The notes: a model not told the origin generated them from the sequence alone. A stretch of 64,000 bases of DNA from Diplonema japonicum (GCA_964019335.1 OZ025735.1:310001-374000), one strand, 5' to 3'. Counted from the stretch's first letter, positions 1 through 64,000 are shown. A program made the numbers and translations.

Positions 1-750
1 CTCACGGGGCATGTGGGTCTTCTGGGAAACGGCCTTTAGAAAACGGGGAGGCGGCAATCCAGTTGAAAAGAAGGAAGTGAACCGAATATTGGAGGGGGGG
101 GAAAGGCTTTCCTCGCCTTTTATTTTTTTTTGCACCGCGAAATAGCAGTGTTCTGCTTCCCCCGACTTTTCGCACGGTTGCGTGAAAACTGTCTATTTCT
201 AGTGCACTTTATTTTTTTTTTTCCTTAAAAAAACACTACCAGTCCACTGCTCGTTCTCTTTCTCTCTCTCTCTTTTTTTTTTTTGCAAAAACCCCCTTAC
301 GATTCATCAAACGAGAGCAACGCAAAAGATAATGGAAAAAGAAAGGACGAAGAAAGAGAAGAACAAAAAAAAAAATCACACAAGCTAGTAGAAGCGGCCC
401 CCCCCCTCCCTCCCTCTTCCCCCCTTTTTTTTTCCCCTCTTTTTTTTTTTATAATGAAAACAGAAGACCATTATCAACTGGTGGGGTCCATGCGCAAAGA
501 GAAAAAAAAAGAGGGTTTTTTTTATATTCTTTTTTTCTTTTTTTTTTTTTGCCCCAGAAGGGAGAACGGGGTAGATAAGTAGAGACAAATGGGAACGTTC
601 CAAAAAAAAAAAAAAACAGGAACCTCCCTTATCTCATCTATCTTTTTTTTTATTATTATTATTATTATTCTTTTTGCAATTCTAAGAAATTCTACCCCCA
701 GACCAGGGAACCAAGAGAAAAAAAAAAAAGAAAAAAGAAAGAAAAAAAAA

Positions 751-1695
751 ATGAAAAGGCTGATTTCTGACGATGTGATGATGGCGGCAACGAAGAGCGA
801 GCTAGAAGGGAACAAAAAATACCCCACTCAAAAAGCGGCCCTGGTCCACAGGAAAACACCGTTAGTGTACGTTCCGAGCAAACAAAGATGTTGGAAGAAA
901 AGCGTAGGGACCATCCAACTCCTGAACGACGATGAGATTCCCGGGGTGGTGGTGGTGGAACCAAGCGAGGCCGAAGAGTACCAAGCATGGCTGAAAAACT
1001 CGAGCCTCTCCGTCCACGTTCTAGAAAAGGACGGACAAGGCGTAAGCTACGCAAGAAACGAAATTCTAAAAATCGCTTCCAACACCGACTGGTTCTGGAT
1101 TATCGATGATGACGTGTCAGGGTTCTATGAAAGCACCAAAGAAGGCGCACAGCTCATCGATATGAAAAGCACGCTTCGCTTTGCAACAGAACATGAAAAG
1201 ATCACCAGCGACCCGCAAATCGCGGTCATCGGGCTGGAATACAAAATGTTCAGCTCCGGTCTTGCCAAGCGATACGCTGGGCACTTCATCACCAACAGTT
1301 ATTGCAACGTCTGCTGCGCTTACAACAAGTCCCGCATGCCCAAAGATATCCAGTTTAATTTCCGTGTTAGGGAAGACTACGATTTCGCCCTTCAAATCAT
1401 TTCCCACAACCTGAAAACTATTCGTTTCGCCTGGCTCTCTTTCTCCTGCCCAGCCATGGGCACCACTCGTGGGGGAATGTTCGATTATTATTCTGTTAAT
1501 AAAAGAGCCTGTATGGCACAGCGAGCTGTTTTTGCGAAGAAATGGGCTAAGGTGTGCAAACCCATTATGAAGAGCAACCGTGCCGATGTGAAGATCCGCT
1601 GGCAGATGCTCGACCGATTGATGCCTCGGCAAATCGCCTACAGCAAGAACCTCGAGAAGGAAGCGAAGAAAAAAAGAAAACGATTCAGTAAATAA
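751..1695 (+). CDS. TET/JBP-associated glycosyltransferase (TAGT / GREB1-C / base-J glucosyltransferase-like, GT-A fold), 314 aa
   Basis: ATG at 751 after an A-run. Motif series YVPSKQR, VVVEPSEAEEY, GVSYARN, WIIDDDV (DxD), REDYDF.LQ and GGM matches the TAGT/JGT/GREB1 family pattern as I recall it. No signal peptide; basic C-terminal KKKRKRF (NLS-like). Confidence 0.75.
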   Translation: MKRLISDDVMMAATKSELEGNKKYPTQKAALVHRKTPLVYVPSKQRCWKKSVGTIQLLNDDEIPGVVVVEPSEAEEYQAWLKNSSLSVHVLEKDGQGVSYARNEILKIASNTDWFWIIDDDVSGFYESTKEGAQLIDMKSTLRFATEHEKITSDPQIAVIGLEYKMFSSGLAKRYAGHFITNSYCNVCCAYNKSRMPKDIQFNFRVREDYDFALQIISHNLKTIRFAWLSFSCPAMGTTRGGMFDYYSVNKRACMAQRAVFAKKWAKVCKPIMKSNRADVKIRWQMLDRLMPRQIAYSKNLEKEAKKKRKRFSK

Positions 1696-1791
1696 ACCCC
1701 CCCCCCCCCCCCTCCTCCATTCCATTTCATCAAATCTCCGAGAAAAAAAAAAGAAAAGGGGGAAAAAAAAAAAGAAAGAGAAAAAAAAAAA

Positions 1792-3339
1792 ATGTCCCTT
1801 GGACGGAATCCGCTCATTAAATCCGGGGGTTTATCCTTTTCATCAGATTTCGACTCTGGGAATTGTTGGAAGGTCTACCATCGAAAAGGCGATCCTCAAG
1901 AGCCTATACAAGAGAACATCTATGTCGATGAGTTCAAGCCGAACGAGGAAGCGATCGAGGCACGAGAGCCCAACTCATGTTTCACCCTCGATATTTATGA
2001 GGTGTGGGTAGCATCTGACTGTCAAGAAACAGAGTTCGAAACAAAAGCAAGATCATGGTTCCACTTCAAAGTGGAAGGAGGGGAACCAGGCAAAACAGTG
2101 TGGTTCAAAATCATGAATGTAAACCCCCATGAAAAGCTCTACGACATGGGGATGAGGGCGGTCTGGCGGCCGGATGGCAACGAAGACGGATGGGAGCCGA
2201 CCGAACAACGGTGCAACCACCAATCCATCGCGGGGAACGCCGTCTTAACCTTCCCCTTCACGTTCCCTGACAAACCGGATGTTTTTATATGCTTCACATA
2301 CCCGTACACCTACGAGCGGACAACGAAAATAACGAATTCTCTCTTAGCATCCGCACCACCGTCGATAAACAGTGTAAGGACTACATTGTGTCACAGTGTA
2401 GATGGGCATTCTGTGGATGTGATCACAGTCACATCCTCCGAGGTAGCAGATCCAAGCACGCTGCCCATCATTGTGATGTCGGCAAGGGTGCATCCTTGTG
2501 AAACACCTGCTTCTTATATTTTGGAGGGTTTTCTGGAAAAGCTGTTAACAGACGGGGATGAAACGTTTGAACAGCTTCGCCGGCGGTTCGTGTTCTACAT
2601 CGTGCCGTGTTTGAACCCGGACGGGGTGGCGCGGGGGCATTGCAGAAACGATGTTTTCGGAAGGAATCTGAACAGATTGTACGCTAGCCCTAACGACAGA
2701 AGCCCGACCATCGCAGCGTTCAAAACCCTTTTCGTCGAACTTCATGAAACGGGCAGGCTCCACACATACCTTGACCTTCACGCACACCACAGCAAACGAG
2801 GTTGGTTCTTCTACGGCAATAATTTCCCGAACACAGACACACAAGTTGAATCGCAATTATTGCCCAAAATCTTGTCCATCGTCAACTGCCATTTCGACTA
2901 CGACGGGTGCAATTTTTCAAAATCAAACATGATGTCCCTAGGCGGCAAGGACGGCACGAAGGAAGGCTCTGCTCGTGTGTCCCTTTACCAGATCACCGGG
3001 CTCACTAGGTGCTACACTATAGAGTGCAATTTTAACACCAGCAGTATCGTCGCCACCGGTGGGAAGGTACCACCAAAATACACCCCTTTTATATGGCGTG
3101 AGATGGGGGCAGACCTTGGCAACGCGATGCTGATTCTTCAGTTGAACGATTTGAATGCAGCGCCTGCTCCGCTTCTCGCCTCTGCGCCCTTTGCTACGTT
3201 CTCAGAGATGAGAGAGCAGCTTGTCGCGGCGACCACGACGAAAAAGGAAAAGGTGAAGAAGCGGACCTCGCTCAAGGCGAAGCTTAACCCTGATTTCGTG
3301 AGGGCGCAGCAGGCAGACGGCCTTGTTGTTGTCAGGTAA
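1792..3339 (+). CDS. AGBL5: Cytosolic carboxypeptidase (M14, tubulin deglutamylase), CCP5-like
   Basis: FDSGN N-terminal motif, WFHF, FTYPY, ARVHPCE (Zn), NPDGV..GH.R...G.NLNR, DLHAH, YTIECNFN. Confidence 0.88.
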   Translation: MSLGRNPLIKSGGLSFSSDFDSGNCWKVYHRKGDPQEPIQENIYVDEFKPNEEAIEAREPNSCFTLDIYEVWVASDCQETEFETKARSWFHFKVEGGEPGKTVWFKIMNVNPHEKLYDMGMRAVWRPDGNEDGWEPTEQRCNHQSIAGNAVLTFPFTFPDKPDVFICFTYPYTYERTTKITNSLLASAPPSINSVRTTLCHSVDGHSVDVITVTSSEVADPSTLPIIVMSARVHPCETPASYILEGFLEKLLTDGDETFEQLRRRFVFYIVPCLNPDGVARGHCRNDVFGRNLNRLYASPNDRSPTIAAFKTLFVELHETGRLHTYLDLHAHHSKRGWFFYGNNFPNTDTQVESQLLPKILSIVNCHFDYDGCNFSKSNMMSLGGKDGTKEGSARVSLYQITGLTRCYTIECNFNTSSIVATGGKVPPKYTPFIWREMGADLGNAMLILQLNDLNAAPAPLLASAPFATFSEMREQLVAATTTKKEKVKKRTSLKAKLNPDFVRAQQADGLVVVR

Positions 3340-3899
3340 AATCTTGCGTTCAGTTTCCCCCCTTTCCCTTCTCCCCCCCCCCCCCATTTTTAGATTGTTT
3401 TGCCTTGGAAGAAAAAAAAAAGAAAGAAAGGCCCCCTCCTATTTCATTTTTTTTGAACAAAATAAATAATAATAAACAAACGCAATGAATTCTTTGTCTT
3501 TTTTTTTGGTGGGAGGGAATGAGCAGTTTTTTTTTTTTTTTGACTTTTGTCCCAAAAAGCAAAAAAAAAAAAGGGGGAGGGCGAGCGAAAGGGGGAGAGG
3601 GGTGACAGCGCCGTTTACATAAACACTACCTTTTCATACAGAAAAAGGGGAAATCTATAAGGGTCGGAAGCGAGATTCTCCCCCCCCCCCTTTTTTTTCT
3701 TTTAGCTTCTCTCTCCTTTAAAACTCCCCTCCCTCCCCCGCTTTCAAAACCTCTAAAGTGTTCCTAGCAAGGTCTAGAAGAAAGACCTTTTGAGACTACA
3801 CAAGGCACATTTTAGAGATGTGTGGGGGGTAAGGGGGGGGGGGGTACTAATTATATTTCCCTTTTATTAGAAAAAAAAAAAAAAAAACCTCATACACAC

Positions 3900-3961
3900 C
3901 CCTTCTTTCTTCTTCTTCTTCTTCTTCTTCCAAGCACCCCTTATAAATTTTTTTATCAGGG

Positions 3962-4001
<40 letters not shown>
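3900..4001 (+). promoter_or_regulatory. Candidate SL trans-splice acceptor (pyrimidine tract + CAG at 3957-3959) followed by a 40-A leader
   Basis: CTT-repeat/T tract, then ATCAG, GG, A40 and ATG. A similar layout occurs before SCO1 (CTAG 13281-13284). No upstream cis donor/exon is evident. Confidence 0.45.
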
Positions 4002-4005
<4 letters not shown>

Positions 4006-5008
4006 TATCTGCTGGAGATGTAGGTTGCTCAATTTTTATGATAGTAGTGATAGGCCCTGTAGCGGTCAGTATGCTGCCATGGTATCAGTTCACAGGCGAC
4101 ACAACACTGGGCATCGACCTGGGAACTACATACAGCGTTGCGTCGATATGCAGCAGTAAAAAGGCCCGTTCTGTGATAATCGACGAGGGAACCCCTCTCG
4201 TCCCGAGTATGGTCTCCTACTCCGAAGGGAAAATCGAAGTCGGTGTCCCTGCGGAAAAAATACAACTCGAAGACCCACAACACGTGGTGACGGTTGCAAA
4301 GAGGTTCATGGGAAAGACAATGGACGACACAATGATAAAAAAAGAGCTGAAAAACCTCCCCTTCAACATAGTTGAAGGGGAAAACGGGTTTGCTGCTGCG
4401 GAAATCGACGGCCGCCGCGTCGCGCCCGAAGAAGTCGGTGGTAGAATCCTCAAAAAGCTAAAAGACAAAGCCGAACGGGAAGTTGGGTACTGGAAACATC
4501 TCTTCGGTTTCCGATTCTACACCGCGACCATCTCAGTACCCGTATCTTTCAACGGGCAGCAAAAAGCTGCCACACACCGAGCCGCGAAAGAAGCTGGGTT
4601 TTCCATGGTCAGGCTTATTGAAGAACCCGTAGCAGCTGCAGTAGCATATGATTTAAAAACTGACGATGAACTGGATGTGCTTGTCTATGATATGGGTGGC
4701 GGCACACTCGACGTTGCACTGCTACGTCTCCAGCGCGACACAAACACATTTATTCTTGTATCCACTGCCGGTGAGCCCAACCTTGGAGGGTCCGACTTCG
4801 ACCGTTGTTTGATAGACTTTACTGCGTCGTCGATGAGTAAAAGTTTGAGCGATCTCACCGCACCGCAGAGAGCGCATTTGACAAAGGCTGTTGAGCTTGC
4901 CAAGCGAGAGCTTGCTTCAGTTGAATCAGCCGTTGTTTCCACACCGTGGGGCGAGGCTACCATTACTAGAGAGGATCTTAAAACGGTTTGATTAATTTAT
5001 CTACAAAG

Positions 5009-5043
<35 letters not shown>

Positions 5044-5327
5044 AGGCGTGTAGTGAGCTTGTCGAACGGGCTTTGAAGCCGGTTGACGAAGTTGCCGGGC
5101 TTGTTGCCGAAGAGGATGATCTTCAGGTTTTTTGTTTTATTTAAAAAATTCCAATTCAAAAAAAATTTTTTTTAAAAAAAAAAAAGGTCGTTCTTGCCGG
5201 AGGTAGTTCCCGTCTTCACGCGGTGAGGGAGTTGCTTATCGAGAGGTTTGGGGAGTCAAAGGTTCACTCTGACCTTGATGCGGACATGGCCATTTCGTTG
5301 GGGGCGTCGAAGGCTTACGGTTGCTGA
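4002..5327 (+). CDS. Hsp70-family protein with N-terminal hydrophobic segment and ATPase domain only (HSPA13/STCH-like), 401 aa
   Basis: Exons 4002-4985, 5046-5126, 5187-5327 (two 60-nt GT-AG introns). GIDLGTTYS, EPVAAA, YDMGGGTLD, LGGSDFD; spliced exon 3 gives VVLAGGSSR...DADMAISLGA then stop, so no substrate-binding domain. Confidence 0.85.
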
Positions 5328-5591
5328 TGGGGAGGAGGAGAAAGAGATGGAAGAAAAAGAAGAAAAAAAAGAGAGACTTTTCGTTTTCAAAAAAAAAGAG
5401 GAAAAAAAAAAAAAAAAGAAGAAGATTATCCATTCCGATCCGGACGAATCTGCAAACAACCCCTTTCCCGACGTATACCGTGCAGACTGGAAGAAAAAGA
5501 AAAATATTCAATATTTTTTAATTCGAAAAAAAAAAAGGAAGGAAAAAAAAAAAAGAGGAGCGAGGGGGGGGGAAAGGGGCAAAATAAGAAC

Positions 5592-6092
5592 ATGAACACG
5601 AACACCGGTTCCCCTATGCAATATCTAGAGTACTATGTGTTGGACGACAAGAATCTAGTTACGTGCACGCAGCTGGCTGCAGTGTACAAGATAAGCCTCG
5701 AGGAAGCCAGAGGGCTGGCATGGCAGTTCCATCAAGCAAACAAGGCAGTCACAACCCTTTACGCATCCGTGGTAGTTCCCGGAACTGGAACCACGCCATT
5801 CAGAATCGAAATCAAACCCACAATGTTCACTTCAGAAAACCCTTCTACTCTCTATGCCGTGGGCAACACCGCTTGCGTTTCAACTCCCTCGCTTCCAGGG
5901 GACCACTACCCTCCCCAGTCTGTCCCGAGTGTCACACTGCCTCCATCTTTCATTCCTGCCTTGTTGTCGAAGAAGCGAAAAAGAAGGCCTGATATTGCGT
6001 TGGGCGACCCGGGTCTGGGGAAAAAACAACACCCTGAGGAAGCTGAGGTGATGGAACTATCCGACAGCGAGGATATTATCGTCATTGATTGA
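5592..6092 (+). CDS. DNA polymerase delta subunit 3 (Cdc27/Pol32)-like N-terminal winged-helix protein, 166 aa
   Basis: YLEYYVLDDKNLVTCTQLAAVYKISLEEARGLAWQF...TTLY resembles the POLD3 N-terminus (V.D..KIVTYK.LS..L.V..N.AK.ML..F); KKRKRR NLS-like. Confidence 0.6.
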   Translation: MNTNTGSPMQYLEYYVLDDKNLVTCTQLAAVYKISLEEARGLAWQFHQANKAVTTLYASVVVPGTGTTPFRIEIKPTMFTSENPSTLYAVGNTACVSTPSLPGDHYPPQSVPSVTLPPSFIPALLSKKRKRRPDIALGDPGLGKKQHPEEAEVMELSDSEDIIVID

Positions 6093-6432
6093 TTTAGATT
6101 CAGAAAAAGAAGAAGGGGAGACCCAAGTCCAAGGTGGGGGGGGGGGGGGGGGGGGACGATACCTCCCTGAACACGTGACGGGCCACCAGAGACAAGGCCA
6201 TGCGAGGTATTGACTGGCCTCGGGCCATTGAGCTTCCCAACAGCAGTCGTGTTGTTGCCTCTAGCCCCCCTGTAGATTGCAACGCAGCTGGGTCGAGGTG
6301 GCTGTGCTGGGCACCACCAACACTGGCCACCTTTATCTCTTATTTTATTATTTTTTTTTCTCGCGTTGCATTAAAAGAAAACAAGTGAAAAAAAAGGGGG
6401 GGAGAGGAGGGCTAAAAAAAAAAAAAAAAAAA

Positions 6433-7041
6433 ATGGACACAAAGTGCCCGATTTGCGGGCAGGAGTTTTCGGAGACCACGCTGCCAAAGAAGCTCGGCTG
6501 CGGGCACAGTTTTTGTTTGAAATGTTGCGAAGGGAAGGTGAAGGGCGGGTCGAGGTACCTGACCTGTTTTTCATGTGGGCTGGACTGCGACGTGAGCGGC
6601 GCACAGGGGGTGGCAGGACTGCCGACAAATACTTCTCTTCTACCAATGCGGCCCGACGGTGCTGCGGACCCCACTATAGATATCAACAACGCACTGCGGC
6701 AGGTCCTGTCCCCCACACACACTGTCGATGCTTACCGAATGGCACTGACCATCCACCAACATCTACAACTTCACATACAGCGACCGGCCGTGTCCTCGGA
6801 GGAGTACCTAACGTGGCTCCTCATGTTACTCTCCACCTTCCTCAACACCAAGGTTGCCTTGTCCCCCGAGGCGTCTGAGGCACTCTCCAACGACCTCATC
6901 ACCCTGCAGCAACACCCATCTTCCCTTGTTTACGGGCTGTGCCACAATCTGTTAGAGGTCTTCTGGCCCAACGACACCGAGGACACCACCACACTTGTCC
7001 CAACGGACCCCAAAGGGAGACCTCTGAAACAGGTCGCGTGA
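6433..7041 (+). CDS. RING finger (C3HC4) protein
   Basis: ATG at 6433 after an A-run; CPIC-x11-CGHSFC..C-x13-CFSC followed by LPTN.SL, typical of TRIM-type RINGs. Confidence 0.85.
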   Translation: MDTKCPICGQEFSETTLPKKLGCGHSFCLKCCEGKVKGGSRYLTCFSCGLDCDVSGAQGVAGLPTNTSLLPMRPDGAADPTIDINNALRQVLSPTHTVDAYRMALTIHQHLQLHIQRPAVSSEEYLTWLLMLLSTFLNTKVALSPEASEALSNDLITLQQHPSSLVYGLCHNLLEVFWPNDTEDTTTLVPTDPKGRPLKQVA

Positions 7042-7173
7042 TACAAAAAAAAGAAATCATTATTTTTTTTTCCCCCCTTTCCTTCCACTTTTTTTTATTT
7101 TACACAACTCAAAAGGGGGGGTGGGAGGGTGGTAGAAGAAAAAAAAAAAAAAAAAAGAAGGGAGCAAAATAAT

Positions 7174-8205
7174 ATGAAAGACATGCTCCCCCCATTCTTT
7201 AGGTTTGCAGTGGATGTAAGGTGTTTCGATGATTTTGTAGAAGAAGACGTGGTGAGGGGGATGCAGGTGGCTGGTTGTGAGCTAGTCCTCATGGACACGT
7301 TGAAGGTGAAGGAAGGAGGCGGTGTTATAGGTGTCAGGTGCGAGGTGTCAGGCTCGCGAGAGGAATACTGCGTTAACCTCGTTTTGGGGTGGAATGGCCT
7401 GCGCGGAAAGCACAGCGTGAAGGAGGTATGGTGTACATGCCCACATAAGACCTACTGCAAGCACGCTGCCGCGTTGCTGCTGATTCTGACGTCTGACTGG
7501 TCGGGGCCGAAACCGATTGCACGGTGGGCCCCAACACCACGGCCAACCCTGCCAAAGGAGCCCCCAAAGGAATCGCTTGTAAACCTAGACAGCCTTGAAA
7601 ACAACGACAATTTGGAAACCGACGTAAAAAAACTTTTTTTCTCGCATGCACCACTGCACGTGCCGGACCCTTTACCGGACATGAAGGATGGTGTTATATC
7701 ACCTAGAAAATCCGGGAACTCTTCGCCATGGAGGGGGCGGAACGAATCTTCGACATCGCCTCGAAGAAGCCCTGTGGTGCAGAAGAAGAAAATAACTGTT
7801 ACACCTAACGTCAAAAAGCGAATATTGATGGATACGCCCGCGAGGTCGGACTCGGAGGATGCGTCCGACGACGGAGAGACCTTGTTTTTCACAAACCGGG
7901 AAACAAAGCGGCAAAAAAAACGAAAGACCGCACAGCGTGCCGCTGCCTCTGCTCCTTCTCCCTACCGCCCTCTGTTCGATCTTGCTGATGCGCCTTTGGA
8001 TGCAGACCTATCTGCGTGTCTAGGGAGCTCCAAAGGGTCGAAAAGAGTTGTGTCTTCTGCTTCAAAACCGTCTCCTGAGTATAAACCCAAGGTCCGGTCA
8101 TCCACTGCGTTATCCCTGTCTGATGTAACGCCCATCCCTTCTGCTCCTCATGAACGGTTCGCGAAGGAGGTCGTCTGTTTTACCGATATGCTTGGGTCAC
8201 TCTAA
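7174..8205 (+). CDS. SWIM zinc-finger protein with long disordered C-terminus
   Basis: VSGS.EEY.V.L ... WCTCPHKTYCKHAAALLL = SWIM CxC..CxH motif. Confidence 0.8.
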   Translation: MKDMLPPFFRFAVDVRCFDDFVEEDVVRGMQVAGCELVLMDTLKVKEGGGVIGVRCEVSGSREEYCVNLVLGWNGLRGKHSVKEVWCTCPHKTYCKHAAALLLILTSDWSGPKPIARWAPTPRPTLPKEPPKESLVNLDSLENNDNLETDVKKLFFSHAPLHVPDPLPDMKDGVISPRKSGNSSPWRGRNESSTSPRRSPVVQKKKITVTPNVKKRILMDTPARSDSEDASDDGETLFFTNRETKRQKKRKTAQRAAASAPSPYRPLFDLADAPLDADLSACLGSSKGSKRVVSSASKPSPEYKPKVRSSTALSLSDVTPIPSAPHERFAKEVVCFTDMLGSL

Positions 8206-8322
8206 AAAAAAAAAAAAAAAGAAGGAAATTTATTTCTTAAGAATTTTACTTTATCCCATTACTGTAAAACACAAAAAAAAAAAAAAAAAAAAAGATTTGG
8301 TTGAAAATTTTTTTTTCGTTAT

Positions 8323-10103
8323 CCCCTAAACGCCCGCGCGGACGTTTTTGTCCTTATTTCAAAATTTGCTTTTTCGCTAAGTACTTTTTTTGAACACGGC
8401 CCCTGGACTTCAAAATATGGCATTGTTGCGCGGTTTATTTTGTCTTGGAACTACATTTTGCGTTAAAAGTTTTGTTTTAATTGAAACCGGCAGGGTTGGC
8501 TTAAAATGAAATCAGATGGTCAAAATAGCAGCGAAAACGTGAGTCTCCCCCGACTGGTCAGAAAAAGAAGAAAAAGACGATGAGGCGGTCAAAGAGGGGC
8601 CGGAAACGATGCTTGGGTGGAAGAAATACTCCCAAAGACCCGAAACATATCATTTCCGTGAAAAGGTGGGCTCAGGACACCTCTAGGTGGAGGGGCCTAT
8701 GTGGAGGGTGTTTTTAGTCTTTTTTTTACACACGCGGTACTTGAGCTCATAGTTTCTTCCACGAACGGTCGTTTCGATTCAAAAAAACAGCGGAATCTGA
8801 ATCTTTCCATCCCAGAGTACAAAATTTGGCTTGGGTTGGTCCTGTTAATGGGTTTACGCTCGGCACCGAACATGAAGAGCTACTGGACAACAGATTCTAT
8901 TTTAACCATCCCGGCTTTTAAGAAAATGAGGAAATCGATTCGTTGACATACAGCGCTACCTCACCTTTGACAACCTGGAAACATCAGTAAAGCCTGAAAC
9001 TGCGCCTCATGCGCAGGTTTCTTGACATCATTGTCAACCGGTGTAGGACTGTGCGGACCCCTGGCAAGTGGTTGTCTGTTGACGACAGTGTTATCCCGAC
9101 AACAATAAAAGTCATGGCACCACGAAAAAACAACTCGGTGGGCATCAAGGTAATCGCTACATGCGACTCATAAAACTGTTACCTTGCGAATTTCAACATT
9201 TTCAGCAAGAAGTCCACAACACAGGACCTAGTCATGCGTGCTGTCGACTCCTAAGGGTTTGCTGTCGACCCCTGACCGGCAAGACCAGCTCCAGGGGACT
9301 GGAGTTCGGCATATGAAAACCCGGAAGTGGACCATGGTCGTTTTTTATTGGGTCCTGGAAAGCTGTGTTGCCAACTCCTCCATAATCTGGAAGAAGAGCA
9401 GGGAATGTGGCAAAAGTTATGGCTTCCCGAGCTTCAAAGAAGAACTTGTTGGCAAGCTTCTCACCCATGCCCCAAAAACCGATAGCACACACCCCGACAA
9501 CACCGTCACCGACCCCCAAGCGCAAACACGCTAGCAATGAGGATTCCCTCACTCAGAAATACCCAAAACGTCTCTATTTAACCCTAAATCACACCACCGA
9601 GACCATGATGAACGGAACGAAGGTGAGGAGGGTGCTCTGTGCTGTTCCTGGGTGCGGGAAGAAGGTGCAAACGTGGTGCCCCTGTTGCAAAACCCCCTTA
9701 TGCAAAACGTGTTTTTTACCCTTGCATGCTACCCCAGCTGGAAAAAAAACTCACAAGTTGCTTTTTTCATCCCACAGCCCCAAAAAGTCTCCAGACTGAC
9801 CTCAATCCTAGAATTCAGGGCACCAAATAGGGCTGAATGCTGCCCTTTTTAGCCCAGCCATAACTCCACGGACCCCCCACGACAAGACCCCCCAAAATCG
9901 GACATAAAAAGTACACCCTCAACCCCCCTCTTACACATATAGTAAAGTATTCTCATCTGAATCTGGCACCTGGAATTGAATGTTTTAGTACCGTTTACCC
10001 TTTCCTTGCACCTTCCTATGGTTGCATGCTGCCCTTTTTTTGAGTATTCAAAGCAACAACGAAAATGGGGGGGTACCGTAGATAGGCTCCGGGCGTTTAG
10101 GGG
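8323..10103 (+). mobile_element. Decayed piggyBac-superfamily DNA transposon (1781 bp), TTAT target-site duplication
   Basis: 14-bp perfect TIR CCCCTAAACGCCCG (8323-8336; reverse complement at 10090-10103); TTAT at 8319-8322 and 10104-10107. Frameshifted transposase pieces: LFFT...LIVSSTN, WLGLVLLMG...KSYW, WLSVDDSVIP, RKWTMVVFYW...ANSSIIW, and a C-terminal Cys-rich domain (CAVPGC...CPCC..PLC..CF..LH). Confidence 0.92.
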
Positions 10104-10138
10104 TTATGGTTTTTTTTTTTTTTTTTTTTTTTTTTTTG

Positions 10139-11160
10139 AAGGGGGCACATCCTCTTACGAACAGCATGTGGAGAAAAACACCGGCCAGACACCCGCTAAG
10201 TGCTTTCAGAACGAGGAGGGTCATCTGTGGAGCGATCTTCACGGTACACCCAAAAGTATGGAGCAAGAAGCTTGATGTGGCAGACAAGCTCACATGTGAT
10301 GTCTGCGACCACCAGGCGGAGACGACGGAGCAGATCACAGAGCACGCGCTGTGGGAGTGTGCCCCTGCGAGACAAGCGCAGCAGGAAAGTGTGTACGCGG
10401 AGGTCAAAAGAGAAGGGCTGCCGAAAGCAACGGCGCTACACGGTGTAGTGGTGAGAGGAACGGGAGCGGAAGTGCAGAAACAAGCGCGACTGGTGCAGAG
10501 CTACCTGGTGCGAGTGGTGGCGTTGCGTGACAGTAGAGCAGCGGAGAGGACGGTGCATGTTATAAGACCATATCCTTGGAAAGAGACGACGACCGGAACA
10601 AGATGCCCGGTACCGACGGAGGAGATGCTTGTTGCGCACGGAGCAACGGGTGAGATACTGAAAAAGCAGTTGAAACATGTGCTACCCTGGCTGCAAGGTC
10701 TGAGGTGGTACCTAGGATCGAGGAAGACGTCAATCACCACGATGGAGCTGGCAATTGATTTTGAGATGACGACCGGTATATCCTTATACGGGGAACATGG
10801 GGAGAGCAGTCTGTTGGAGAGAAAAGCCGCACGTCTGCGGTACATCCTCAATAGAGTGCAAGCATGTGCGGCAAAGGGCAACAAAAGCGGCTTCCCGGCA
10901 AGAAGGATGACCAGAGTACACTCCCTGAGAAACCTGGGCGCACCAGCGATGCATGGCTACGACAAGAGACCCCTGTTCTCGTCAACCCAAACAGCCCCCT
11001 ATTTGGAGGGACTGCGACCGATGTTCTTAGCGCAGATGCCGTCCATGACGGACAGGCAAACCCCGACGGCCGGCACCAGGATGCAACCGCAGAATGGTGA
11101 CAGGCACGTGTAGGATCCCCCGTCCACGGTGGGCACCAACCAGCGCACCGCAAAAATAGA
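10139..11160 (+). mobile_element. 5'-truncated non-LTR retrotransposon fragment (zf-RVT-like C-terminal region)
   Basis: Open frame to 11113 with CDVC...E...EHALWEC (CCHC knuckle found downstream of LINE reverse transcriptases). It starts abruptly after poly(T), and its purine-rich composition differs from host genes. No RT core, TSD or poly(A) tail seen. Confidence 0.6.
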
Positions 11161-11288
11161 TCGAGTTTTTTTTTTTTTTTTTCATCAAAAAAAAACGTAC
11201 ATATTCTTACAGGGAAAAAAGAAAAGAAAAAAAAAAAAAACCCATATATTTTTACACGCCGAGTTTGGAAAATAGAAAAAAAAAAGAA

Positions 11289-11462
11289 ATGCCTACCGCC
11301 CCCACCAAAAAGGAAAAGGTCGTGATGAACGGCGCACTCGTGTTGGGCGACGGCAAGGAAACCCCGATAAAAGACTGGCTCCCCACCCCGCACACAAAAA
11401 AGCTCAGCGACCCCGACGTGGGCGGGCCGATGAACATTAGCCTGGGGGGAATGTCGATTTAA
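11289..11462 (+). CDS. Short 57-aa ORF, possible small protein or gene fragment
   Basis: ATG directly after an A-rich leader, coding-like GC content, stop 18 nt before the second piggyBac. No recognised motif. Confidence 0.25.
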   Translation: MPTAPTKKEKVVMNGALVLGDGKETPIKDWLPTPHTKKLSDPDVGGPMNISLGGMSI

Positions 11463-11480
11463 CTTTTTTTTTCTTTTTAA

Positions 11481-13252
11481 CCCATAACACTCCGGGGCCT
11501 ATCTACATAGGGGTCCCTTTTTTGCTCCTTTTCATAATTTGAGGGGAAAATGGCAGCATTTAACCCCCGTTTGCAGGTAAAACGGGTTTTTTGGACCAGG
11601 AAAATTAAAAAAAAAGTTCAAAAATTAATAAAAATACAAAGGGGATGAAGAGTTGAATGGCCGTAGGGTGCTCAAAAACGACCATGTCAAAATGGGTTGT
11701 GCACGGGGGGGTGTAAATTGAGCATCTTGGGACAAAAAAGGCAGCATCAGGACCCCTCAGATGTCTCAGACCGAGAGAAATGCCTTTTTGCGGGTGGAAT
11801 ATCGGCCTCGAAATCGTCAAGAGGCCTTTTTGGGGTGACGGAAGAGTGGTACGAAAAAAGCACTTATTTGGACAGAGGTGTTGGTTTCAGGTGTAGCATT
11901 TGTAGATTGTGCGTTTTGTGTCATCCTTTCAACCTGCAGACCCTAGAGGTGCCCCCTTTGAGTGGCTAGCGGTCACGTTTGGTGTAATCTGGGGTATCGG
12001 GGGTGTGTGCTCCACTAGTTGGGTGCCGGGAGTGATGTTTTTGCAACGCTGGACCCATCAATCAGGCTCTCTCGAAAGCGCTCTTTAAAAGCAGCCAGGG
12101 TTGTGTATCTCTTTGGCATCCCTGAACCATATTTTATTTGAAGTGCATGGCAGTTAACTATTGTCACTTCTAGGGCCCACCAGAAGAGTCCGCACGAAAT
12201 GCAAGCCCCTCACAGTTTTTTCACAGGGCTTCGGCCAGACCCACAGTCGAAAAGTAGCTATCGCAAACTACCGTGTTGTCATTTCCCCGGAAAGGCTCCG
12301 TTAGCCCCAGCACCGCCTTTTCCACAACACTGAAATTTTCAAGTGCGTGCCCCTCGATTTTGGTGGCGTGAAAACGCAAAAGATAACCCGTGCTCGTGCA
12401 GTTTAGGCAGTAGATTTTTATGCCATATCTTTTACGCTTGAGAGGACAGTAGACCCGCAGCCCCCCAATTGCCCCGTGAAGGTACGAGTGTCTCGTCAAT
12501 GCTTAAATATTTTCCTGGCACTGCTGCTTTTGCCCACTTGTCACCAATTCTGCCCAGAAACCCTCGTATCTTCACAACACGTCACCGTTTGACCCTTCTG
12601 TGTGAGTGAAGTGGAGGCTACTTTTGATTTCCTGGTAGCGTCTCCTGGGCTTCGTGTTACTGAAAAGGGGGATTTTCATGGTCCTGTGGACCAATACGAC
12701 TGCTGATTCTGGGCACGCCGTAAACCCATCGCAATGCTCAATCCGAGTAAGCGGTGGAGTCTTGGGTCGAAATTTTATCAATCTCAGCGTCCTTTTGCTT
12801 GTTTGTCTCTTCTTGGATGACGTCTGTGAGCTTCCTATAAAAAAACCGAAGGAATAACCATTTTGCGTCGTCAGGTTTCTGCGTACCACGGGACAGCTTT
12901 TTTTCTCCCCACTGGCCTATTTTATGGTCTCTATGGGTACCAACTCCCTTACCCATGAAGGCTGGACCTCGTCCGTAGCTGTTTTGGCTTTGCCTTTGCG
13001 TTTTTTGGGAACAATTTGGACACAGTATGCACACCCGTTATTTTGCGTTTTTAGCCTATCTACTCGGATTTGGGACCCACTTGGTGGGTGGATAACAAGG
13101 TTAAGTGACGCAGCGCAGCATGAAATGCTGTTGAAAATAACTCCTCATTATAGTCGTTCTTGGAGATCCAGGGGTCGAGTGGCCGAAAAAGTACTTAGAG
13201 AAAAAAACGATTTTTCAAAACGACAAATATTTGCGCCTTGGAGTGTTATGGG
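11481..13252 (-). mobile_element. Decayed piggyBac-superfamily DNA transposon (1772 bp), TTAA target-site duplication
   Basis: 13-bp TIR CCCATAACACTCC (11481-11493; reverse complement at 13240-13252); TTAA at 11477-11480 and 13253-13256. Minus-strand transposase remnants CPLKRKRYGIKIYCLNCTSTGYL and TVVCDSYFSTVGLAEAL. Confidence 0.92.
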
Positions 13253-13309
13253 TTAAAAAAATTCTTTCACCCCCCCAATTCTAGGACAAAAAAAAAAAAA
13301 AAAAAAAAA

Positions 13310-14396
13310 ATGCGAAGTATACGAACGGTCCAGCAGCTGAGGAGGTACTGCAGCAAGGAGATAGCAAAGACGCGAGATGACAAAAAGGAACTCGCCACTC
13401 CGACCAGACCTACCGATGCGCTGTATGAAGCTGAGTCAAAAAACTCGGGAAACTTTAATATCGCTGTCCAAGCCGTGCGGGAGAAGCAACGAAAACGAAA
13501 CGAGCTCTTTGAAAACCCAGAGTTCAGGGAGAACCAGCTCGGATACCTCCCCGACCAGTACACGCTGCTGCGCGGCCACGACAAGGACGGCAACTACGAA
13601 AGAAACTTTATACTGCGCAACCCAAAGGTCCTCCCTGGCTTCCTCATGTTCGCCAGCGTTGTATTCGGCGGGGCAACAGTGTACTTTGGGTACTGGAACG
13701 AATCCAAAAAATACAAAAAAGATTTTCAAGCTCGGGAAGAAGGCGTTGCATATGTGGGAACACCACGCCTGGGTGGACCATTCGAGCTCATCGATTCAAA
13801 AACCGGGAAAAAAGTTACATCGGAATCCTTAAAAGGCAAATGGTTGTACATATACTTCGGGTTCACGAACTGCCCGGACATCTGCCCGGAGGAAATGAAG
13901 AAACTTTCTTTTGTAACAGACAGTTTGGAACCAATCCTGGGTGATATGTTTCAGCCTGTATTTATTACTGTAGACCCAAAACGTGATGGTAAAGAAGCAG
14001 TTACAGAATATCTACAAGACTATCATCCCTCCATCCTTGGCCTCACAGGTTCCACTGCCGCAGTTGAAAACGCGACGCGGCAGTACCGTGTGTTCCACTC
14101 CGTGCCCGACATCGAGACATTTACCGAGTCGGATTACCTTGTTGATCACTCCATCATCACGTACTTAATGGACCCTCGTGGGGTATTTTGCGACTACACG
14201 ACCAAGGAATACAGCACTAGGGAGGCGTTCAACAAAATCAAAGCGTCCATCTACGCCTGGGAGAAGGAGCAGATTGCCAAGGGCATGACTGACGTTACCA
14301 TCACCTCGAAGTATGGGAAAAAAAAAATTTTTTTTTTTTTTTATAAACACAACGAACAGTCCCGCGTTGCAGGCGTTACGGGTTTCTGGATCGTAA
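13310..14396 (+). CDS. SCO1: SCO1/SenC cytochrome c oxidase copper chaperone
   Basis: Mitochondrial-presequence-like start, one TM helix, LGGPFEL, YFGFTNCPDICP, ITVDPKRD, YLVDHS. Exons 13310-14310 and 14360-14396 (49-nt intron). Confidence 0.93.
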
Positions 14397-14650
14397 ACAA
14401 AGAAAAAAAGAAAATGTACTTTTGTGGAGAGAAGGGGGTTTTTTTTTTTTTTATTATTATTATTTCAAGAATTCTTGTTCAAAAGAATTATATTTGTCCC
14501 TCTTGTGTAGTGTCGTGGTTTTTATGCCAAAAGGCATCTTTTTAAAAAGAGAAAAAAAAAAAAGGAAAAAGGAAATCGTTCTGCAAATAAAAATCTTTTT
14601 AAAAACAGGTTTACAAAAAAAGAGGGGGGGTTGAAGGGGAACCTTTCCCA

Positions 14651-17600
14651 ATGTTTAATATATTCACCAACTCCCAGGCCTTCGATCGGGCACAGGACCA
14701 TGCCCAGATACTCAGTGAAGCTGCGGCTGCTGAGGAAGTTCACATGGCGGACAGGAAGAAGAAGCACACGGCTAAAGACAGAAAGTCTACAAAGGAGGAC
14801 AAAGTGGAGGTGACACAAACAGAGATCACGGTGTCGATGAGGAGGCGTTGGCTTTTGGAGGCGCAGGAAAACCTTAACACGTGCATACTAACTGAGAGGT
14901 CAAGGAGGGTGAACTCAGAGACGCGTGAAGGGCAAGACCGGGCGTGGATGACTCATTGGCGCAACTCTGTGATCAAGAGACAGAGGGAAAAAGAAGCGGC
15001 AAAGGTTGGCAGGGGTATTGTGAGCCATTCTGCTACGCGCCGCCTGACGCGCGAACTAAAGATCATCGCGAGCGATCCCAGCTGGGGTGTCTCCGCCATG
15101 CCTGTCGACGACAACCTGCTGCAGTGGCACTGCAACGTTGCTGCTCCTGGCGGTTTAACTGGGAAGGGTGTCCTCCACCTGGAGCTGAACTTCCCCCCCA
15201 CGTACCCAGCCGTGCCTCCTAAGGTCAAGATCCTCGGCGCTGATGTTGAGCACCCTAACATTTTCGGGAAGTACATCTGCCTCGACATGCTTGAAAAGGG
15301 CGAGTTCGCCACTGCTGAACACACACTTAAACCCTACTCCGGTTGGTCTGCTGGCTACGGCGTACAAGCCATGCTCCGTCAGCTGCAGTCCTTCTTCTAC
15401 AGTGGCGCCGACTCCGGCGACACCAAAGGCAGGATTCGCATCAAACCCTGGTCAGCCAACACCACGTGGGAGTACCAGCTTGACTGGGATGAATGCAACG
15501 AATGGCAGGACTGGGCATACGACCCATTCTCCTTCTGTGGGCACAGGTGGGCCTCTCCTGGTAACTGTCACGTAAAAGGCTGCACCTCGAAGGGCAGGCT
15601 GACCAGGAAGTGGATCAAGATGCACGACGCTGACGTCTCGAGACTCGAGATGCTGCACAAAGAACACGAGGATGACGAGGACAACCGAGAGTACTGGCCT
15701 GTAGAGAACATGGTGTTCGCAAGGAAGGTCAAACCTAAGAAGTTGTTCTTCTTGAAAATCATGTTCGCTGCCAATCTGGTGCCCGACCTGGGTGCCTACT
15801 ACAAGTCTCTGGAGTACAAGTCGATCCCCACCTACCACTGGAATCCTTTCGTCGAGGTTTCCTTCGGTGGACAGACTGAGACAACGGCTATCTCCCCCGT
15901 GCACCTTGCTATCAAAGACAATCCTGATGCCCCCAGCTACCTACCGAAGCGTGCCTGTTCCAGCACCCCTGTGTGGATGACCGAGTTCAAGTTTGTTCCC
16001 AAGTCTTACAACCACACGGAGATGGTGAAGTTCAGTGTGATCGATGATTCGCCCACTGGGAGGATCGTGCTTGGCGTCGCTGAGTATGCTATTGGTCAAA
16101 TCCTGAAGAGCATGAGGGGAAGCAACATCGAACTGAAGCTGAAACCCCAGGAGGACAATGAAAGGTTCCGCAGGAGCTCCAAGCAAAACCTCGGGTCCTT
16201 GTTCTTTGGATACCACGTTCCTGAAGTAAAGAAGGTGCCTACGTACGAGTTCCAGTTGAGACCAGAGTGTATCGATGGTGACTACCGCCAGCGCTCTGGC
16301 TGCACGGGAAGCATCAGGAGAGTCAGGAGGAGGAAGGGATACGTGTGTGAGGCCTGCGACCACTCGCCTCTGGAGTGTAAGCCTCCACTGCCGTCAGCCA
16401 TAGAGTGCGATGACGCACCGCCCTTTGCCTTAGAGGCCTTCCACGCCAGCATGAAGGAAGCTGCTGGTGATAACCCCGCTGCACTGAAGGCTATGGGGCG
16501 AATGATGGCTTCGCTGGAGAATGAAGAGCCCGTCCACACGGGTAGCACAATCACCGATCTGCCCTTCGATGTGATGTTGGTTGTGATGGAGTTCCTGCCA
16601 CGGAACCGGGAACGCAGGTACATGGCTGCTCTGTACACTCCTTGGGACGTGCTCTACAAGAACGCCAAATTCTGGGAAGCACAACACCTCCGTTGCTTCA
16701 CGACGGGAGCTAATCCCTCTGAGGACCTCCTAGGTATAGGTGTCACCGCTGCCGAGGCCATGCACGGACGCCCTGTGTTCACCTGCCAGTTCGATGCCAT
16801 GAGCCACACTGCCTACGCAGAGGGCGTGCGTATTGGTGTGTGGAAGGAGCCCCTGACGCACTGGATCCCTCTCTACATCAACAAGCACCACGCCACTAAG
16901 TCCATGCAGAAGCTCATACCCATGATGGACAAGCTCGCGGTGGGAGTGAGATCCAGCACCTCTGCCTGGACGGTTTGCGGGGCCGACATCGATGGGAAAG
17001 GGAAGAACAGTCTGCGGAAAGTGAAAGAGTTGCCTGGCCACGTGTTCAGGTCGACGGGCTGGTCGGGGCTGAGGGGCGGCTCATTCTGCGCATCCGGCAA
17101 CCACTATTTCCAAGTGAGGATCGACTCATTTCAAGAGATCTCGGGGTTCAAAATCGCAGGGAGGCTCGCTGCGCACGGCGTGGTAAAAGTCGGCTGGGTG
17201 ACCATGAACGGGGATGTGAACCTTGGGACCGACAAATACGGCTTCTGCATTTCGTCAAACGGGCACAAGGTGCACGACACAGTCCGCGATGAGTACACCG
17301 AGCCCCTCAGCCCAGGGGACATCGTGGGGACGCTCTGGAACGCTGACAAGAGAACCATTTCATACTACATAAACGGGAAGTTCACTGGTGTTGCCTTTAA
17401 CGTGCCCAGGAGCGGGGACTACCCTGGGCTCATCCCCGCAGTGGCGCTGAGCTATGCCACCATCGAGGTGGACATCGAGGGCGGGTACAACGCACCGTGC
17501 GAGGTGGAAACAAGCACGCTTGGTGCTCATGAAAGAGTGGTGGCACGCAATGTCGGTAACTGTTTGACGGTCTTGCCGCAGCTGATGAACCACATGGTGG

Positions 17601-18576
17601 TGGATGTGATGAAGGGCTCGCTGCACGCGTCGGTTAAGGCACTGCAAGGGTACTGCGCGATTCACAGACTGCTTCTACACTGCTGCGACACAATGCCATC
17701 TGTACAAGAAGAGGCGGACAAACAGATTAGAAAGTTTATCGAACACCCAACGGAGCGCCACAAGGTGATGTGCCCAGACCTCGGTATCCTGCTGTGCCTG
17801 CTCACTATCAGCAAACAGTACTGGTGGGAGGACATGAGAAACTGCTTCCTGACGGAGCTCTTCGCGAGGCACGTCAGGTGGTCTCTAAAGAAAAGCAAGC
17901 GTTTTGCAGCCGGCATCCTGATCCCGAAGATGGCGAAGGAAGCAGAGATGGTGGAGGAGGCATTCTTCGCGAATGAGACAAGTTGCAAGCTAGTCATGTT
18001 CCAGGTGTTCTTCTGCAGCCTCGTGAAGCCGCCTAAGGACGAACGAGAGTGCCACGACGACCTCTTCGGCAGAGTGAAGACCGACTATGACTCCAGAATG
18101 GGCTTCCCTACAGAGTTCATGGTTGAGAGCCTTGTGCAGCAGATAAAAACAGTGAACAGTGCTCTGGAGAAGCAGTGGAACGGGTTCCTGACGACAGTAG
18201 GCGGGCAGCCCCGTGAGGTGCGCGACCTTGCTAAGCGAGTTAGGGAGGCGGTGACTAGGTCGAATTACAGCGGTTATCATGGTATGAACGGAGAAGGGGA
18301 AAGGAAAAAAAAAAAAAAAACAGCTGATGTAACGTTCCCTGACAAGCCCTATGCTGCTAAGTTGCTACGAATGCCTCCGAGACCCCGTTTGAAGCCGGGT
18401 GAGAAACCAAAACCGAAGCCTGCTAAGAGGAGGGAAAAGCTTGACGAGGACGACTATGGTGGACAGGTGCTTTTTTTTTTTTTTTTTTTTTTTTTTTTCT
18501 TTTTTTTTTTTTTTTAAATTCTTTTTTTTGGTTGCATTACAATAAACAGGACGATGGCTACGACAAATATGATTGA
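14651..18576 (+). CDS. Large ubiquitin-conjugating (UBC/E2) domain protein with split WWE, C2, F-box-like and SPRY domains, 1266 aa
   Basis: UBC: RRLTREL...LLQWHCN...FPPTYP..PP...HPNIF...ICLDML. C2 at ~15740-16215; F-box-like ITDLPFDVMLVVMEFL; SPRY (HYFQV, VKVGW, LGTDKYGF, GDIVG, YYING, LIPAV). Exons 14651-18281, 18324-18466, 18550-18576. Confidence 0.85.
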
Positions 18577-19234
18577 TAAGCGGGGAAAAAAAAAAAAAAA
18601 AAGAAAAAAAAAATGACCTTTTTAGCTCTTCTTCCCGCCTTCCCCCCAGGTTTGCACCACAGCCCTTTGGACAGGTTTCCTCTTTATCCTCTTATTCTAC
18701 GCTCGTTCTGTGATTGAGGTTATGTAACATGTATCATCTGCGTCTTTTCAAAAAAAAAAGAAAAAAAAAAAGAGAGAAGGTTTTCTCTTCTAACCCTCTT
18801 TTTTCTTTTGACCTCCCAGAAAATGACTGGGAGGGGAGAAAGAAATAAAAAGAAAAAAAGGAATTTCTTTCTTCCTTTTTTCTTTTTTTTTTTCAAACAC
18901 TAGATGAGTTGATTGCGTCGGGCGATCCTGTCACACACTGCAGATTCCCTTCAAAGACCTCTAAGGCACCTTTTTTGATACGCTTGTAGGATTAAGAACA
19001 AGAAAATCAAACCCATCTTGAGAACATATACTCATTGGCTTTTCTTTTTTTTTTTTTTTTGGTAGGTGTTTTCTTCCCCCCTCCCCTTCATTGCCCCTTT
19101 TACTTTTATTCCATTGCCCTCTTAATTTTTCACCCTAGTTGCTTTTCTGACTGGTAAGACGGATACCTAGAGGTCAACGTCTTTGTATTTTATTTCTTCT
19201 TTACTTGCTCTTGGTCTCCTTTCTCTCTGTCGCG

Positions 19235-19270
<36 letters not shown>

Positions 19271-19544
19271 AAGTACTGCTCAGTTTCTTGTAAAGAACAA
19301 AAAAAAAGAGATATTTGTACTTGTGTGCACAAAACAAATGCAAGGCACCAATTCTTTTTTATTATTATTCTGGGTTCTATTTTCCTTTTTTTTTTTGTTC
19401 CCTCCCCTGATACATCTGCTTCCATAAAAGAATTGTAGCACGTCTCATTATTCGTTGGTCCTTCTATACCACTGGTAAAGACTCCAAAGGGCGAGGCGCA
19501 TGCATAACTTACGTAGATTTGCCTGCAGAAGGGGGATATTCAAC

Positions 19545-21795
19545 ATGGCGGCAGTTACGGCAGATGAAATACTGGGGAAGATCAAGGAGGCTGGCGTGGC
19601 CATGACACTGGAGTCACACGAGGCAGCAATGACGGTTGATGAGTACATCCCCTTCCACAAAAATTTTTCGGTACCGGAGTCGGCAATGACAAGGTGTCTG
19701 TTCTTGAAGGACAAGAAGAATAAACTCTTCCTTGTGGCCACGTTGGCATCGACGAGGACGGACTTGAAGCTCTTCTCGAAGGCAGTTGGCGCGAAGGGAG
19801 CCAGCTTCGCTTCTGTGGAAATTCTTGACGAAAAGCTGCGTATGTTTTTTGGAGAAGAAAAAAAAAAGGAAAACACAAACAGGAGTGAAGAAGGGTGCGG
19901 TGAACCCATTCGCCATCATCAACGACACCTCGTCTGATGTGACCCTTGTGCTTGAGGATGCGCTCCTCAAGTCCGCCGCTCCTCTGTGCTTCCACCCCAT
20001 GGACAACACAAAGACTGTCATCCTCTCCAACGACCAGTTCGTCAAGTACCTCGACCACTTCAACATCAAGTACCAGGTCGCTGAACTCACCGCCGATGCT
20101 GATGCTGCTGCCCCTGCTGGCGGTGCGAAGAAGGAGAAGGCCAAGCCCGCCGAAGGTGTCAACAAGGAAGGGATCCAGGTGAAGAAGGAAGAAGACTTCG
20201 CGACGTGGTACCAGCAGGTGATCACAAGGTCCGACATGATTGAGTACTACGACATCAGCGGGTGCTACATCCTGCGTCCCAACGCCATCAACATCTGGAA
20301 GTACATAATGAGGTTCTTCGACGATGAGATCACCGAGATGGGTGTGGAGCCCTGCTACTTCCCCATGTTTGTGTCGAAGGGTGCCCTCGAGAAGGAGGAA
20401 TCTCACATTGATGGCTTCTCCGCTGAGGTTGCTTGGGTCACGAAGTCGGGCAGCTCCGACCTTCAGGAGCCCATCGCCATCAGGCCCACCAGCGAGACTG
20501 TGATGTACCCCTCGTTCGCGAAGTGGATCCGCAGTCACAGGGACCTCCCCCTCCGACTCAACCAGTGGTGCAACGTTGTGAGGTGGGAGTTCTCTCACCC
20601 CACTCCCTTCATTAGGAACAGGGAGTTCCTGTGGCAGGAGGGCCACACTGCCCATGAGACTGAGGAAGGAGCTGGAAAGGAGGTGCGCGAGATCCTTGAC
20701 CTGTACGCAAGGGTGTACGAGGAGTACCTTGCTGTTCCCGTGTACAAGGGGATGAAGACGGAGAAGGAGAAGTTTGCTGGCGGGAAGTACACGACCACTG
20801 TCGAGGCCTTCGTGCCCACCGTTGGGAGGTCTGTGCAGGGCGCCACGTCCCACTGCCTGGGCTACGGGTTCGCCAAGATGTTCGGGATCAGTTTCGAGGA
20901 CAAGAACGGCAAGCAGCAGATGCCCTGCCAGAACTCGTGGGGGCTGTCAACCAGGACCATCGGTGTGATGGTGATGGTGCACTCCGACGACAAGGGTCTT
21001 GTCCTTCCTCCCAAGGTCGCCCCCACGCAGTGCGTGTTCGTTCCTGTGGGGATCAACGCAAAAACGACCCCCGAGGACATGCAGAAGGTGAAGGATGCAT
21101 GCGATGACCTGATGAAGCAGCTGAAGAGCAAGGGTGTGAGGGCGAAGGTTGACGACAGGAACGACAAGACATCTGGGAACAAGTGCAACCACTGGGAGCT
21201 GCGAGGTGTGCCCATCCGTATCGAGGTGGGTCCCAAGGAGGTTGGGGCGAACTCGGCGGTGCTCTGCTTCAGACACACCCTGTCCAAGGAGACGGTGTCG
21301 CTTGACAACTTCGCCCAGACCGTGAGCGACAAGCTGGTTGGGATGCAGAGCGAGATGCTGGAGAACGCGAAGAAGCTCCGTCAGGAGAGGAACGTGTTGC
21401 TGGAGGCTGGGAAGTGGGAGGAGTTCGTTCCCATCCTGAACCAGCTGAAGACGTGTGTGGTCCCCTTCTGTGGTGAGGAGGCTTGCGAAGACCGCATCAA
21501 GAAGGACTCCGCCGCCAAGGCACAGGAGCTCATCGAGGAAGAGGTGTGCAACGTGAGGGGGGGGAAAGAAATGATAGGTTGACTTCTTTTAACCCACAAA
21601 CAAAACACAGGAGGACGAGAGGGCTCCCTCCATGGGTGCGAAGAGCTTATGTGCTCCCTTTGACCAGCCCGACAAGGCTCTTGGTGACAAGTGCTTCCAT
21701 CCCCAGTGCAAGAATGCCCCCAAGGAGTATGTGAAAAAATGAAACAAAACGAAATAAATAAAAACAGCTGGGTTATGTTTGGTCGCAGCTACTGA
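19545..21795 (+). CDS. ProRS: Prolyl-tRNA synthetase (eukaryote/archaeal type) with N-terminal YbaK/ProXp-ala editing domain, copy 1; possible upstream start at 19500
   Basis: Exons 19545-19839, 19883-21543, 21611-21726, 21768-21795. Motifs IRPTSET, LNQWCNVVRWE, REFLWQEGHT, QGATSH, QNSWG and C-terminal FGRSY*. Confidence 0.96.
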
Positions 21796-22518
21796 GATAC
21801 GGTGTTTGAACCTTGCTGCCTTTCCCTGACTTCCCTGACTTCCTTTGTCAAGAAAACCCAGTGATCTATTATAATTTCGAAGTGGCAGGAAACCGTAGGT
21901 GAGGAAGAAAAAAAAGAGTCGAGTGGCAGAAATTCTTAAATTTTGGTCCGTCGCTGTAGCGGGCCTTACTTAGCTACCCCTGATTTGCTGTTGTTTAAAG
22001 CAAAGAACAATGGTATGAGTTTCGCCCTGCTTTTTTTTTGAACAAAAGGAAAAAAAAAAAAGAAAATAAATATACATTTTCCTTGATTCCATCCGTCGTT
22101 TCCATGTCACTATTCTCTTAAGTCATCTTTTGTCTCTCCATTTTTCTTTCTGTTTTTTTATTTTTTTTTTTTTATATTTTACTTACTTGTTCTTGACCAC
22201 TCTTGCTCTATTTTTTTTTTTTTTTTCCGTCATGTGCGGGCCGTTGCTAACCGCTTCGTTCCTATCATAGTGATTTTTTTTTTTTTGCGTCATGTGAATT
22301 TTGTGTGAATTATTTTTTTTTTTCCCTCTGGGTTTACGGGTTCATTGTCTTCCATCTTCAAATAATGAACTGTTACCAAATCGTTATTTTATTCCCCCCC
22401 CCACGCTGCTGCTGTCACATGTTTGATGGAATGGGGGGAGAAAAAAAAGAAAAAGAAAAGGGAAACCAACAAAATTTATAGCTTGCGCAGATTTGCCTGC
22501 AGAAGGGGGATATTCAAC

Positions 22519-24827
22519 ATGGCGGCAGTTACGGCAGATGAGATGCTGGGGAAGATCAAGGAGGCTGGCGTGGCCATGACACTGGAGTCACACGAGGCAG
22601 CAATGACGGTTGATGAGTGGACACCATTCCACAAGAATTTTTCAGATTCGAATTCAGTCCTGACAAGGTGTCTGTTCATGAAGGACAAGAAGAAGCAACT
22701 CTTCCTTCTGGTCACGTTGGCATCGACGAGGACGGACCTGAAGCTCTTCTCGAAGGCAGTTGGCTCGAAGGAGCCCAGATTTGCTTCTGAAGATGTTCTT
22801 GACGAAAAGCTGCGTATGCAAAAAGGAAAAAGAAAAACTCGAAACTCTTTTTTTTTTTTTTTTTTTTTTTTTTTACAGGAGTGAAGAAGGGTGCGGTGAA
22901 CCCATTCGCCATCATCAACGACACCTCGTCTGATGTGACCCTTGTGCTTGAGGATGCGCTCCTCAAGTCCGCCGCTCCTCTGTGCTTCCACCCCATGGAC
23001 AACACAAAGACTGTCATCCTCTCCAACGACCAGTTCGTCAAGTACCTCGACCACTTCAACATCAAGTACCAGGTCGCTGACCTCACCGCCGATGCTGATG
23101 CTGCTGCCCCTGCTGGCGGTGCGAAGAAGGAAAAACCTGTCAAGAAGGAGAAGCCTGCGAAGAAGGAGAAGGCCAAGCCCGCCGAAGGTGTCAACAAGGA
23201 AGGGATCCAGGTGAAGAAGGAAGAAGACTTCGCGACGTGGTACCAGCAGGTGATCACAAGGTCCGACATGATTGAGTACTACGACATCAGCGGGTGCTAC
23301 ATCCTGCGTCCCAACGCCATCAACATCTGGAAGTACATTGTGAGGTTCTTCGACGATGAGATCACCGAGATGGGTGTGGAGCCCTGCTACTTCCCCATGT
23401 TTGTGTCGAAGGGTGCCCTCGAGAAGGAAGAGTCCCACGTTGATGGCTTCTCCGCTGAGGTTGCTTGGGTCACGAAGTCTGGTGGTTCCGACCTTCAGGA
23501 GCCCATCGCCATCAGGCCCACCAGCGAGACTGTGATGTACCCCTCGTTCGCGAAGTGGATCCGCAGTCACAGGGACCTCCCCCTCCGACTCAACCAGTGG
23601 TGCAACGTTGTGAGGTGGGAGTTCTCTCACCCCACTCCCTTCATCAGAACCAGGGAGTTCCTGTGGCAGGAGGGCCACACTGCCCATGAGACTGAGGAAG
23701 GAGCTGGAAAGGAGGTGCACGAGATCCTTGACCTGTACGCAAGGGTGTACGAGGAGTACCTTGCTGTTCCCGTGTACAAGGGGATGAAGACGGAGAAGGA
23801 GAAGTTTGCTGGCGGGAAGTACACGACCACTGTCGAGGCCTTCGTGCCCACCGTTGGGAGGTCTGTGCAGGGCGCCACGTCCCACTGCCTGGGCTACGGG
23901 TTCGCCAAGATGTTCGGGATCAGCTTCGAGGACAAGAACGGCAAGCAGCAGATGCCCTGCCAGAACTCGTGGGGGCTGACCACCAGGACCATCGGTGTGA
24001 TGGTGATGGTGCACTCCGACGACAAGGGTCTTGTCCTTCCTCCCAAGGTCGCCCCCACGCAGTGCGTGTTCGTTCCTGTGGGGATCAACTCGAAGACGAC
24101 CCCCGAGGACATGCAGAAGGTGAAGGATGCATGCGATGACCTGATGAAGCAGCTGAAGAGCAAGGGTGTGAGGGCGAAGGTTGACGACAGGAACGACAAG
24201 ACATCTGGGAACAAGTGCAACCACTGGGAGCTGCGAGGTGTGCCCATCCGTATCGAGGTGGGTCCCAAGGAGGTTGGGGCGAACTCGGCGGTGCTCTGCT
24301 TCAGACACACCCTGTCCAAGGAGACGGTGTCGCTTGACAACTTCGCCCAGACCGTGAGCGACAAGCTGGTTGGGATGCAGAGCGAGATGCTGGAGAACGC
24401 GAAGAAGCTCCGTCAGGAGAGGAACGTGTTGCTGGAGGCTGGGAAGTGGGAGGAGTTCGTTCCCATCCTGAACCAGCTGAAGACGTGTGTGGTCCCCTTC
24501 TGTGGTGAGGAGGCTTGCGAAGACCGCATCAAGAAGGACTCCGCCGCCAAGGCACAGGAGCTCATCGAGGAAGAGGTGTGCAACGTGAGGGGGGGGAAAG
24601 AAATGATAGATTGACTTCTTTTAACCCACAAACAAAACACAGGAGGACGAGAGGGCTCCCTCCATGGGTGCGAAGAGCTTGTGTGTTCCCTTCGACCAGC
24701 CCGACAAGGCTCTTGGTGACAAGTGCTTCCATCCCCAGTGCAAGAATGCCCCCAAGGAGTATGTGAAAAAATGAAACAAAATGAAATAAATAAAAACAGC
24801 TGGGTTATGTTTGGTCGCAGCTACTGA
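22519..24827 (+). CDS. ProRS: Prolyl-tRNA synthetase with N-terminal editing domain, tandem copy 2
   Basis: Exons 22519-22813, 22879-24575, 24643-24758, 24800-24827. Near-identical to copy 1, with a 12-aa longer KKEKP linker. Confidence 0.96.
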
Positions 24828-25334
24828 GATAGTGAGTGAAGCAAGTGGTAAAAAAAAAAGAAAAAACATCCCCCCCTTTTCAAGTTCATCAATATGATCT
24901 ACTTGGCAGTTTAAGCTGAATACAGAGATGGTCCCCCCCCCTCCCCTTGGGCTTTTTTATTTTTTAGTGCCGGAAAAGAGAATGGTGAACGAGGGAGGAA
25001 AAAGAAATGGCAGAAACTCGTAGTCTTGGTCCGGCTCGTGTGGTCGGGCGTTACCTTTTGTTTAAAAAAGAAAGAAAAAAGATTCAAGCTTTAAAAAAGT
25101 TATCCCCCTCCCCCGCTCCTCATTTCTTGCTGCTGTTTTCGTTTTTCGTTTTCTTTTTTTTTTCTATCCTTTCTCGGGAATGAAATAAAAACATGACTGC
25201 AAGCGCAAGAAAGTGTTATGTCTCTTATCACCTCCAATCGAATATATATTTTCCTTTGCCCCCCCCCCCCCCCCACATTTTAATAATCTTATCGACCATA
25301 TTTACAATCCCAGTTGAGCCATACACGGAGAAGA

Positions 25335-25440
25335 AAAGGACAGAGTTGACATGGTTGATGCCAGGTTGTACAGAAGACTCCGCAAAGCAGGGGAGACTCG
25401 GAAATTGATAGAATGGGTGGCCGCAAGCCTCACTGACAAA
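25335..25440 (+). mobile_element. Possible small relic of a non-LTR reverse transcriptase
   Basis: DMVDARLYRRLRKAGETRKLIEWVAASLTDK resembles the (AF)D.V.H..L...L...G....LI.W...FL.DR segment of LINE RTs. Short and degenerate. Confidence 0.4.
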
Positions 25441-25764
25441 GGAGCATCACACGCCTGTCAAAAGGCACTAAAAAAGCATGCAACGCAGCAAGCAGCGCGA
25501 ATTACTATACACGACCCCACGACAGGGACTATAAAAAGAGTGATGGCGAAGGCCACCTCCGCAAGGATGGGGGTCGGCTTGGTTACACTGCGTCTCTTCC
25601 TGAGGGCGTATATTGGTCTTTTCTGGGCGATGATACTCGTGGCTGTGATCTCCGTTTTGAAGTTTTTACATGTTTTGTCGGTGATGGCAAGGCTGAAGGA
25701 GCCGAGTAGCTCTTCGGATTGCTGAGTTTTTTTTTTTTTTTTTCAACACCAAAGATTTGGGAAG

Positions 25765-25797
<33 letters not shown>

Positions 25798-25838
25798 GGG
25801 GGAAGAAAGAAAAAAAAAAAAAAAAGAAGAAAACACAA

Positions 25839-28800
25839 ATGTCGATCCCAAAAACAATAGATGAGGAACCGAGTCTGGCACATGCAGTGGGGTTCATGCT
25901 AGATGTATACGCTGACTGGAACTTTTTGGGGACGTGGGTGGATAATAGATTTGAATGGGACACTTATCGAGATATTGGAAAATTAGTGAGAAAGGTAGCG
26001 GGAGGGCTGTCAAAGGCTGTAGAGCGCAGGGAGGCAGTTGGCGTGATGCTGGAAAATCGAAAAGAGTGGCTCGCCATTGATTTTGCCTGCGCGCTGACGG
26101 ACCAGCTTGTTGTTGGCCTCCACCGCGATTGGCACGCGGAGAAACTGGCCTACATCCTTAAGGACGTCGATCTGAAAGTTGTTTTTTGCGATTCCTCCGA
26201 GTCCATAGAGCTCCTTGCTTCTATCCCCTCCAACATACACACTGTCGTTACATTAGATGTTCCTCAAGATGAGCTCTCAGGTGTAGTCTCGGAGTTCAGA
26301 TTAGTCAGTTTTAAGGATTTCCTTTCGACTCCATATGTTTTCGATCTTCTTCGTGATGATGACCCGCAAGCGCCGTTCACTCTGATGTACTCTTCGGGTA
26401 CCACAGGGACACCCAAGGCCATCGCAACTCCCAAGAGCACTTGGAGAAAAACAAACTGCAACCCAGGACCGCTCTCTTCCATCGCCTCGCCCTTCGATCG
26501 GCGGACTGTTTCCTATCTATCCCTTGCGCACGGTGCGGACAGAGGCGTTTGCTGGTTCACCGCAATGTCCGGAGGTTGCACCGGATTCATCACCTACCCT
26601 GAATGGTCGCCCGGCTTTTTCATGCAGTTCCAGTGCCTCCGTCCCACCTTCTTTTTAGGGATGTCTTGCACCTGGCAGGACCTCTATGCGCTTTACCTTA
26701 AAGAGTATATTCCACTTGCCGACGAGCACCTCCAAGCCTCCCTATCCTCTGCCTCCCACGACACTCTCAGCATCTGGCCATCGGTCCGGGCGTCCTTCGC
26801 CAAAACGCGAAAAGGAATTGAGCTCAACAACGTAGTCATGAACAGAATGCGGGCCATGCTAGGCAACAGCCTTCTCATCGCGGTTACAGGCGGTGGGCCC
26901 ACTTCGCCCGACGTTTTCTCCTTCATCACCGAGTGCCTGCTAGAGGGCAATGAATGCAGGGTTATCGACTCCTACGGGTCTACAGAGTTCCCAGGGATCT
27001 CCTCCAACGGCGTAGTGTCGAGCGAGGTAGAGCTTAAGCTGCTCCCTGTTGTGAAGGGCGGTGCCATGCTGTACAACCCGGAGGCGATACCCCCGCAGGG
27101 CGAAATTGTTGTGAGACGGAAAGATGGATGCCTCACCAGCTACTGGAACCGGCCAGACCTTGAAGCATGGAAAGACGGGTGGTACCATACAGGGGATGTC
27201 GGCATGATGGGTCCTGCTGGTCTCAAGATCGTAGATAGGGTCAGTAACTTAGAAGAAGTATATTGGAAAGGCGATTCTGTGTGGATCGAGCCCTCTAAGC
27301 TAGAGGAGACGTACCTCAGCGGCTGTGAGGAGTTGTCATGTGTTGTAGTCGTAGCTGACCGCAACCGCGAGGGCATCGCACTGGTTGTCGTCGCAACAAG
27401 CCTCGACACCAACCAGCCGTCGCCCACTCGCGGCCGCCCCGTCCCCGTCCCCACCTCCTTTCGCGACGCCATCATCTCGAAGCTTGGCGTAATTGCCAAA
27501 GAAAGCAACTTTAGAGAGTATGAGTACCCCATTGGTGTTGTCATCGAGACCTCCCCATGGCAGCAAAAGGAGGGCCTGATTACTATATCAGGCAAGCCCA
27601 ACAGACCGTTGATCAAAAGCCTCTACTCCAATGCTATTGGACTGGCGTACACTGCTGCCGAGGTGGCGTGCACTTCTGAGACCGAAGACGAGGCGCTGCT
27701 ACAGGAGTGTAAGGTCCTGAAGTCCGCGTTGAAAGCGTCATTCACATCAGGCAGTCACTCACAGGCACAGTACCACGTGGCTGAGACGACTGGGTGCGCG
27801 CTTCCGGAGTACAAGAAAGGCTCTCGCAAGGTTGACCTCAAGTTCATAGACAAAGACGGCGTGGAGCAAAAGGTAGACACTGCACGTGGCCGTGACTGGC
27901 TATTGGGGAAGGAGAAGCTATCTTTTTCGAAAGTGTCGGAGCTGCGGTCGGAGGTGCCGTTGGTGCCGAATGCTATCTGCGACACGAAGCTGACCTTTAA
28001 CTATTGTACCGACAAGATCAGCATCAATGTGAACAGCAAAGAGGACAAAAGGCAGAGGCGGGCACGTATTGCAGCCGTGCTGAGGTGCCTGCCGGAGAAG
28101 CTGCGGATCACAGACGACACGGTGACATGTGAGGAAGACGCTAGCGAATACTACGAACTGGAAGAGGATGAAAAGGAAAAACTGAACGAGCAGTTCGAGA
28201 AGGTGGTTCAGGCAGGACTGCACATCCGGAAGCACCACGTAACATGGCTGAAAGAGGAGGGCGTGGAGTATGACAAGGCGGCGCAAGGTATTCAGGATGT
28301 CATTAAAGAGATGGACAAAGCACTGCTAGGGACAAAGGTCACTGAGGAGACATGCAAACAGCTTATGCAGTGGAAGCAAGAGGTCCTGCAGAGAAGGGAG
28401 ATTGTGGCAAGGGTACAGCAATGCGACGAAGCCCTTGCTGCGTGGGACGAATTAGACAAGGAGATGATAACCCTGCGAAAATTGGGTGATGCGCTGGATG
28501 TGGACACGCGGTCTCTTCCTGTAACATGGCGGCTCAACATCGACTGGATTGTGCCCCCCGACACGAAGGAGTCGCTGCAATGCATGTTCGGGTGCGGCAG
28601 AATGGTCTACACAGAAGACCTCGAAAAGCATTCAAACAACTTCTCAGGACCATGCAACCTCGAGATCGGTCTGGCAGAGGACCACTCCACAACGGTTGGT
28701 GGCGATCAAAGCATTACATGCGACGTTACTGGTGCGCTGATCGACGCAGAGGCCTTGCAAACCACCACCACAGGGTGTGAACCCCTCCAATATCGAACCC

Positions 28801-31051
28801 CCCGCATGCACAGCCTTGACTCCCATATCGATCGCAGTGTTCCATACCACGAGCTGCTCATGCGTATCCGTGCTACCGTGAAGAACCCTCGACTCCTCTC
28901 CATCATCGACAAGCACCCGAATGAGTACTGGGTAAGGGATAAGCAGCACTTTTTCTGGATGCACAAATTCGTCTGCATAGGGAAGGACATTGGCCTTTTC
29001 GACACCCCCGCCAGTCTCATTTCGCGAGCTTGCAATGCTTTCGAAAACCGACCTGTCCTCGGGGTGAGTTGCAGGGATATTACACGGCTCCGTACGACGC
29101 CTCTATGGGCGCTTCCTGAAGCGGCTGGGATCGAAGGTGTCATCCACAGGAACTTCAGATGGCTGCTGTACAAAGATTTGTGGTACATCGTGAGCAGGGT
29201 GGCGGCAGGGCTTCGGAAGGTTCTACCAGAGCACAGTTATGTTCTGATCGCAGGCTACAACGACTTGGAGTGGGCTGTGGCTGACTTTGCTCTTGCGGTG
29301 GCGGGGATGGCATCGGTGGGGCTACACACGACGTACACCACGTCAAGGGCAGCTGCGGTGGCAAAGGCGTGCGACGCGAAAGGGCTGCTTGTGATGAAGA
29401 ATCTGTTCGACCGCCGAGACGACGGGTGGGACGTCGAATCGCTGCTGGCGGAGACGTCGCTTCAAACTGTGGTGACTATGGACGCACCGACTGTGGCGGT
29501 GGAGGGAGTGGCGTGCCATTCCTTTATAGAGTGGGCTGCGGACTCGAATCCGCCCGAAGTGCCTGAAGATATGTTCAAGGTCCACGGGCCGGAGTGGGCT
29601 GGGGCACACATCACGTCGCTGTTGGCAACGTCGGGGTCAACAGGCGTACCAAAGCTGGTGGCAATCAGCTCCCAAAGCTTTACTGCTGACATTGCAGGCG
29701 ACATTGAAGAGCGGGAAGCTCTCAGCAAGTCACTCACCATCTCGTACATCCCGCTCTCCCACTCCAGCGACAGGTTCAAACTCTGGCAGCATGTTGTCAT
29801 GGGTGGCAGGGTGGCCTTCTGCTTCTACGCTGCACACCACTGGCTCGCCCACGAGCATGACAAAAAGGACAAAGTCCTCGAATACTCCTCCCCCGTCACA
29901 GAACTCTTCCAACAGGTCCGTGACGTAGAGCCCACCTCCATGTCCTGCCCTCCGAACATCTGGGGTGGCCTCTTCGACACCCACAAGGACTCTTCGCTGT
30001 CGCTTGAAGAGTTCGGAACCAGCATTTTCGGACCTCGCATAGCTAGCCTTGCAACCGGCGGGTCCCCTACCCCTGGGTATGATGACCTTTCGCAAACAAG
30101 AAGACACTCACAGGAAGCACCTTGAGTTTGCATTCGAGCTTGCGAGGAAGCTCTGCGCAGATCTTGTCGACAGCTACGGCTGCACCGAGTGCGGTATGTC
30201 CTACTCCTATCCTATACCTCACCTCAGGAGCGATCATGGCCAACGGTCGGATGGACGGATCGAAATTCGAAGATGTCAAAGTATTGCTGCTGAGACGGCC
30301 TGATTTGGGGTTTGGAGATGAAGAGTCGGTGAGGAGGGGTGAGGTACGTATATTTTCAAAAGAAAAGGGGGAAATAAACAACCCACACAGCTGGCAGTGA
30401 TGGGCCCGTCTGTAGCAGTGGGGTACTACAAAGATGAGGTAAGACAACGGTTAGCCTTCGTAACGGTGGGCGAAGACGGGGTTCTGGAACACCCGCTGCT
30501 TCCAGGCGTGAAACAGCCCCGAGCCCAACCGGGCAAATGGTACATCACAGGTGATATTGTATCGCAGGACCCGACCGGCACTTTCACCCTCATAGACAGG
30601 GCTTCCTCTATATCTATTGTGAAGGGCAACCCCAACCCCATCTCGTCCTCGTTGATCGAGGTGGCACTCGAGGACTGCCCTGACATAATGCAAGCGACTG
30701 TGATGACGTCACCTGAAGTGCCTTATGTCAAGGCCTTGATAGTGATTGACGGGACAGAGGAGGCTGAACTGGGAGAGGTTTGGAAAGAAGGGAGGGGAAA
30801 CAAAAAACAAAAAAAAAAAAAACCAGGACCCCGAGGCTAAACTGTTGTCGAAAGACGAGGTGCAGCTACTTATCGATGCAGCGGGAGAGATGCGTTGGTC
30901 TGCTGTAACCAGAGCACTCAAGGGCAGCGATATAAGATTTGCAAAATGCCATACTCGGTGGACCCCCGCCAATCGCCTCTGTAGTGGGGAACTTAAGAAA
31001 ATGCGACATGTGATATTATCTAAGTACGCTGTTGCGCTTAAGAAAATCTGA
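25839..31051 (+). CDS. Tandem double adenylation (AMP-binding) domain enzyme, long-chain acyl-CoA synthetase / CAR-A-domain-like, 1681 aa
   Basis: A1: YSSGTTGTPK, SYGSTE, WYHTGD, IVDR. A2: TSGSTGVPK, SYGCTECG, WYITGD, LIDR. Exons 25839-30076, 30114-30193, 30228-30343, 30391-30777, 30827-31051; splicing restores the A2 motifs. Confidence 0.87.
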
Positions 31052-31642
31052 GAGGGGGGCAAGAAGGGGAAGGGCGGGTGTCCAACTTGGCTAGCTTTTA
31101 TTTTCCCTTTTTCTCTTATTTCGGCGGGGAGGTGGGCAAGAGCATAAAAGCAAGGAGGTTGCGGCATGTGCTGAGACGTCACCATGCTGGTGGCGGGGGA
31201 CGGCGTTCCTGACGACGTGAATGGAACGCGTCAGCTCCCTGCGCTGTGATGGAGGCACGACACACGGGTATGACGGCAGTCTGTCGCAGACCAGTCCGGT
31301 GAGCGCAAAGAACGCATACCTTGGTGGGAGGAATAGTTTATGTTTTGTCTCTAAAAGAATATTTTCTGTCCGCCGCTTACCTTAAAAATATGTTGTCTTT
31401 ATTTTTCCTCTTTTTTTTTCTCAAGAAAAAAAAAGAAGGGTGCGCGGGTCCTTTCTCGCCCCCCTCCCCCCCACACCTCCCAATAAGAGTAAACAAGGCC
31501 CCTCCTTTTTTTCCCTAACCCTTTTTTAAATTGCCCTAGAATAGGGGGGGGGTCTATTATTTTGTTCTTTCTTTTGCATATGACAACCTTCCCAGAGCAC
31601 CCCCCCCCCCCCCCCCATTCCATCTATTGCCTCGATGCTGCA

Positions 31643-32785
31643 ATGAGATTTGTTATCTTATTTAGTATGGGCTTGGCAGTGGCTCGCGCAGGGTGCGGTC
31701 ATTCTGATTGGGTAGAGGTAAAAAGAGTAGGCCGCGACGGGGGACCGGGTTACGCTGAGCTAAAAGAAGGCGAGGGAGGACAGGTTATCGCAAGCGGTGA
31801 AGCGGAAATCTCTTTTTGGCGAGGAGGGGTGAGAGACCGGCTAGTCCACATCGACTCAAACGAAACCCTCCTCGGCGGCGCCGCCAGCATGAACGGGACG
31901 ACCTTCGCTATATCAAAAGGGTTCGACCCCGTGCTCTACGAGGTTAGCGAAAACGGGTCTGTCACGAAACATCCTTTAAACGCACCAAAAGAAGCCCAAT
32001 TCGACTCCATATACCACTACGAGAACACACTCTTCGCCGTTCCGGAGAAAGGTAATATATTTGGCGAATTAGTTTTCGATGGAAAGGTTTTAACAGGTTC
32101 ATTGTACTACACAGCACACCCGAAGTTGTTGGACTCATGGTCCTTCAAAGGGTCTGTTCTTGTGGAGGACACGATTTACCTGGCGCCGTACGACGCAGAA
32201 GGGATCTTGTTATTCAATGTCACGATGAAGGGGTTCAGCGTATTCGAGATCCCCGCACCGAGTGGGCTTGGGAAGTACAATGGAATCGGCCATTCAAACG
32301 GTATTGTATACGCTGCTCCTTACAATGAAGAATCTGTTTTGAAGTGTGTTATCTCAAACGGGAATTGTACTTCTATGGAGGTGAGCACAACGGGCCGGCA
32401 TGCAGGTGTAGGGTTTCTTGAACATCTGGTGGTTTTCCCTCCTGCTGGAAGTACATCTGATATCTTGTTGTACGACACATTAACTGAAGCGTTCAAGTCG
32501 CAGACGATTGATTTCAGTTGTTCTAGCGCGATTTTCTCGCATGGGGTTGTGTTGCTGTCTCCTTCTGTGAACTCGAGTTCCTTTGCTGCGGCTTCGCCGT
32601 GTGCCTCATACCGCCACCATTCGTCTGATGGCAGCTTCACCATCGTCAGTACGCTCGTTGCTATGTTCTTGGGATGTTGTCTAGTTGCCGTGACCCTGTC
32701 GTACCACATAAACAAAAAGAAGGTTGTCGTCAACCAGGATGCCGATTATGTGGAGTACGAGAACGAGCTTGAGGTGGTTCAATGA
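31643..32785 (+). CDS. Type I membrane protein with beta-propeller-like ectodomain repeats
   Basis: Signal peptide MRFVILFSMGLAVARA; repeats TLFAVP, TIYLAPYDAEGIL, IVYAAPYNEESVL, LVVFPP; C-terminal TM helix followed by KKK. Confidence 0.7.
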   Translation: MRFVILFSMGLAVARAGCGHSDWVEVKRVGRDGGPGYAELKEGEGGQVIASGEAEISFWRGGVRDRLVHIDSNETLLGGAASMNGTTFAISKGFDPVLYEVSENGSVTKHPLNAPKEAQFDSIYHYENTLFAVPEKGNIFGELVFDGKVLTGSLYYTAHPKLLDSWSFKGSVLVEDTIYLAPYDAEGILLFNVTMKGFSVFEIPAPSGLGKYNGIGHSNGIVYAAPYNEESVLKCVISNGNCTSMEVSTTGRHAGVGFLEHLVVFPPAGSTSDILLYDTLTEAFKSQTIDFSCSSAIFSHGVVLLSPSVNSSSFAAASPCASYRHHSSDGSFTIVSTLVAMFLGCCLVAVTLSYHINKKKVVVNQDADYVEYENELEVVQ

Positions 32786-33196
32786 ATGCGGGTTTGCCAT
32801 TTTCTCTCATAGTATTTTTTTTTTTCTTTTTCCCTCTTTTTTTTTTTTGACTCGAATGAATTTTCGGCGCACTTTTCTTTGGTATTGAGTGAATAACCCC
32901 CCCCCCCCCCCCCCTTAAAAGAACGTGGTGGAAACCGGCTGGCTTTATGGCAAAAAAAAAAAAGCTTTCGCCCTGCGTGTAGTTTTATTTTTATTTTTTC
33001 TTGTTTGTTCATAGATGTTGTTTTCGCTGAAAAGGAGAGGGAGGGGGGGGATGAAGAAAAAATACAAGAAAACTGCAAATCCGCTACCCACACCCTTTTT
33101 TTCGCCTTTGCATTACTTTTACAGTTTACTCAGGAGGGTGGGGGTGAGAACCACAAAAAAAGAAGAAGAAAAGAAAAGAAAAATAAAAAGAAATCG

Positions 33197-34937
33197 ATGA
33201 TGAAAACTGCTCTCTTCATCGGCTGCATAAGCCTGCTTTTAGGAAGTACCCACGCAGTGACGACTAAGAGGACTATGCTGACATTACCTGCGAAAGACCC
33301 TAAGGTGTGCAACGGCCAGCAGATCCTTGTTGAGTATAAAGATGATGTTTGCTTCACTTTGGACGGGACAACAGGTCCGTTAAAACCCATTTTGCAAGGG
33401 CTAAAGGTACCCGTGAAGTTTGTCGCGAATACAACAAGTTCACCGCCCAACCTTGCTTTAACGGCTTACGCCCCCCTTGGAGATTGTTATTTCCCCTTGA
33501 AGTCAATCAGTCTGGATCAAGGCGTCTGTACCGATGCCAATATTCCGAATGTCTCACTCTCCATTCAAGCAGACGCCATCCTCCCTGTCGTCCCTACGCC
33601 TGTTCCCGTAGAGCCCACCCTCGTGCCGGGTGAGCAGCCCCTTCAGGGCATCGTTACCCTGGCAGACTTCAAGCTCACCGGCGGCTTCGGTTCCGACTGC
33701 AACAGCAGTCCCCCTTTCCACTTCGAAGTTGAGAACGACAAGTGTGTCAAGCTCGGCAACGCTACCGAAGCAGGCCTCCCAGTCGACGCGGCTGTCTACG
33801 CAAGGTTCACATGCTTTGAACACCACATGGAGTACACCCTGTCCCTGACTGACAATTGCGACCCCAGAGCGCCATGGGAAGGCTTTCCTGTGGACCTCCC
33901 CGACCACGGCGCCCTCGTCGAAGGCGCCACGTGCAAGGAGGACTGGATGTCGCTTTCTGTCGACCAAGGCAACAGCATGAAGGTCATCGTCCCGATATAT
34001 GCCAAGTACAGTGCGTGCTTCCGATCCACGGGCTCCCCTTCAAGCACGGACACTCCTACTAATGCGCCCCAAACTGATGCACCTAAGACTGCAGCACCCC
34101 CTACGGCAGCTCCTACTACTTTGGCACCAAAGACAGAATCGCCCCCTACTACGTCGCCAAAGACGGAAATACCTACCCCTGCACCTGATACCACTGCGCC
34201 TGCGACGTTGGTTCCCGGCATGACGTGGCCCCCGGCAACGTCATCGCCTCCGACGAACGTGCCCACTCTTGCACCTATTACCCCTTCACCTGTCACCACT
34301 GCGCCTGCTACCACTGCGCCTGCTACCACTGCGCCTGCTACCACTGCACCTGTCACCACTGCGCCTGCTACCACTGCGCCTGCTACCACTGCACCTGCGA
34401 CGACAGTACCGGGTACGTTGGCTCCTGGCACGACGTGGCCTCCAACAACGTCGTCGCCTCCGACAGGTACCCCCACAGCGGCTCCGGACACATCGGCACC
34501 TGCGACCATGGTACCACAGACGCTTGTCCCAGGCAGCACGTGGACACCCCCCACGGCTGCACCTGAGACCATGCTACCGACGGCGACGCCTACATCAGCG
34601 CCGAACAATGTGCCAGGAGGGGCGGGCACGGTGGTGCCGACGCCTGCTCCGTCCAGCGACAGTGGAACGGACTGGGTGAAGCTGATTTTAGGGATCTTCG
34701 CAGCAATTGCAGCGGCAGTGCTGCTGATAGCCATCGTGGTGGTGATAGTGCGGAGGACACGTGGGTCGCGCAGGGAGGCGAAGGGACACACCATGGACGC
34801 GAACCTCATCGTATGCCACAACACATAACACAACACAACACACACAGAACGACATGCAAGGGTTCGAGGCCGACGGTGACAATATTGAGATCCATGACGG
34901 CTTCATGATGAACGAGCACGACGAGATCGCCGAGTAG
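33197..34937 (+). CDS. Mucin-like type I surface protein (Cys-containing head, Thr/Pro/Ala stalk, TM, short tail)
   Basis: Signal peptide; T/P/A-rich stalk; TM LILGIFAAIAAAVLLIAIVVVIV followed by RR. Probable 37-nt CA-rich intron 34811-34847 gives an acidic tail ending at 34937. Confidence 0.8.
34295..34399 (+). repeat. Coding 15-bp minisatellite x7 (TTAPA)
   Basis: ACCACTGC(G/A)CCTG(CT/TC/CG) repeated seven times. Confidence 0.95.
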
Positions 34938-36131
34938 ACCAGCCAGTGGGGTCATATAGTGTTTCTTGCCTTCTCGTCTTGCTGGGGGTGGGTGGGGGGT
35001 GTTTTTTGACCTTCTTGCATACACACCACATGTAAGCAAGAAAAAAAAGGGGGCCTGTAATATTTCCCCCCCCCCCCCCTACCTTTTTCCCCTTTCACCG
35101 AGCGTGTGCTTCCTCCCTTCATGGTTTTTTTTTTCTTCCCCGTTCCCCCTCCTCCCCTTTTTAGTGAAGGGGGAGATGAACGTGGACGGATATGTAGGGG
35201 AGGGGATTCTTAGTAACCACTCAATCCCAAAGGAAATTGTACCGAGGGAAAAAAATAAAGTGACTCCCCCCCCCCCCCCCCCCATATCTTTTTTCACTAC
35301 AGTATATAAGAGAATTCTTTTCTCCCTCTCCCCACATTCTCTTTTAAAAGTTAACTAATTGAGTGGAAAAACTTACGTTGCAATCGTTTTTCGTAAGTAA
35401 AAGAAGAAGAAAAACCCCCCCCCCCCGGGTGTAGATTTTCTTTTCGCGACATTTTTCTATGACGCGGAAGAACAATATCTTTTGACTGAACCATTTTATT
35501 CCCCCCCCCCCTTCTCCCTGCAATAACGAGTATTTCTGTTCATCACGGGGGGGGGGGGGGGGGGACGAAAAAAGAAAGAAAAAAAAGAAAATAGCACTTT
35601 GTCTGCATTTCTTTGCCCCCCCCCCCCCCCAAGAAAGAAGAAGAAGAAAAAAGCGATACTAACTTTTTTTTTTTTTTTTTTTTTTTTGGCAGCGCATGAT
35701 GCAGTAGTTTTATTAGGTGAAATATTACTCGTGCGCGACAGCGATGGGTGTTCTCCCGCCCGAGCATCGGAGATTTAAGAAACGAAGGGAAAAATAATCT
35801 TTTTTTTTCCCCCCATTCTCTTTGCCACTATAAAAAGAAAAAAAGAAAAAAAAAAAAGAATATTCCGGTTTCCCCCTCCCCCCCTCTTCCCCCGTTCTGT
35901 TTCGTTTATAGCTGCGTGCAGTTTTATTTTCTTCTTTTTCTTCAGATCCTCTCCCTTCTGGTTGGGTGGTCGTGCATTGTACTTTTTTGTTTTCTTTTTT
36001 TTTTTTCCCCCCTCTTTTTCCGTGAACGTTTTTTTTTTCTTCTTTCTTTTTCTTTTTTTTATATTTAATCCCCCCCCCCCCGGCATTTCCCTCCTTTTCC
36101 TTTTTTTTTTCCCCCTTTTTAGGCCCTTGCA

Positions 36132-36908
36132 ATGCCTCCGAAAAAGCGGGGCCGCGTGGATACGGCCGAGGAGGAGAATTTCGTGCTGCCAATTGTAGTG
36201 GGAAGCGTGGCGAGGGAACTGAAACCGGGTCAGAAGAAAACCGATCCGAGAAATCTTTTTGAATGGGTAGTTTATCTACGAGGCATCGGGCACGCGCCTC
36301 TCGGTCACGTTGTAAGCAAAGTAAAGATATTTCTCCATCCAGAGATGAAAGAACCCGTGAGGACGATAACAGAGGAACCGTTTGAGACCTACGATCAGGG
36401 TTGGGGCACCTTCGAGCTGACGTTTAAGGTGTTTTTTCGAGAAAAGATCTTCGGCGAGGAGCTCAGCGTCAACATCATCAACCACAACCTCGTCCTTGTC
36501 CCTGTTCCTGTTGCCAAACACAATGTCCCGGGAAACGGTGGGAACTCATTAAAATACACCGGCCGCATTGCAACGTCAGGGTCCCGTCCTGTTGCTGTGG
36601 AGAGGGTCGATGAGATAGTTGTTTCGTCGCCCCCCCGATCCCTTCCCTCCCCCCCGCCCCGCCTCGTCATTCCTTTGGGACCCCCCCATTGGAAAATCTG
36701 GCCTGACATCGAGAAACACCGTCCGGAGTGGATGATCCGTGAGTCGCATCAGTTGGAGCGCCTGCAAGAAATCTCAGAGGGCTTGAACGGGGAAATCGAC
36801 CGATTAAAGGAAAAACACCATGAACTGATGTGGCAGAAGGCTGCTGCGCTGCAGCGGTTGTCATACATCAAGAGCAACCTCAAAAACAGGAAGAAGAAAA
36901 AAAGCTGA
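36132..36908 (+). CDS. YEATS-domain protein (Yaf9/GAS41-like) with C-terminal coiled coil
   Basis: PIVVGS.A, WVVYLRG, VSKV.IFLHP...PVR...EPFE....GWG.F, HNL.L. Confidence 0.88.
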   Translation: MPPKKRGRVDTAEEENFVLPIVVGSVARELKPGQKKTDPRNLFEWVVYLRGIGHAPLGHVVSKVKIFLHPEMKEPVRTITEEPFETYDQGWGTFELTFKVFFREKIFGEELSVNIINHNLVLVPVPVAKHNVPGNGGNSLKYTGRIATSGSRPVAVERVDEIVVSSPPRSLPSPPPRLVIPLGPPHWKIWPDIEKHRPEWMIRESHQLERLQEISEGLNGEIDRLKEKHHELMWQKAAALQRLSYIKSNLKNRKKKKS

Positions 36909-36946
36909 AGACAAAAAAAAAAAGTTTTTTCCTTCTCCCCTCTCCT

Positions 36947-36992
<46 letters not shown>

Positions 36993-37022
36993 TTCAACCA
37001 CACAAGACACACGGGAGGGGGG

Positions 37023-37524
37023 ATGCGGTTCACATGCAGCATAGACGAAGCTGTCGAAGGGGTTATTTCCCGTGATAAAAACTTCTCTTTATACGAAATG
37101 TGTGGTAGAGGCGAACTCGGGGAGGGGTGGGGGTGGGACGACGTGGAGAGGGAAATATGTAAAAAAGATAAACTGCCCGGGACAGAGGCAGAATACCTGG
37201 AGGCGATCGAAACCGGCCACGTACAAGTAACAGCCGCGTTACACCCTTACCACCAATCTGAAAGGCCAACTCCACGGCTTCAAGAAATCCTCAGCTGGGC
37301 AACCTGCGTATCAGTAACACCAGACCACACAACACTGGTAAACAGCTGCGGCAAGGCAGGTATTCCATTAACCACCCATGAGAAGTACCTTTCATCGGAG
37401 TGCACTGTTCTGTCGTTGGACACAATGCTCCCTGATAAGCTAACAGAACTGGACACGCTGACCGCCGTTTTGAATGGCGAAGAGGAGCTTTTATTCGCTG
37501 TCTCGGGATTGGTGCGAGCGTCTT

Positions 37525-37526
<2 letters not shown>
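37023..37526 (+). CDS. Hypothetical protein, 167 aa
   Basis: Coding-like ORF bounded by homopolymer spacers and preceded by a long T tract; no recognised motif. Confidence 0.6.
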
Positions 37527-37575
<49 letters not shown>

Positions 37576-37592
37576 CCTTCTTCCCCCTCTCC

Positions 37593-37628
<36 letters not shown>

Positions 37629-37653
37629 GGGGTGAAAGGAAAAAAAAAAAAAA

Positions 37654-39021
37654 ATGTTGAACGCATTTAAAACGCTTGATGCGTACCCAAAGACCCTGGA
37701 TGACTTCAAGGACAAGTGGGTGCCTGGTGCGTGCATTTCGATGACAAGCATGCTTGTCATCACGGTTATCATAATCGGGGAAATCAGTATGTACAGCACA
37801 GTGACGCAGAAGCACAATCTTTACGTCGATGACGAGGTCACGGGGACCATAGATGTGCACTTGGACATTACCTTCCCAAAGGTGCCTTGCGTAGTGCTCA
37901 ACATCGATGCAGTGGACTCCTTCGGCGACACGATGCTCGATGTGAAACGGAAATCATTAAAAAAAATACGTTTAAACCAGGACGGGTCGGTGCACAAGGA
38001 GGAAGACGACAAACATGTCGCTGATGACGAGCACCTTAAAAAGTTGAAAGCCGACGGTTACTGTGGATCGTGCTACGGAGCTGAATCCAAACCTGGCGAC
38101 TGTTGCAACACCTGCGACTCCGTCAAGCTAGCGTACGAGAAAAAAGGATGGTCATTCTCTCTCTTTGACAGTATTGAACAATGCGCCGGCGAACGACTTG
38201 CAAAGCAGCTCGCGGTAACCAGCCACGAGGGTTGCAACCTTAAAGGCAACCTTCGAGTCAACAAGGTTCAAGGCGCGTTGCATTTATCTCCCGGAAGATC
38301 TTTCTTGAACCACGGATTACGTTTGGGCGAAATTTTCGAAGAGCAATCTTTCGACATCTCACACATTATCAACAAACTGGGTTTCGGTGAAGAGTTCCCT
38401 GGGTTGGTATGGTTTTTTTTTTTTTTGTTACAAATATTTATCTTTCAAAAAAATGATTTTTATAACTATATGCAACTTTGTGCCGAGCAAAAAAAACTTT
38501 CGCAGCTTTTTAAAAAAAACTTTTTTTTTTGCGAACAACAAAGACATATAGTCATAAAGAAATTATTTATTTATTTTTTTTTTTTTCAAATCCCTATTAG
38601 ATCAACCCCCTCGACAAACGTGATCACCAAAACCCCACGCAGGGTAACGGTCTGTACCAGTTCCACATCAAGGTCGTCCCAACTAGGTTTGAGAACCTCA
38701 AAGGGCTCATTCTCAATACCAATCAGTACAGCGTTACTGAACATTTCACCACCAAGACTTCAGGCGTTGGTCCCGGTGTTTACTTTCAGTATGATTTGTC
38801 GCCTGTCCGAGTGCACATTGTTGAGTCTCTTCAGCATCGATCCCTCCTCCACTTCTTCACCTCACTTTGCGCTGCAGTTGGGGGTGTCTTCACTGTGGCT
38901 GGGCTTCTTGATTCTCTGGTATTTCTTTTGAAAAAAAGAAAATTTAAAAAAGAAAAAATTTTTTTTTTTATCACAGCTTTATCACAGTCACCGTAAGTTG
39001 TTAAGAGGAAAGAATGAATAG
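37654..39021 (+). CDS. ERGIC3: ER-Golgi intermediate compartment protein 3 (Erv46)
   Basis: LDAYPK, CGSCYGA...CCNTC, EGC...G.L.VNKV.G, SH.IN.L.FG. Exons 37654-38406, 38601-38918, 38977-39021; splicing restores INPLD, KVVPT, YDLSP, LCA.VGGVFTVAG. Confidence 0.93.
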
Positions 39022-39179
39022 TTGGGGGAGGGGGGGAGGGGGAGGGGGATCTTTTTTTTTTTGTGTTATTAATGGGGGGGTGTCGGAGTGGGTTGCTTTT
39101 ACAACTTTTCTCCCCAGATTTTCTTCCTTGTTCGTGGTGAATTTTCTTTTTTGGAACACGTGTGTGGAACGCAAAAAAA

Positions 39180-39188
<9 letters not shown>

Positions 39189-39215
<27 letters not shown>
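39189..39215. repeat. (GA)n microsatellite
   Basis: About 13 GA units in an intergenic spacer. Confidence 0.9.
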
Positions 39216-39220
<5 letters not shown>

Positions 39221-39400
39221 AGAAAGAGAAAGACTTCGGATGTCTAAAGCTTGCTCATTGTCGGAGGTTGTGTATCCTCCTACCTCCCCCTCACTATTCT
39301 TTTCTTTCGATTCTGTTTTCCATCGGTCCGGTCCTCAGTGTGTTCCTTTTTTTTCCCCCCCCTTCCCGCTACAATTTCTGGGAAAGGAAAATAATATAAA

Positions 39401-40044
39401 ATGAGCAAATGGGGCAATTCTGAAAGAGAGCACTGGACAGACATGGTGGTCACTTCGGTATGGACTCCCCCCCCCACTTTTTTTTCATTCCAAAAATTGT
39501 CAAATCACAGATAGCTGCCATGTACACCAAGAACGCTGCAGGGGTGTTTACTACCTCCGCAGGTATCTTGTTGAAGCTCACAGATAACATACTGGACAAC
39601 CCCACGGAAGAGAAGTACAGAGAGGTATTTTTTTTTTTTTTTTCCCCTCCTTTTCGACACCGCGCACAGATACGGCTAAGGAACAACACGATCAAGGAGA
39701 AACTACTAAAATGTGAACCAGTCCTCCAAGCCCTCGAGGGAATGGGGTGGAACAGGCGAGTTGTTGAAATGGAAGAAAAAATGTTTTGGGACAGGCCTGC
39801 TAAAGACCTCGAGCGTCTCCGTTTGGGCAAAACAGAAGTGGTCAAATACCTGACATTAATTAAGGAACGGTCCGAGGCAGACCCGAAGGAGAAAGAACGA
39901 AAGGAGAGGGAAGAGGTCATGAAAAAGGTAGAACACGATAAGGTTGCACGTGCTGAATCGCGAAAGGGACAGAACACCCCCAGTGGCAGGGTATCTACGT
40001 CGTCGGCCGCCGCAATCACATCTAAGCCCCATTCTACTATGTAA
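39401..40044 (+). CDS. PUB (p97-binding) domain protein
   Basis: LLKLTDNILDNPTEEKYREIRLRN..IKEKL...L..MGW after removing introns 39458-39510 and 39625-39669. The 3' end could include a further exon. Confidence 0.8.
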
Positions 40045-40392
40045 GAGAATGGTGTAGGGTTTTTTTTTTTTTTTTTCTGTGCAAACACCCTTGCCCCTGA
40101 TATTTAATCTTACCTTTTATTAGAGGGGTGTTCCTCAAAAAAAAAAAAAAAAAAAGTGGAGGTTTTTTTTTTTGTTGAATTTTTTATTACTGAGTTTTCT
40201 TCTTTTTTTTCGAAGGGAAAATAAAAAGGGGGGGGGGAGTGGTTTTTTATTTTCTTGACACTTTGAAATTTCTTCGCCACGAGGGGGAGCAAAAAAAAAA
40301 AAGAAAAAAAAAAGGAGCAGCCTTTAATGCTGACTTCTTTCTCCCAGCTTTTTTTTTTTTTTTTTCGTGTACTCCTTGTACTTTATTGGGGG

Positions 40393-40430
<38 letters not shown>

Positions 40431-40871
40431 ACATATTACTTCGCCGTGAAGTAAAGTTAAATTTCAAAAAAGAAGAAGAAGAAAAAAAAAAAACAGTGAA
40501 ACTTTGTTCGTGATATTAATCTTTTTTTATTTGCTGAGGAACAAAGTAAAACAACCTATTACAACCAGCGAGTGATTCGCTTTTGGATACGTTCGGGGAG
40601 CCGAATTGAATCTTCCTTCGCACGGGCCAGCACCGCCGTCACGCAATTTCGAGTTAGCAGTGGATTCATTGAACAAAAAATCGCTGAACAAAAAACCGCT
40701 GTCCTCCGGGGGGGGGGGGGGGGACGAGCGCGGAATTTTACCTAAAAGAAATAGCTCATTACGCTGCCATCAACTAGTTTTACAAAAAAAAAACACAGGA
40801 AGGGGGTCCCGTCTCCCCTCCCCCTTACAAAAAAAAAAGAGTTGAACAAACTCGGAAAAAAAAAGAAAAAA

Positions 40872-43800
40872 ATGATGGACACACTGACGACGAAAGACAC
40901 AGACGCGATGCAGATGCTATCCCAGAAGGACATAACCTTTGTTGTGTCACCTCCGGAGATCGTCTTCAAGAACTACGAGCCGTTCAAACTGTATGAGACG
41001 CCCTTGGTGTTTAAGAACCAGACGAGGACGACGAAATCAGTGAAGGTTATGTCGATAGAGAGCAGGTTCTTCAAACTGTCCGAGCCACGGACCACCGGGA
41101 AAACACTGAAGGTTGCCGCAGGACTGTCTGTCGCGTACACAGTGTCGTTCCGGCCTGAAGAAGACACCGACTACGAGTGCGACCTGATCGTCATCACCGA
41201 AAGCGAACGATTTGTCGTTCAAGTCCGCGCTTTCGCATCCCGAGGCAAACTGGACCTCCCCGCAGCCTACACGTTCAAAGACGCTGCAGTTAAATACAAC
41301 ACCGAAAAGGTACTCTACATACGGAACATCGGTATAAAACCAACCCGATGGTCCATGTCCGTCCCTTCCCCATGGAGCATCTCACCAGCAACAGGACACC
41401 TCGAACCCGGTTCAGGGCTTCAAACCTCGCTCTGTTACAAACCACCGCAATGCCGAAAATACACCGGGCACATGGTTGTCTCCTACTCCAACGGCGACAC
41501 GAGCACTGTTGAATTATCAGGCGACGCTCGTGATGTGAACATCAAGCTCAGCACGTCTGCTCTGATGCTTGAACCAACCTTCATCTCTTTAGAACGACAG
41601 GGCATCGTCACCCTGCACAACAACAGCGACATCACAGTGTCGTTTCAATGGAAAGCACACGCAACGCTCGAAGAGGAGGAAGACGAAAAAACCCGGCTTT
41701 CCGAACTTCTGCAACGGCGGGAAGCGAACGAAAAGGAGCTCATCGTGCAAAGCATGACCAGGTCAAACAGTATGCCTGCGTCCATGACAAACAGCTCGCG
41801 GGAGATGCGGTCCCTGACACGGCGGTCGAAAGCCCGGTGGAGGGAGCTGGACAAGGGAAGCCTCCTTTTCGAACACGACTACTTCACCATCGAGCCCTTA
41901 GCTGGCGAGCTCCCTGCGAGGTCCCGACGCGACATAGTGATCACGTACAACCCTCAGCTGGCCGCCTTATGTGAGGTTGGTGCCTTTCTTGACGTAGTCG
42001 GACGCAACGACAGGCTCCCCCTTTCTCTCAAGGGACAGGGTATCGGTCCAAAATGTCAATTCTCATACGACGCTTTGGACCTAGGGGATGTGTTCATCAA
42101 CTCCATCCACCACTACGAGGTCATGCTGCAGAATAAGGGATCCATCGATGCGAAGTTCTCCTTGAACCAGTCCGCAACATTGTTTTCGTCAAAGTTCAAG
42201 TTCAAGCCCGCGCACGGGACAGTGCCCCCCGGAGAGGCCCAGACCATCCAGATTGTGTTCTGCTCAGACATTATCGGTATTCTGAACGAGACCTTCCACT
42301 TCCACATCCAAGGATCGAGAACCGACCTTGCGATACACTTCAAAGGTAGGGTGATCGGCCCGACCTTCCACTTCGACACTGATGAAATCGATTTCGGAAA
42401 TGTCAGCTTCAACTTCATGCACCGCCGTTCGTTTCATTTGGTGAACACGTCCGAGATTCCAATGAGATTCCGGTTAAGAGTCCCAGAAGACCAAGGCAGG
42501 GAGAAGGAATTCGAGTGTATTCCCAACGCTGGGTTGGTCCTGCCTCACGGGAAGCAAAAAGTCACATTAGACTTTCTCTCAAACACTGTTCAAGAGTACA
42601 ATGCCCACCTTGTAGTGGACATCGATGAGGTCGGTGAAAACTTGCACAGCGTCCCTCTGAAAGCAAGCTGCATCGTTCCAAGCGTTACAGTCGTGCAAGA
42701 AACGCTTGACTTCGGTAAAGGCGGGATGTGCTTTGTAGGCCACCCGTATGACATGGAGCTTGAGATCAAGAACGACACACCGCTGTCTTCTAAGTACGAC
42801 ATCGGGCTTCCACCTGAAGACGACCCTATTCGCAGAAAGGTTGACATCACAGTCGATGTGAAAAAAGGCATTGTCCCTGCTATGTCTGTTCATTCTGTGA
42901 AGCTCACACTGACCGCGAAGCTGGTGGGCTCCGTTCACCTTCCGATTTATATCAGAGTGCTTGGAAGCGATAAGAGAATACCGGTGTCGTTATCTGCGAA
43001 GATTACTGGGCCTGTTGTGACGATCGACCAGACTACTGTTGAGTTCGGTCGGGTGAATGTATTGACGGAGCATCAGAGAAGGGTGGAGCTTGTCAATGAA
43101 AGCCCTATCCCGGCTGTGTTCTCGTGCAGGTTGCTCAATAAGAGTGCGGCGTTCGCTTTGAAGAATTCAGAGACAACTATCCCACCGCGTAGTACGTATT
43201 CCCTCCCTGTCTATGCTTTCCTTGACGATACGAGCCGCTTTGTTGATGAGCTTGTCATCACCGTTGCAAACTCTAAAGACATACAGGTCGCGCTTGTCGC
43301 TACTGGTACAGGTACCACCCTTGTCCCCTCCATCCCGCTTGAACAGGATGTTGATTTTGGGAACGTCTTCACGACAACCAACAAACGGAAAGCGTTCACC
43401 ATGCACAACAAAGGCAAGCGGCCCCTTCAAATCACGTGGAACAACGACCGTGCCAAGCCCAAGGAAGGCGAGCCGCCGTTCACATTTACTATCTCCCCTG
43501 AACGCGCGACCATCTTGGGAAAGGGCGAGCAAGAGTTCGTCTTCGAGGGCTTCAACGACAAACCGGGCAGGGCAACGGAACGCTTCATGTGCAAACTAGC
43601 CAAAACCCACAAGCTTGTATTCCGCCCCACAGTCGTGGGCATGTTTGTGGTGCCTCTTCTGGAGCCCAGCGAGAAGGCGTTGAACTACTCGTATATCTGG
43701 GATGTCGCTAATCAAGAAATCTCTGCGATGTACCAAACGAAGCCACTGACATTGAGGAACGTGTCACCGATGACGCTCGCTTTCTCGCTGCGAACAGGGG

Positions 43801-46800
43801 CGCCGTTTACCATTGACAAGACAGAGTATACCTTGAAGCAAGGTGAGTCGTGCACCGTACACGTAGACCTCTTCGCGGGGTATAGGAACGACAAGGTATC
43901 GCATAAATTGAAGACGAAGCTGACGATTGCGTACAAAGACCACCCGCAGCGCGAGACCATCGATCTTGTGGGCGACATCGTGTTCCCCAACCTGACGCTC
44001 GAATGCAATGGAGCATCACTGAACAACACTGCAGGTGAACCGAGCAAAAGCCTGGAGTTCGGATGCATTCTCCACGAGACCGAGAAGCGAATGGACGTTG
44101 TGGTCACGAACTGCAGCAAGGTCAACGCTCGCTACGAGTGGGTCTTCGAACAGGTGGGCGTCGAGAGGTCGTCGGCACGGGGCGACAGAGAGGGCGTTGT
44201 TGTTTCACAGCCAGGACCATCCATGATAGGCTGCAGCGCCTTTGACATCCTCCCCATCAGAGGCTTCCTCAAACCCGGAGAATCCGAGAAGGTGGAGTTC
44301 ATCTACCACTCACAGACGGCAAAGAAAGCCAAGGCCACCGCTGTCCTCGTTGTAGAAGGCGGCCCAGAGTATCCTGTATCCCTCAACGGCGAGTCAAGCA
44401 CCATGCACTTCCGCTTCGACAAGTCCATGCTTGACTTCGGGAACATCTCCTACGAGCGGTACGAGGAGCGCGAGCTTTATCTTTACAACATTGGGAAGGT
44501 CATGTTCTCGTACACCATCGACCTGACACAGATGCGGCAGGCAGGGTGTCTCGAAGTAACCCCCTCCTCAGGACCTGTCAAAGGCGGTGAGAAGGTGAGA
44601 CTTGTAGTGCGGCTGTACCCCAGGATGCCAGATAAGATCGACGACTTCTTCCAAATACACGTGGCGCACTTCGAGCCGCACAGCATCTACGTCAAAGCAA
44701 TGGGCTTGTACCCCTCTGTGGCCGTGACAGGAAACTCAGTCACCAAGATACAGCCGCCTGCGAAGGAGGAGCTGATTGCAGAGGCAAAGAAGAGCCTTGC
44801 TGCAGACGGAAGGAGGTACTTCCTTAGGGGCGGATCTGGGCTGGGGATGACCATGAGCAAGAAGGGGATGGAAGACATGCACAAGCAACAGGCAGAACTT
44901 GATGAAGAGGTGGAACGAATCTACTTTTCGCGCTTCCTCCAGAAGCAGCTAGCCGCAAAGAAGGAGCCTGCTGTCAAGTGGGTGAACCCTGGTGACCCAT
45001 CTATGGAAGCTTCCAAAGAGAAGGAAGCCGGGCCTTACACCTCAAAGCTGTACGACGGAAAGCCGGTGATTGCATGCTACGCACTTGACTTTGGCACCGT
45101 AGTTAAGGGCGACTTGAAAAGAAAAACCATAAAGCTCACAAACACAAGCAGCGGACCGGTCAGTATCTTCATCGACAAGAAGATTTTCCAGCAGAGCGGC
45201 ATCACCGTGGCGCCTGACAAAATCACCAAATTGTCGGGTCACCCGTCGTACGGGGAACAGGTGCTTGAAGTGCACCTTGTCACGAAGGGCGACAAGGCGA
45301 AGGATGTGACCTTCGGGAACTATAACCTAACAGTTCCCATCGAAGTGCGAGGCGGTGGCTACATCACATTGGAGGTTACCGCCTTTATCATGGTGCCGCA
45401 GCTCACAGTGTCGCATGTACCTCAAGACACTGCTCTGGACTTCCGCACGCAGGCAACCCTCCCCGATGGTTCTATTCGCGAGCGAGGGACAACAGTAGGT
45501 GAGACCCGTGTCATCAGCTTACAGCTAAAGAATCCACTGCCTCTGCCCTGTGAGTGGAGCATCAGATCTGAGGTCAAAAAGTCGCAGCCAAAGAATCAGT
45601 TCCTTTGCAAGCCGGAGCGTGGTGTACTTGCACCCAAACAGAGGTGCAACCTGGAGGTGATGTTCGTGCCCTTCGAGGAAGGCCTCACCAATGGCGTCCT
45701 TAATATTAAGATAGCGCAGAACCCTCGCTCCATACAGATCCCGTGCATCGGCATCGGCGAGGAGATAAAGGTACAGGTTGACCCTCCTGTGCTTCACATG
45801 CCCTCCGTGATGCCTTTTGTGGCCACCGAGTCGGTGTTCGTTCTTCGCAACCAGTCGAAGCGTCCTGTTGAGGTGTACGCATTGGCCTTTGACGATGTGT
45901 ATCTCATTGAAGAAGAGATTCTGCGTGCTGTGAAGATATACGACAGCGACGGCGTGGGTCTGATGCAGCCAAGGGAGGTGGGCGGCGCGCTTGACGATAG
46001 TCTCCTAGAAAAGTACTTCCTTACTCTTGAGAGCAAGGACCAAGAGCTGAGCAAGGCCATCGAGGCGATCGACGCGAATGACGTGCAATCGGTAACTGAA
46101 GCAGCACCTGCACCCGCACAGCCTCTGGCGTCGTCAGCCACAGCTGGTGCGACTCCCGATGCTCTGCTGGGACCTGTTATTGTTGTGTTTGGTGCACCTT
46201 TGAGTGGAAAGACAACAACAACCAGCAAGCTTGCTGAGGAGTACCATTGCGACATTGTTTCTTTAGATGAGACATTCAATGCTGTAACGAAGGACGACAC
46301 TCCGAACAGTGCGTACATTAAGAACATCCTCGACCCCTGGCCAAATGAAGACCCTGTTCCGGTGAAAGAGAGCATCCTGTCTGAGGTACTGGCGTCGCGT
46401 TTCAGCAACTGTTCGAACGGTGCTGTGATCGACGGGCTAGGTTGCAAGCTCACCAACGAGACCGAGCTCACAGCTAGAGCTGTCATCGCTGCGGCTGAGA
46501 AGCGCGCCATATACTTCGTCTTCCTTGACATCGACGAACAGTGCATCGACCTCAGGCTGGCCTGCATCGCGGAGACAGAAGCACTCACCAAGCAGTCGGA
46601 GTCCAGAATGCCTGAGATCTCTGAAGACGATTATGACGCAATGGACTCGGGGTCGCGCCGTGAGTACGAACGCAACCTGAAGAAGAGCCGAAAATACAAA
46701 AAAGAAGCCCAGTTGGCAACCAAACGCCGCATTGAGCTGAGCAAGGAACGCGACGCCGTGGAAAGCAAGCCGTCTATCATAGAAGTTTTGAACAAGGAAG

Positions 46801-49800
46801 AAGAGGCGAGGCTCGCGGCAGAGCAGGAAGAAGCGGCGAATGCGAAGGGAAAGAAGCCTGCTGCAAAGAAAGGTGCTCCAGTGCAGGAGGTGGAACCGCC
46901 TGTAGTCGAGGACAAAACACCGTTGGGGCGGTTCAAAAAGCAGTACCCATCTGTCATGAGGGAAGTATTGGCTCATAGCAGCGTGCACACAGTAACGTTT
47001 CTGAATGACAACGAGACGACTGTGCAGGAGATGATCAACGGCCTGATCTCCAGCGACAGACTGCCCGCACCCAACGTGCTGTCCCAAACGTCTGCTGAAG
47101 ACGACATGTCCATGGTACCCCCGCCAGTGACGTACCTAAGGGTTGAGAAGCCGAAGCAGAAAGAAGTCAAGACCTGCCCGTGGTTCCAAATCCTCAGCCC
47201 CCCTGTGGTCGAAAAAGTACAAGAAGCCGTGCCTGCACAGAAGGGTAAAGGCAAAGGTGCAGAAGCGGAACAGGAGGTTGTGCAGAAGCCCATGCCGACC
47301 CGATGGGTGCTTCAGGAAGGCGAGTCCGTGAAACTGTCGTTGAGGTTTTGTGCTGGTGCGATGCTGGAGGATGGTTTTGAAGAGCTCATTGAATTTGGTG
47401 TCGTGGGCTCGAAGCAGGTCATCCCTCTGAGATGCCAAGCCACAAGTGTCTATCCTGATATCGTGCGCGACCCGCGACTCACCTTTTCTTCTCGTCGATC
47501 CATCAAGAAGGGTGCGTTTGACTTTGGTCCTCTTCTTGTGAAGGAGAAAATCGAGTCGGGCGACAAGACAGGCAAGAACGTGAAGAAGATGTCGATCCAC
47601 AAAGAGCCCGACGGGAACATCGAGACACTGAAGATACAGAACAACTCACCGTTCGAGTCACAAGTGACATGGACCTTCGACCCTCCTGACATGAGAACCT
47701 TCGTAGTCTTCCCTTCGACGATGAAACTCGAACCGGGCGACTGCCAGAAGATCAAAGTGACGGCTTCACCGGAGGCAGCGGGAACGCATGACTGCATGCT
47801 GGTCGGTTTGGTGAAGGATAACCCGGTGCCTGTTACATTTAACCTGACATGCGTGGGATGTTTGCCTGAGGTTGACTTGTCCGGTTGTGAAGACACACCG
47901 GAGGGCAAGGTCATTGACTTTGGAAAGCTCCTCCTAGAGAGCTCACAGAGTGAAGACCTCACCATCACCAACTCTACACCCGTGCCCCTGAAGTGGGAGC
48001 TTATTGACTCGACAGACGTGACCAAGAAACTTCGTCCTGAGTTCACCATTGAAGTCATGCACAAGGAGAAGGACAAGGCTCCGAAGCATGAGGACCCTTT
48101 AATTTCTCGAGGCCGTCTCGATCCCAAGGGTGGCAAAGACAAGGAAACTATTCGCATGACTTTTAGCGCACCCAAGGCAGACGTCATCAAGTGTGACCTC
48201 ACGCTGCTCATCAAAGATGACGTGGAGGGCATCGTTATCCAGTCCATCCCGCTAAAACTACTTGCGGAGGCTTATGACCTGTACTTGGAAGCAACCGAGG
48301 AACTCGTGCTTGGCAAGAACGGACTTGTTAAAGTAGGCATGCAGCATAAGGGGCAGCTAAAGCTGTGCAACAGGGGAAAGTACCCGTTCTCTTACGAAAT
48401 ATTCATGAAAAAGAAATACCAGCCGCTCTTCCACCTGGAGCCGTCATCCGGGGTGCTGCGGCCGAAGGAACCACCACTTATCGTGGATGTGATATTCGAG
48501 TCGAAAAACGAAGTGTTCTTCCGTGACACAAGTAGGGCAGAGTTCGAAGTCGGGATCTACCAAGACTCAGAGCCTGGCCAGGGCGCCGTAGTGGGGACGA
48601 AGCCTGTCTACGTGGAGGTCGAGGCTCGCACGCTGAAGTTCCAGGTTGTCCCCTCTCACGGGCTGAACTTCGGTCCTTGCCTGTGCAATGATAAAAAGAA
48701 GATGCCGTTGGATATCCTAAACAACGGGCCCTTCGACCTGAAGTTCCGTCTTTACGACATGTCTCAGGGGGTACCCGACCAGTCGGCCACACCTGACCCT
48801 GCTGATAAGAAGGGAAAGAAGCCTGCCAAGGGTGGTGCACCATCGGGTTCTGACCTTGAAATCGGTGCTTTCAAGGTCACACCATTCGAAGGTGTTGTGT
48901 CTCCCGGTGACTCACGCGAAGTGCTGGTCCTCTTGGATCCGAAGGGTGCTGCTTCTCAGGTATTCATGGAGAAGCTTGGTGTATTCATTGAGGACTGCAA
49001 CCCCGATGAATCTCCTGAACCGCTAGCGTTGGAAGGTGAGAGCTGCGTGCCTGGTATCACGGCGGACTTAGGCTCTGCAGAGAGCGAGATGATCTTCGAA
49101 GAACAGCAAATCGTAACAAAGCTGGACTTGTCGAGGAAGTTGCGCTCTGTGTTCGCAAAGGAGGATCGCGTCTTCTCCTTCGGGTCCATCATCACGCACC
49201 AGGCAGTACAGGAATCGTTCCGCATCAGTAACCCTTTCACTGTACCCTGCACTGTTACCACAGCTGTGAGGAAACGAGGTGAATCAGAGGGTGCGGTTGC
49301 AGCCATGTCTGCCTTCGAGGTTGCGTGGGTCGCTTTACCTGGGCAGGTGGAGACCGATGACGCGCAGTCGATCAGCATCCCGCCGCACGAGTACCGCTAC
49401 GCAAAGGTGAGCTTCACTCCAACAGAACTGAGAAGCTACTTTGCACTATTCGAGGCTGCTGTCAAGGACGGCACTGACCCGAAGACGAAAGAGCTGCTCT
49501 TTGAAATACGAGGCGACGGTTCACTCCCACAAGTGCAGGTCGAGCTGCAGCCGCCACCCCCTCCGCGTGTATCTGCGGAACCAACACAAACAGACGCCAA
49601 GGGGAAGCCAGGGAAGCCCGCATCAACGCCACAACCCACAAAGTACCCGCCCAACACATTGGTGTTCTACCGCACGATTGTGGGGAAGAGGACCAACAGG
49701 TACGTCACGATCACGAATGTTGGAGATCTTCTTGCCGAGTTCAAGTTCTCGATGCCGAGAAACAGCGAGCCATTCGCTTTCCCTGCGAGGAACAGCGCGT

Positions 49801-52800
49801 ACGAGCTGCAACCAGGTGCCTCTGACAGCTACCCTGTGTACTTTGAGCCAAAGCAGAGCGGGAACTTCGAAACAAAGATCACCATGTCACTGAAGGACAA
49901 CTCATTTGAGGACACGACCATCACGCTGCTTGGGGAGGCCTTTGAAGAGGAGGTCGTATTCGAGGGCTTGGACGAGGGGTGCGACAACTTCATGACGCTC
50001 GCGGACTGCGGTGTAAACGCCCCGACGCAGAAGACGTTCACTCTAGAAAGCCACTGCAAAGATGTGCTGAGGTACCAGTGGGTGCGCGAAGGAAATCCTG
50101 GGGAGGATAAGTTCACCGTGTTGCCATCGGCAGGACACATCATGCCGGGCAAGACAAAAGAGATCACCGTAAGCTTCCTCAGCTCCGAACCCGAAGACCT
50201 TCAGAAGGTGAAACTCACGATGAAGACATGGAAGGTTTCACTTGCAAAACAAACAGCAACCGTATGGGATTCGAGCCTGACTTCAGTAAGATGGGAACAG
50301 GACATCACACCCCCCAGCACTCCCAAGGAGGTGCTTGAGGAGGAGAAAATACCAGAAAAGGTTCAGGAGAAGGGAAAACCAGGCAAGGGGAAGAAAGATG
50401 CCGGTAAGGCAACACCGGAACCGGAAGAAGTCAGGGAGCCAACTCCCGAGTCTATTCTGTCAGCTGAGCAGACCTCGCTGCTTCAAAAGGAGAAGGAGCT
50501 TGAGAGGAAGCGAAGACCTTTGAAGAAGGTGACCGAGCCCACCGCGGAACCTGCCTTTACCTACATTGACGATGAAAAGACGCCGAAGGTGAAAAACCTG
50601 TTCATCAAAGCGGTGTGCGACTACGCCACGTGGGAGCTGCAAGCTGATGCTGAGGGCCACTCGCTGATAGAGACAGGTGTGCGCTTCGCTACCACGAAAC
50701 TGTTCCAGACCAGGACGATCCCCATCGTGTTGAAGAACACCGGGAAGATCTCTTTGGAATGCATCTGGAAGATGCTCAACAAGAGCGGCGAGATCGTGAA
50801 CACGGAGGAGTCGAGCACCTTCGCCATCGAACCCGACTACTGCAAGATCCCTCCTGGGAGCAGCTCCTCTTTCAGGCTGGCATACGCCCCGCTCGACACC
50901 GACCCCCATTCGGCGATCCTGCGGGGGTGCATTCCTAACGTGAAGAATGAAGGGGACAAGCAGGCACCACAGCCGAAGATTGCACTGAGCGGAGTGGCTG
51001 AGTGTCCATTGGTGCACTTCGACCTAACCGAGAGCGACTACCTAATAGCAGGGAGGAGGAACCCTGAGCTTAGCACTCCGCATGCAAGGTTTATCGACAA
51101 GACTGCAAAGGTTATTGAGTTTGCCTGCTCTGGTGTTAAAGTGCGGACCACGAGGCGATTCTTCATCCTAAACCCTACCAACATGTCGTATGAGTACGAG
51201 TGGACGGATGTCCCTGATGGGAGCAAGCAATTCATCTGCCAGACGCCTAAAGGCGTCGTGCACAGCGGGAAGAAAGCCGAGATGGTGTTTGAGTTCACCG
51301 CCGACAAGCTGGACTTGAAAGAGGCCTTCTGGGACCTACGCATTGGCGGCAGGGCAGGCGAGAACTTCTTCAAACCCATCACCGTGCCCTTCTTGATGGT
51401 TGGCAGGACGACTGAACCAAACATCCTCCTCAGCCCTACAAGGGTCAACTACAACCAGGTCCTATTGGGGGCGAAGTCCAAAAAGACCTTGCAGCTCTCC
51501 AACAGCGAACCCATTCCGTTCGCCTTTAACTTCGTAGTGGGGAGAGGTGTTGTGTCTGTCAGCCCCATGAGCGGTTCCATCCCTGCACATTCCTCTTTAC
51601 CCGTCGAGGTATGCTTCTCACCGTCGTCGGAGGAGGCGTACAATTGCAACATCGTGTGCAACGTGAAGAAGAAGACGAACCCACTGACATGCAACATCAA
51701 GGGTGAAGGCTACTCCATCCATGAGTCGCTCGTCATCAAGAACAGTGACGGTTCTACACAGCTGCTCACCGCGGGTGCTGTGAATACGGTTGATTTTGGC
51801 AGAGTGCACATTAACTCTAACGTCAACAGGCAGCTCATCATCTCGAACTCCGGAAAGCTCCACTTCGACTACAAGTGGTCCCGCCCGCCTTCTTCCGCCG
51901 TCAACTTGTCCAATGAGATCGACACGGTGGCACGGAACGGGAAGTCGGTGTGCGAACTCACCTTCAACCCCACAAGAGTGTGCAACATCGAGAACTACCG
52001 CATGGTCTGCAAGATCACGAACGGTGCATCGTACACCTTGCAGATGCAGGGTACAGGCGTGCAGCCCAACGTGCATTTCAGCGTCACAAAGATTGACTTC
52101 GCGGCGCAATTCATCCACATCCCCGGGAAGCATGCTCAGCCCAAGAAACACGTTCTGCAGATCACGAATCAGGACAAAACAGACATCTCGTATGAATGCA
52201 ACACGGAGCCGCCGGCCTGGCTTGAAGTGGACGCCACGCCTAGTGTTCTAGCGAAGAACGGTTCGAAAGAGGGTGGTGTGTACACCGACAGACGTGAGGT
52301 CGTCTTCACGTTCAAGCCCCTTGAAGCAGGCAAGGTCGATGCTGTGATCCCCTTCGAGATCAACGGCATGTTCACAGTCAACGTGCACGTCTTCGGCGAG
52401 GGTACCATCCCCAAGGTGGAGCTTGCCGCTGGCCAACCCAACACCATCAGCTTCGGTTCCGTGCGTGCGGGCGACGTGAAGCTCATCCCTGTCAAGGTGC
52501 AATGCAAGTCGAAGATACCAACGCCCTTCAGCTTCAAGGACTGCTTCCCCCCAGAGCTCGACAAGAACCTCATCACCATCTCTCCCTCTGACATGATCAT
52601 CTTGAAACCGAGGGAGATACGTACCGTGGAGTTCCGGTTCAAACCCCCGCTTGGGATGCGCCTTGCGCCCTTCAACTACAACATAGAAGCCGAGGTATAG
52701 AACTAAGATTTAAAAAAGAGAAAAAGAAATGATTTTAACAAATATACAGATTGCAAGTCAGAAACGACACTTCCTTACGCTGATGGGCAGCAGCATAGGA

Positions 52801-54868
52801 ATGGAGGTGCACTTGGACCAGAAAACACTGTCTTTTGGAACTGTGGTTCAAGGCACGAAGCAGTCGAGGAAAGCGCTTATCATGAACACAGGCGATGTGC
52901 CTGTTACGTACCAGTGGCCAGAACTTGACGGGAGCGGGTACAGCGTGTCGCAAAACACGGGGTTCATGCTGCCCCACTCAGAGCAGTCGTGTGAGATTAC
53001 GTTCGCACCATCGGCCCCCATGCCGGAGTCGCACAGGGAGCTCAGCTTGAAGATAATCGACGCGACGGTGACACCGAACCTTGTGAAGGTGATACCCATC
53101 TCGCTGGTGGGAGTGTGCAGCAAGCGGCCTGCTGTGGCGGAGGAGCAGACCTTCAAGTGCCCAGTGAGGGACACCACAAAGAACATCATCAAGATAACAA
53201 ACAACACAGCGGAAGAATGGGTTCTGTCGCCTGCATTAGACACGAAGAGCTGGGTGGTACCTGAGAAGGTGACTGTCTTGGCGAATTCCTCTCACGACAT
53301 GGAGGTGATGTACGCACCACTGGTGATGACAAAGACGAGCCAGAAGGGCGACAAGGAGTACGACAAGGGAACGCTGTTCCTGCCGATCCCCACAGGGGAC
53401 CCGAAGCAAATGATGCACAGTTTGATAGGCGAGGCAGCACCTCCCAGCGCAGAGGATGAAATTGAAGAGAGCGTGACAGCCAAGACATCGCACACCTTGC
53501 TTCTCTTGGTACGAAACTGGCTTCCGACATCACAGCGATTCACCGTAGTCAGGGATTTCATGATCATCCCACCGAGCGGATCGCCCATTCCCATCGACTG
53601 CTCCATCAATGTCAATGGAGCGAACACCATCGACGTGCCTCCGCACTCACAGCGTAACTACAAGCTGGCGTTGATATCCTACAAGGAGTGTAAGATCAAG
53701 GGCACCGTCAGGTTTGTCAGCGATGCGACCAAGGAGTACCTTTACTTCAACGTCTCGTTCAACATAAAAGCACCGAAGGACCTCAGAACCATCAGCATCA
53801 AGACGCCTGCTAGACAGGTCATGACGGAAGATATCTACATAGAGAATCCTCTTGACAAGCTGGTCGTTCTTGAGGTTTCAAGTACCGGTGCACCAGGGGA
53901 GCTCACGCACCCTGACAAGCTCAGCGTGGAGCCACGGTCTGCAGGGAGGCTTGGGCTGGAGTACCTTCCGTTGGTTCCTGGGCAGGAAAAACAGGCCAAG
54001 TTGTTGTTGAAGTATGACCAACAAAAACAAAAAAAAAAAAACAAAAAAAAAAAAAATAGATCCCCAGACTTAGGGGAGTTCCCTTACACGTTGAACCTCA
54101 CACCGCTGCCGTCTGTGCCTGAGAAAAGCTTGAGGTTCACAGCTCCTTTGGGGCAAGCACAGCAGCTTACTGTTAGGTTGCGAAGCTTGGCAAAGTATGA
54201 GAATTTTCTTTTTTTAAAAAAAATCCCCCTCAGGACGCCTTGCGATTTTACGTGTAAATTTGCTGATCCTAAATCTCCATTCACGAAATCTCAGCCTGTT
54301 ATGGTGGTGAAGGCCGCAGCATCTACGAAGCCAGACGGGGAAGAGTTTTCTTTCGATGTGACATTCGAGCCGTGCAAATTCGGAGAAGCGCGGGATGTTC
54401 TGGAGGTTTCTTCTCCTGTAGGCGGGACCTACTTCCTCACTCTCCTAGGGAACTGTGCCATGCCGCAGAGGCAAGGGCCTTATGAGTGCAGGAGTGGGCA
54501 GGCCAAGGTCATCCCGTTCAAGAACGTCTTCCCAGACACCGCAGTTTTCGCCTTCGCCACAGATCTACCCTCCTTTACGCTGTCCAAAGCCTCTGAGAGC
54601 ATTCCTTCTAAGAAAGATGTCGGTGTTCAGGTCACCTACAAAGCCAGCCCGGACGACCCCCCCGTTGCCAAGGCGAAGGTATCTCAGAAAAAAAAGTTTT
54701 AAAAGAAAAATATCATTTCAGCTTACCGTTACTTGCCAAACAGAAGCTTCTGGTGCCCCTATCAGTTGGGTTTATTACCTTAGGTATGTTCGGGTTAAAA
54801 GAATGGGGAGGGCGAGAAAAAACGATTTTTTTTTCTTTTTTTTCTTCTACAGTGGTGTTGGTGCATGA
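40872..54868 (+). CDS. HYDIN: Hydin, axonemal central-pair protein, ~4580 aa
   Basis: Many ASH/PapD-like repeats (lDFG.V...l.l.N.g) and a central adenylate-kinase-like P-loop GAPLSGKTT. Exons 40872-52694, 52750-54011, 54060-54194, 54234-54678, 54722-54783, 54853-54868. Confidence 0.93.
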
Positions 54869-55196
54869 GTTAGTCAGTCCGTATTTCTTTTTTTAATTTG
54901 AATAAATTGCCCCGTTTCCCCCCGCTTCGGGAGAGAAAATCTATTTTCTCCCCCCCCCCCTCTGTTTATTAATAGTATTGTTATTGTCCCCCCCCCCCCC
55001 CTCGTTCTTTTACATTAGAAAACCAAAAAAGGACGGGGAGGGTGAGGAGGTGTGGAGGGGGGAGAGAGAGAGAGAGACGGTGGGGTGTGTGTAACATAAT
55101 TAATTTCTTTTAAAAAAAACCCCCCACCCCCCCCCCCACACACACGCATCTCCTCCCCCCTTTTTTTTTTCTTTTTGAAAAAAAAAATACCAAAAA

Positions 55197-56346
55197 ATGG
55201 CAACCAAGAAACCATTGAACGTGCAGAGCGCGAAAGTAAAGCTAAACGAGCTGTTTATACACTGGCTGACACTACCAGAGGCTCAGGATCTGGTTGGAAA
55301 GCTAGACAAAATAGGAGTAGAAGGTGGCGAAATACTATTAGACCTAGATGGAACGGGCGGCAATGGATTAGGCACAAGCCCGGTTATTGCATTAGAAAGG
55401 GTCGGGTTGGGTGAGAGCGTGGGACATGGCAATCTGAGTTTTACATCACCACCTAGGAGTCCAAGAGCAAGCCCGAGTCATAACTCGGTGAGACATTCAA
55501 ATTCACTTGCCTCGCCATTGGTGGACGAGCTTGATGCTGCTCATAGGCAAGGTGCCATGAGCCCCCATGGGTCACCACGTGCCACACGGCTGGCAAGCCC
55601 TGAAAATCTTGCAGTGGCACCAACGTCCCCTTTGCGCGGGCCGAAGATCAATTTAGGCTCACCCGCGCAATCTTTGACTGTTGCGGAGTCGCCTTTCGCG
55701 TCGGCATCACTGAACTCTTCCACCTCATCCCTTCCTAGCGATGCGCATGGCAACCCTGCTAGGTTGGCAACCGCCTTTGCTCAAATGCAAGACCAGCAAA
55801 ATCTTCCTCCGTTGAACCTACCACCATCTGGAAAGACGACGTCCCCATCGCTACAGCCGCTTGAACACCCTGCCATCAAAAAGAAGCTGACAGGTGAGCC
55901 CCGAGTACAGATCCCAACATTCTACTTCCCGAAAGGAAAACCGCAGCCAGCCGACGAGTCCGACAAGGAGATCCAACTGTTGCGGAAAATGTTTGAATCT
56001 AAGAAAGTGGCCTCGAAGACAAACCCAAGGCCGCGGAGGGATAAGGCAACGGCCAAGTATGACAAGCTGCTCAAGGTGAAGGATTTCGCGGACATCACGA
56101 AAAAAGTCTGCCAGCTGCCGCGGTGGATGAACGATCTCCTGTTCAAAAGGGTGATGTGCTACGACCCCGGGCTGGCGAATTACAACAAGGAAAAGGAGCG
56201 GGAGTGCGCGATCCACCCTGCCAACAGTACGGTGACCTACCAAAAGTTCATGGAATTCTACGAGAGGGAGATGGCAGGGAAATCAAGGGAACGGAGGCTG
56301 TTCGACGCCATCAAATGGGATAAGAAACGCGACATAATCGAGGTAC

Positions 56347-56381
<35 letters not shown>

Positions 56382-57307
56382 AACAGAAATCCGATCTTCG
56401 ACCGTTGGTTGAGGAAGTTCTTCTCGTCCACCCGGGGCTGGAGTTTTTAAAGTCCACCCCCGACTTTCAAGAACGGTACGCGGACACGGTACAGGTTCGA
56501 ATAATTTTCAGCAGCACCAATTCGGAAGATTCCACCATTTCATGGGCGGACTTCCTGTCAAGCTCCCTGCACGACGTCCTCCACATTCTTGACGAGGAAA
56601 CAGATATCAATGTTAGCCAAAAAACCGAATTCTTCAGCTACGAGCACTTCTACGTGCTGTACTGCAAATTCTGGGAGCTGGACACGGACCACGATTTCTA
56701 CATATCGAGGGACGACCTTGCGAAGTACGGGCTCTACTCCCTCACAAATAACATTGTAGACAGAGTGTTCAGCGGCAAGGGCCGACCGTTGAGGTCAGAT
56801 ATTGTCGGTCTCATGAATTATGAAGATTTCGTTTGGTTTTGCTTATGTGAAGAGGACAAGACAACGAGCAGATCTCTCGATTATTGGTTCCGATGCACCG
56901 ATCTAGACGACGACGGTGTGATTTCTGGATACGAAATCGGGCATTTCTTCCAAGAGCAAAAGCAGCGGATGGAGTCCAGCTACCAAGAGACAATTGCTTA
57001 CGACGATATTCTCTGTCAGATGATGGACATGATAGCCCCTGCCAGAAGAGACGGATTGCGGCGTTCTGACATCAAGTCATGCAGGCTGTCGGGGAACTTC
57101 TTTAACGCTCTCTTCAACCTAACCAAGTTCATTGCGTTTGAGCAGAGGGATCCCTTCATGGCGCATGCTGAGAAACAGCTTCCTGAGAAAACGTATGGGA
57201 AGGGGTGAGGAGGGGAAAAAAAAAAAAAAAAAAAAAAAAAAGTGATTGGGACCGATTTGCCAAGATAGAGTATGACAGAATGTCACATGAAGCCGGTGAA
57301 CAGGTTT

Positions 57308-57353
<46 letters not shown>

Positions 57354-57400
57354 AGGAAGATGTGTCTGAGGATTTCGGGATGAGTTATAACGGGGGGTAG
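55197..57400 (+). CDS. PPP2R3: PP2A regulatory subunit B'' (EF-hand)
   Basis: KLNELF..WL, IPTFYFP.GKP, HPGLEFL..TP.FQ.RY, FSYEHFYV.YCKFWELDTDHD, EEDK. Exons 55197-56342, 56387-57192, 57243-57303, 57356-57400. Confidence 0.93.
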
Positions 57401-58451
57401 ATGAGGGAACGAAATATATATTAAAAAAAAAAAAGAACAAGTGTTGCTATTGTTGTTTTTTTTTTTCTCTTTTTTTCTCCCCCCCTTTTTTTTCGTACGG
57501 TTTGTTCTTTTGATTCAAATTCCTCAAAAAAAGGAGGGAAAAAAGAGGGGGAGAGAATTATTCGTAGTCGCAAAATCTCCAATCTCCTTAGTCTCATCTT
57601 TTTCATCTAATAGATACGGTGGAGGGGGGGGGGGGTATAAGATAGCAAAACAACAACCGAGAAAGCAAAAGATCTATGAGGTATGGAGTGTCTCACTCTC
57701 TCACCCCCTCTTTTTTTTAGATTCCCCCCCCCCCCCCCCCCTCCCCTTTCACACTTATACGTTCCTTTTTTTCTATCGGTGTTGTCTTTCCCCGCCCCTT
57801 TCTCCACCCTCTTTTTTTTTTTTATAGAAATAGTAAACATTGATCTTCCCAATCCCCATTTTTCATTCCCGTTTTTCTTTTTTTTTTTGAGTACTGTAAA
57901 AAGAAAAGAGAAAATAAAGAGAGAGCATGACCTTTTTTTTTTAAAAATTATTCGAATGCAACTTTTTTAAGCAGAACAAAAAAAAATAAGAAAATGAAGA
58001 TAACCAGGGCACACAATTAATTAAGATAGGAGAGGGGGGGGGGGGGGGGGGGGGGATGAAATTCACCTTATATTTGTTAGTTTCCTCTTCATTTCATAAA
58101 CAAGCCGCAGGACATACTGTTTTTTTTCTTCTTCTTTCTTTTTTCTTTTTTTCTTTTTTATACGAAAAAGTTCACTTTTCTCGCATATCGAATGGTTGGA
58201 AAAAAAAAAAGCTTCAAAAAAAAAAAAAAAAAAAAAACGAAAAAGAAAAAGAAAATAGTACCCCCCCCCTTTCCCCCCCAACAACAAGATCTTTTTTTTT
58301 TTTAACTTCGCCCACACTTTTCCTTTTTTTTTTCTCCCCCCTTTTTTTTTATGACACCGAAAACCATTTTTTAATAATTCGGCAAAAAAAAGAATAACAA
58401 TAATAAGTGGGGGGGGGGGGGAAGAAGGAAAAAAAAGGAAAAAAAAAGGAA

Positions 58452-60431
58452 ATGACCTTCCAAAAAGAAGGATCACTCGTGGCATGGCTGGAAGATATAG
58501 TAAGAACCACGGCGGGGCCGTATGGCAAGGCAGCGGCGATAGAGTCAAGCATTGTGAGTTTAACAAAAGTAAGCGGAGAAGCAATGCGACAGATTGTCGA
58601 ATGGCTGAAGGTACCCAACGTTGGGGAGAACACAATCGCAAGGAGGCTGGTAAACAGCCAGCACCCGTTCACAAAACTGTGGGCTCAAACCGTGAAAGGC
58701 ACAAGAGATGCAGGGTGGCTTCTCCTGTGGGTCTCGCTTTACATCATAAAATGGGGCGGCCGCATGGAAAAAAATACTCTTCTTTGGACACCACCCATCA
58801 TCGACCTATCCTCCACACTGTGCAAAGAGTGGTGCAAAAAATTTCTATTTTCACCTGAGAACACAGTTAAAATCAACGTGCAGAACGTAAAACAGCTTCT
58901 GTCAATAGCAATGAACACAGTGTCTCCAAACACAATTCTAGACATGTCAAAGCAAAGCATTGCCGTCTTTTCCTCAAAAATCGTTCGGGGTTTTCTCGCC
59001 GCTCTTAACGAGCAAACCAACACCCTCGACCCTTGTTGCATCCGATGCCTCAAGGTCAAAAACCAAAACCCCGACCTCTCCTGCTCCGAGGTACTGGACG
59101 GTGTTCTAATCGACTGGCCTCTTCCCGCGGAGTTCCTAATGTACGCACCAGGGGGGAAGATCATCGATCAAAACGGAAAGGTTGCATTATACGACCTGTG
59201 CTTAGAACCCGACGTGGGTGAAACCCCGGGCGCGGAGGTGAAAATTCAAAGCGTGTCGCAAAAGGATGCGTTTCGGAACCTCAAGAAGCTTCTTGTAGCG
59301 ATGAGAGGCAATGGTGTCACGGTGCTGGCTTCGCAGAAAACAATACACCGGTCTGCTAGAATCTGGCTGTGCAAACATGGGATCTTACCGTTGGAAAGAC
59401 TGTCGAATCGTCACATCGACGCGGTTCGGCTGGCGACGGGAGCAGCGTTGATCACAAGCGGCAGTGTCGCAGCATTGCAGCAAAGCACCATGGGGAGGGT
59501 CACATCCATAACGGAGACAACGTTGAACGGGAAGAAGTTCATCAAGATCACGGGGCCCAGCCAACATGTTTCCACCGTTGTGTTGAAACACCCGCACACC
59601 AATGTTCTAGAGGAAGCGGAGCGTATTGTCACACGAGCGATATCATCCCTCGTGGGGTACATGCGCAGTTCTGTTGCGTCTCCTGGTGCCGGGGTCACCG
59701 AACTCCTCCTCGCCAGACATTTGGAAATCCGTTCAAAGTACATTGAACACGCAACGAGCGGCGTTGTGGCGAAGCTTTCCAAACCCATGAGAGAGACCGT
59801 GCAGGCCGTTGCAAAAACGCTTTCAAACGGGCTTCGTGAATGGGTCTCGATCGTCACATGCGTTGCCTCGAAAGATCTTCGCGACATCGAGCTTCGCAAT
59901 GCGATTGACAAACAAGATGAAATAGACAACATAGCCTCTGATATGGGAATTGACCCTTTCATCGCAAAACGGTTTAATATAAACCCGTTGAAGCTTGGGA
60001 AGCAACGAACAGTCAGCCGGGAAAACGGGCAAACCATGAGGGAGGTTTCCGCGACTCTGTTGAGCAGAAGTGACCGCACGACGCACATGGTGACGGGCGT
60101 TACACGGTTGCATGGATGCCGACCTCCGCCCGGTTCTGTGTTCCGTTGCCTCACCACTGTTGTTCCCGGAGCTGAACGGGGTGCTGCTGTTCGACACGAA
60201 GCAGCTCCCTCTTTGTGCAAAACGTACGTTTCGCACCGTTCTGAATGTCCGGAAACGATGACGGACGTCTGCAGCAGAGGGGATGGGGGCGAGCTTCTTC
60301 CAGGCGATCTCAGCGACGGGATGTTCCCTGTCTTCGACAGTACTGACGCGAAGTACCAAGCCATCTGCAGCGGTTTGGACATCAGCGTCATGCTGCTTCG
60401 CACGAACGACATTGTAATCGATACGACTTAA
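58452..60431 (+). CDS. MKKS: Divergent group II chaperonin-like protein, MKKS/BBS6-like
   Basis: RTTAGPYG, HPFTKL, VLASQKTIH....WL..HGI..LERL......V..ATGA, PGAG.TE..LA.HL, D...AK..AI..G. The GDGTT motif is degenerate, as in BBS chaperonin-like proteins. Confidence 0.7.
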   Translation: MTFQKEGSLVAWLEDIVRTTAGPYGKAAAIESSIVSLTKVSGEAMRQIVEWLKVPNVGENTIARRLVNSQHPFTKLWAQTVKGTRDAGWLLLWVSLYIIKWGGRMEKNTLLWTPPIIDLSSTLCKEWCKKFLFSPENTVKINVQNVKQLLSIAMNTVSPNTILDMSKQSIAVFSSKIVRGFLAALNEQTNTLDPCCIRCLKVKNQNPDLSCSEVLDGVLIDWPLPAEFLMYAPGGKIIDQNGKVALYDLCLEPDVGETPGAEVKIQSVSQKDAFRNLKKLLVAMRGNGVTVLASQKTIHRSARIWLCKHGILPLERLSNRHIDAVRLATGAALITSGSVAALQQSTMGRVTSITETTLNGKKFIKITGPSQHVSTVVLKHPHTNVLEEAERIVTRAISSLVGYMRSSVASPGAGVTELLLARHLEIRSKYIEHATSGVVAKLSKPMRETVQAVAKTLSNGLREWVSIVTCVASKDLRDIELRNAIDKQDEIDNIASDMGIDPFIAKRFNINPLKLGKQRTVSRENGQTMREVSATLLSRSDRTTHMVTGVTRLHGCRPPPGSVFRCLTTVVPGAERGAAVRHEAAPSLCKTYVSHRSECPETMTDVCSRGDGGELLPGDLSDGMFPVFDSTDAKYQAICSGLDISVMLLRTNDIVIDTT

Positions 60432-60501
60432 GAGCGAGGGGGTGTTGGGCTCTTTTTTTTCTTCTCTTCTTGCTGAACCTTCCCTCGCTAGGAAAACAAA
60501 T

Positions 60502-61512
60502 ATGGAGGCTCACACAGCGTTAACAGAGTTTCTCATAAACGGGAAAACACACTTTGTATACCAGAAGCTCGACCGGGAAAAAGTGGAGATCCTTCTCATC
60601 AACGACGACCTGAGCTGCTACAGAGGGGTTGCGGCGGTGGCCACCATAAAACCAGAAGGGTTTAGAAAGGGCGCTTACATCGAGATTTTGAAGAACGCTT
60701 TGAAGGTGCAGGACAGCTCGGGGGAGAGCTTCAGCTACGAGATCAAAGAAGGCAAGCGCGACACGCTCAAGTTCAGCGTGCTGTTCAAGGTCCAGGACGG
60801 GCACATCTTCGTCAAGGGCGCAGAGTTCATCCTAAAACTCGTCACGGATAAATCAGCAGCGATAACAGAATTTTTGAGAAAACTCGCCATATTATCAGGT
60901 GGGGCCTCGGCAGCCATGTCGGAGGTCAAAACGTTGAAGCACGACAGGGAGCGGTTCAGAGCGCTGACAGACGAAGCCGCGCAACAGCGGTTAAAAAGCG
61001 AAGAATCGATGTTGACAGGAATGGTGTGGGTGCTGAATGAGAAGAAAAGCAAGCTGAAGGAATTCGCCGACGATATCGAAGCCGTTGAGCGGGACAAGAA
61101 GCTGTTAGAATCGATTGTGGAAAACAAAGACAAAAAGATGGAGAAAATGGAGGCAGAGGTATCACAGCTCAAAGCCGAGCTCAGCAAGACGAGAATAAAG
61201 CTTAACGTAGCGCTGATGGCGGATCCTGTGAGCGTGAACAAAACCGCAGCCGGTACCAAACGAACGTACGATGAGTCGGCAGACTCATATCCAGACTTCA
61301 CCACCATCGCAGCCGTTGCATCGCCTGATGTGAAAAAACAGCTTTTTGCGTCCCCAGTCCGGCAGGTGGGCAGGCAGACTTCTGACGTGTCCCGGACCTC
61401 CGTCGGCTCCCGCGTGCACTCCACCAAGAAGCCCCGTCGGTCTGATGGTTCGAATGACGAGACCCGCAACGACGGCCTTATTACAGTACACGATTTGCTG
61501 GATTCTGATTGA
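60502..61512 (+). CDS. XRCC4: XRCC4-like NHEJ factor
   Basis: Beta-rich head, then a coiled coil with MVWVLNEKKSKLKE (cf. the XRCC4 ligase-IV-binding F..VLNEKK.KI), then a disordered tail. Confidence 0.75.
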   Translation: MEAHTALTEFLINGKTHFVYQKLDREKVEILLINDDLSCYRGVAAVATIKPEGFRKGAYIEILKNALKVQDSSGESFSYEIKEGKRDTLKFSVLFKVQDGHIFVKGAEFILKLVTDKSAAITEFLRKLAILSGGASAAMSEVKTLKHDRERFRALTDEAAQQRLKSEESMLTGMVWVLNEKKSKLKEFADDIEAVERDKKLLESIVENKDKKMEKMEAEVSQLKAELSKTRIKLNVALMADPVSVNKTAAGTKRTYDESADSYPDFTTIAAVASPDVKKQLFASPVRQVGRQTSDVSRTSVGSRVHSTKKPRRSDGSNDETRNDGLITVHDLLDSD

Positions 61513-61750
61513 AAAAAAAAAAAAAAGAAAAAAGGCTTTATCCCCCCTCTTTCATGCACATTACACACTTCCCCTCTCGGTTAGACTTTTTTTTTTTTTT
61601 ATTGAATACCCAATCTCTTCGTTTTATCTTAAGGAGAAAGGGGAAAACAAAACCAAGAAAAAAAAAAAAAAAGCCGGAGGGAGTGTAGTCTTTCCCCTCC
61701 TCCCTCTTTCTTCATCGCCAGAAAGAAAATATAATACAGGAGGGAAGGGG

Positions 61751-61778
<28 letters not shown>

Positions 61779-61782
<4 letters not shown>

Positions 61783-63242
61783 AAGTACATAAACCGCGAA
61801 CCGGTCGGGGCTACTCGAGTAAGAAAAACAACAAAAAACCGTCAGTATGCTTGTTGTTCATAATGCCGAATGAGGTGGTGACCGCGTGTGTGGAGTTTCT
61901 CTCGGATAAAGAAGTGCTTGGGGTCGAACTGGCGTGCAAGAAAATGAAACAATTCGTGGAGGTCTACCGCATATGGGAAACAATGTTCAAACAGAAGAAA
62001 TGGCGCGCCCCTGTATCACCGCCGGACAGCTGGAAGCAGTACTACCACACCGTCATGAAACAGAGGGAAGTCGCGATAAAGGAGAAGATCAACAACGTCT
62101 CCTGCACGCTGTGCTGGAGGGTCGACTTCCCAATCGCAAAAGAACCGTTCAAAAAACGATCCAGAGAATTCGAATTCTCACATGACGCTCTGGGAAGCCC
62201 TATAAAATGGCAGATTGAATCTGAATTGAAACAAACAGTCTCTTACGAACAAGCTGCAATACGGATCTGGACGACAAACAGCTGGACACCCGAAACTACA
62301 GATCACTATTACGGGTCGCATTGCACTGTGTCCGTTCGAGACTGCCACGACAAGGAGGACCTGCTTCAGGAAACGACGATTGACATCGACAACAGCAAAG
62401 ACTTACGGTTCGACGCCGTTCTTCTACCGGAAAACCGGGAGCTTCTGTTGAAGGTGAACCTCACCCTTGCCCTTGAAGTCGCTGTTCCATTGGAACCCTT
62501 CTACACACTAATATCACATGAACCCTCCGACTCCGTTCGTATCGGCTACTGCAGAGCAATATTCGAAATCGCAAGATGCAAACGAAAGCACGGAAGTACG
62601 TTTATCCAACAGTGCGACAGCAACGTGGGTATCCTAGTCAATCTGGCAGCTAGCAACGATACATCAAATAAATTGAAGGTTTGGAAGAAGAAAAAAAAAA
62701 AAAAAAAAAAATTGTAGGCTGAGGTTTTCCAAGCGTTGTTCAACTTATTGTCGCCTTCGAGTGTGTTCATTCCCGATGAGCTGGCGGGGGGGTTGATGAA
62801 CACGTGTATTGATGTTATAACAGAGGCAGCGCTTCCTGCTGTTGAGGAGCGTGAGGCGTTGCATTTAAGCGTGGTGCTGGCGCAGAATGCGTTGGGGAGT
62901 GCGTTTAACCTTTTGGTGCACCCTGTGTCGAAAAAGCTCCTCACCGCTCCCGTTCTCCGCCAAATGGAGAAGCTTCTCTCCTGTCCCGCGTACAAACTTT
63001 GTAACTTTAGCGTTATCACGGTGGTCCTTACTGCCGTGCACTGGGGTACCCTGCCTGCTTCGCACGCTGACGATGTCGTGGCTCATTACATGGCAGCGAA
63101 CAACCCCCTCGATCCTGACTGCACGGGGGTGGCTTGGGACGAGTCTGATATTGCAGCGTACTTCCTTCCCTTGCTGCGGTCCAAAAACCTGACTTGCGTT
63201 GTATTTGCCACGTGGTGCATTACGGCATTTTATCATGATTGA
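61779..63242 (+). CDS. F-box protein with beta-sandwich (MATH-like) and helical-repeat regions
   Basis: LLFIMPNEVVTACVEFLSDKEVLGVELACKKM...IW...W..YY F-box. Exons 61779-62678 and 62718-63242 (39-nt intron). Confidence 0.72.
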
Positions 63243-64000
63243 GGGAGGGGGGGGGGGGGGGATTTCTTTTTCTTTTTTTCTTCCCATATGAGCTCGTCCG
63301 GATTTTAAAAAAAAAAAAAAAAAAAAGAAAGAAAGAAAATGTCAATATTTCTTTTTTTTGAACTTTTTATGTTGACCATTCCAAAGGGCGCAACGGAGAA
63401 GCAGATGTAGTACTGCAAAAAGACACCGGTGGAAAAAAAAAAAAAGGAAAAAAAAAAAAAAGGCGTTTGTTTTACCATTGGGGGGGGTTTTTTTTTTATT
63501 TGTCCCCCCCGTTTTATGTTTCCCGTCAGAAGACAAAATGGGGGGTGGAGTGGGGGAGGAAACAAAGATGGGGGAGTTTTTTTTTTTACCCCCCTTTTTT
63601 TTTCGGTACTGTATTTTATTTCAGAAAATGAATAAGAACAAAAGCAAAAAAAAAGAAAGAAAAAAAAAAAAAGAAAAAAAGCGAAACAAACAAACAAAAT
63701 GAAAAGAAACACAAGCATTTACACAACATGGGTGAGGTACTTTTTCTTTTTTTTTTGTTCCCCCCCTCAAATTCTTCTTTTTTTGAGATGATGAGAACAA
63801 GGAGGGCGTCTTACAAAGACCTCCTTTAACTCACTTTCTCTTTTTCTTTTTCTTTTCTGTATCACTTCATCTTTATATCTTTATGGAGAAGAGTGAAAAA
63901 GAATGTGGAGGAACGAAGAAAATAGCTATGTATTCACAACAAAATAATGAATTTTCTGTCACTCGAGTGAAATAAAAAAAGTTTTTTTTTTTTTTCCCCC

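Follow-up and report, generated by a model that had tools for sequence, protein, structure and literature searches.

The window analysed here, a stretch of 64,000 nucleotides from the genome of the marine flagellate Diplonema japonicum, carries a co-oriented gene array: 22/22 modelled genes lie on the + strand (a further small gene may lie at 25351-25725 and is not among them), in agreement with the euglenozoan, co-oriented setting of the original prediction. That prediction also listed 29 GT-AG introns at 26 distinct positions (Table 1), and all 29 could be rebuilt, each with GT..AG ends and with a frame open up to the stop codon in the last exon. One of the ProRS copies was omitted from the counts given below. 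A Pfam search of the genes formerly called "F-box" and "mucin" gave no hit for either label. The introns were 34-194 nt long (median 49 nt), with a GTATG donor in 13/26, a CAG acceptor in 20/26 and phase 0 in 16/26. By their ends, donor and acceptor they are ordinary short spliceosomal introns, of the U2-type canonical kind of Diplonemidae. The canonical D. japonicum introns described in PMC12621601 likewise are short and show GT-AG ends, the GTATG donor, the CAG acceptor and an A-rich tract, with a median length of 41 nt in that set versus 49 nt in the window; roughly 10,000 RNA-supported introns are given there for the species, and no intron distribution along genes was found in the text of that paper.

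Table 1. Genes, long first exons and introns of the window (all on the + strand; percentages are positions within the CDS)
Feature	Coordinates	Position or size	Support and remarks
Hsp70-family gene (4002-5327), intron 1	4986..5045	82%, 222 nt before CDS end	frame and motif; Pfam HSP70
Hsp70-family gene, intron 2	5127..5186	88%	frame and motif
SCO1 gene (13310-14396), intron	14311..14359	96%	frame/motif only; acceptor picked among alternatives
UBC-SPRY, first exon	14651..18281	3,631 nt	open frame; three full-length orthologues, residues ~9-1200 or 527-1195
UBC-SPRY, intron 1	18282..18323	96%	gap-free vs P0310-P0312
UBC-SPRY, intron 2	18467..18549	99%	frame/motif only
ProRS copy 1 (19545-21795), intron 1	19840..19882	14%, 5' exception	junction as in EukProt P0001/P0121
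ProRS copy 1, intron 2	21544..21610	93%	
ProRS copy 1, intron 3	21727..21767	99%	
ProRS copy 2 (22519-24827), intron 1	22814..22878	14%	position also in P0007 and likely P0003 genomes
ProRS copy 2, intron 2	24576..24642	93%	position also in P0003 and P0007 genomes
ProRS copy 2, intron 3	24759..24799	99%	position also in P0003 genome
AMP-binding (adenylation) enzyme, first exon	25839..30076	4,238 nt	open frame; Pfam AMP-binding; partly gap-free cover by possible-RNA contigs
AMP-binding enzyme, intron 1	30077..30113	84%	frame and motif
AMP-binding enzyme, intron 2	30194..30227	86%	frame and motif
AMP-binding enzyme, intron 3	30344..30390	88%	frame and motif
AMP-binding enzyme, intron 4	30778..30826	96%	frame and motif
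Thr/Pro-rich membrane protein gene (33197-34908; earlier "mucin"), intron	34811..34860	97%	frame/motif only
ERGIC3 gene (37654-39021), intron 1	38407..38600	67%, 194 nt	skipped in X2 contig 14
ERGIC3, intron 2	38919..38976	96%	frame and motif; X2 contig alignment stops at 38918 with 50 letters remaining
PUB-domain gene (39401-40044), intron 1	39458..39510	10% of 546-nt CDS, 489 nt before CDS end	frame and motif
PUB-domain gene, intron 2	39625..39669	31%	frame and motif
Hydin, first exon	40872..52694	11,823 nt, uninterrupted	identical to transcript-derived P0122
Hydin, intron 1	52695..52749	86%	P0122; not in P0123 and P0126 genomes
Hydin, intron 2	54012..54059	95%	P0122; position also in P0123 and P0126 genomes
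Hydin, intron 3	54195..54233	96%	P0122; position also in P0126 genome
Hydin, intron 4	54679..54721	99%	P0122
Hydin, intron 5	54784..54852	99.9%, last coding exon 16 nt	P0122
PP2A B'' gene (55197-57400), intron 1	56343..56386	56%	gap-free vs transcript-derived orthologues
PP2A B'', intron 2	57193..57242	95%	gap-free vs orthologues
PP2A B'', intron 3	57304..57355	98%	gap-free vs orthologues
Gene 61779-63242 (earlier "F-box"), intron	62679..62717	63%	frame and motif; no Pfam hit
Five single-exon genes (751, 1792, 5592, 6433, 7174)	751..8205		all equal EukProt proteins exactly
Three single-exon genes (31643, 36132 YEATS, 37023)	31643..37526		exact EukProt match for YEATS only
Two single-exon genes (chaperonin-like 58452, XRCC4-like 60502)	58452..61512	spacers 70 and 266 nt	

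Same-species transcript-derived support was available for 9/26 positions (five in Hydin, three in ProRS and ERGIC3 intron 1), four more were gap-free against orthologues (three in PP2A B'' and UBC intron 1), and the other 13 were placed by frame and motif. The spliced Hydin model without its first Met was identical to the transcript-derived EukProt protein P0122, including the 11.8-kb first exon, and ProRS copy 2 aligned with P0121 over 711 aa with three substitutions and no gaps. ERGIC3 intron 1 was absent from one contig of run X2, the RNA status of which is a guess; contigs were compared over 25000-44900, their alignments broke at homopolymers, and gaps in their cover were given no weight. 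The UBC search yielded three orthologues with intact C-termini, which carry no genomic information. The weakest placements are those of SCO1, the mucin-like gene and UBC intron 2, all in variable tails. Two shorter EukProt isoforms (P0304 and P0307), apparently with no GT-AG junction at their ends, were discounted as likely products of assembly error. Among the single-exon ORFs, 7/10 are identical to EukProt proteins over their whole length, Met to stop, the XRCC4-like gene included, and no EukProt match was found for the chaperonin-like gene; exact matches thus back the starts of these seven genes, Hydin and ProRS. Scanning all genes for AT-rich or homopolymer islands as hidden in-frame introns revealed none inside the long exons except at Hydin 48387, which was rejected as an intron because it is coding according to P0122. 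GTAYG donors were not enriched in the spacers by motif count (4 on + vs 7 on -).

The introns of the window are crowded toward the 3' ends of the genes. Their number in the last fifth of the CDS, 20/26 as originally counted, departs strongly from a uniform placement (binomial p=6.8e-10; one draw per gene, p=1.4e-4), with 2/26 in the first fifth, contrary to a classical 5'-biased landscape. The mean intron position exceeded 0.5 in 10/11 genes (p=0.006), and without Hydin and the AMP-binding gene 11/17 introns lay in the last fifth (p=7.6e-5). Over the last 100 nt intron density reached 3.8/kb, and the 16.8 kb situated more than 2 kb from a stop held no intron; within 500 nt, 15 introns lay near the stop vs 1 near the start (p=3e-4, PUB gene omitted). 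Several further claims of the prediction held on rebuilding: no intron beyond ~1.9 kb from the stop (maximum 1,920 nt), first exons of 3.6, 4.2 and 11.8 kb (UBC, AMP-binding enzyme and Hydin), last coding exons often of 16-45 nt (16-48 nt in 7/11 genes), and CDS percentages, which were reproduced within ~1 point except for the mucin-like gene, where the intron moved from 95% to 97%. This crowding might be a local or ascertainment effect, from an atypical window or from missed 5' or UTR introns. The sample comprises 11 intron-bearing genes of a single window, 13/26 positions have neither transcript nor orthologue support, and the counts cover coding-sequence introns, with UTRs outside their view; nevertheless, the gene-level p value, the confirmed starts, the spacers without donor-motif excess and the 13-kb first exons of Hydin in two other genomes make such an effect very unlikely.

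The gradient was fitted by ~2.7 introns per kb at the stop with a decay length of ~0.55 kb, and exponential decay was compatible with the positions (KS p=0.45). With the SWIM gene excluded from the fits, AIC was 402.6 for a stop-anchored model, 413.9 for anchoring at the next ATG, 424.5 for both ends and 439.1 for a uniform distribution, which favours the stop codon as landmark (ΔAIC 11 vs the next gene's start and 22 vs both ends). Symmetric protection of both ends was rejected on this AIC and on the count of 15 vs 1. As for the interpretation originally offered, its setting and its inverse bias stood, but anchoring at the next gene's trans-splice or polyadenylation site is disfavoured by the fits, in which the next ATG serves as a proxy, and is also opposed by introns being more, not fewer, in genes with long spacers. 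Adding spacer length to the stop-anchored model lowered AIC to 397.6 with a positive slope. Downstream spacers had a median of 132 nt in intronless genes (n=9) vs 723 nt in intron-bearing ones (n=11; p=0.008), in a post hoc test of small n that takes spacers as a proxy for 3' UTRs, omits SWIM and ProRS copy 2 and enters the last gene's spacer as at least 758 nt; for upstream spacers p was 0.29. In the five single-exon genes of 751..8205, downstream spacers were of 96-662 nt, except ahead of transposon debris.

Seven of the 26 introns lay <=50 nt from the CDS end, more than expected from the exponential (p=0.02), which hints at stop-codon-linked selection. Selection would place introns near the stop if new or old ones were tolerated or useful only there: a failure to splice, or an acceptor taken over by the spliced leader (SL), would cost little protein near the stop, a terminal junction may place the entire frame under decay surveillance, or the last intron may help to define the 3' end where the next trans-splice site is distant. 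The stop as landmark, the excess close to the CDS end with its tiny last exons and the long spacers of intron-bearing genes fit this explanation, and competition of acceptors with the SL is plausible by analogy with the SL-exon2 isoforms described in trypanosomatids (PMC11613528). However, some last exons are strongly conserved (W.MFGRSY in ProRS, DWDRF in PP2A), where splicing failure would probably be costly, ProRS keeps a conserved 5' intron, and selection alone does not readily account for a smooth 0.5-kb decay and for clusters of 4-5 introns, so that we consider selection somewhat unlikely as the source of the pattern. Intronisation of 3' UTRs was rejected as a general source, since several 3' introns interrupt conserved sequence.

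The inverse bias was common to other Diplonemidae in both genes that could be compared. Hydin has 13-kb first exons and 3' enrichment in two other genomes (P0123 and P0126); its intron 2 was present in both and intron 3 in the single genome where that position was visible. In ProRS, 3/3 positions were common to one other genome and 2/2 visible ones to another. These positions, common across genera, suggest that the 3' introns of Hydin and ProRS are old within Diplonemidae. Hydin intron 1, the only Hydin intron absent elsewhere, is also the farthest from the stop, and on a quick tree its single gain in Diplonema was more parsimonious than two losses. In outgroup data, sparse and biased toward intron-poor genes, seven fungal-like read-through ends lay ~8-10 codons upstream of ProRS intron 2, and two algal-type introns a few codons off PP2A B'' intron 2. 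A metagenome scan with the PP2A B'' alignment gave 567 confirmed stretches, of which the best 80 were retained; these were transcripts or intron-poor genes, and thus unable to date introns. Across the genes compared here no lost intron was observed, and no D. japonicum position was demonstrated to be ancestral beyond Diplonemidae. Introns common to P. papillatum and Naegleria are reported in only 7/107 conserved genes (PMC11613528), and PMC12621601 reports none found in common with Hemistasiidae; this low sharing agrees with much gain. In a gain scenario, an intron-poor ancestor would have regained introns from reverse-spliced RNA by way of cDNA primed at the poly(A) tail, which would reach only the 3' parts of genes. 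A 3'-biased gain has been proposed before, and later work ascribes reverse transcription to loss only (review PMC3488318). The exponential decay, the few positions common to outgroups and the possible gain of Hydin intron 1 speak for it. Yet under this route introns should be more numerous where 3' UTRs are short and should be anchored to the end of the transcript, the opposite of what the window shows, and introns of different genes were not visibly mutual copies on informal sequence inspection, which leaves this route distinctly unlikely.

The explanation we prefer, with a probability of about 0.45, is an mRNA-templated loss within the Diplonemidae lineage, by which introns at the 5' end and in gene interiors disappeared while those close to the 3' end were spared; it takes up the 5'-side loss offered in the original interpretation. 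It is suggested by the gradient, the stop-anchored AIC, the short spacers of intronless genes, the old 3' positions in the family, the predominance of phase 0 (16/26) and literature precedents, and is weakened by the absence of an observed lost intron, by outgroup 3' introns at other positions and by the more parsimonious gain of Hydin intron 1. Spliced RNA would be copied from an internal start, provided by a DNA break or by fold-back, toward its 5' end, so that the more coding sequence lies downstream of an intron, the greater its risk of loss would be. Copying started at the poly(A) tail would extend into coding sequence chiefly in genes with a short 3' UTR, which would end up without introns, and the last introns would be protected by 3' UTRs that are long and rich in homopolymers. 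The full scheme, in which internally primed, 5'-directed stripping operated in Diplonemidae while such 3' UTRs blocked the tail-primed route, is unlikely as a whole. If true, Diplonemidae genes would be caught midway through the purge that has rendered the sister kinetoplastids almost intron-free, and the polarity of loss would be reversed across the whole family. The case for tail-primed reverse-transcription loss rests chiefly on the 5' intron excess of intron-poor eukaryotes. A family-wide reversal beside nearly intronless kinetoplastids would allow direct tests of loss polarity, priming mode and interference between cis- and trans-splicing, for which Diplonemidae already offer several genomes, transcriptomes and one transfectable species.

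Precedents for mRNA-templated loss include self-primed internal reverse transcription sparing terminal introns in Cryptococcus (PMC2395259), intron deletions piling up upstream of breaks during RNA-templated repair in human cells (PMC12065846) and exact RT-type intron loss in kinetoplastids (PMC11613528). P. papillatum is reported to have >2000 RT-domain proteins (PMC11613528), long 3' UTRs (median ~800 nt) and the SL on essentially all mRNAs (PMC10161547). Classical poly(A)-primed loss likewise is mRNA-templated and gives a length-dependent gradient, but leaves a 5' excess (PMC3488318), the polarity opposite to that of D. japonicum. In Cryptococcus (PMC2395259), Entodinium caudatum and Paramecium bursaria (PMC12862383) 3'-terminal introns are kept and mRNA-mediated loss has been invoked, as here; these species retain a 5' peak too, in contrast to the 15 vs 1 of the window. 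The pattern is not unprecedented, since 3' enrichment through 5' loss has been published for the heterotrich ciliate Fabrea salina (PMC13685798). The enrichment is alike, being found here within the window and, for Hydin, in two other genomes, but 5' loss was reconstructed in F. salina and is only deduced in D. japonicum. Fabrea salina belongs to an unrelated lineage and has 15-nt introns (PMC9004412) vs 34-194 nt here, whereas in Diplonema the genes share one orientation and receive the SL by trans-splicing, and the gradient here is one of absolute distance to the stop codon, with a correlation to spacer length. Among the articles searched, no diplonemid report of 3' intron enrichment was found. 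Tiny last exons bearing conserved C-termini escape simple gene calls (P0003, P0007, P0123 and P0126), which calls for caution among annotators.

Rebuilding the gene models of the window gave 12 genes with introns and 10 single-exon genes, all 22 on the + strand, a layout like that of the one-strand gene arrays reported for P. papillatum (PMC10161547). The 29 introns that had been thought placeable by frame and motif were all recovered (34-194 nt, median 49) and agree with published D. japonicum introns, which are short and GT-AG, with a GTATG donor, a CAG acceptor and an A-rich tract (PMC12621601). Without its first Met, the five-intron Hydin model is identical to P0122, a transcript-derived EukProt protein (D. 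japonicum, 100%), which proves the predicted 11.8-kb first exon at 11,823 nt. ProRS copy 2 differs from EukProt P0121 by three substitutions and no gaps; ProRS exon 2 matches a EukProt D. japonicum protein at 99%, D. ambulator at 82% and other diplonemids at 64-69%. ERGIC3 intron 1 is absent from one contig of run X2, a few percent divergent and RNA only by guess. At the three PP2A B'' junctions and at its N-terminus, the alignment to transcript-derived orthologues is gap-free, as is that of the UBC intron 1 junction to three orthologues of unknown source. Counting one ProRS copy, transcripts of the same species support 9 of the 26 positions and orthologues a further 4; the other 13 are placed by frame and motif only. 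Seven of the ten single-exon ORFs occur letter for letter in EukProt; a search there gave no match for the other three. A sequence-only scan of spacers, in which UTR introns are not observed either way, showed no enrichment of GTAYG donor-like motifs (4 vs 7 on the opposite strand) and none near a downstream ATG.

The 3' bias is real in the window. As the original prediction stated, 20 of 26 positions fall in the last fifth of the CDS (p=6.8e-10), with two in the first fifth. The bias persisted with one draw per gene (p=1.4e-4) and after removal of the two richest genes (11/17, p=7.6e-5), and the lean is to the 3' side in 10 of 11 genes. That the bias is local or a product of ascertainment seems improbable. 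Counting all coding sequence, density fell from 3.8 introns per kb within 100 nt of the CDS end through 1.9, 0.6 and 0.8 in the next bins to 0.25 at 1-2 kb; none occurred in the 16.8 kb beyond 2 kb, in line with the proposed ceiling of about 1.9 kb. Among Poisson fits, a stop-anchored exponential (AIC 402.6; 2.7 per kb, 574 nt) was preferred to relative position (406.0), both ends (424.5) and the uniform null against which the bias was to be set (439.1). Anchoring at the next ATG fitted worse (413.9), which disfavours the suggested tie to the next gene's trans-splicing site.

Within 50 nt of the CDS end lie seven introns, roughly double the number expected from the exponential (p=0.02). Selection near the stop codon, which we consider rather unlikely, would account for this spike and for the stop as landmark; capture of cis acceptors by the trypanosomatid SL is documented (PMC11613528). 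Adding spacer length to the stop-anchored model lowered the AIC to 397.6. Unexpectedly, spacers were short behind intronless genes (median 132 nt, range 70-662, n=9) vs intron-bearing ones (723 nt, 254-1223, n=11; p=0.008, a post hoc comparison). Tail-primed 3' gain (PMC3488318) predicts the opposite spacer effect and is more doubtful than selection. We favour, with a probability of about 0.45, mRNA-templated intron loss with internal priming, every step of which is conjectural. Internally primed copying of spliced RNA would proceed towards its 5' end, so that the risk of loss would grow with downstream coding length, giving an exponential profile; tail-primed copying would fully clear introns from short-UTR genes. 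Precedents exist for self-primed copying that spares terminal introns (PMC2395259) and for intron deletions upstream of breaks (PMC12065846), and P. papillatum has abundant RTs (PMC11613528) and long 3' UTRs (PMC10161547).

Four ENA proteins of other Diplonemidae appear to be single-ORF calls on genomic DNA, because they pass into low-complexity sequence precisely where D. japonicum has its junctions. Of the two Hydin proteins, P0126 (sister to Flectonema) carries an insert of 38 residues at intron 2 and stops at intron 3; P0123, which a quick tree places as sister to Lacrimia, stops at intron 2. ProRS P0007 (sister to Rhynchopus euleeides) begins at intron 1 and stops at intron 2. P0003 likewise begins at intron 1; exons 3 and 4, read in a shifted frame, account for its tail (13/13 and 8/8 compatible residues, against highest values of 11 and 6 in 50 shuffles). 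In the Hydin and ProRS comparison originally proposed, 3' positions were thus shared, whereas Hydin intron 1 was absent from P0123 and P0126; since both start normally at the N-terminus, their first exons would reach about 13 kb. Four inserts of 6-12 residues in P0123, the longest close to minimal intron size, are read as coding. The shared junctions indicate that 3' introns predate the split of several genera, for two genes and not a genome.

Among outgroups, seven fungal-like ProRS calls end 8-10 codons upstream of intron 2. Among PP2A B'' metagenome loci, the best 80 of 567 were transcripts or genes with few introns; two 3' introns among them lay near the window's sites without coinciding with them. 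P. papillatum shares few intron positions with Naegleria (7 of 107 genes; PMC11613528), and the published comparison in PMC12621601 has none common to Hemistasiidae and P. papillatum. Extreme 3' enrichment through 5' loss is already published for Fabrea salina (PMC13685798), whereas in Entodinium (PMC13685798) and P. bursaria (PMC12862383) there is an intron excess at both gene ends. Searches of open-licence literature listings and term searches of two diplonemid papers brought up no statement on intron position along diplonemid genes; as far as searched, the crowding is new for this lineage, one form of a pattern that is known but rare.

Other features along the window (X1-X3, sequencing runs, possibly RNA)
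Feature	Position	Strand	Remarks
Single-exon gene, Pfam TAGT (TET-associated glycosyltransferase)	751-1695	+	which we take to be a candidate base-J glucosyltransferase
Decayed transposon debris	8300-13200		between SWIM and SCO1 genes
DDE_Tnp_1_7 fragment	8662-8940		within transposon debris
Tandem ProRS pair	19500-24827		
124-codon ORF	25351-25725		possible small gene, outside gene counts; covered by X2 contig; no match in Pfam search
Spacer behind AMP-binding gene	31050-31530		probably 3' UTR; covered by X1-X3 contigs with 3-nt indels; no long + frame
57-residue duplication in second EukProt Hydin isoform, P0178	50290-50480		allele or assembly artefact
Intron-like GTATG...T-run...AG	57681-57725		281 nt past PP2A B'' stop; possible 3' UTR intron, motif not above chance

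In the ProRS pair, the copies of exon 1 are 88.5% alike and those of intron 1 40%, whereas introns 2 and 3 agree at 98%, which suggests DNA-level conversion of the 3' part. In copy 1 but not in copy 2, an in-frame Met lies upstream and would lengthen the protein by 15 Arg-rich residues, which may form a targeting extension selected through alternative trans-splicing. Long A runs immediately precede many start codons, and the AG-free stretch before the ATG reaches 42 nt in Hsp70 and >120 nt in PP2A B''.
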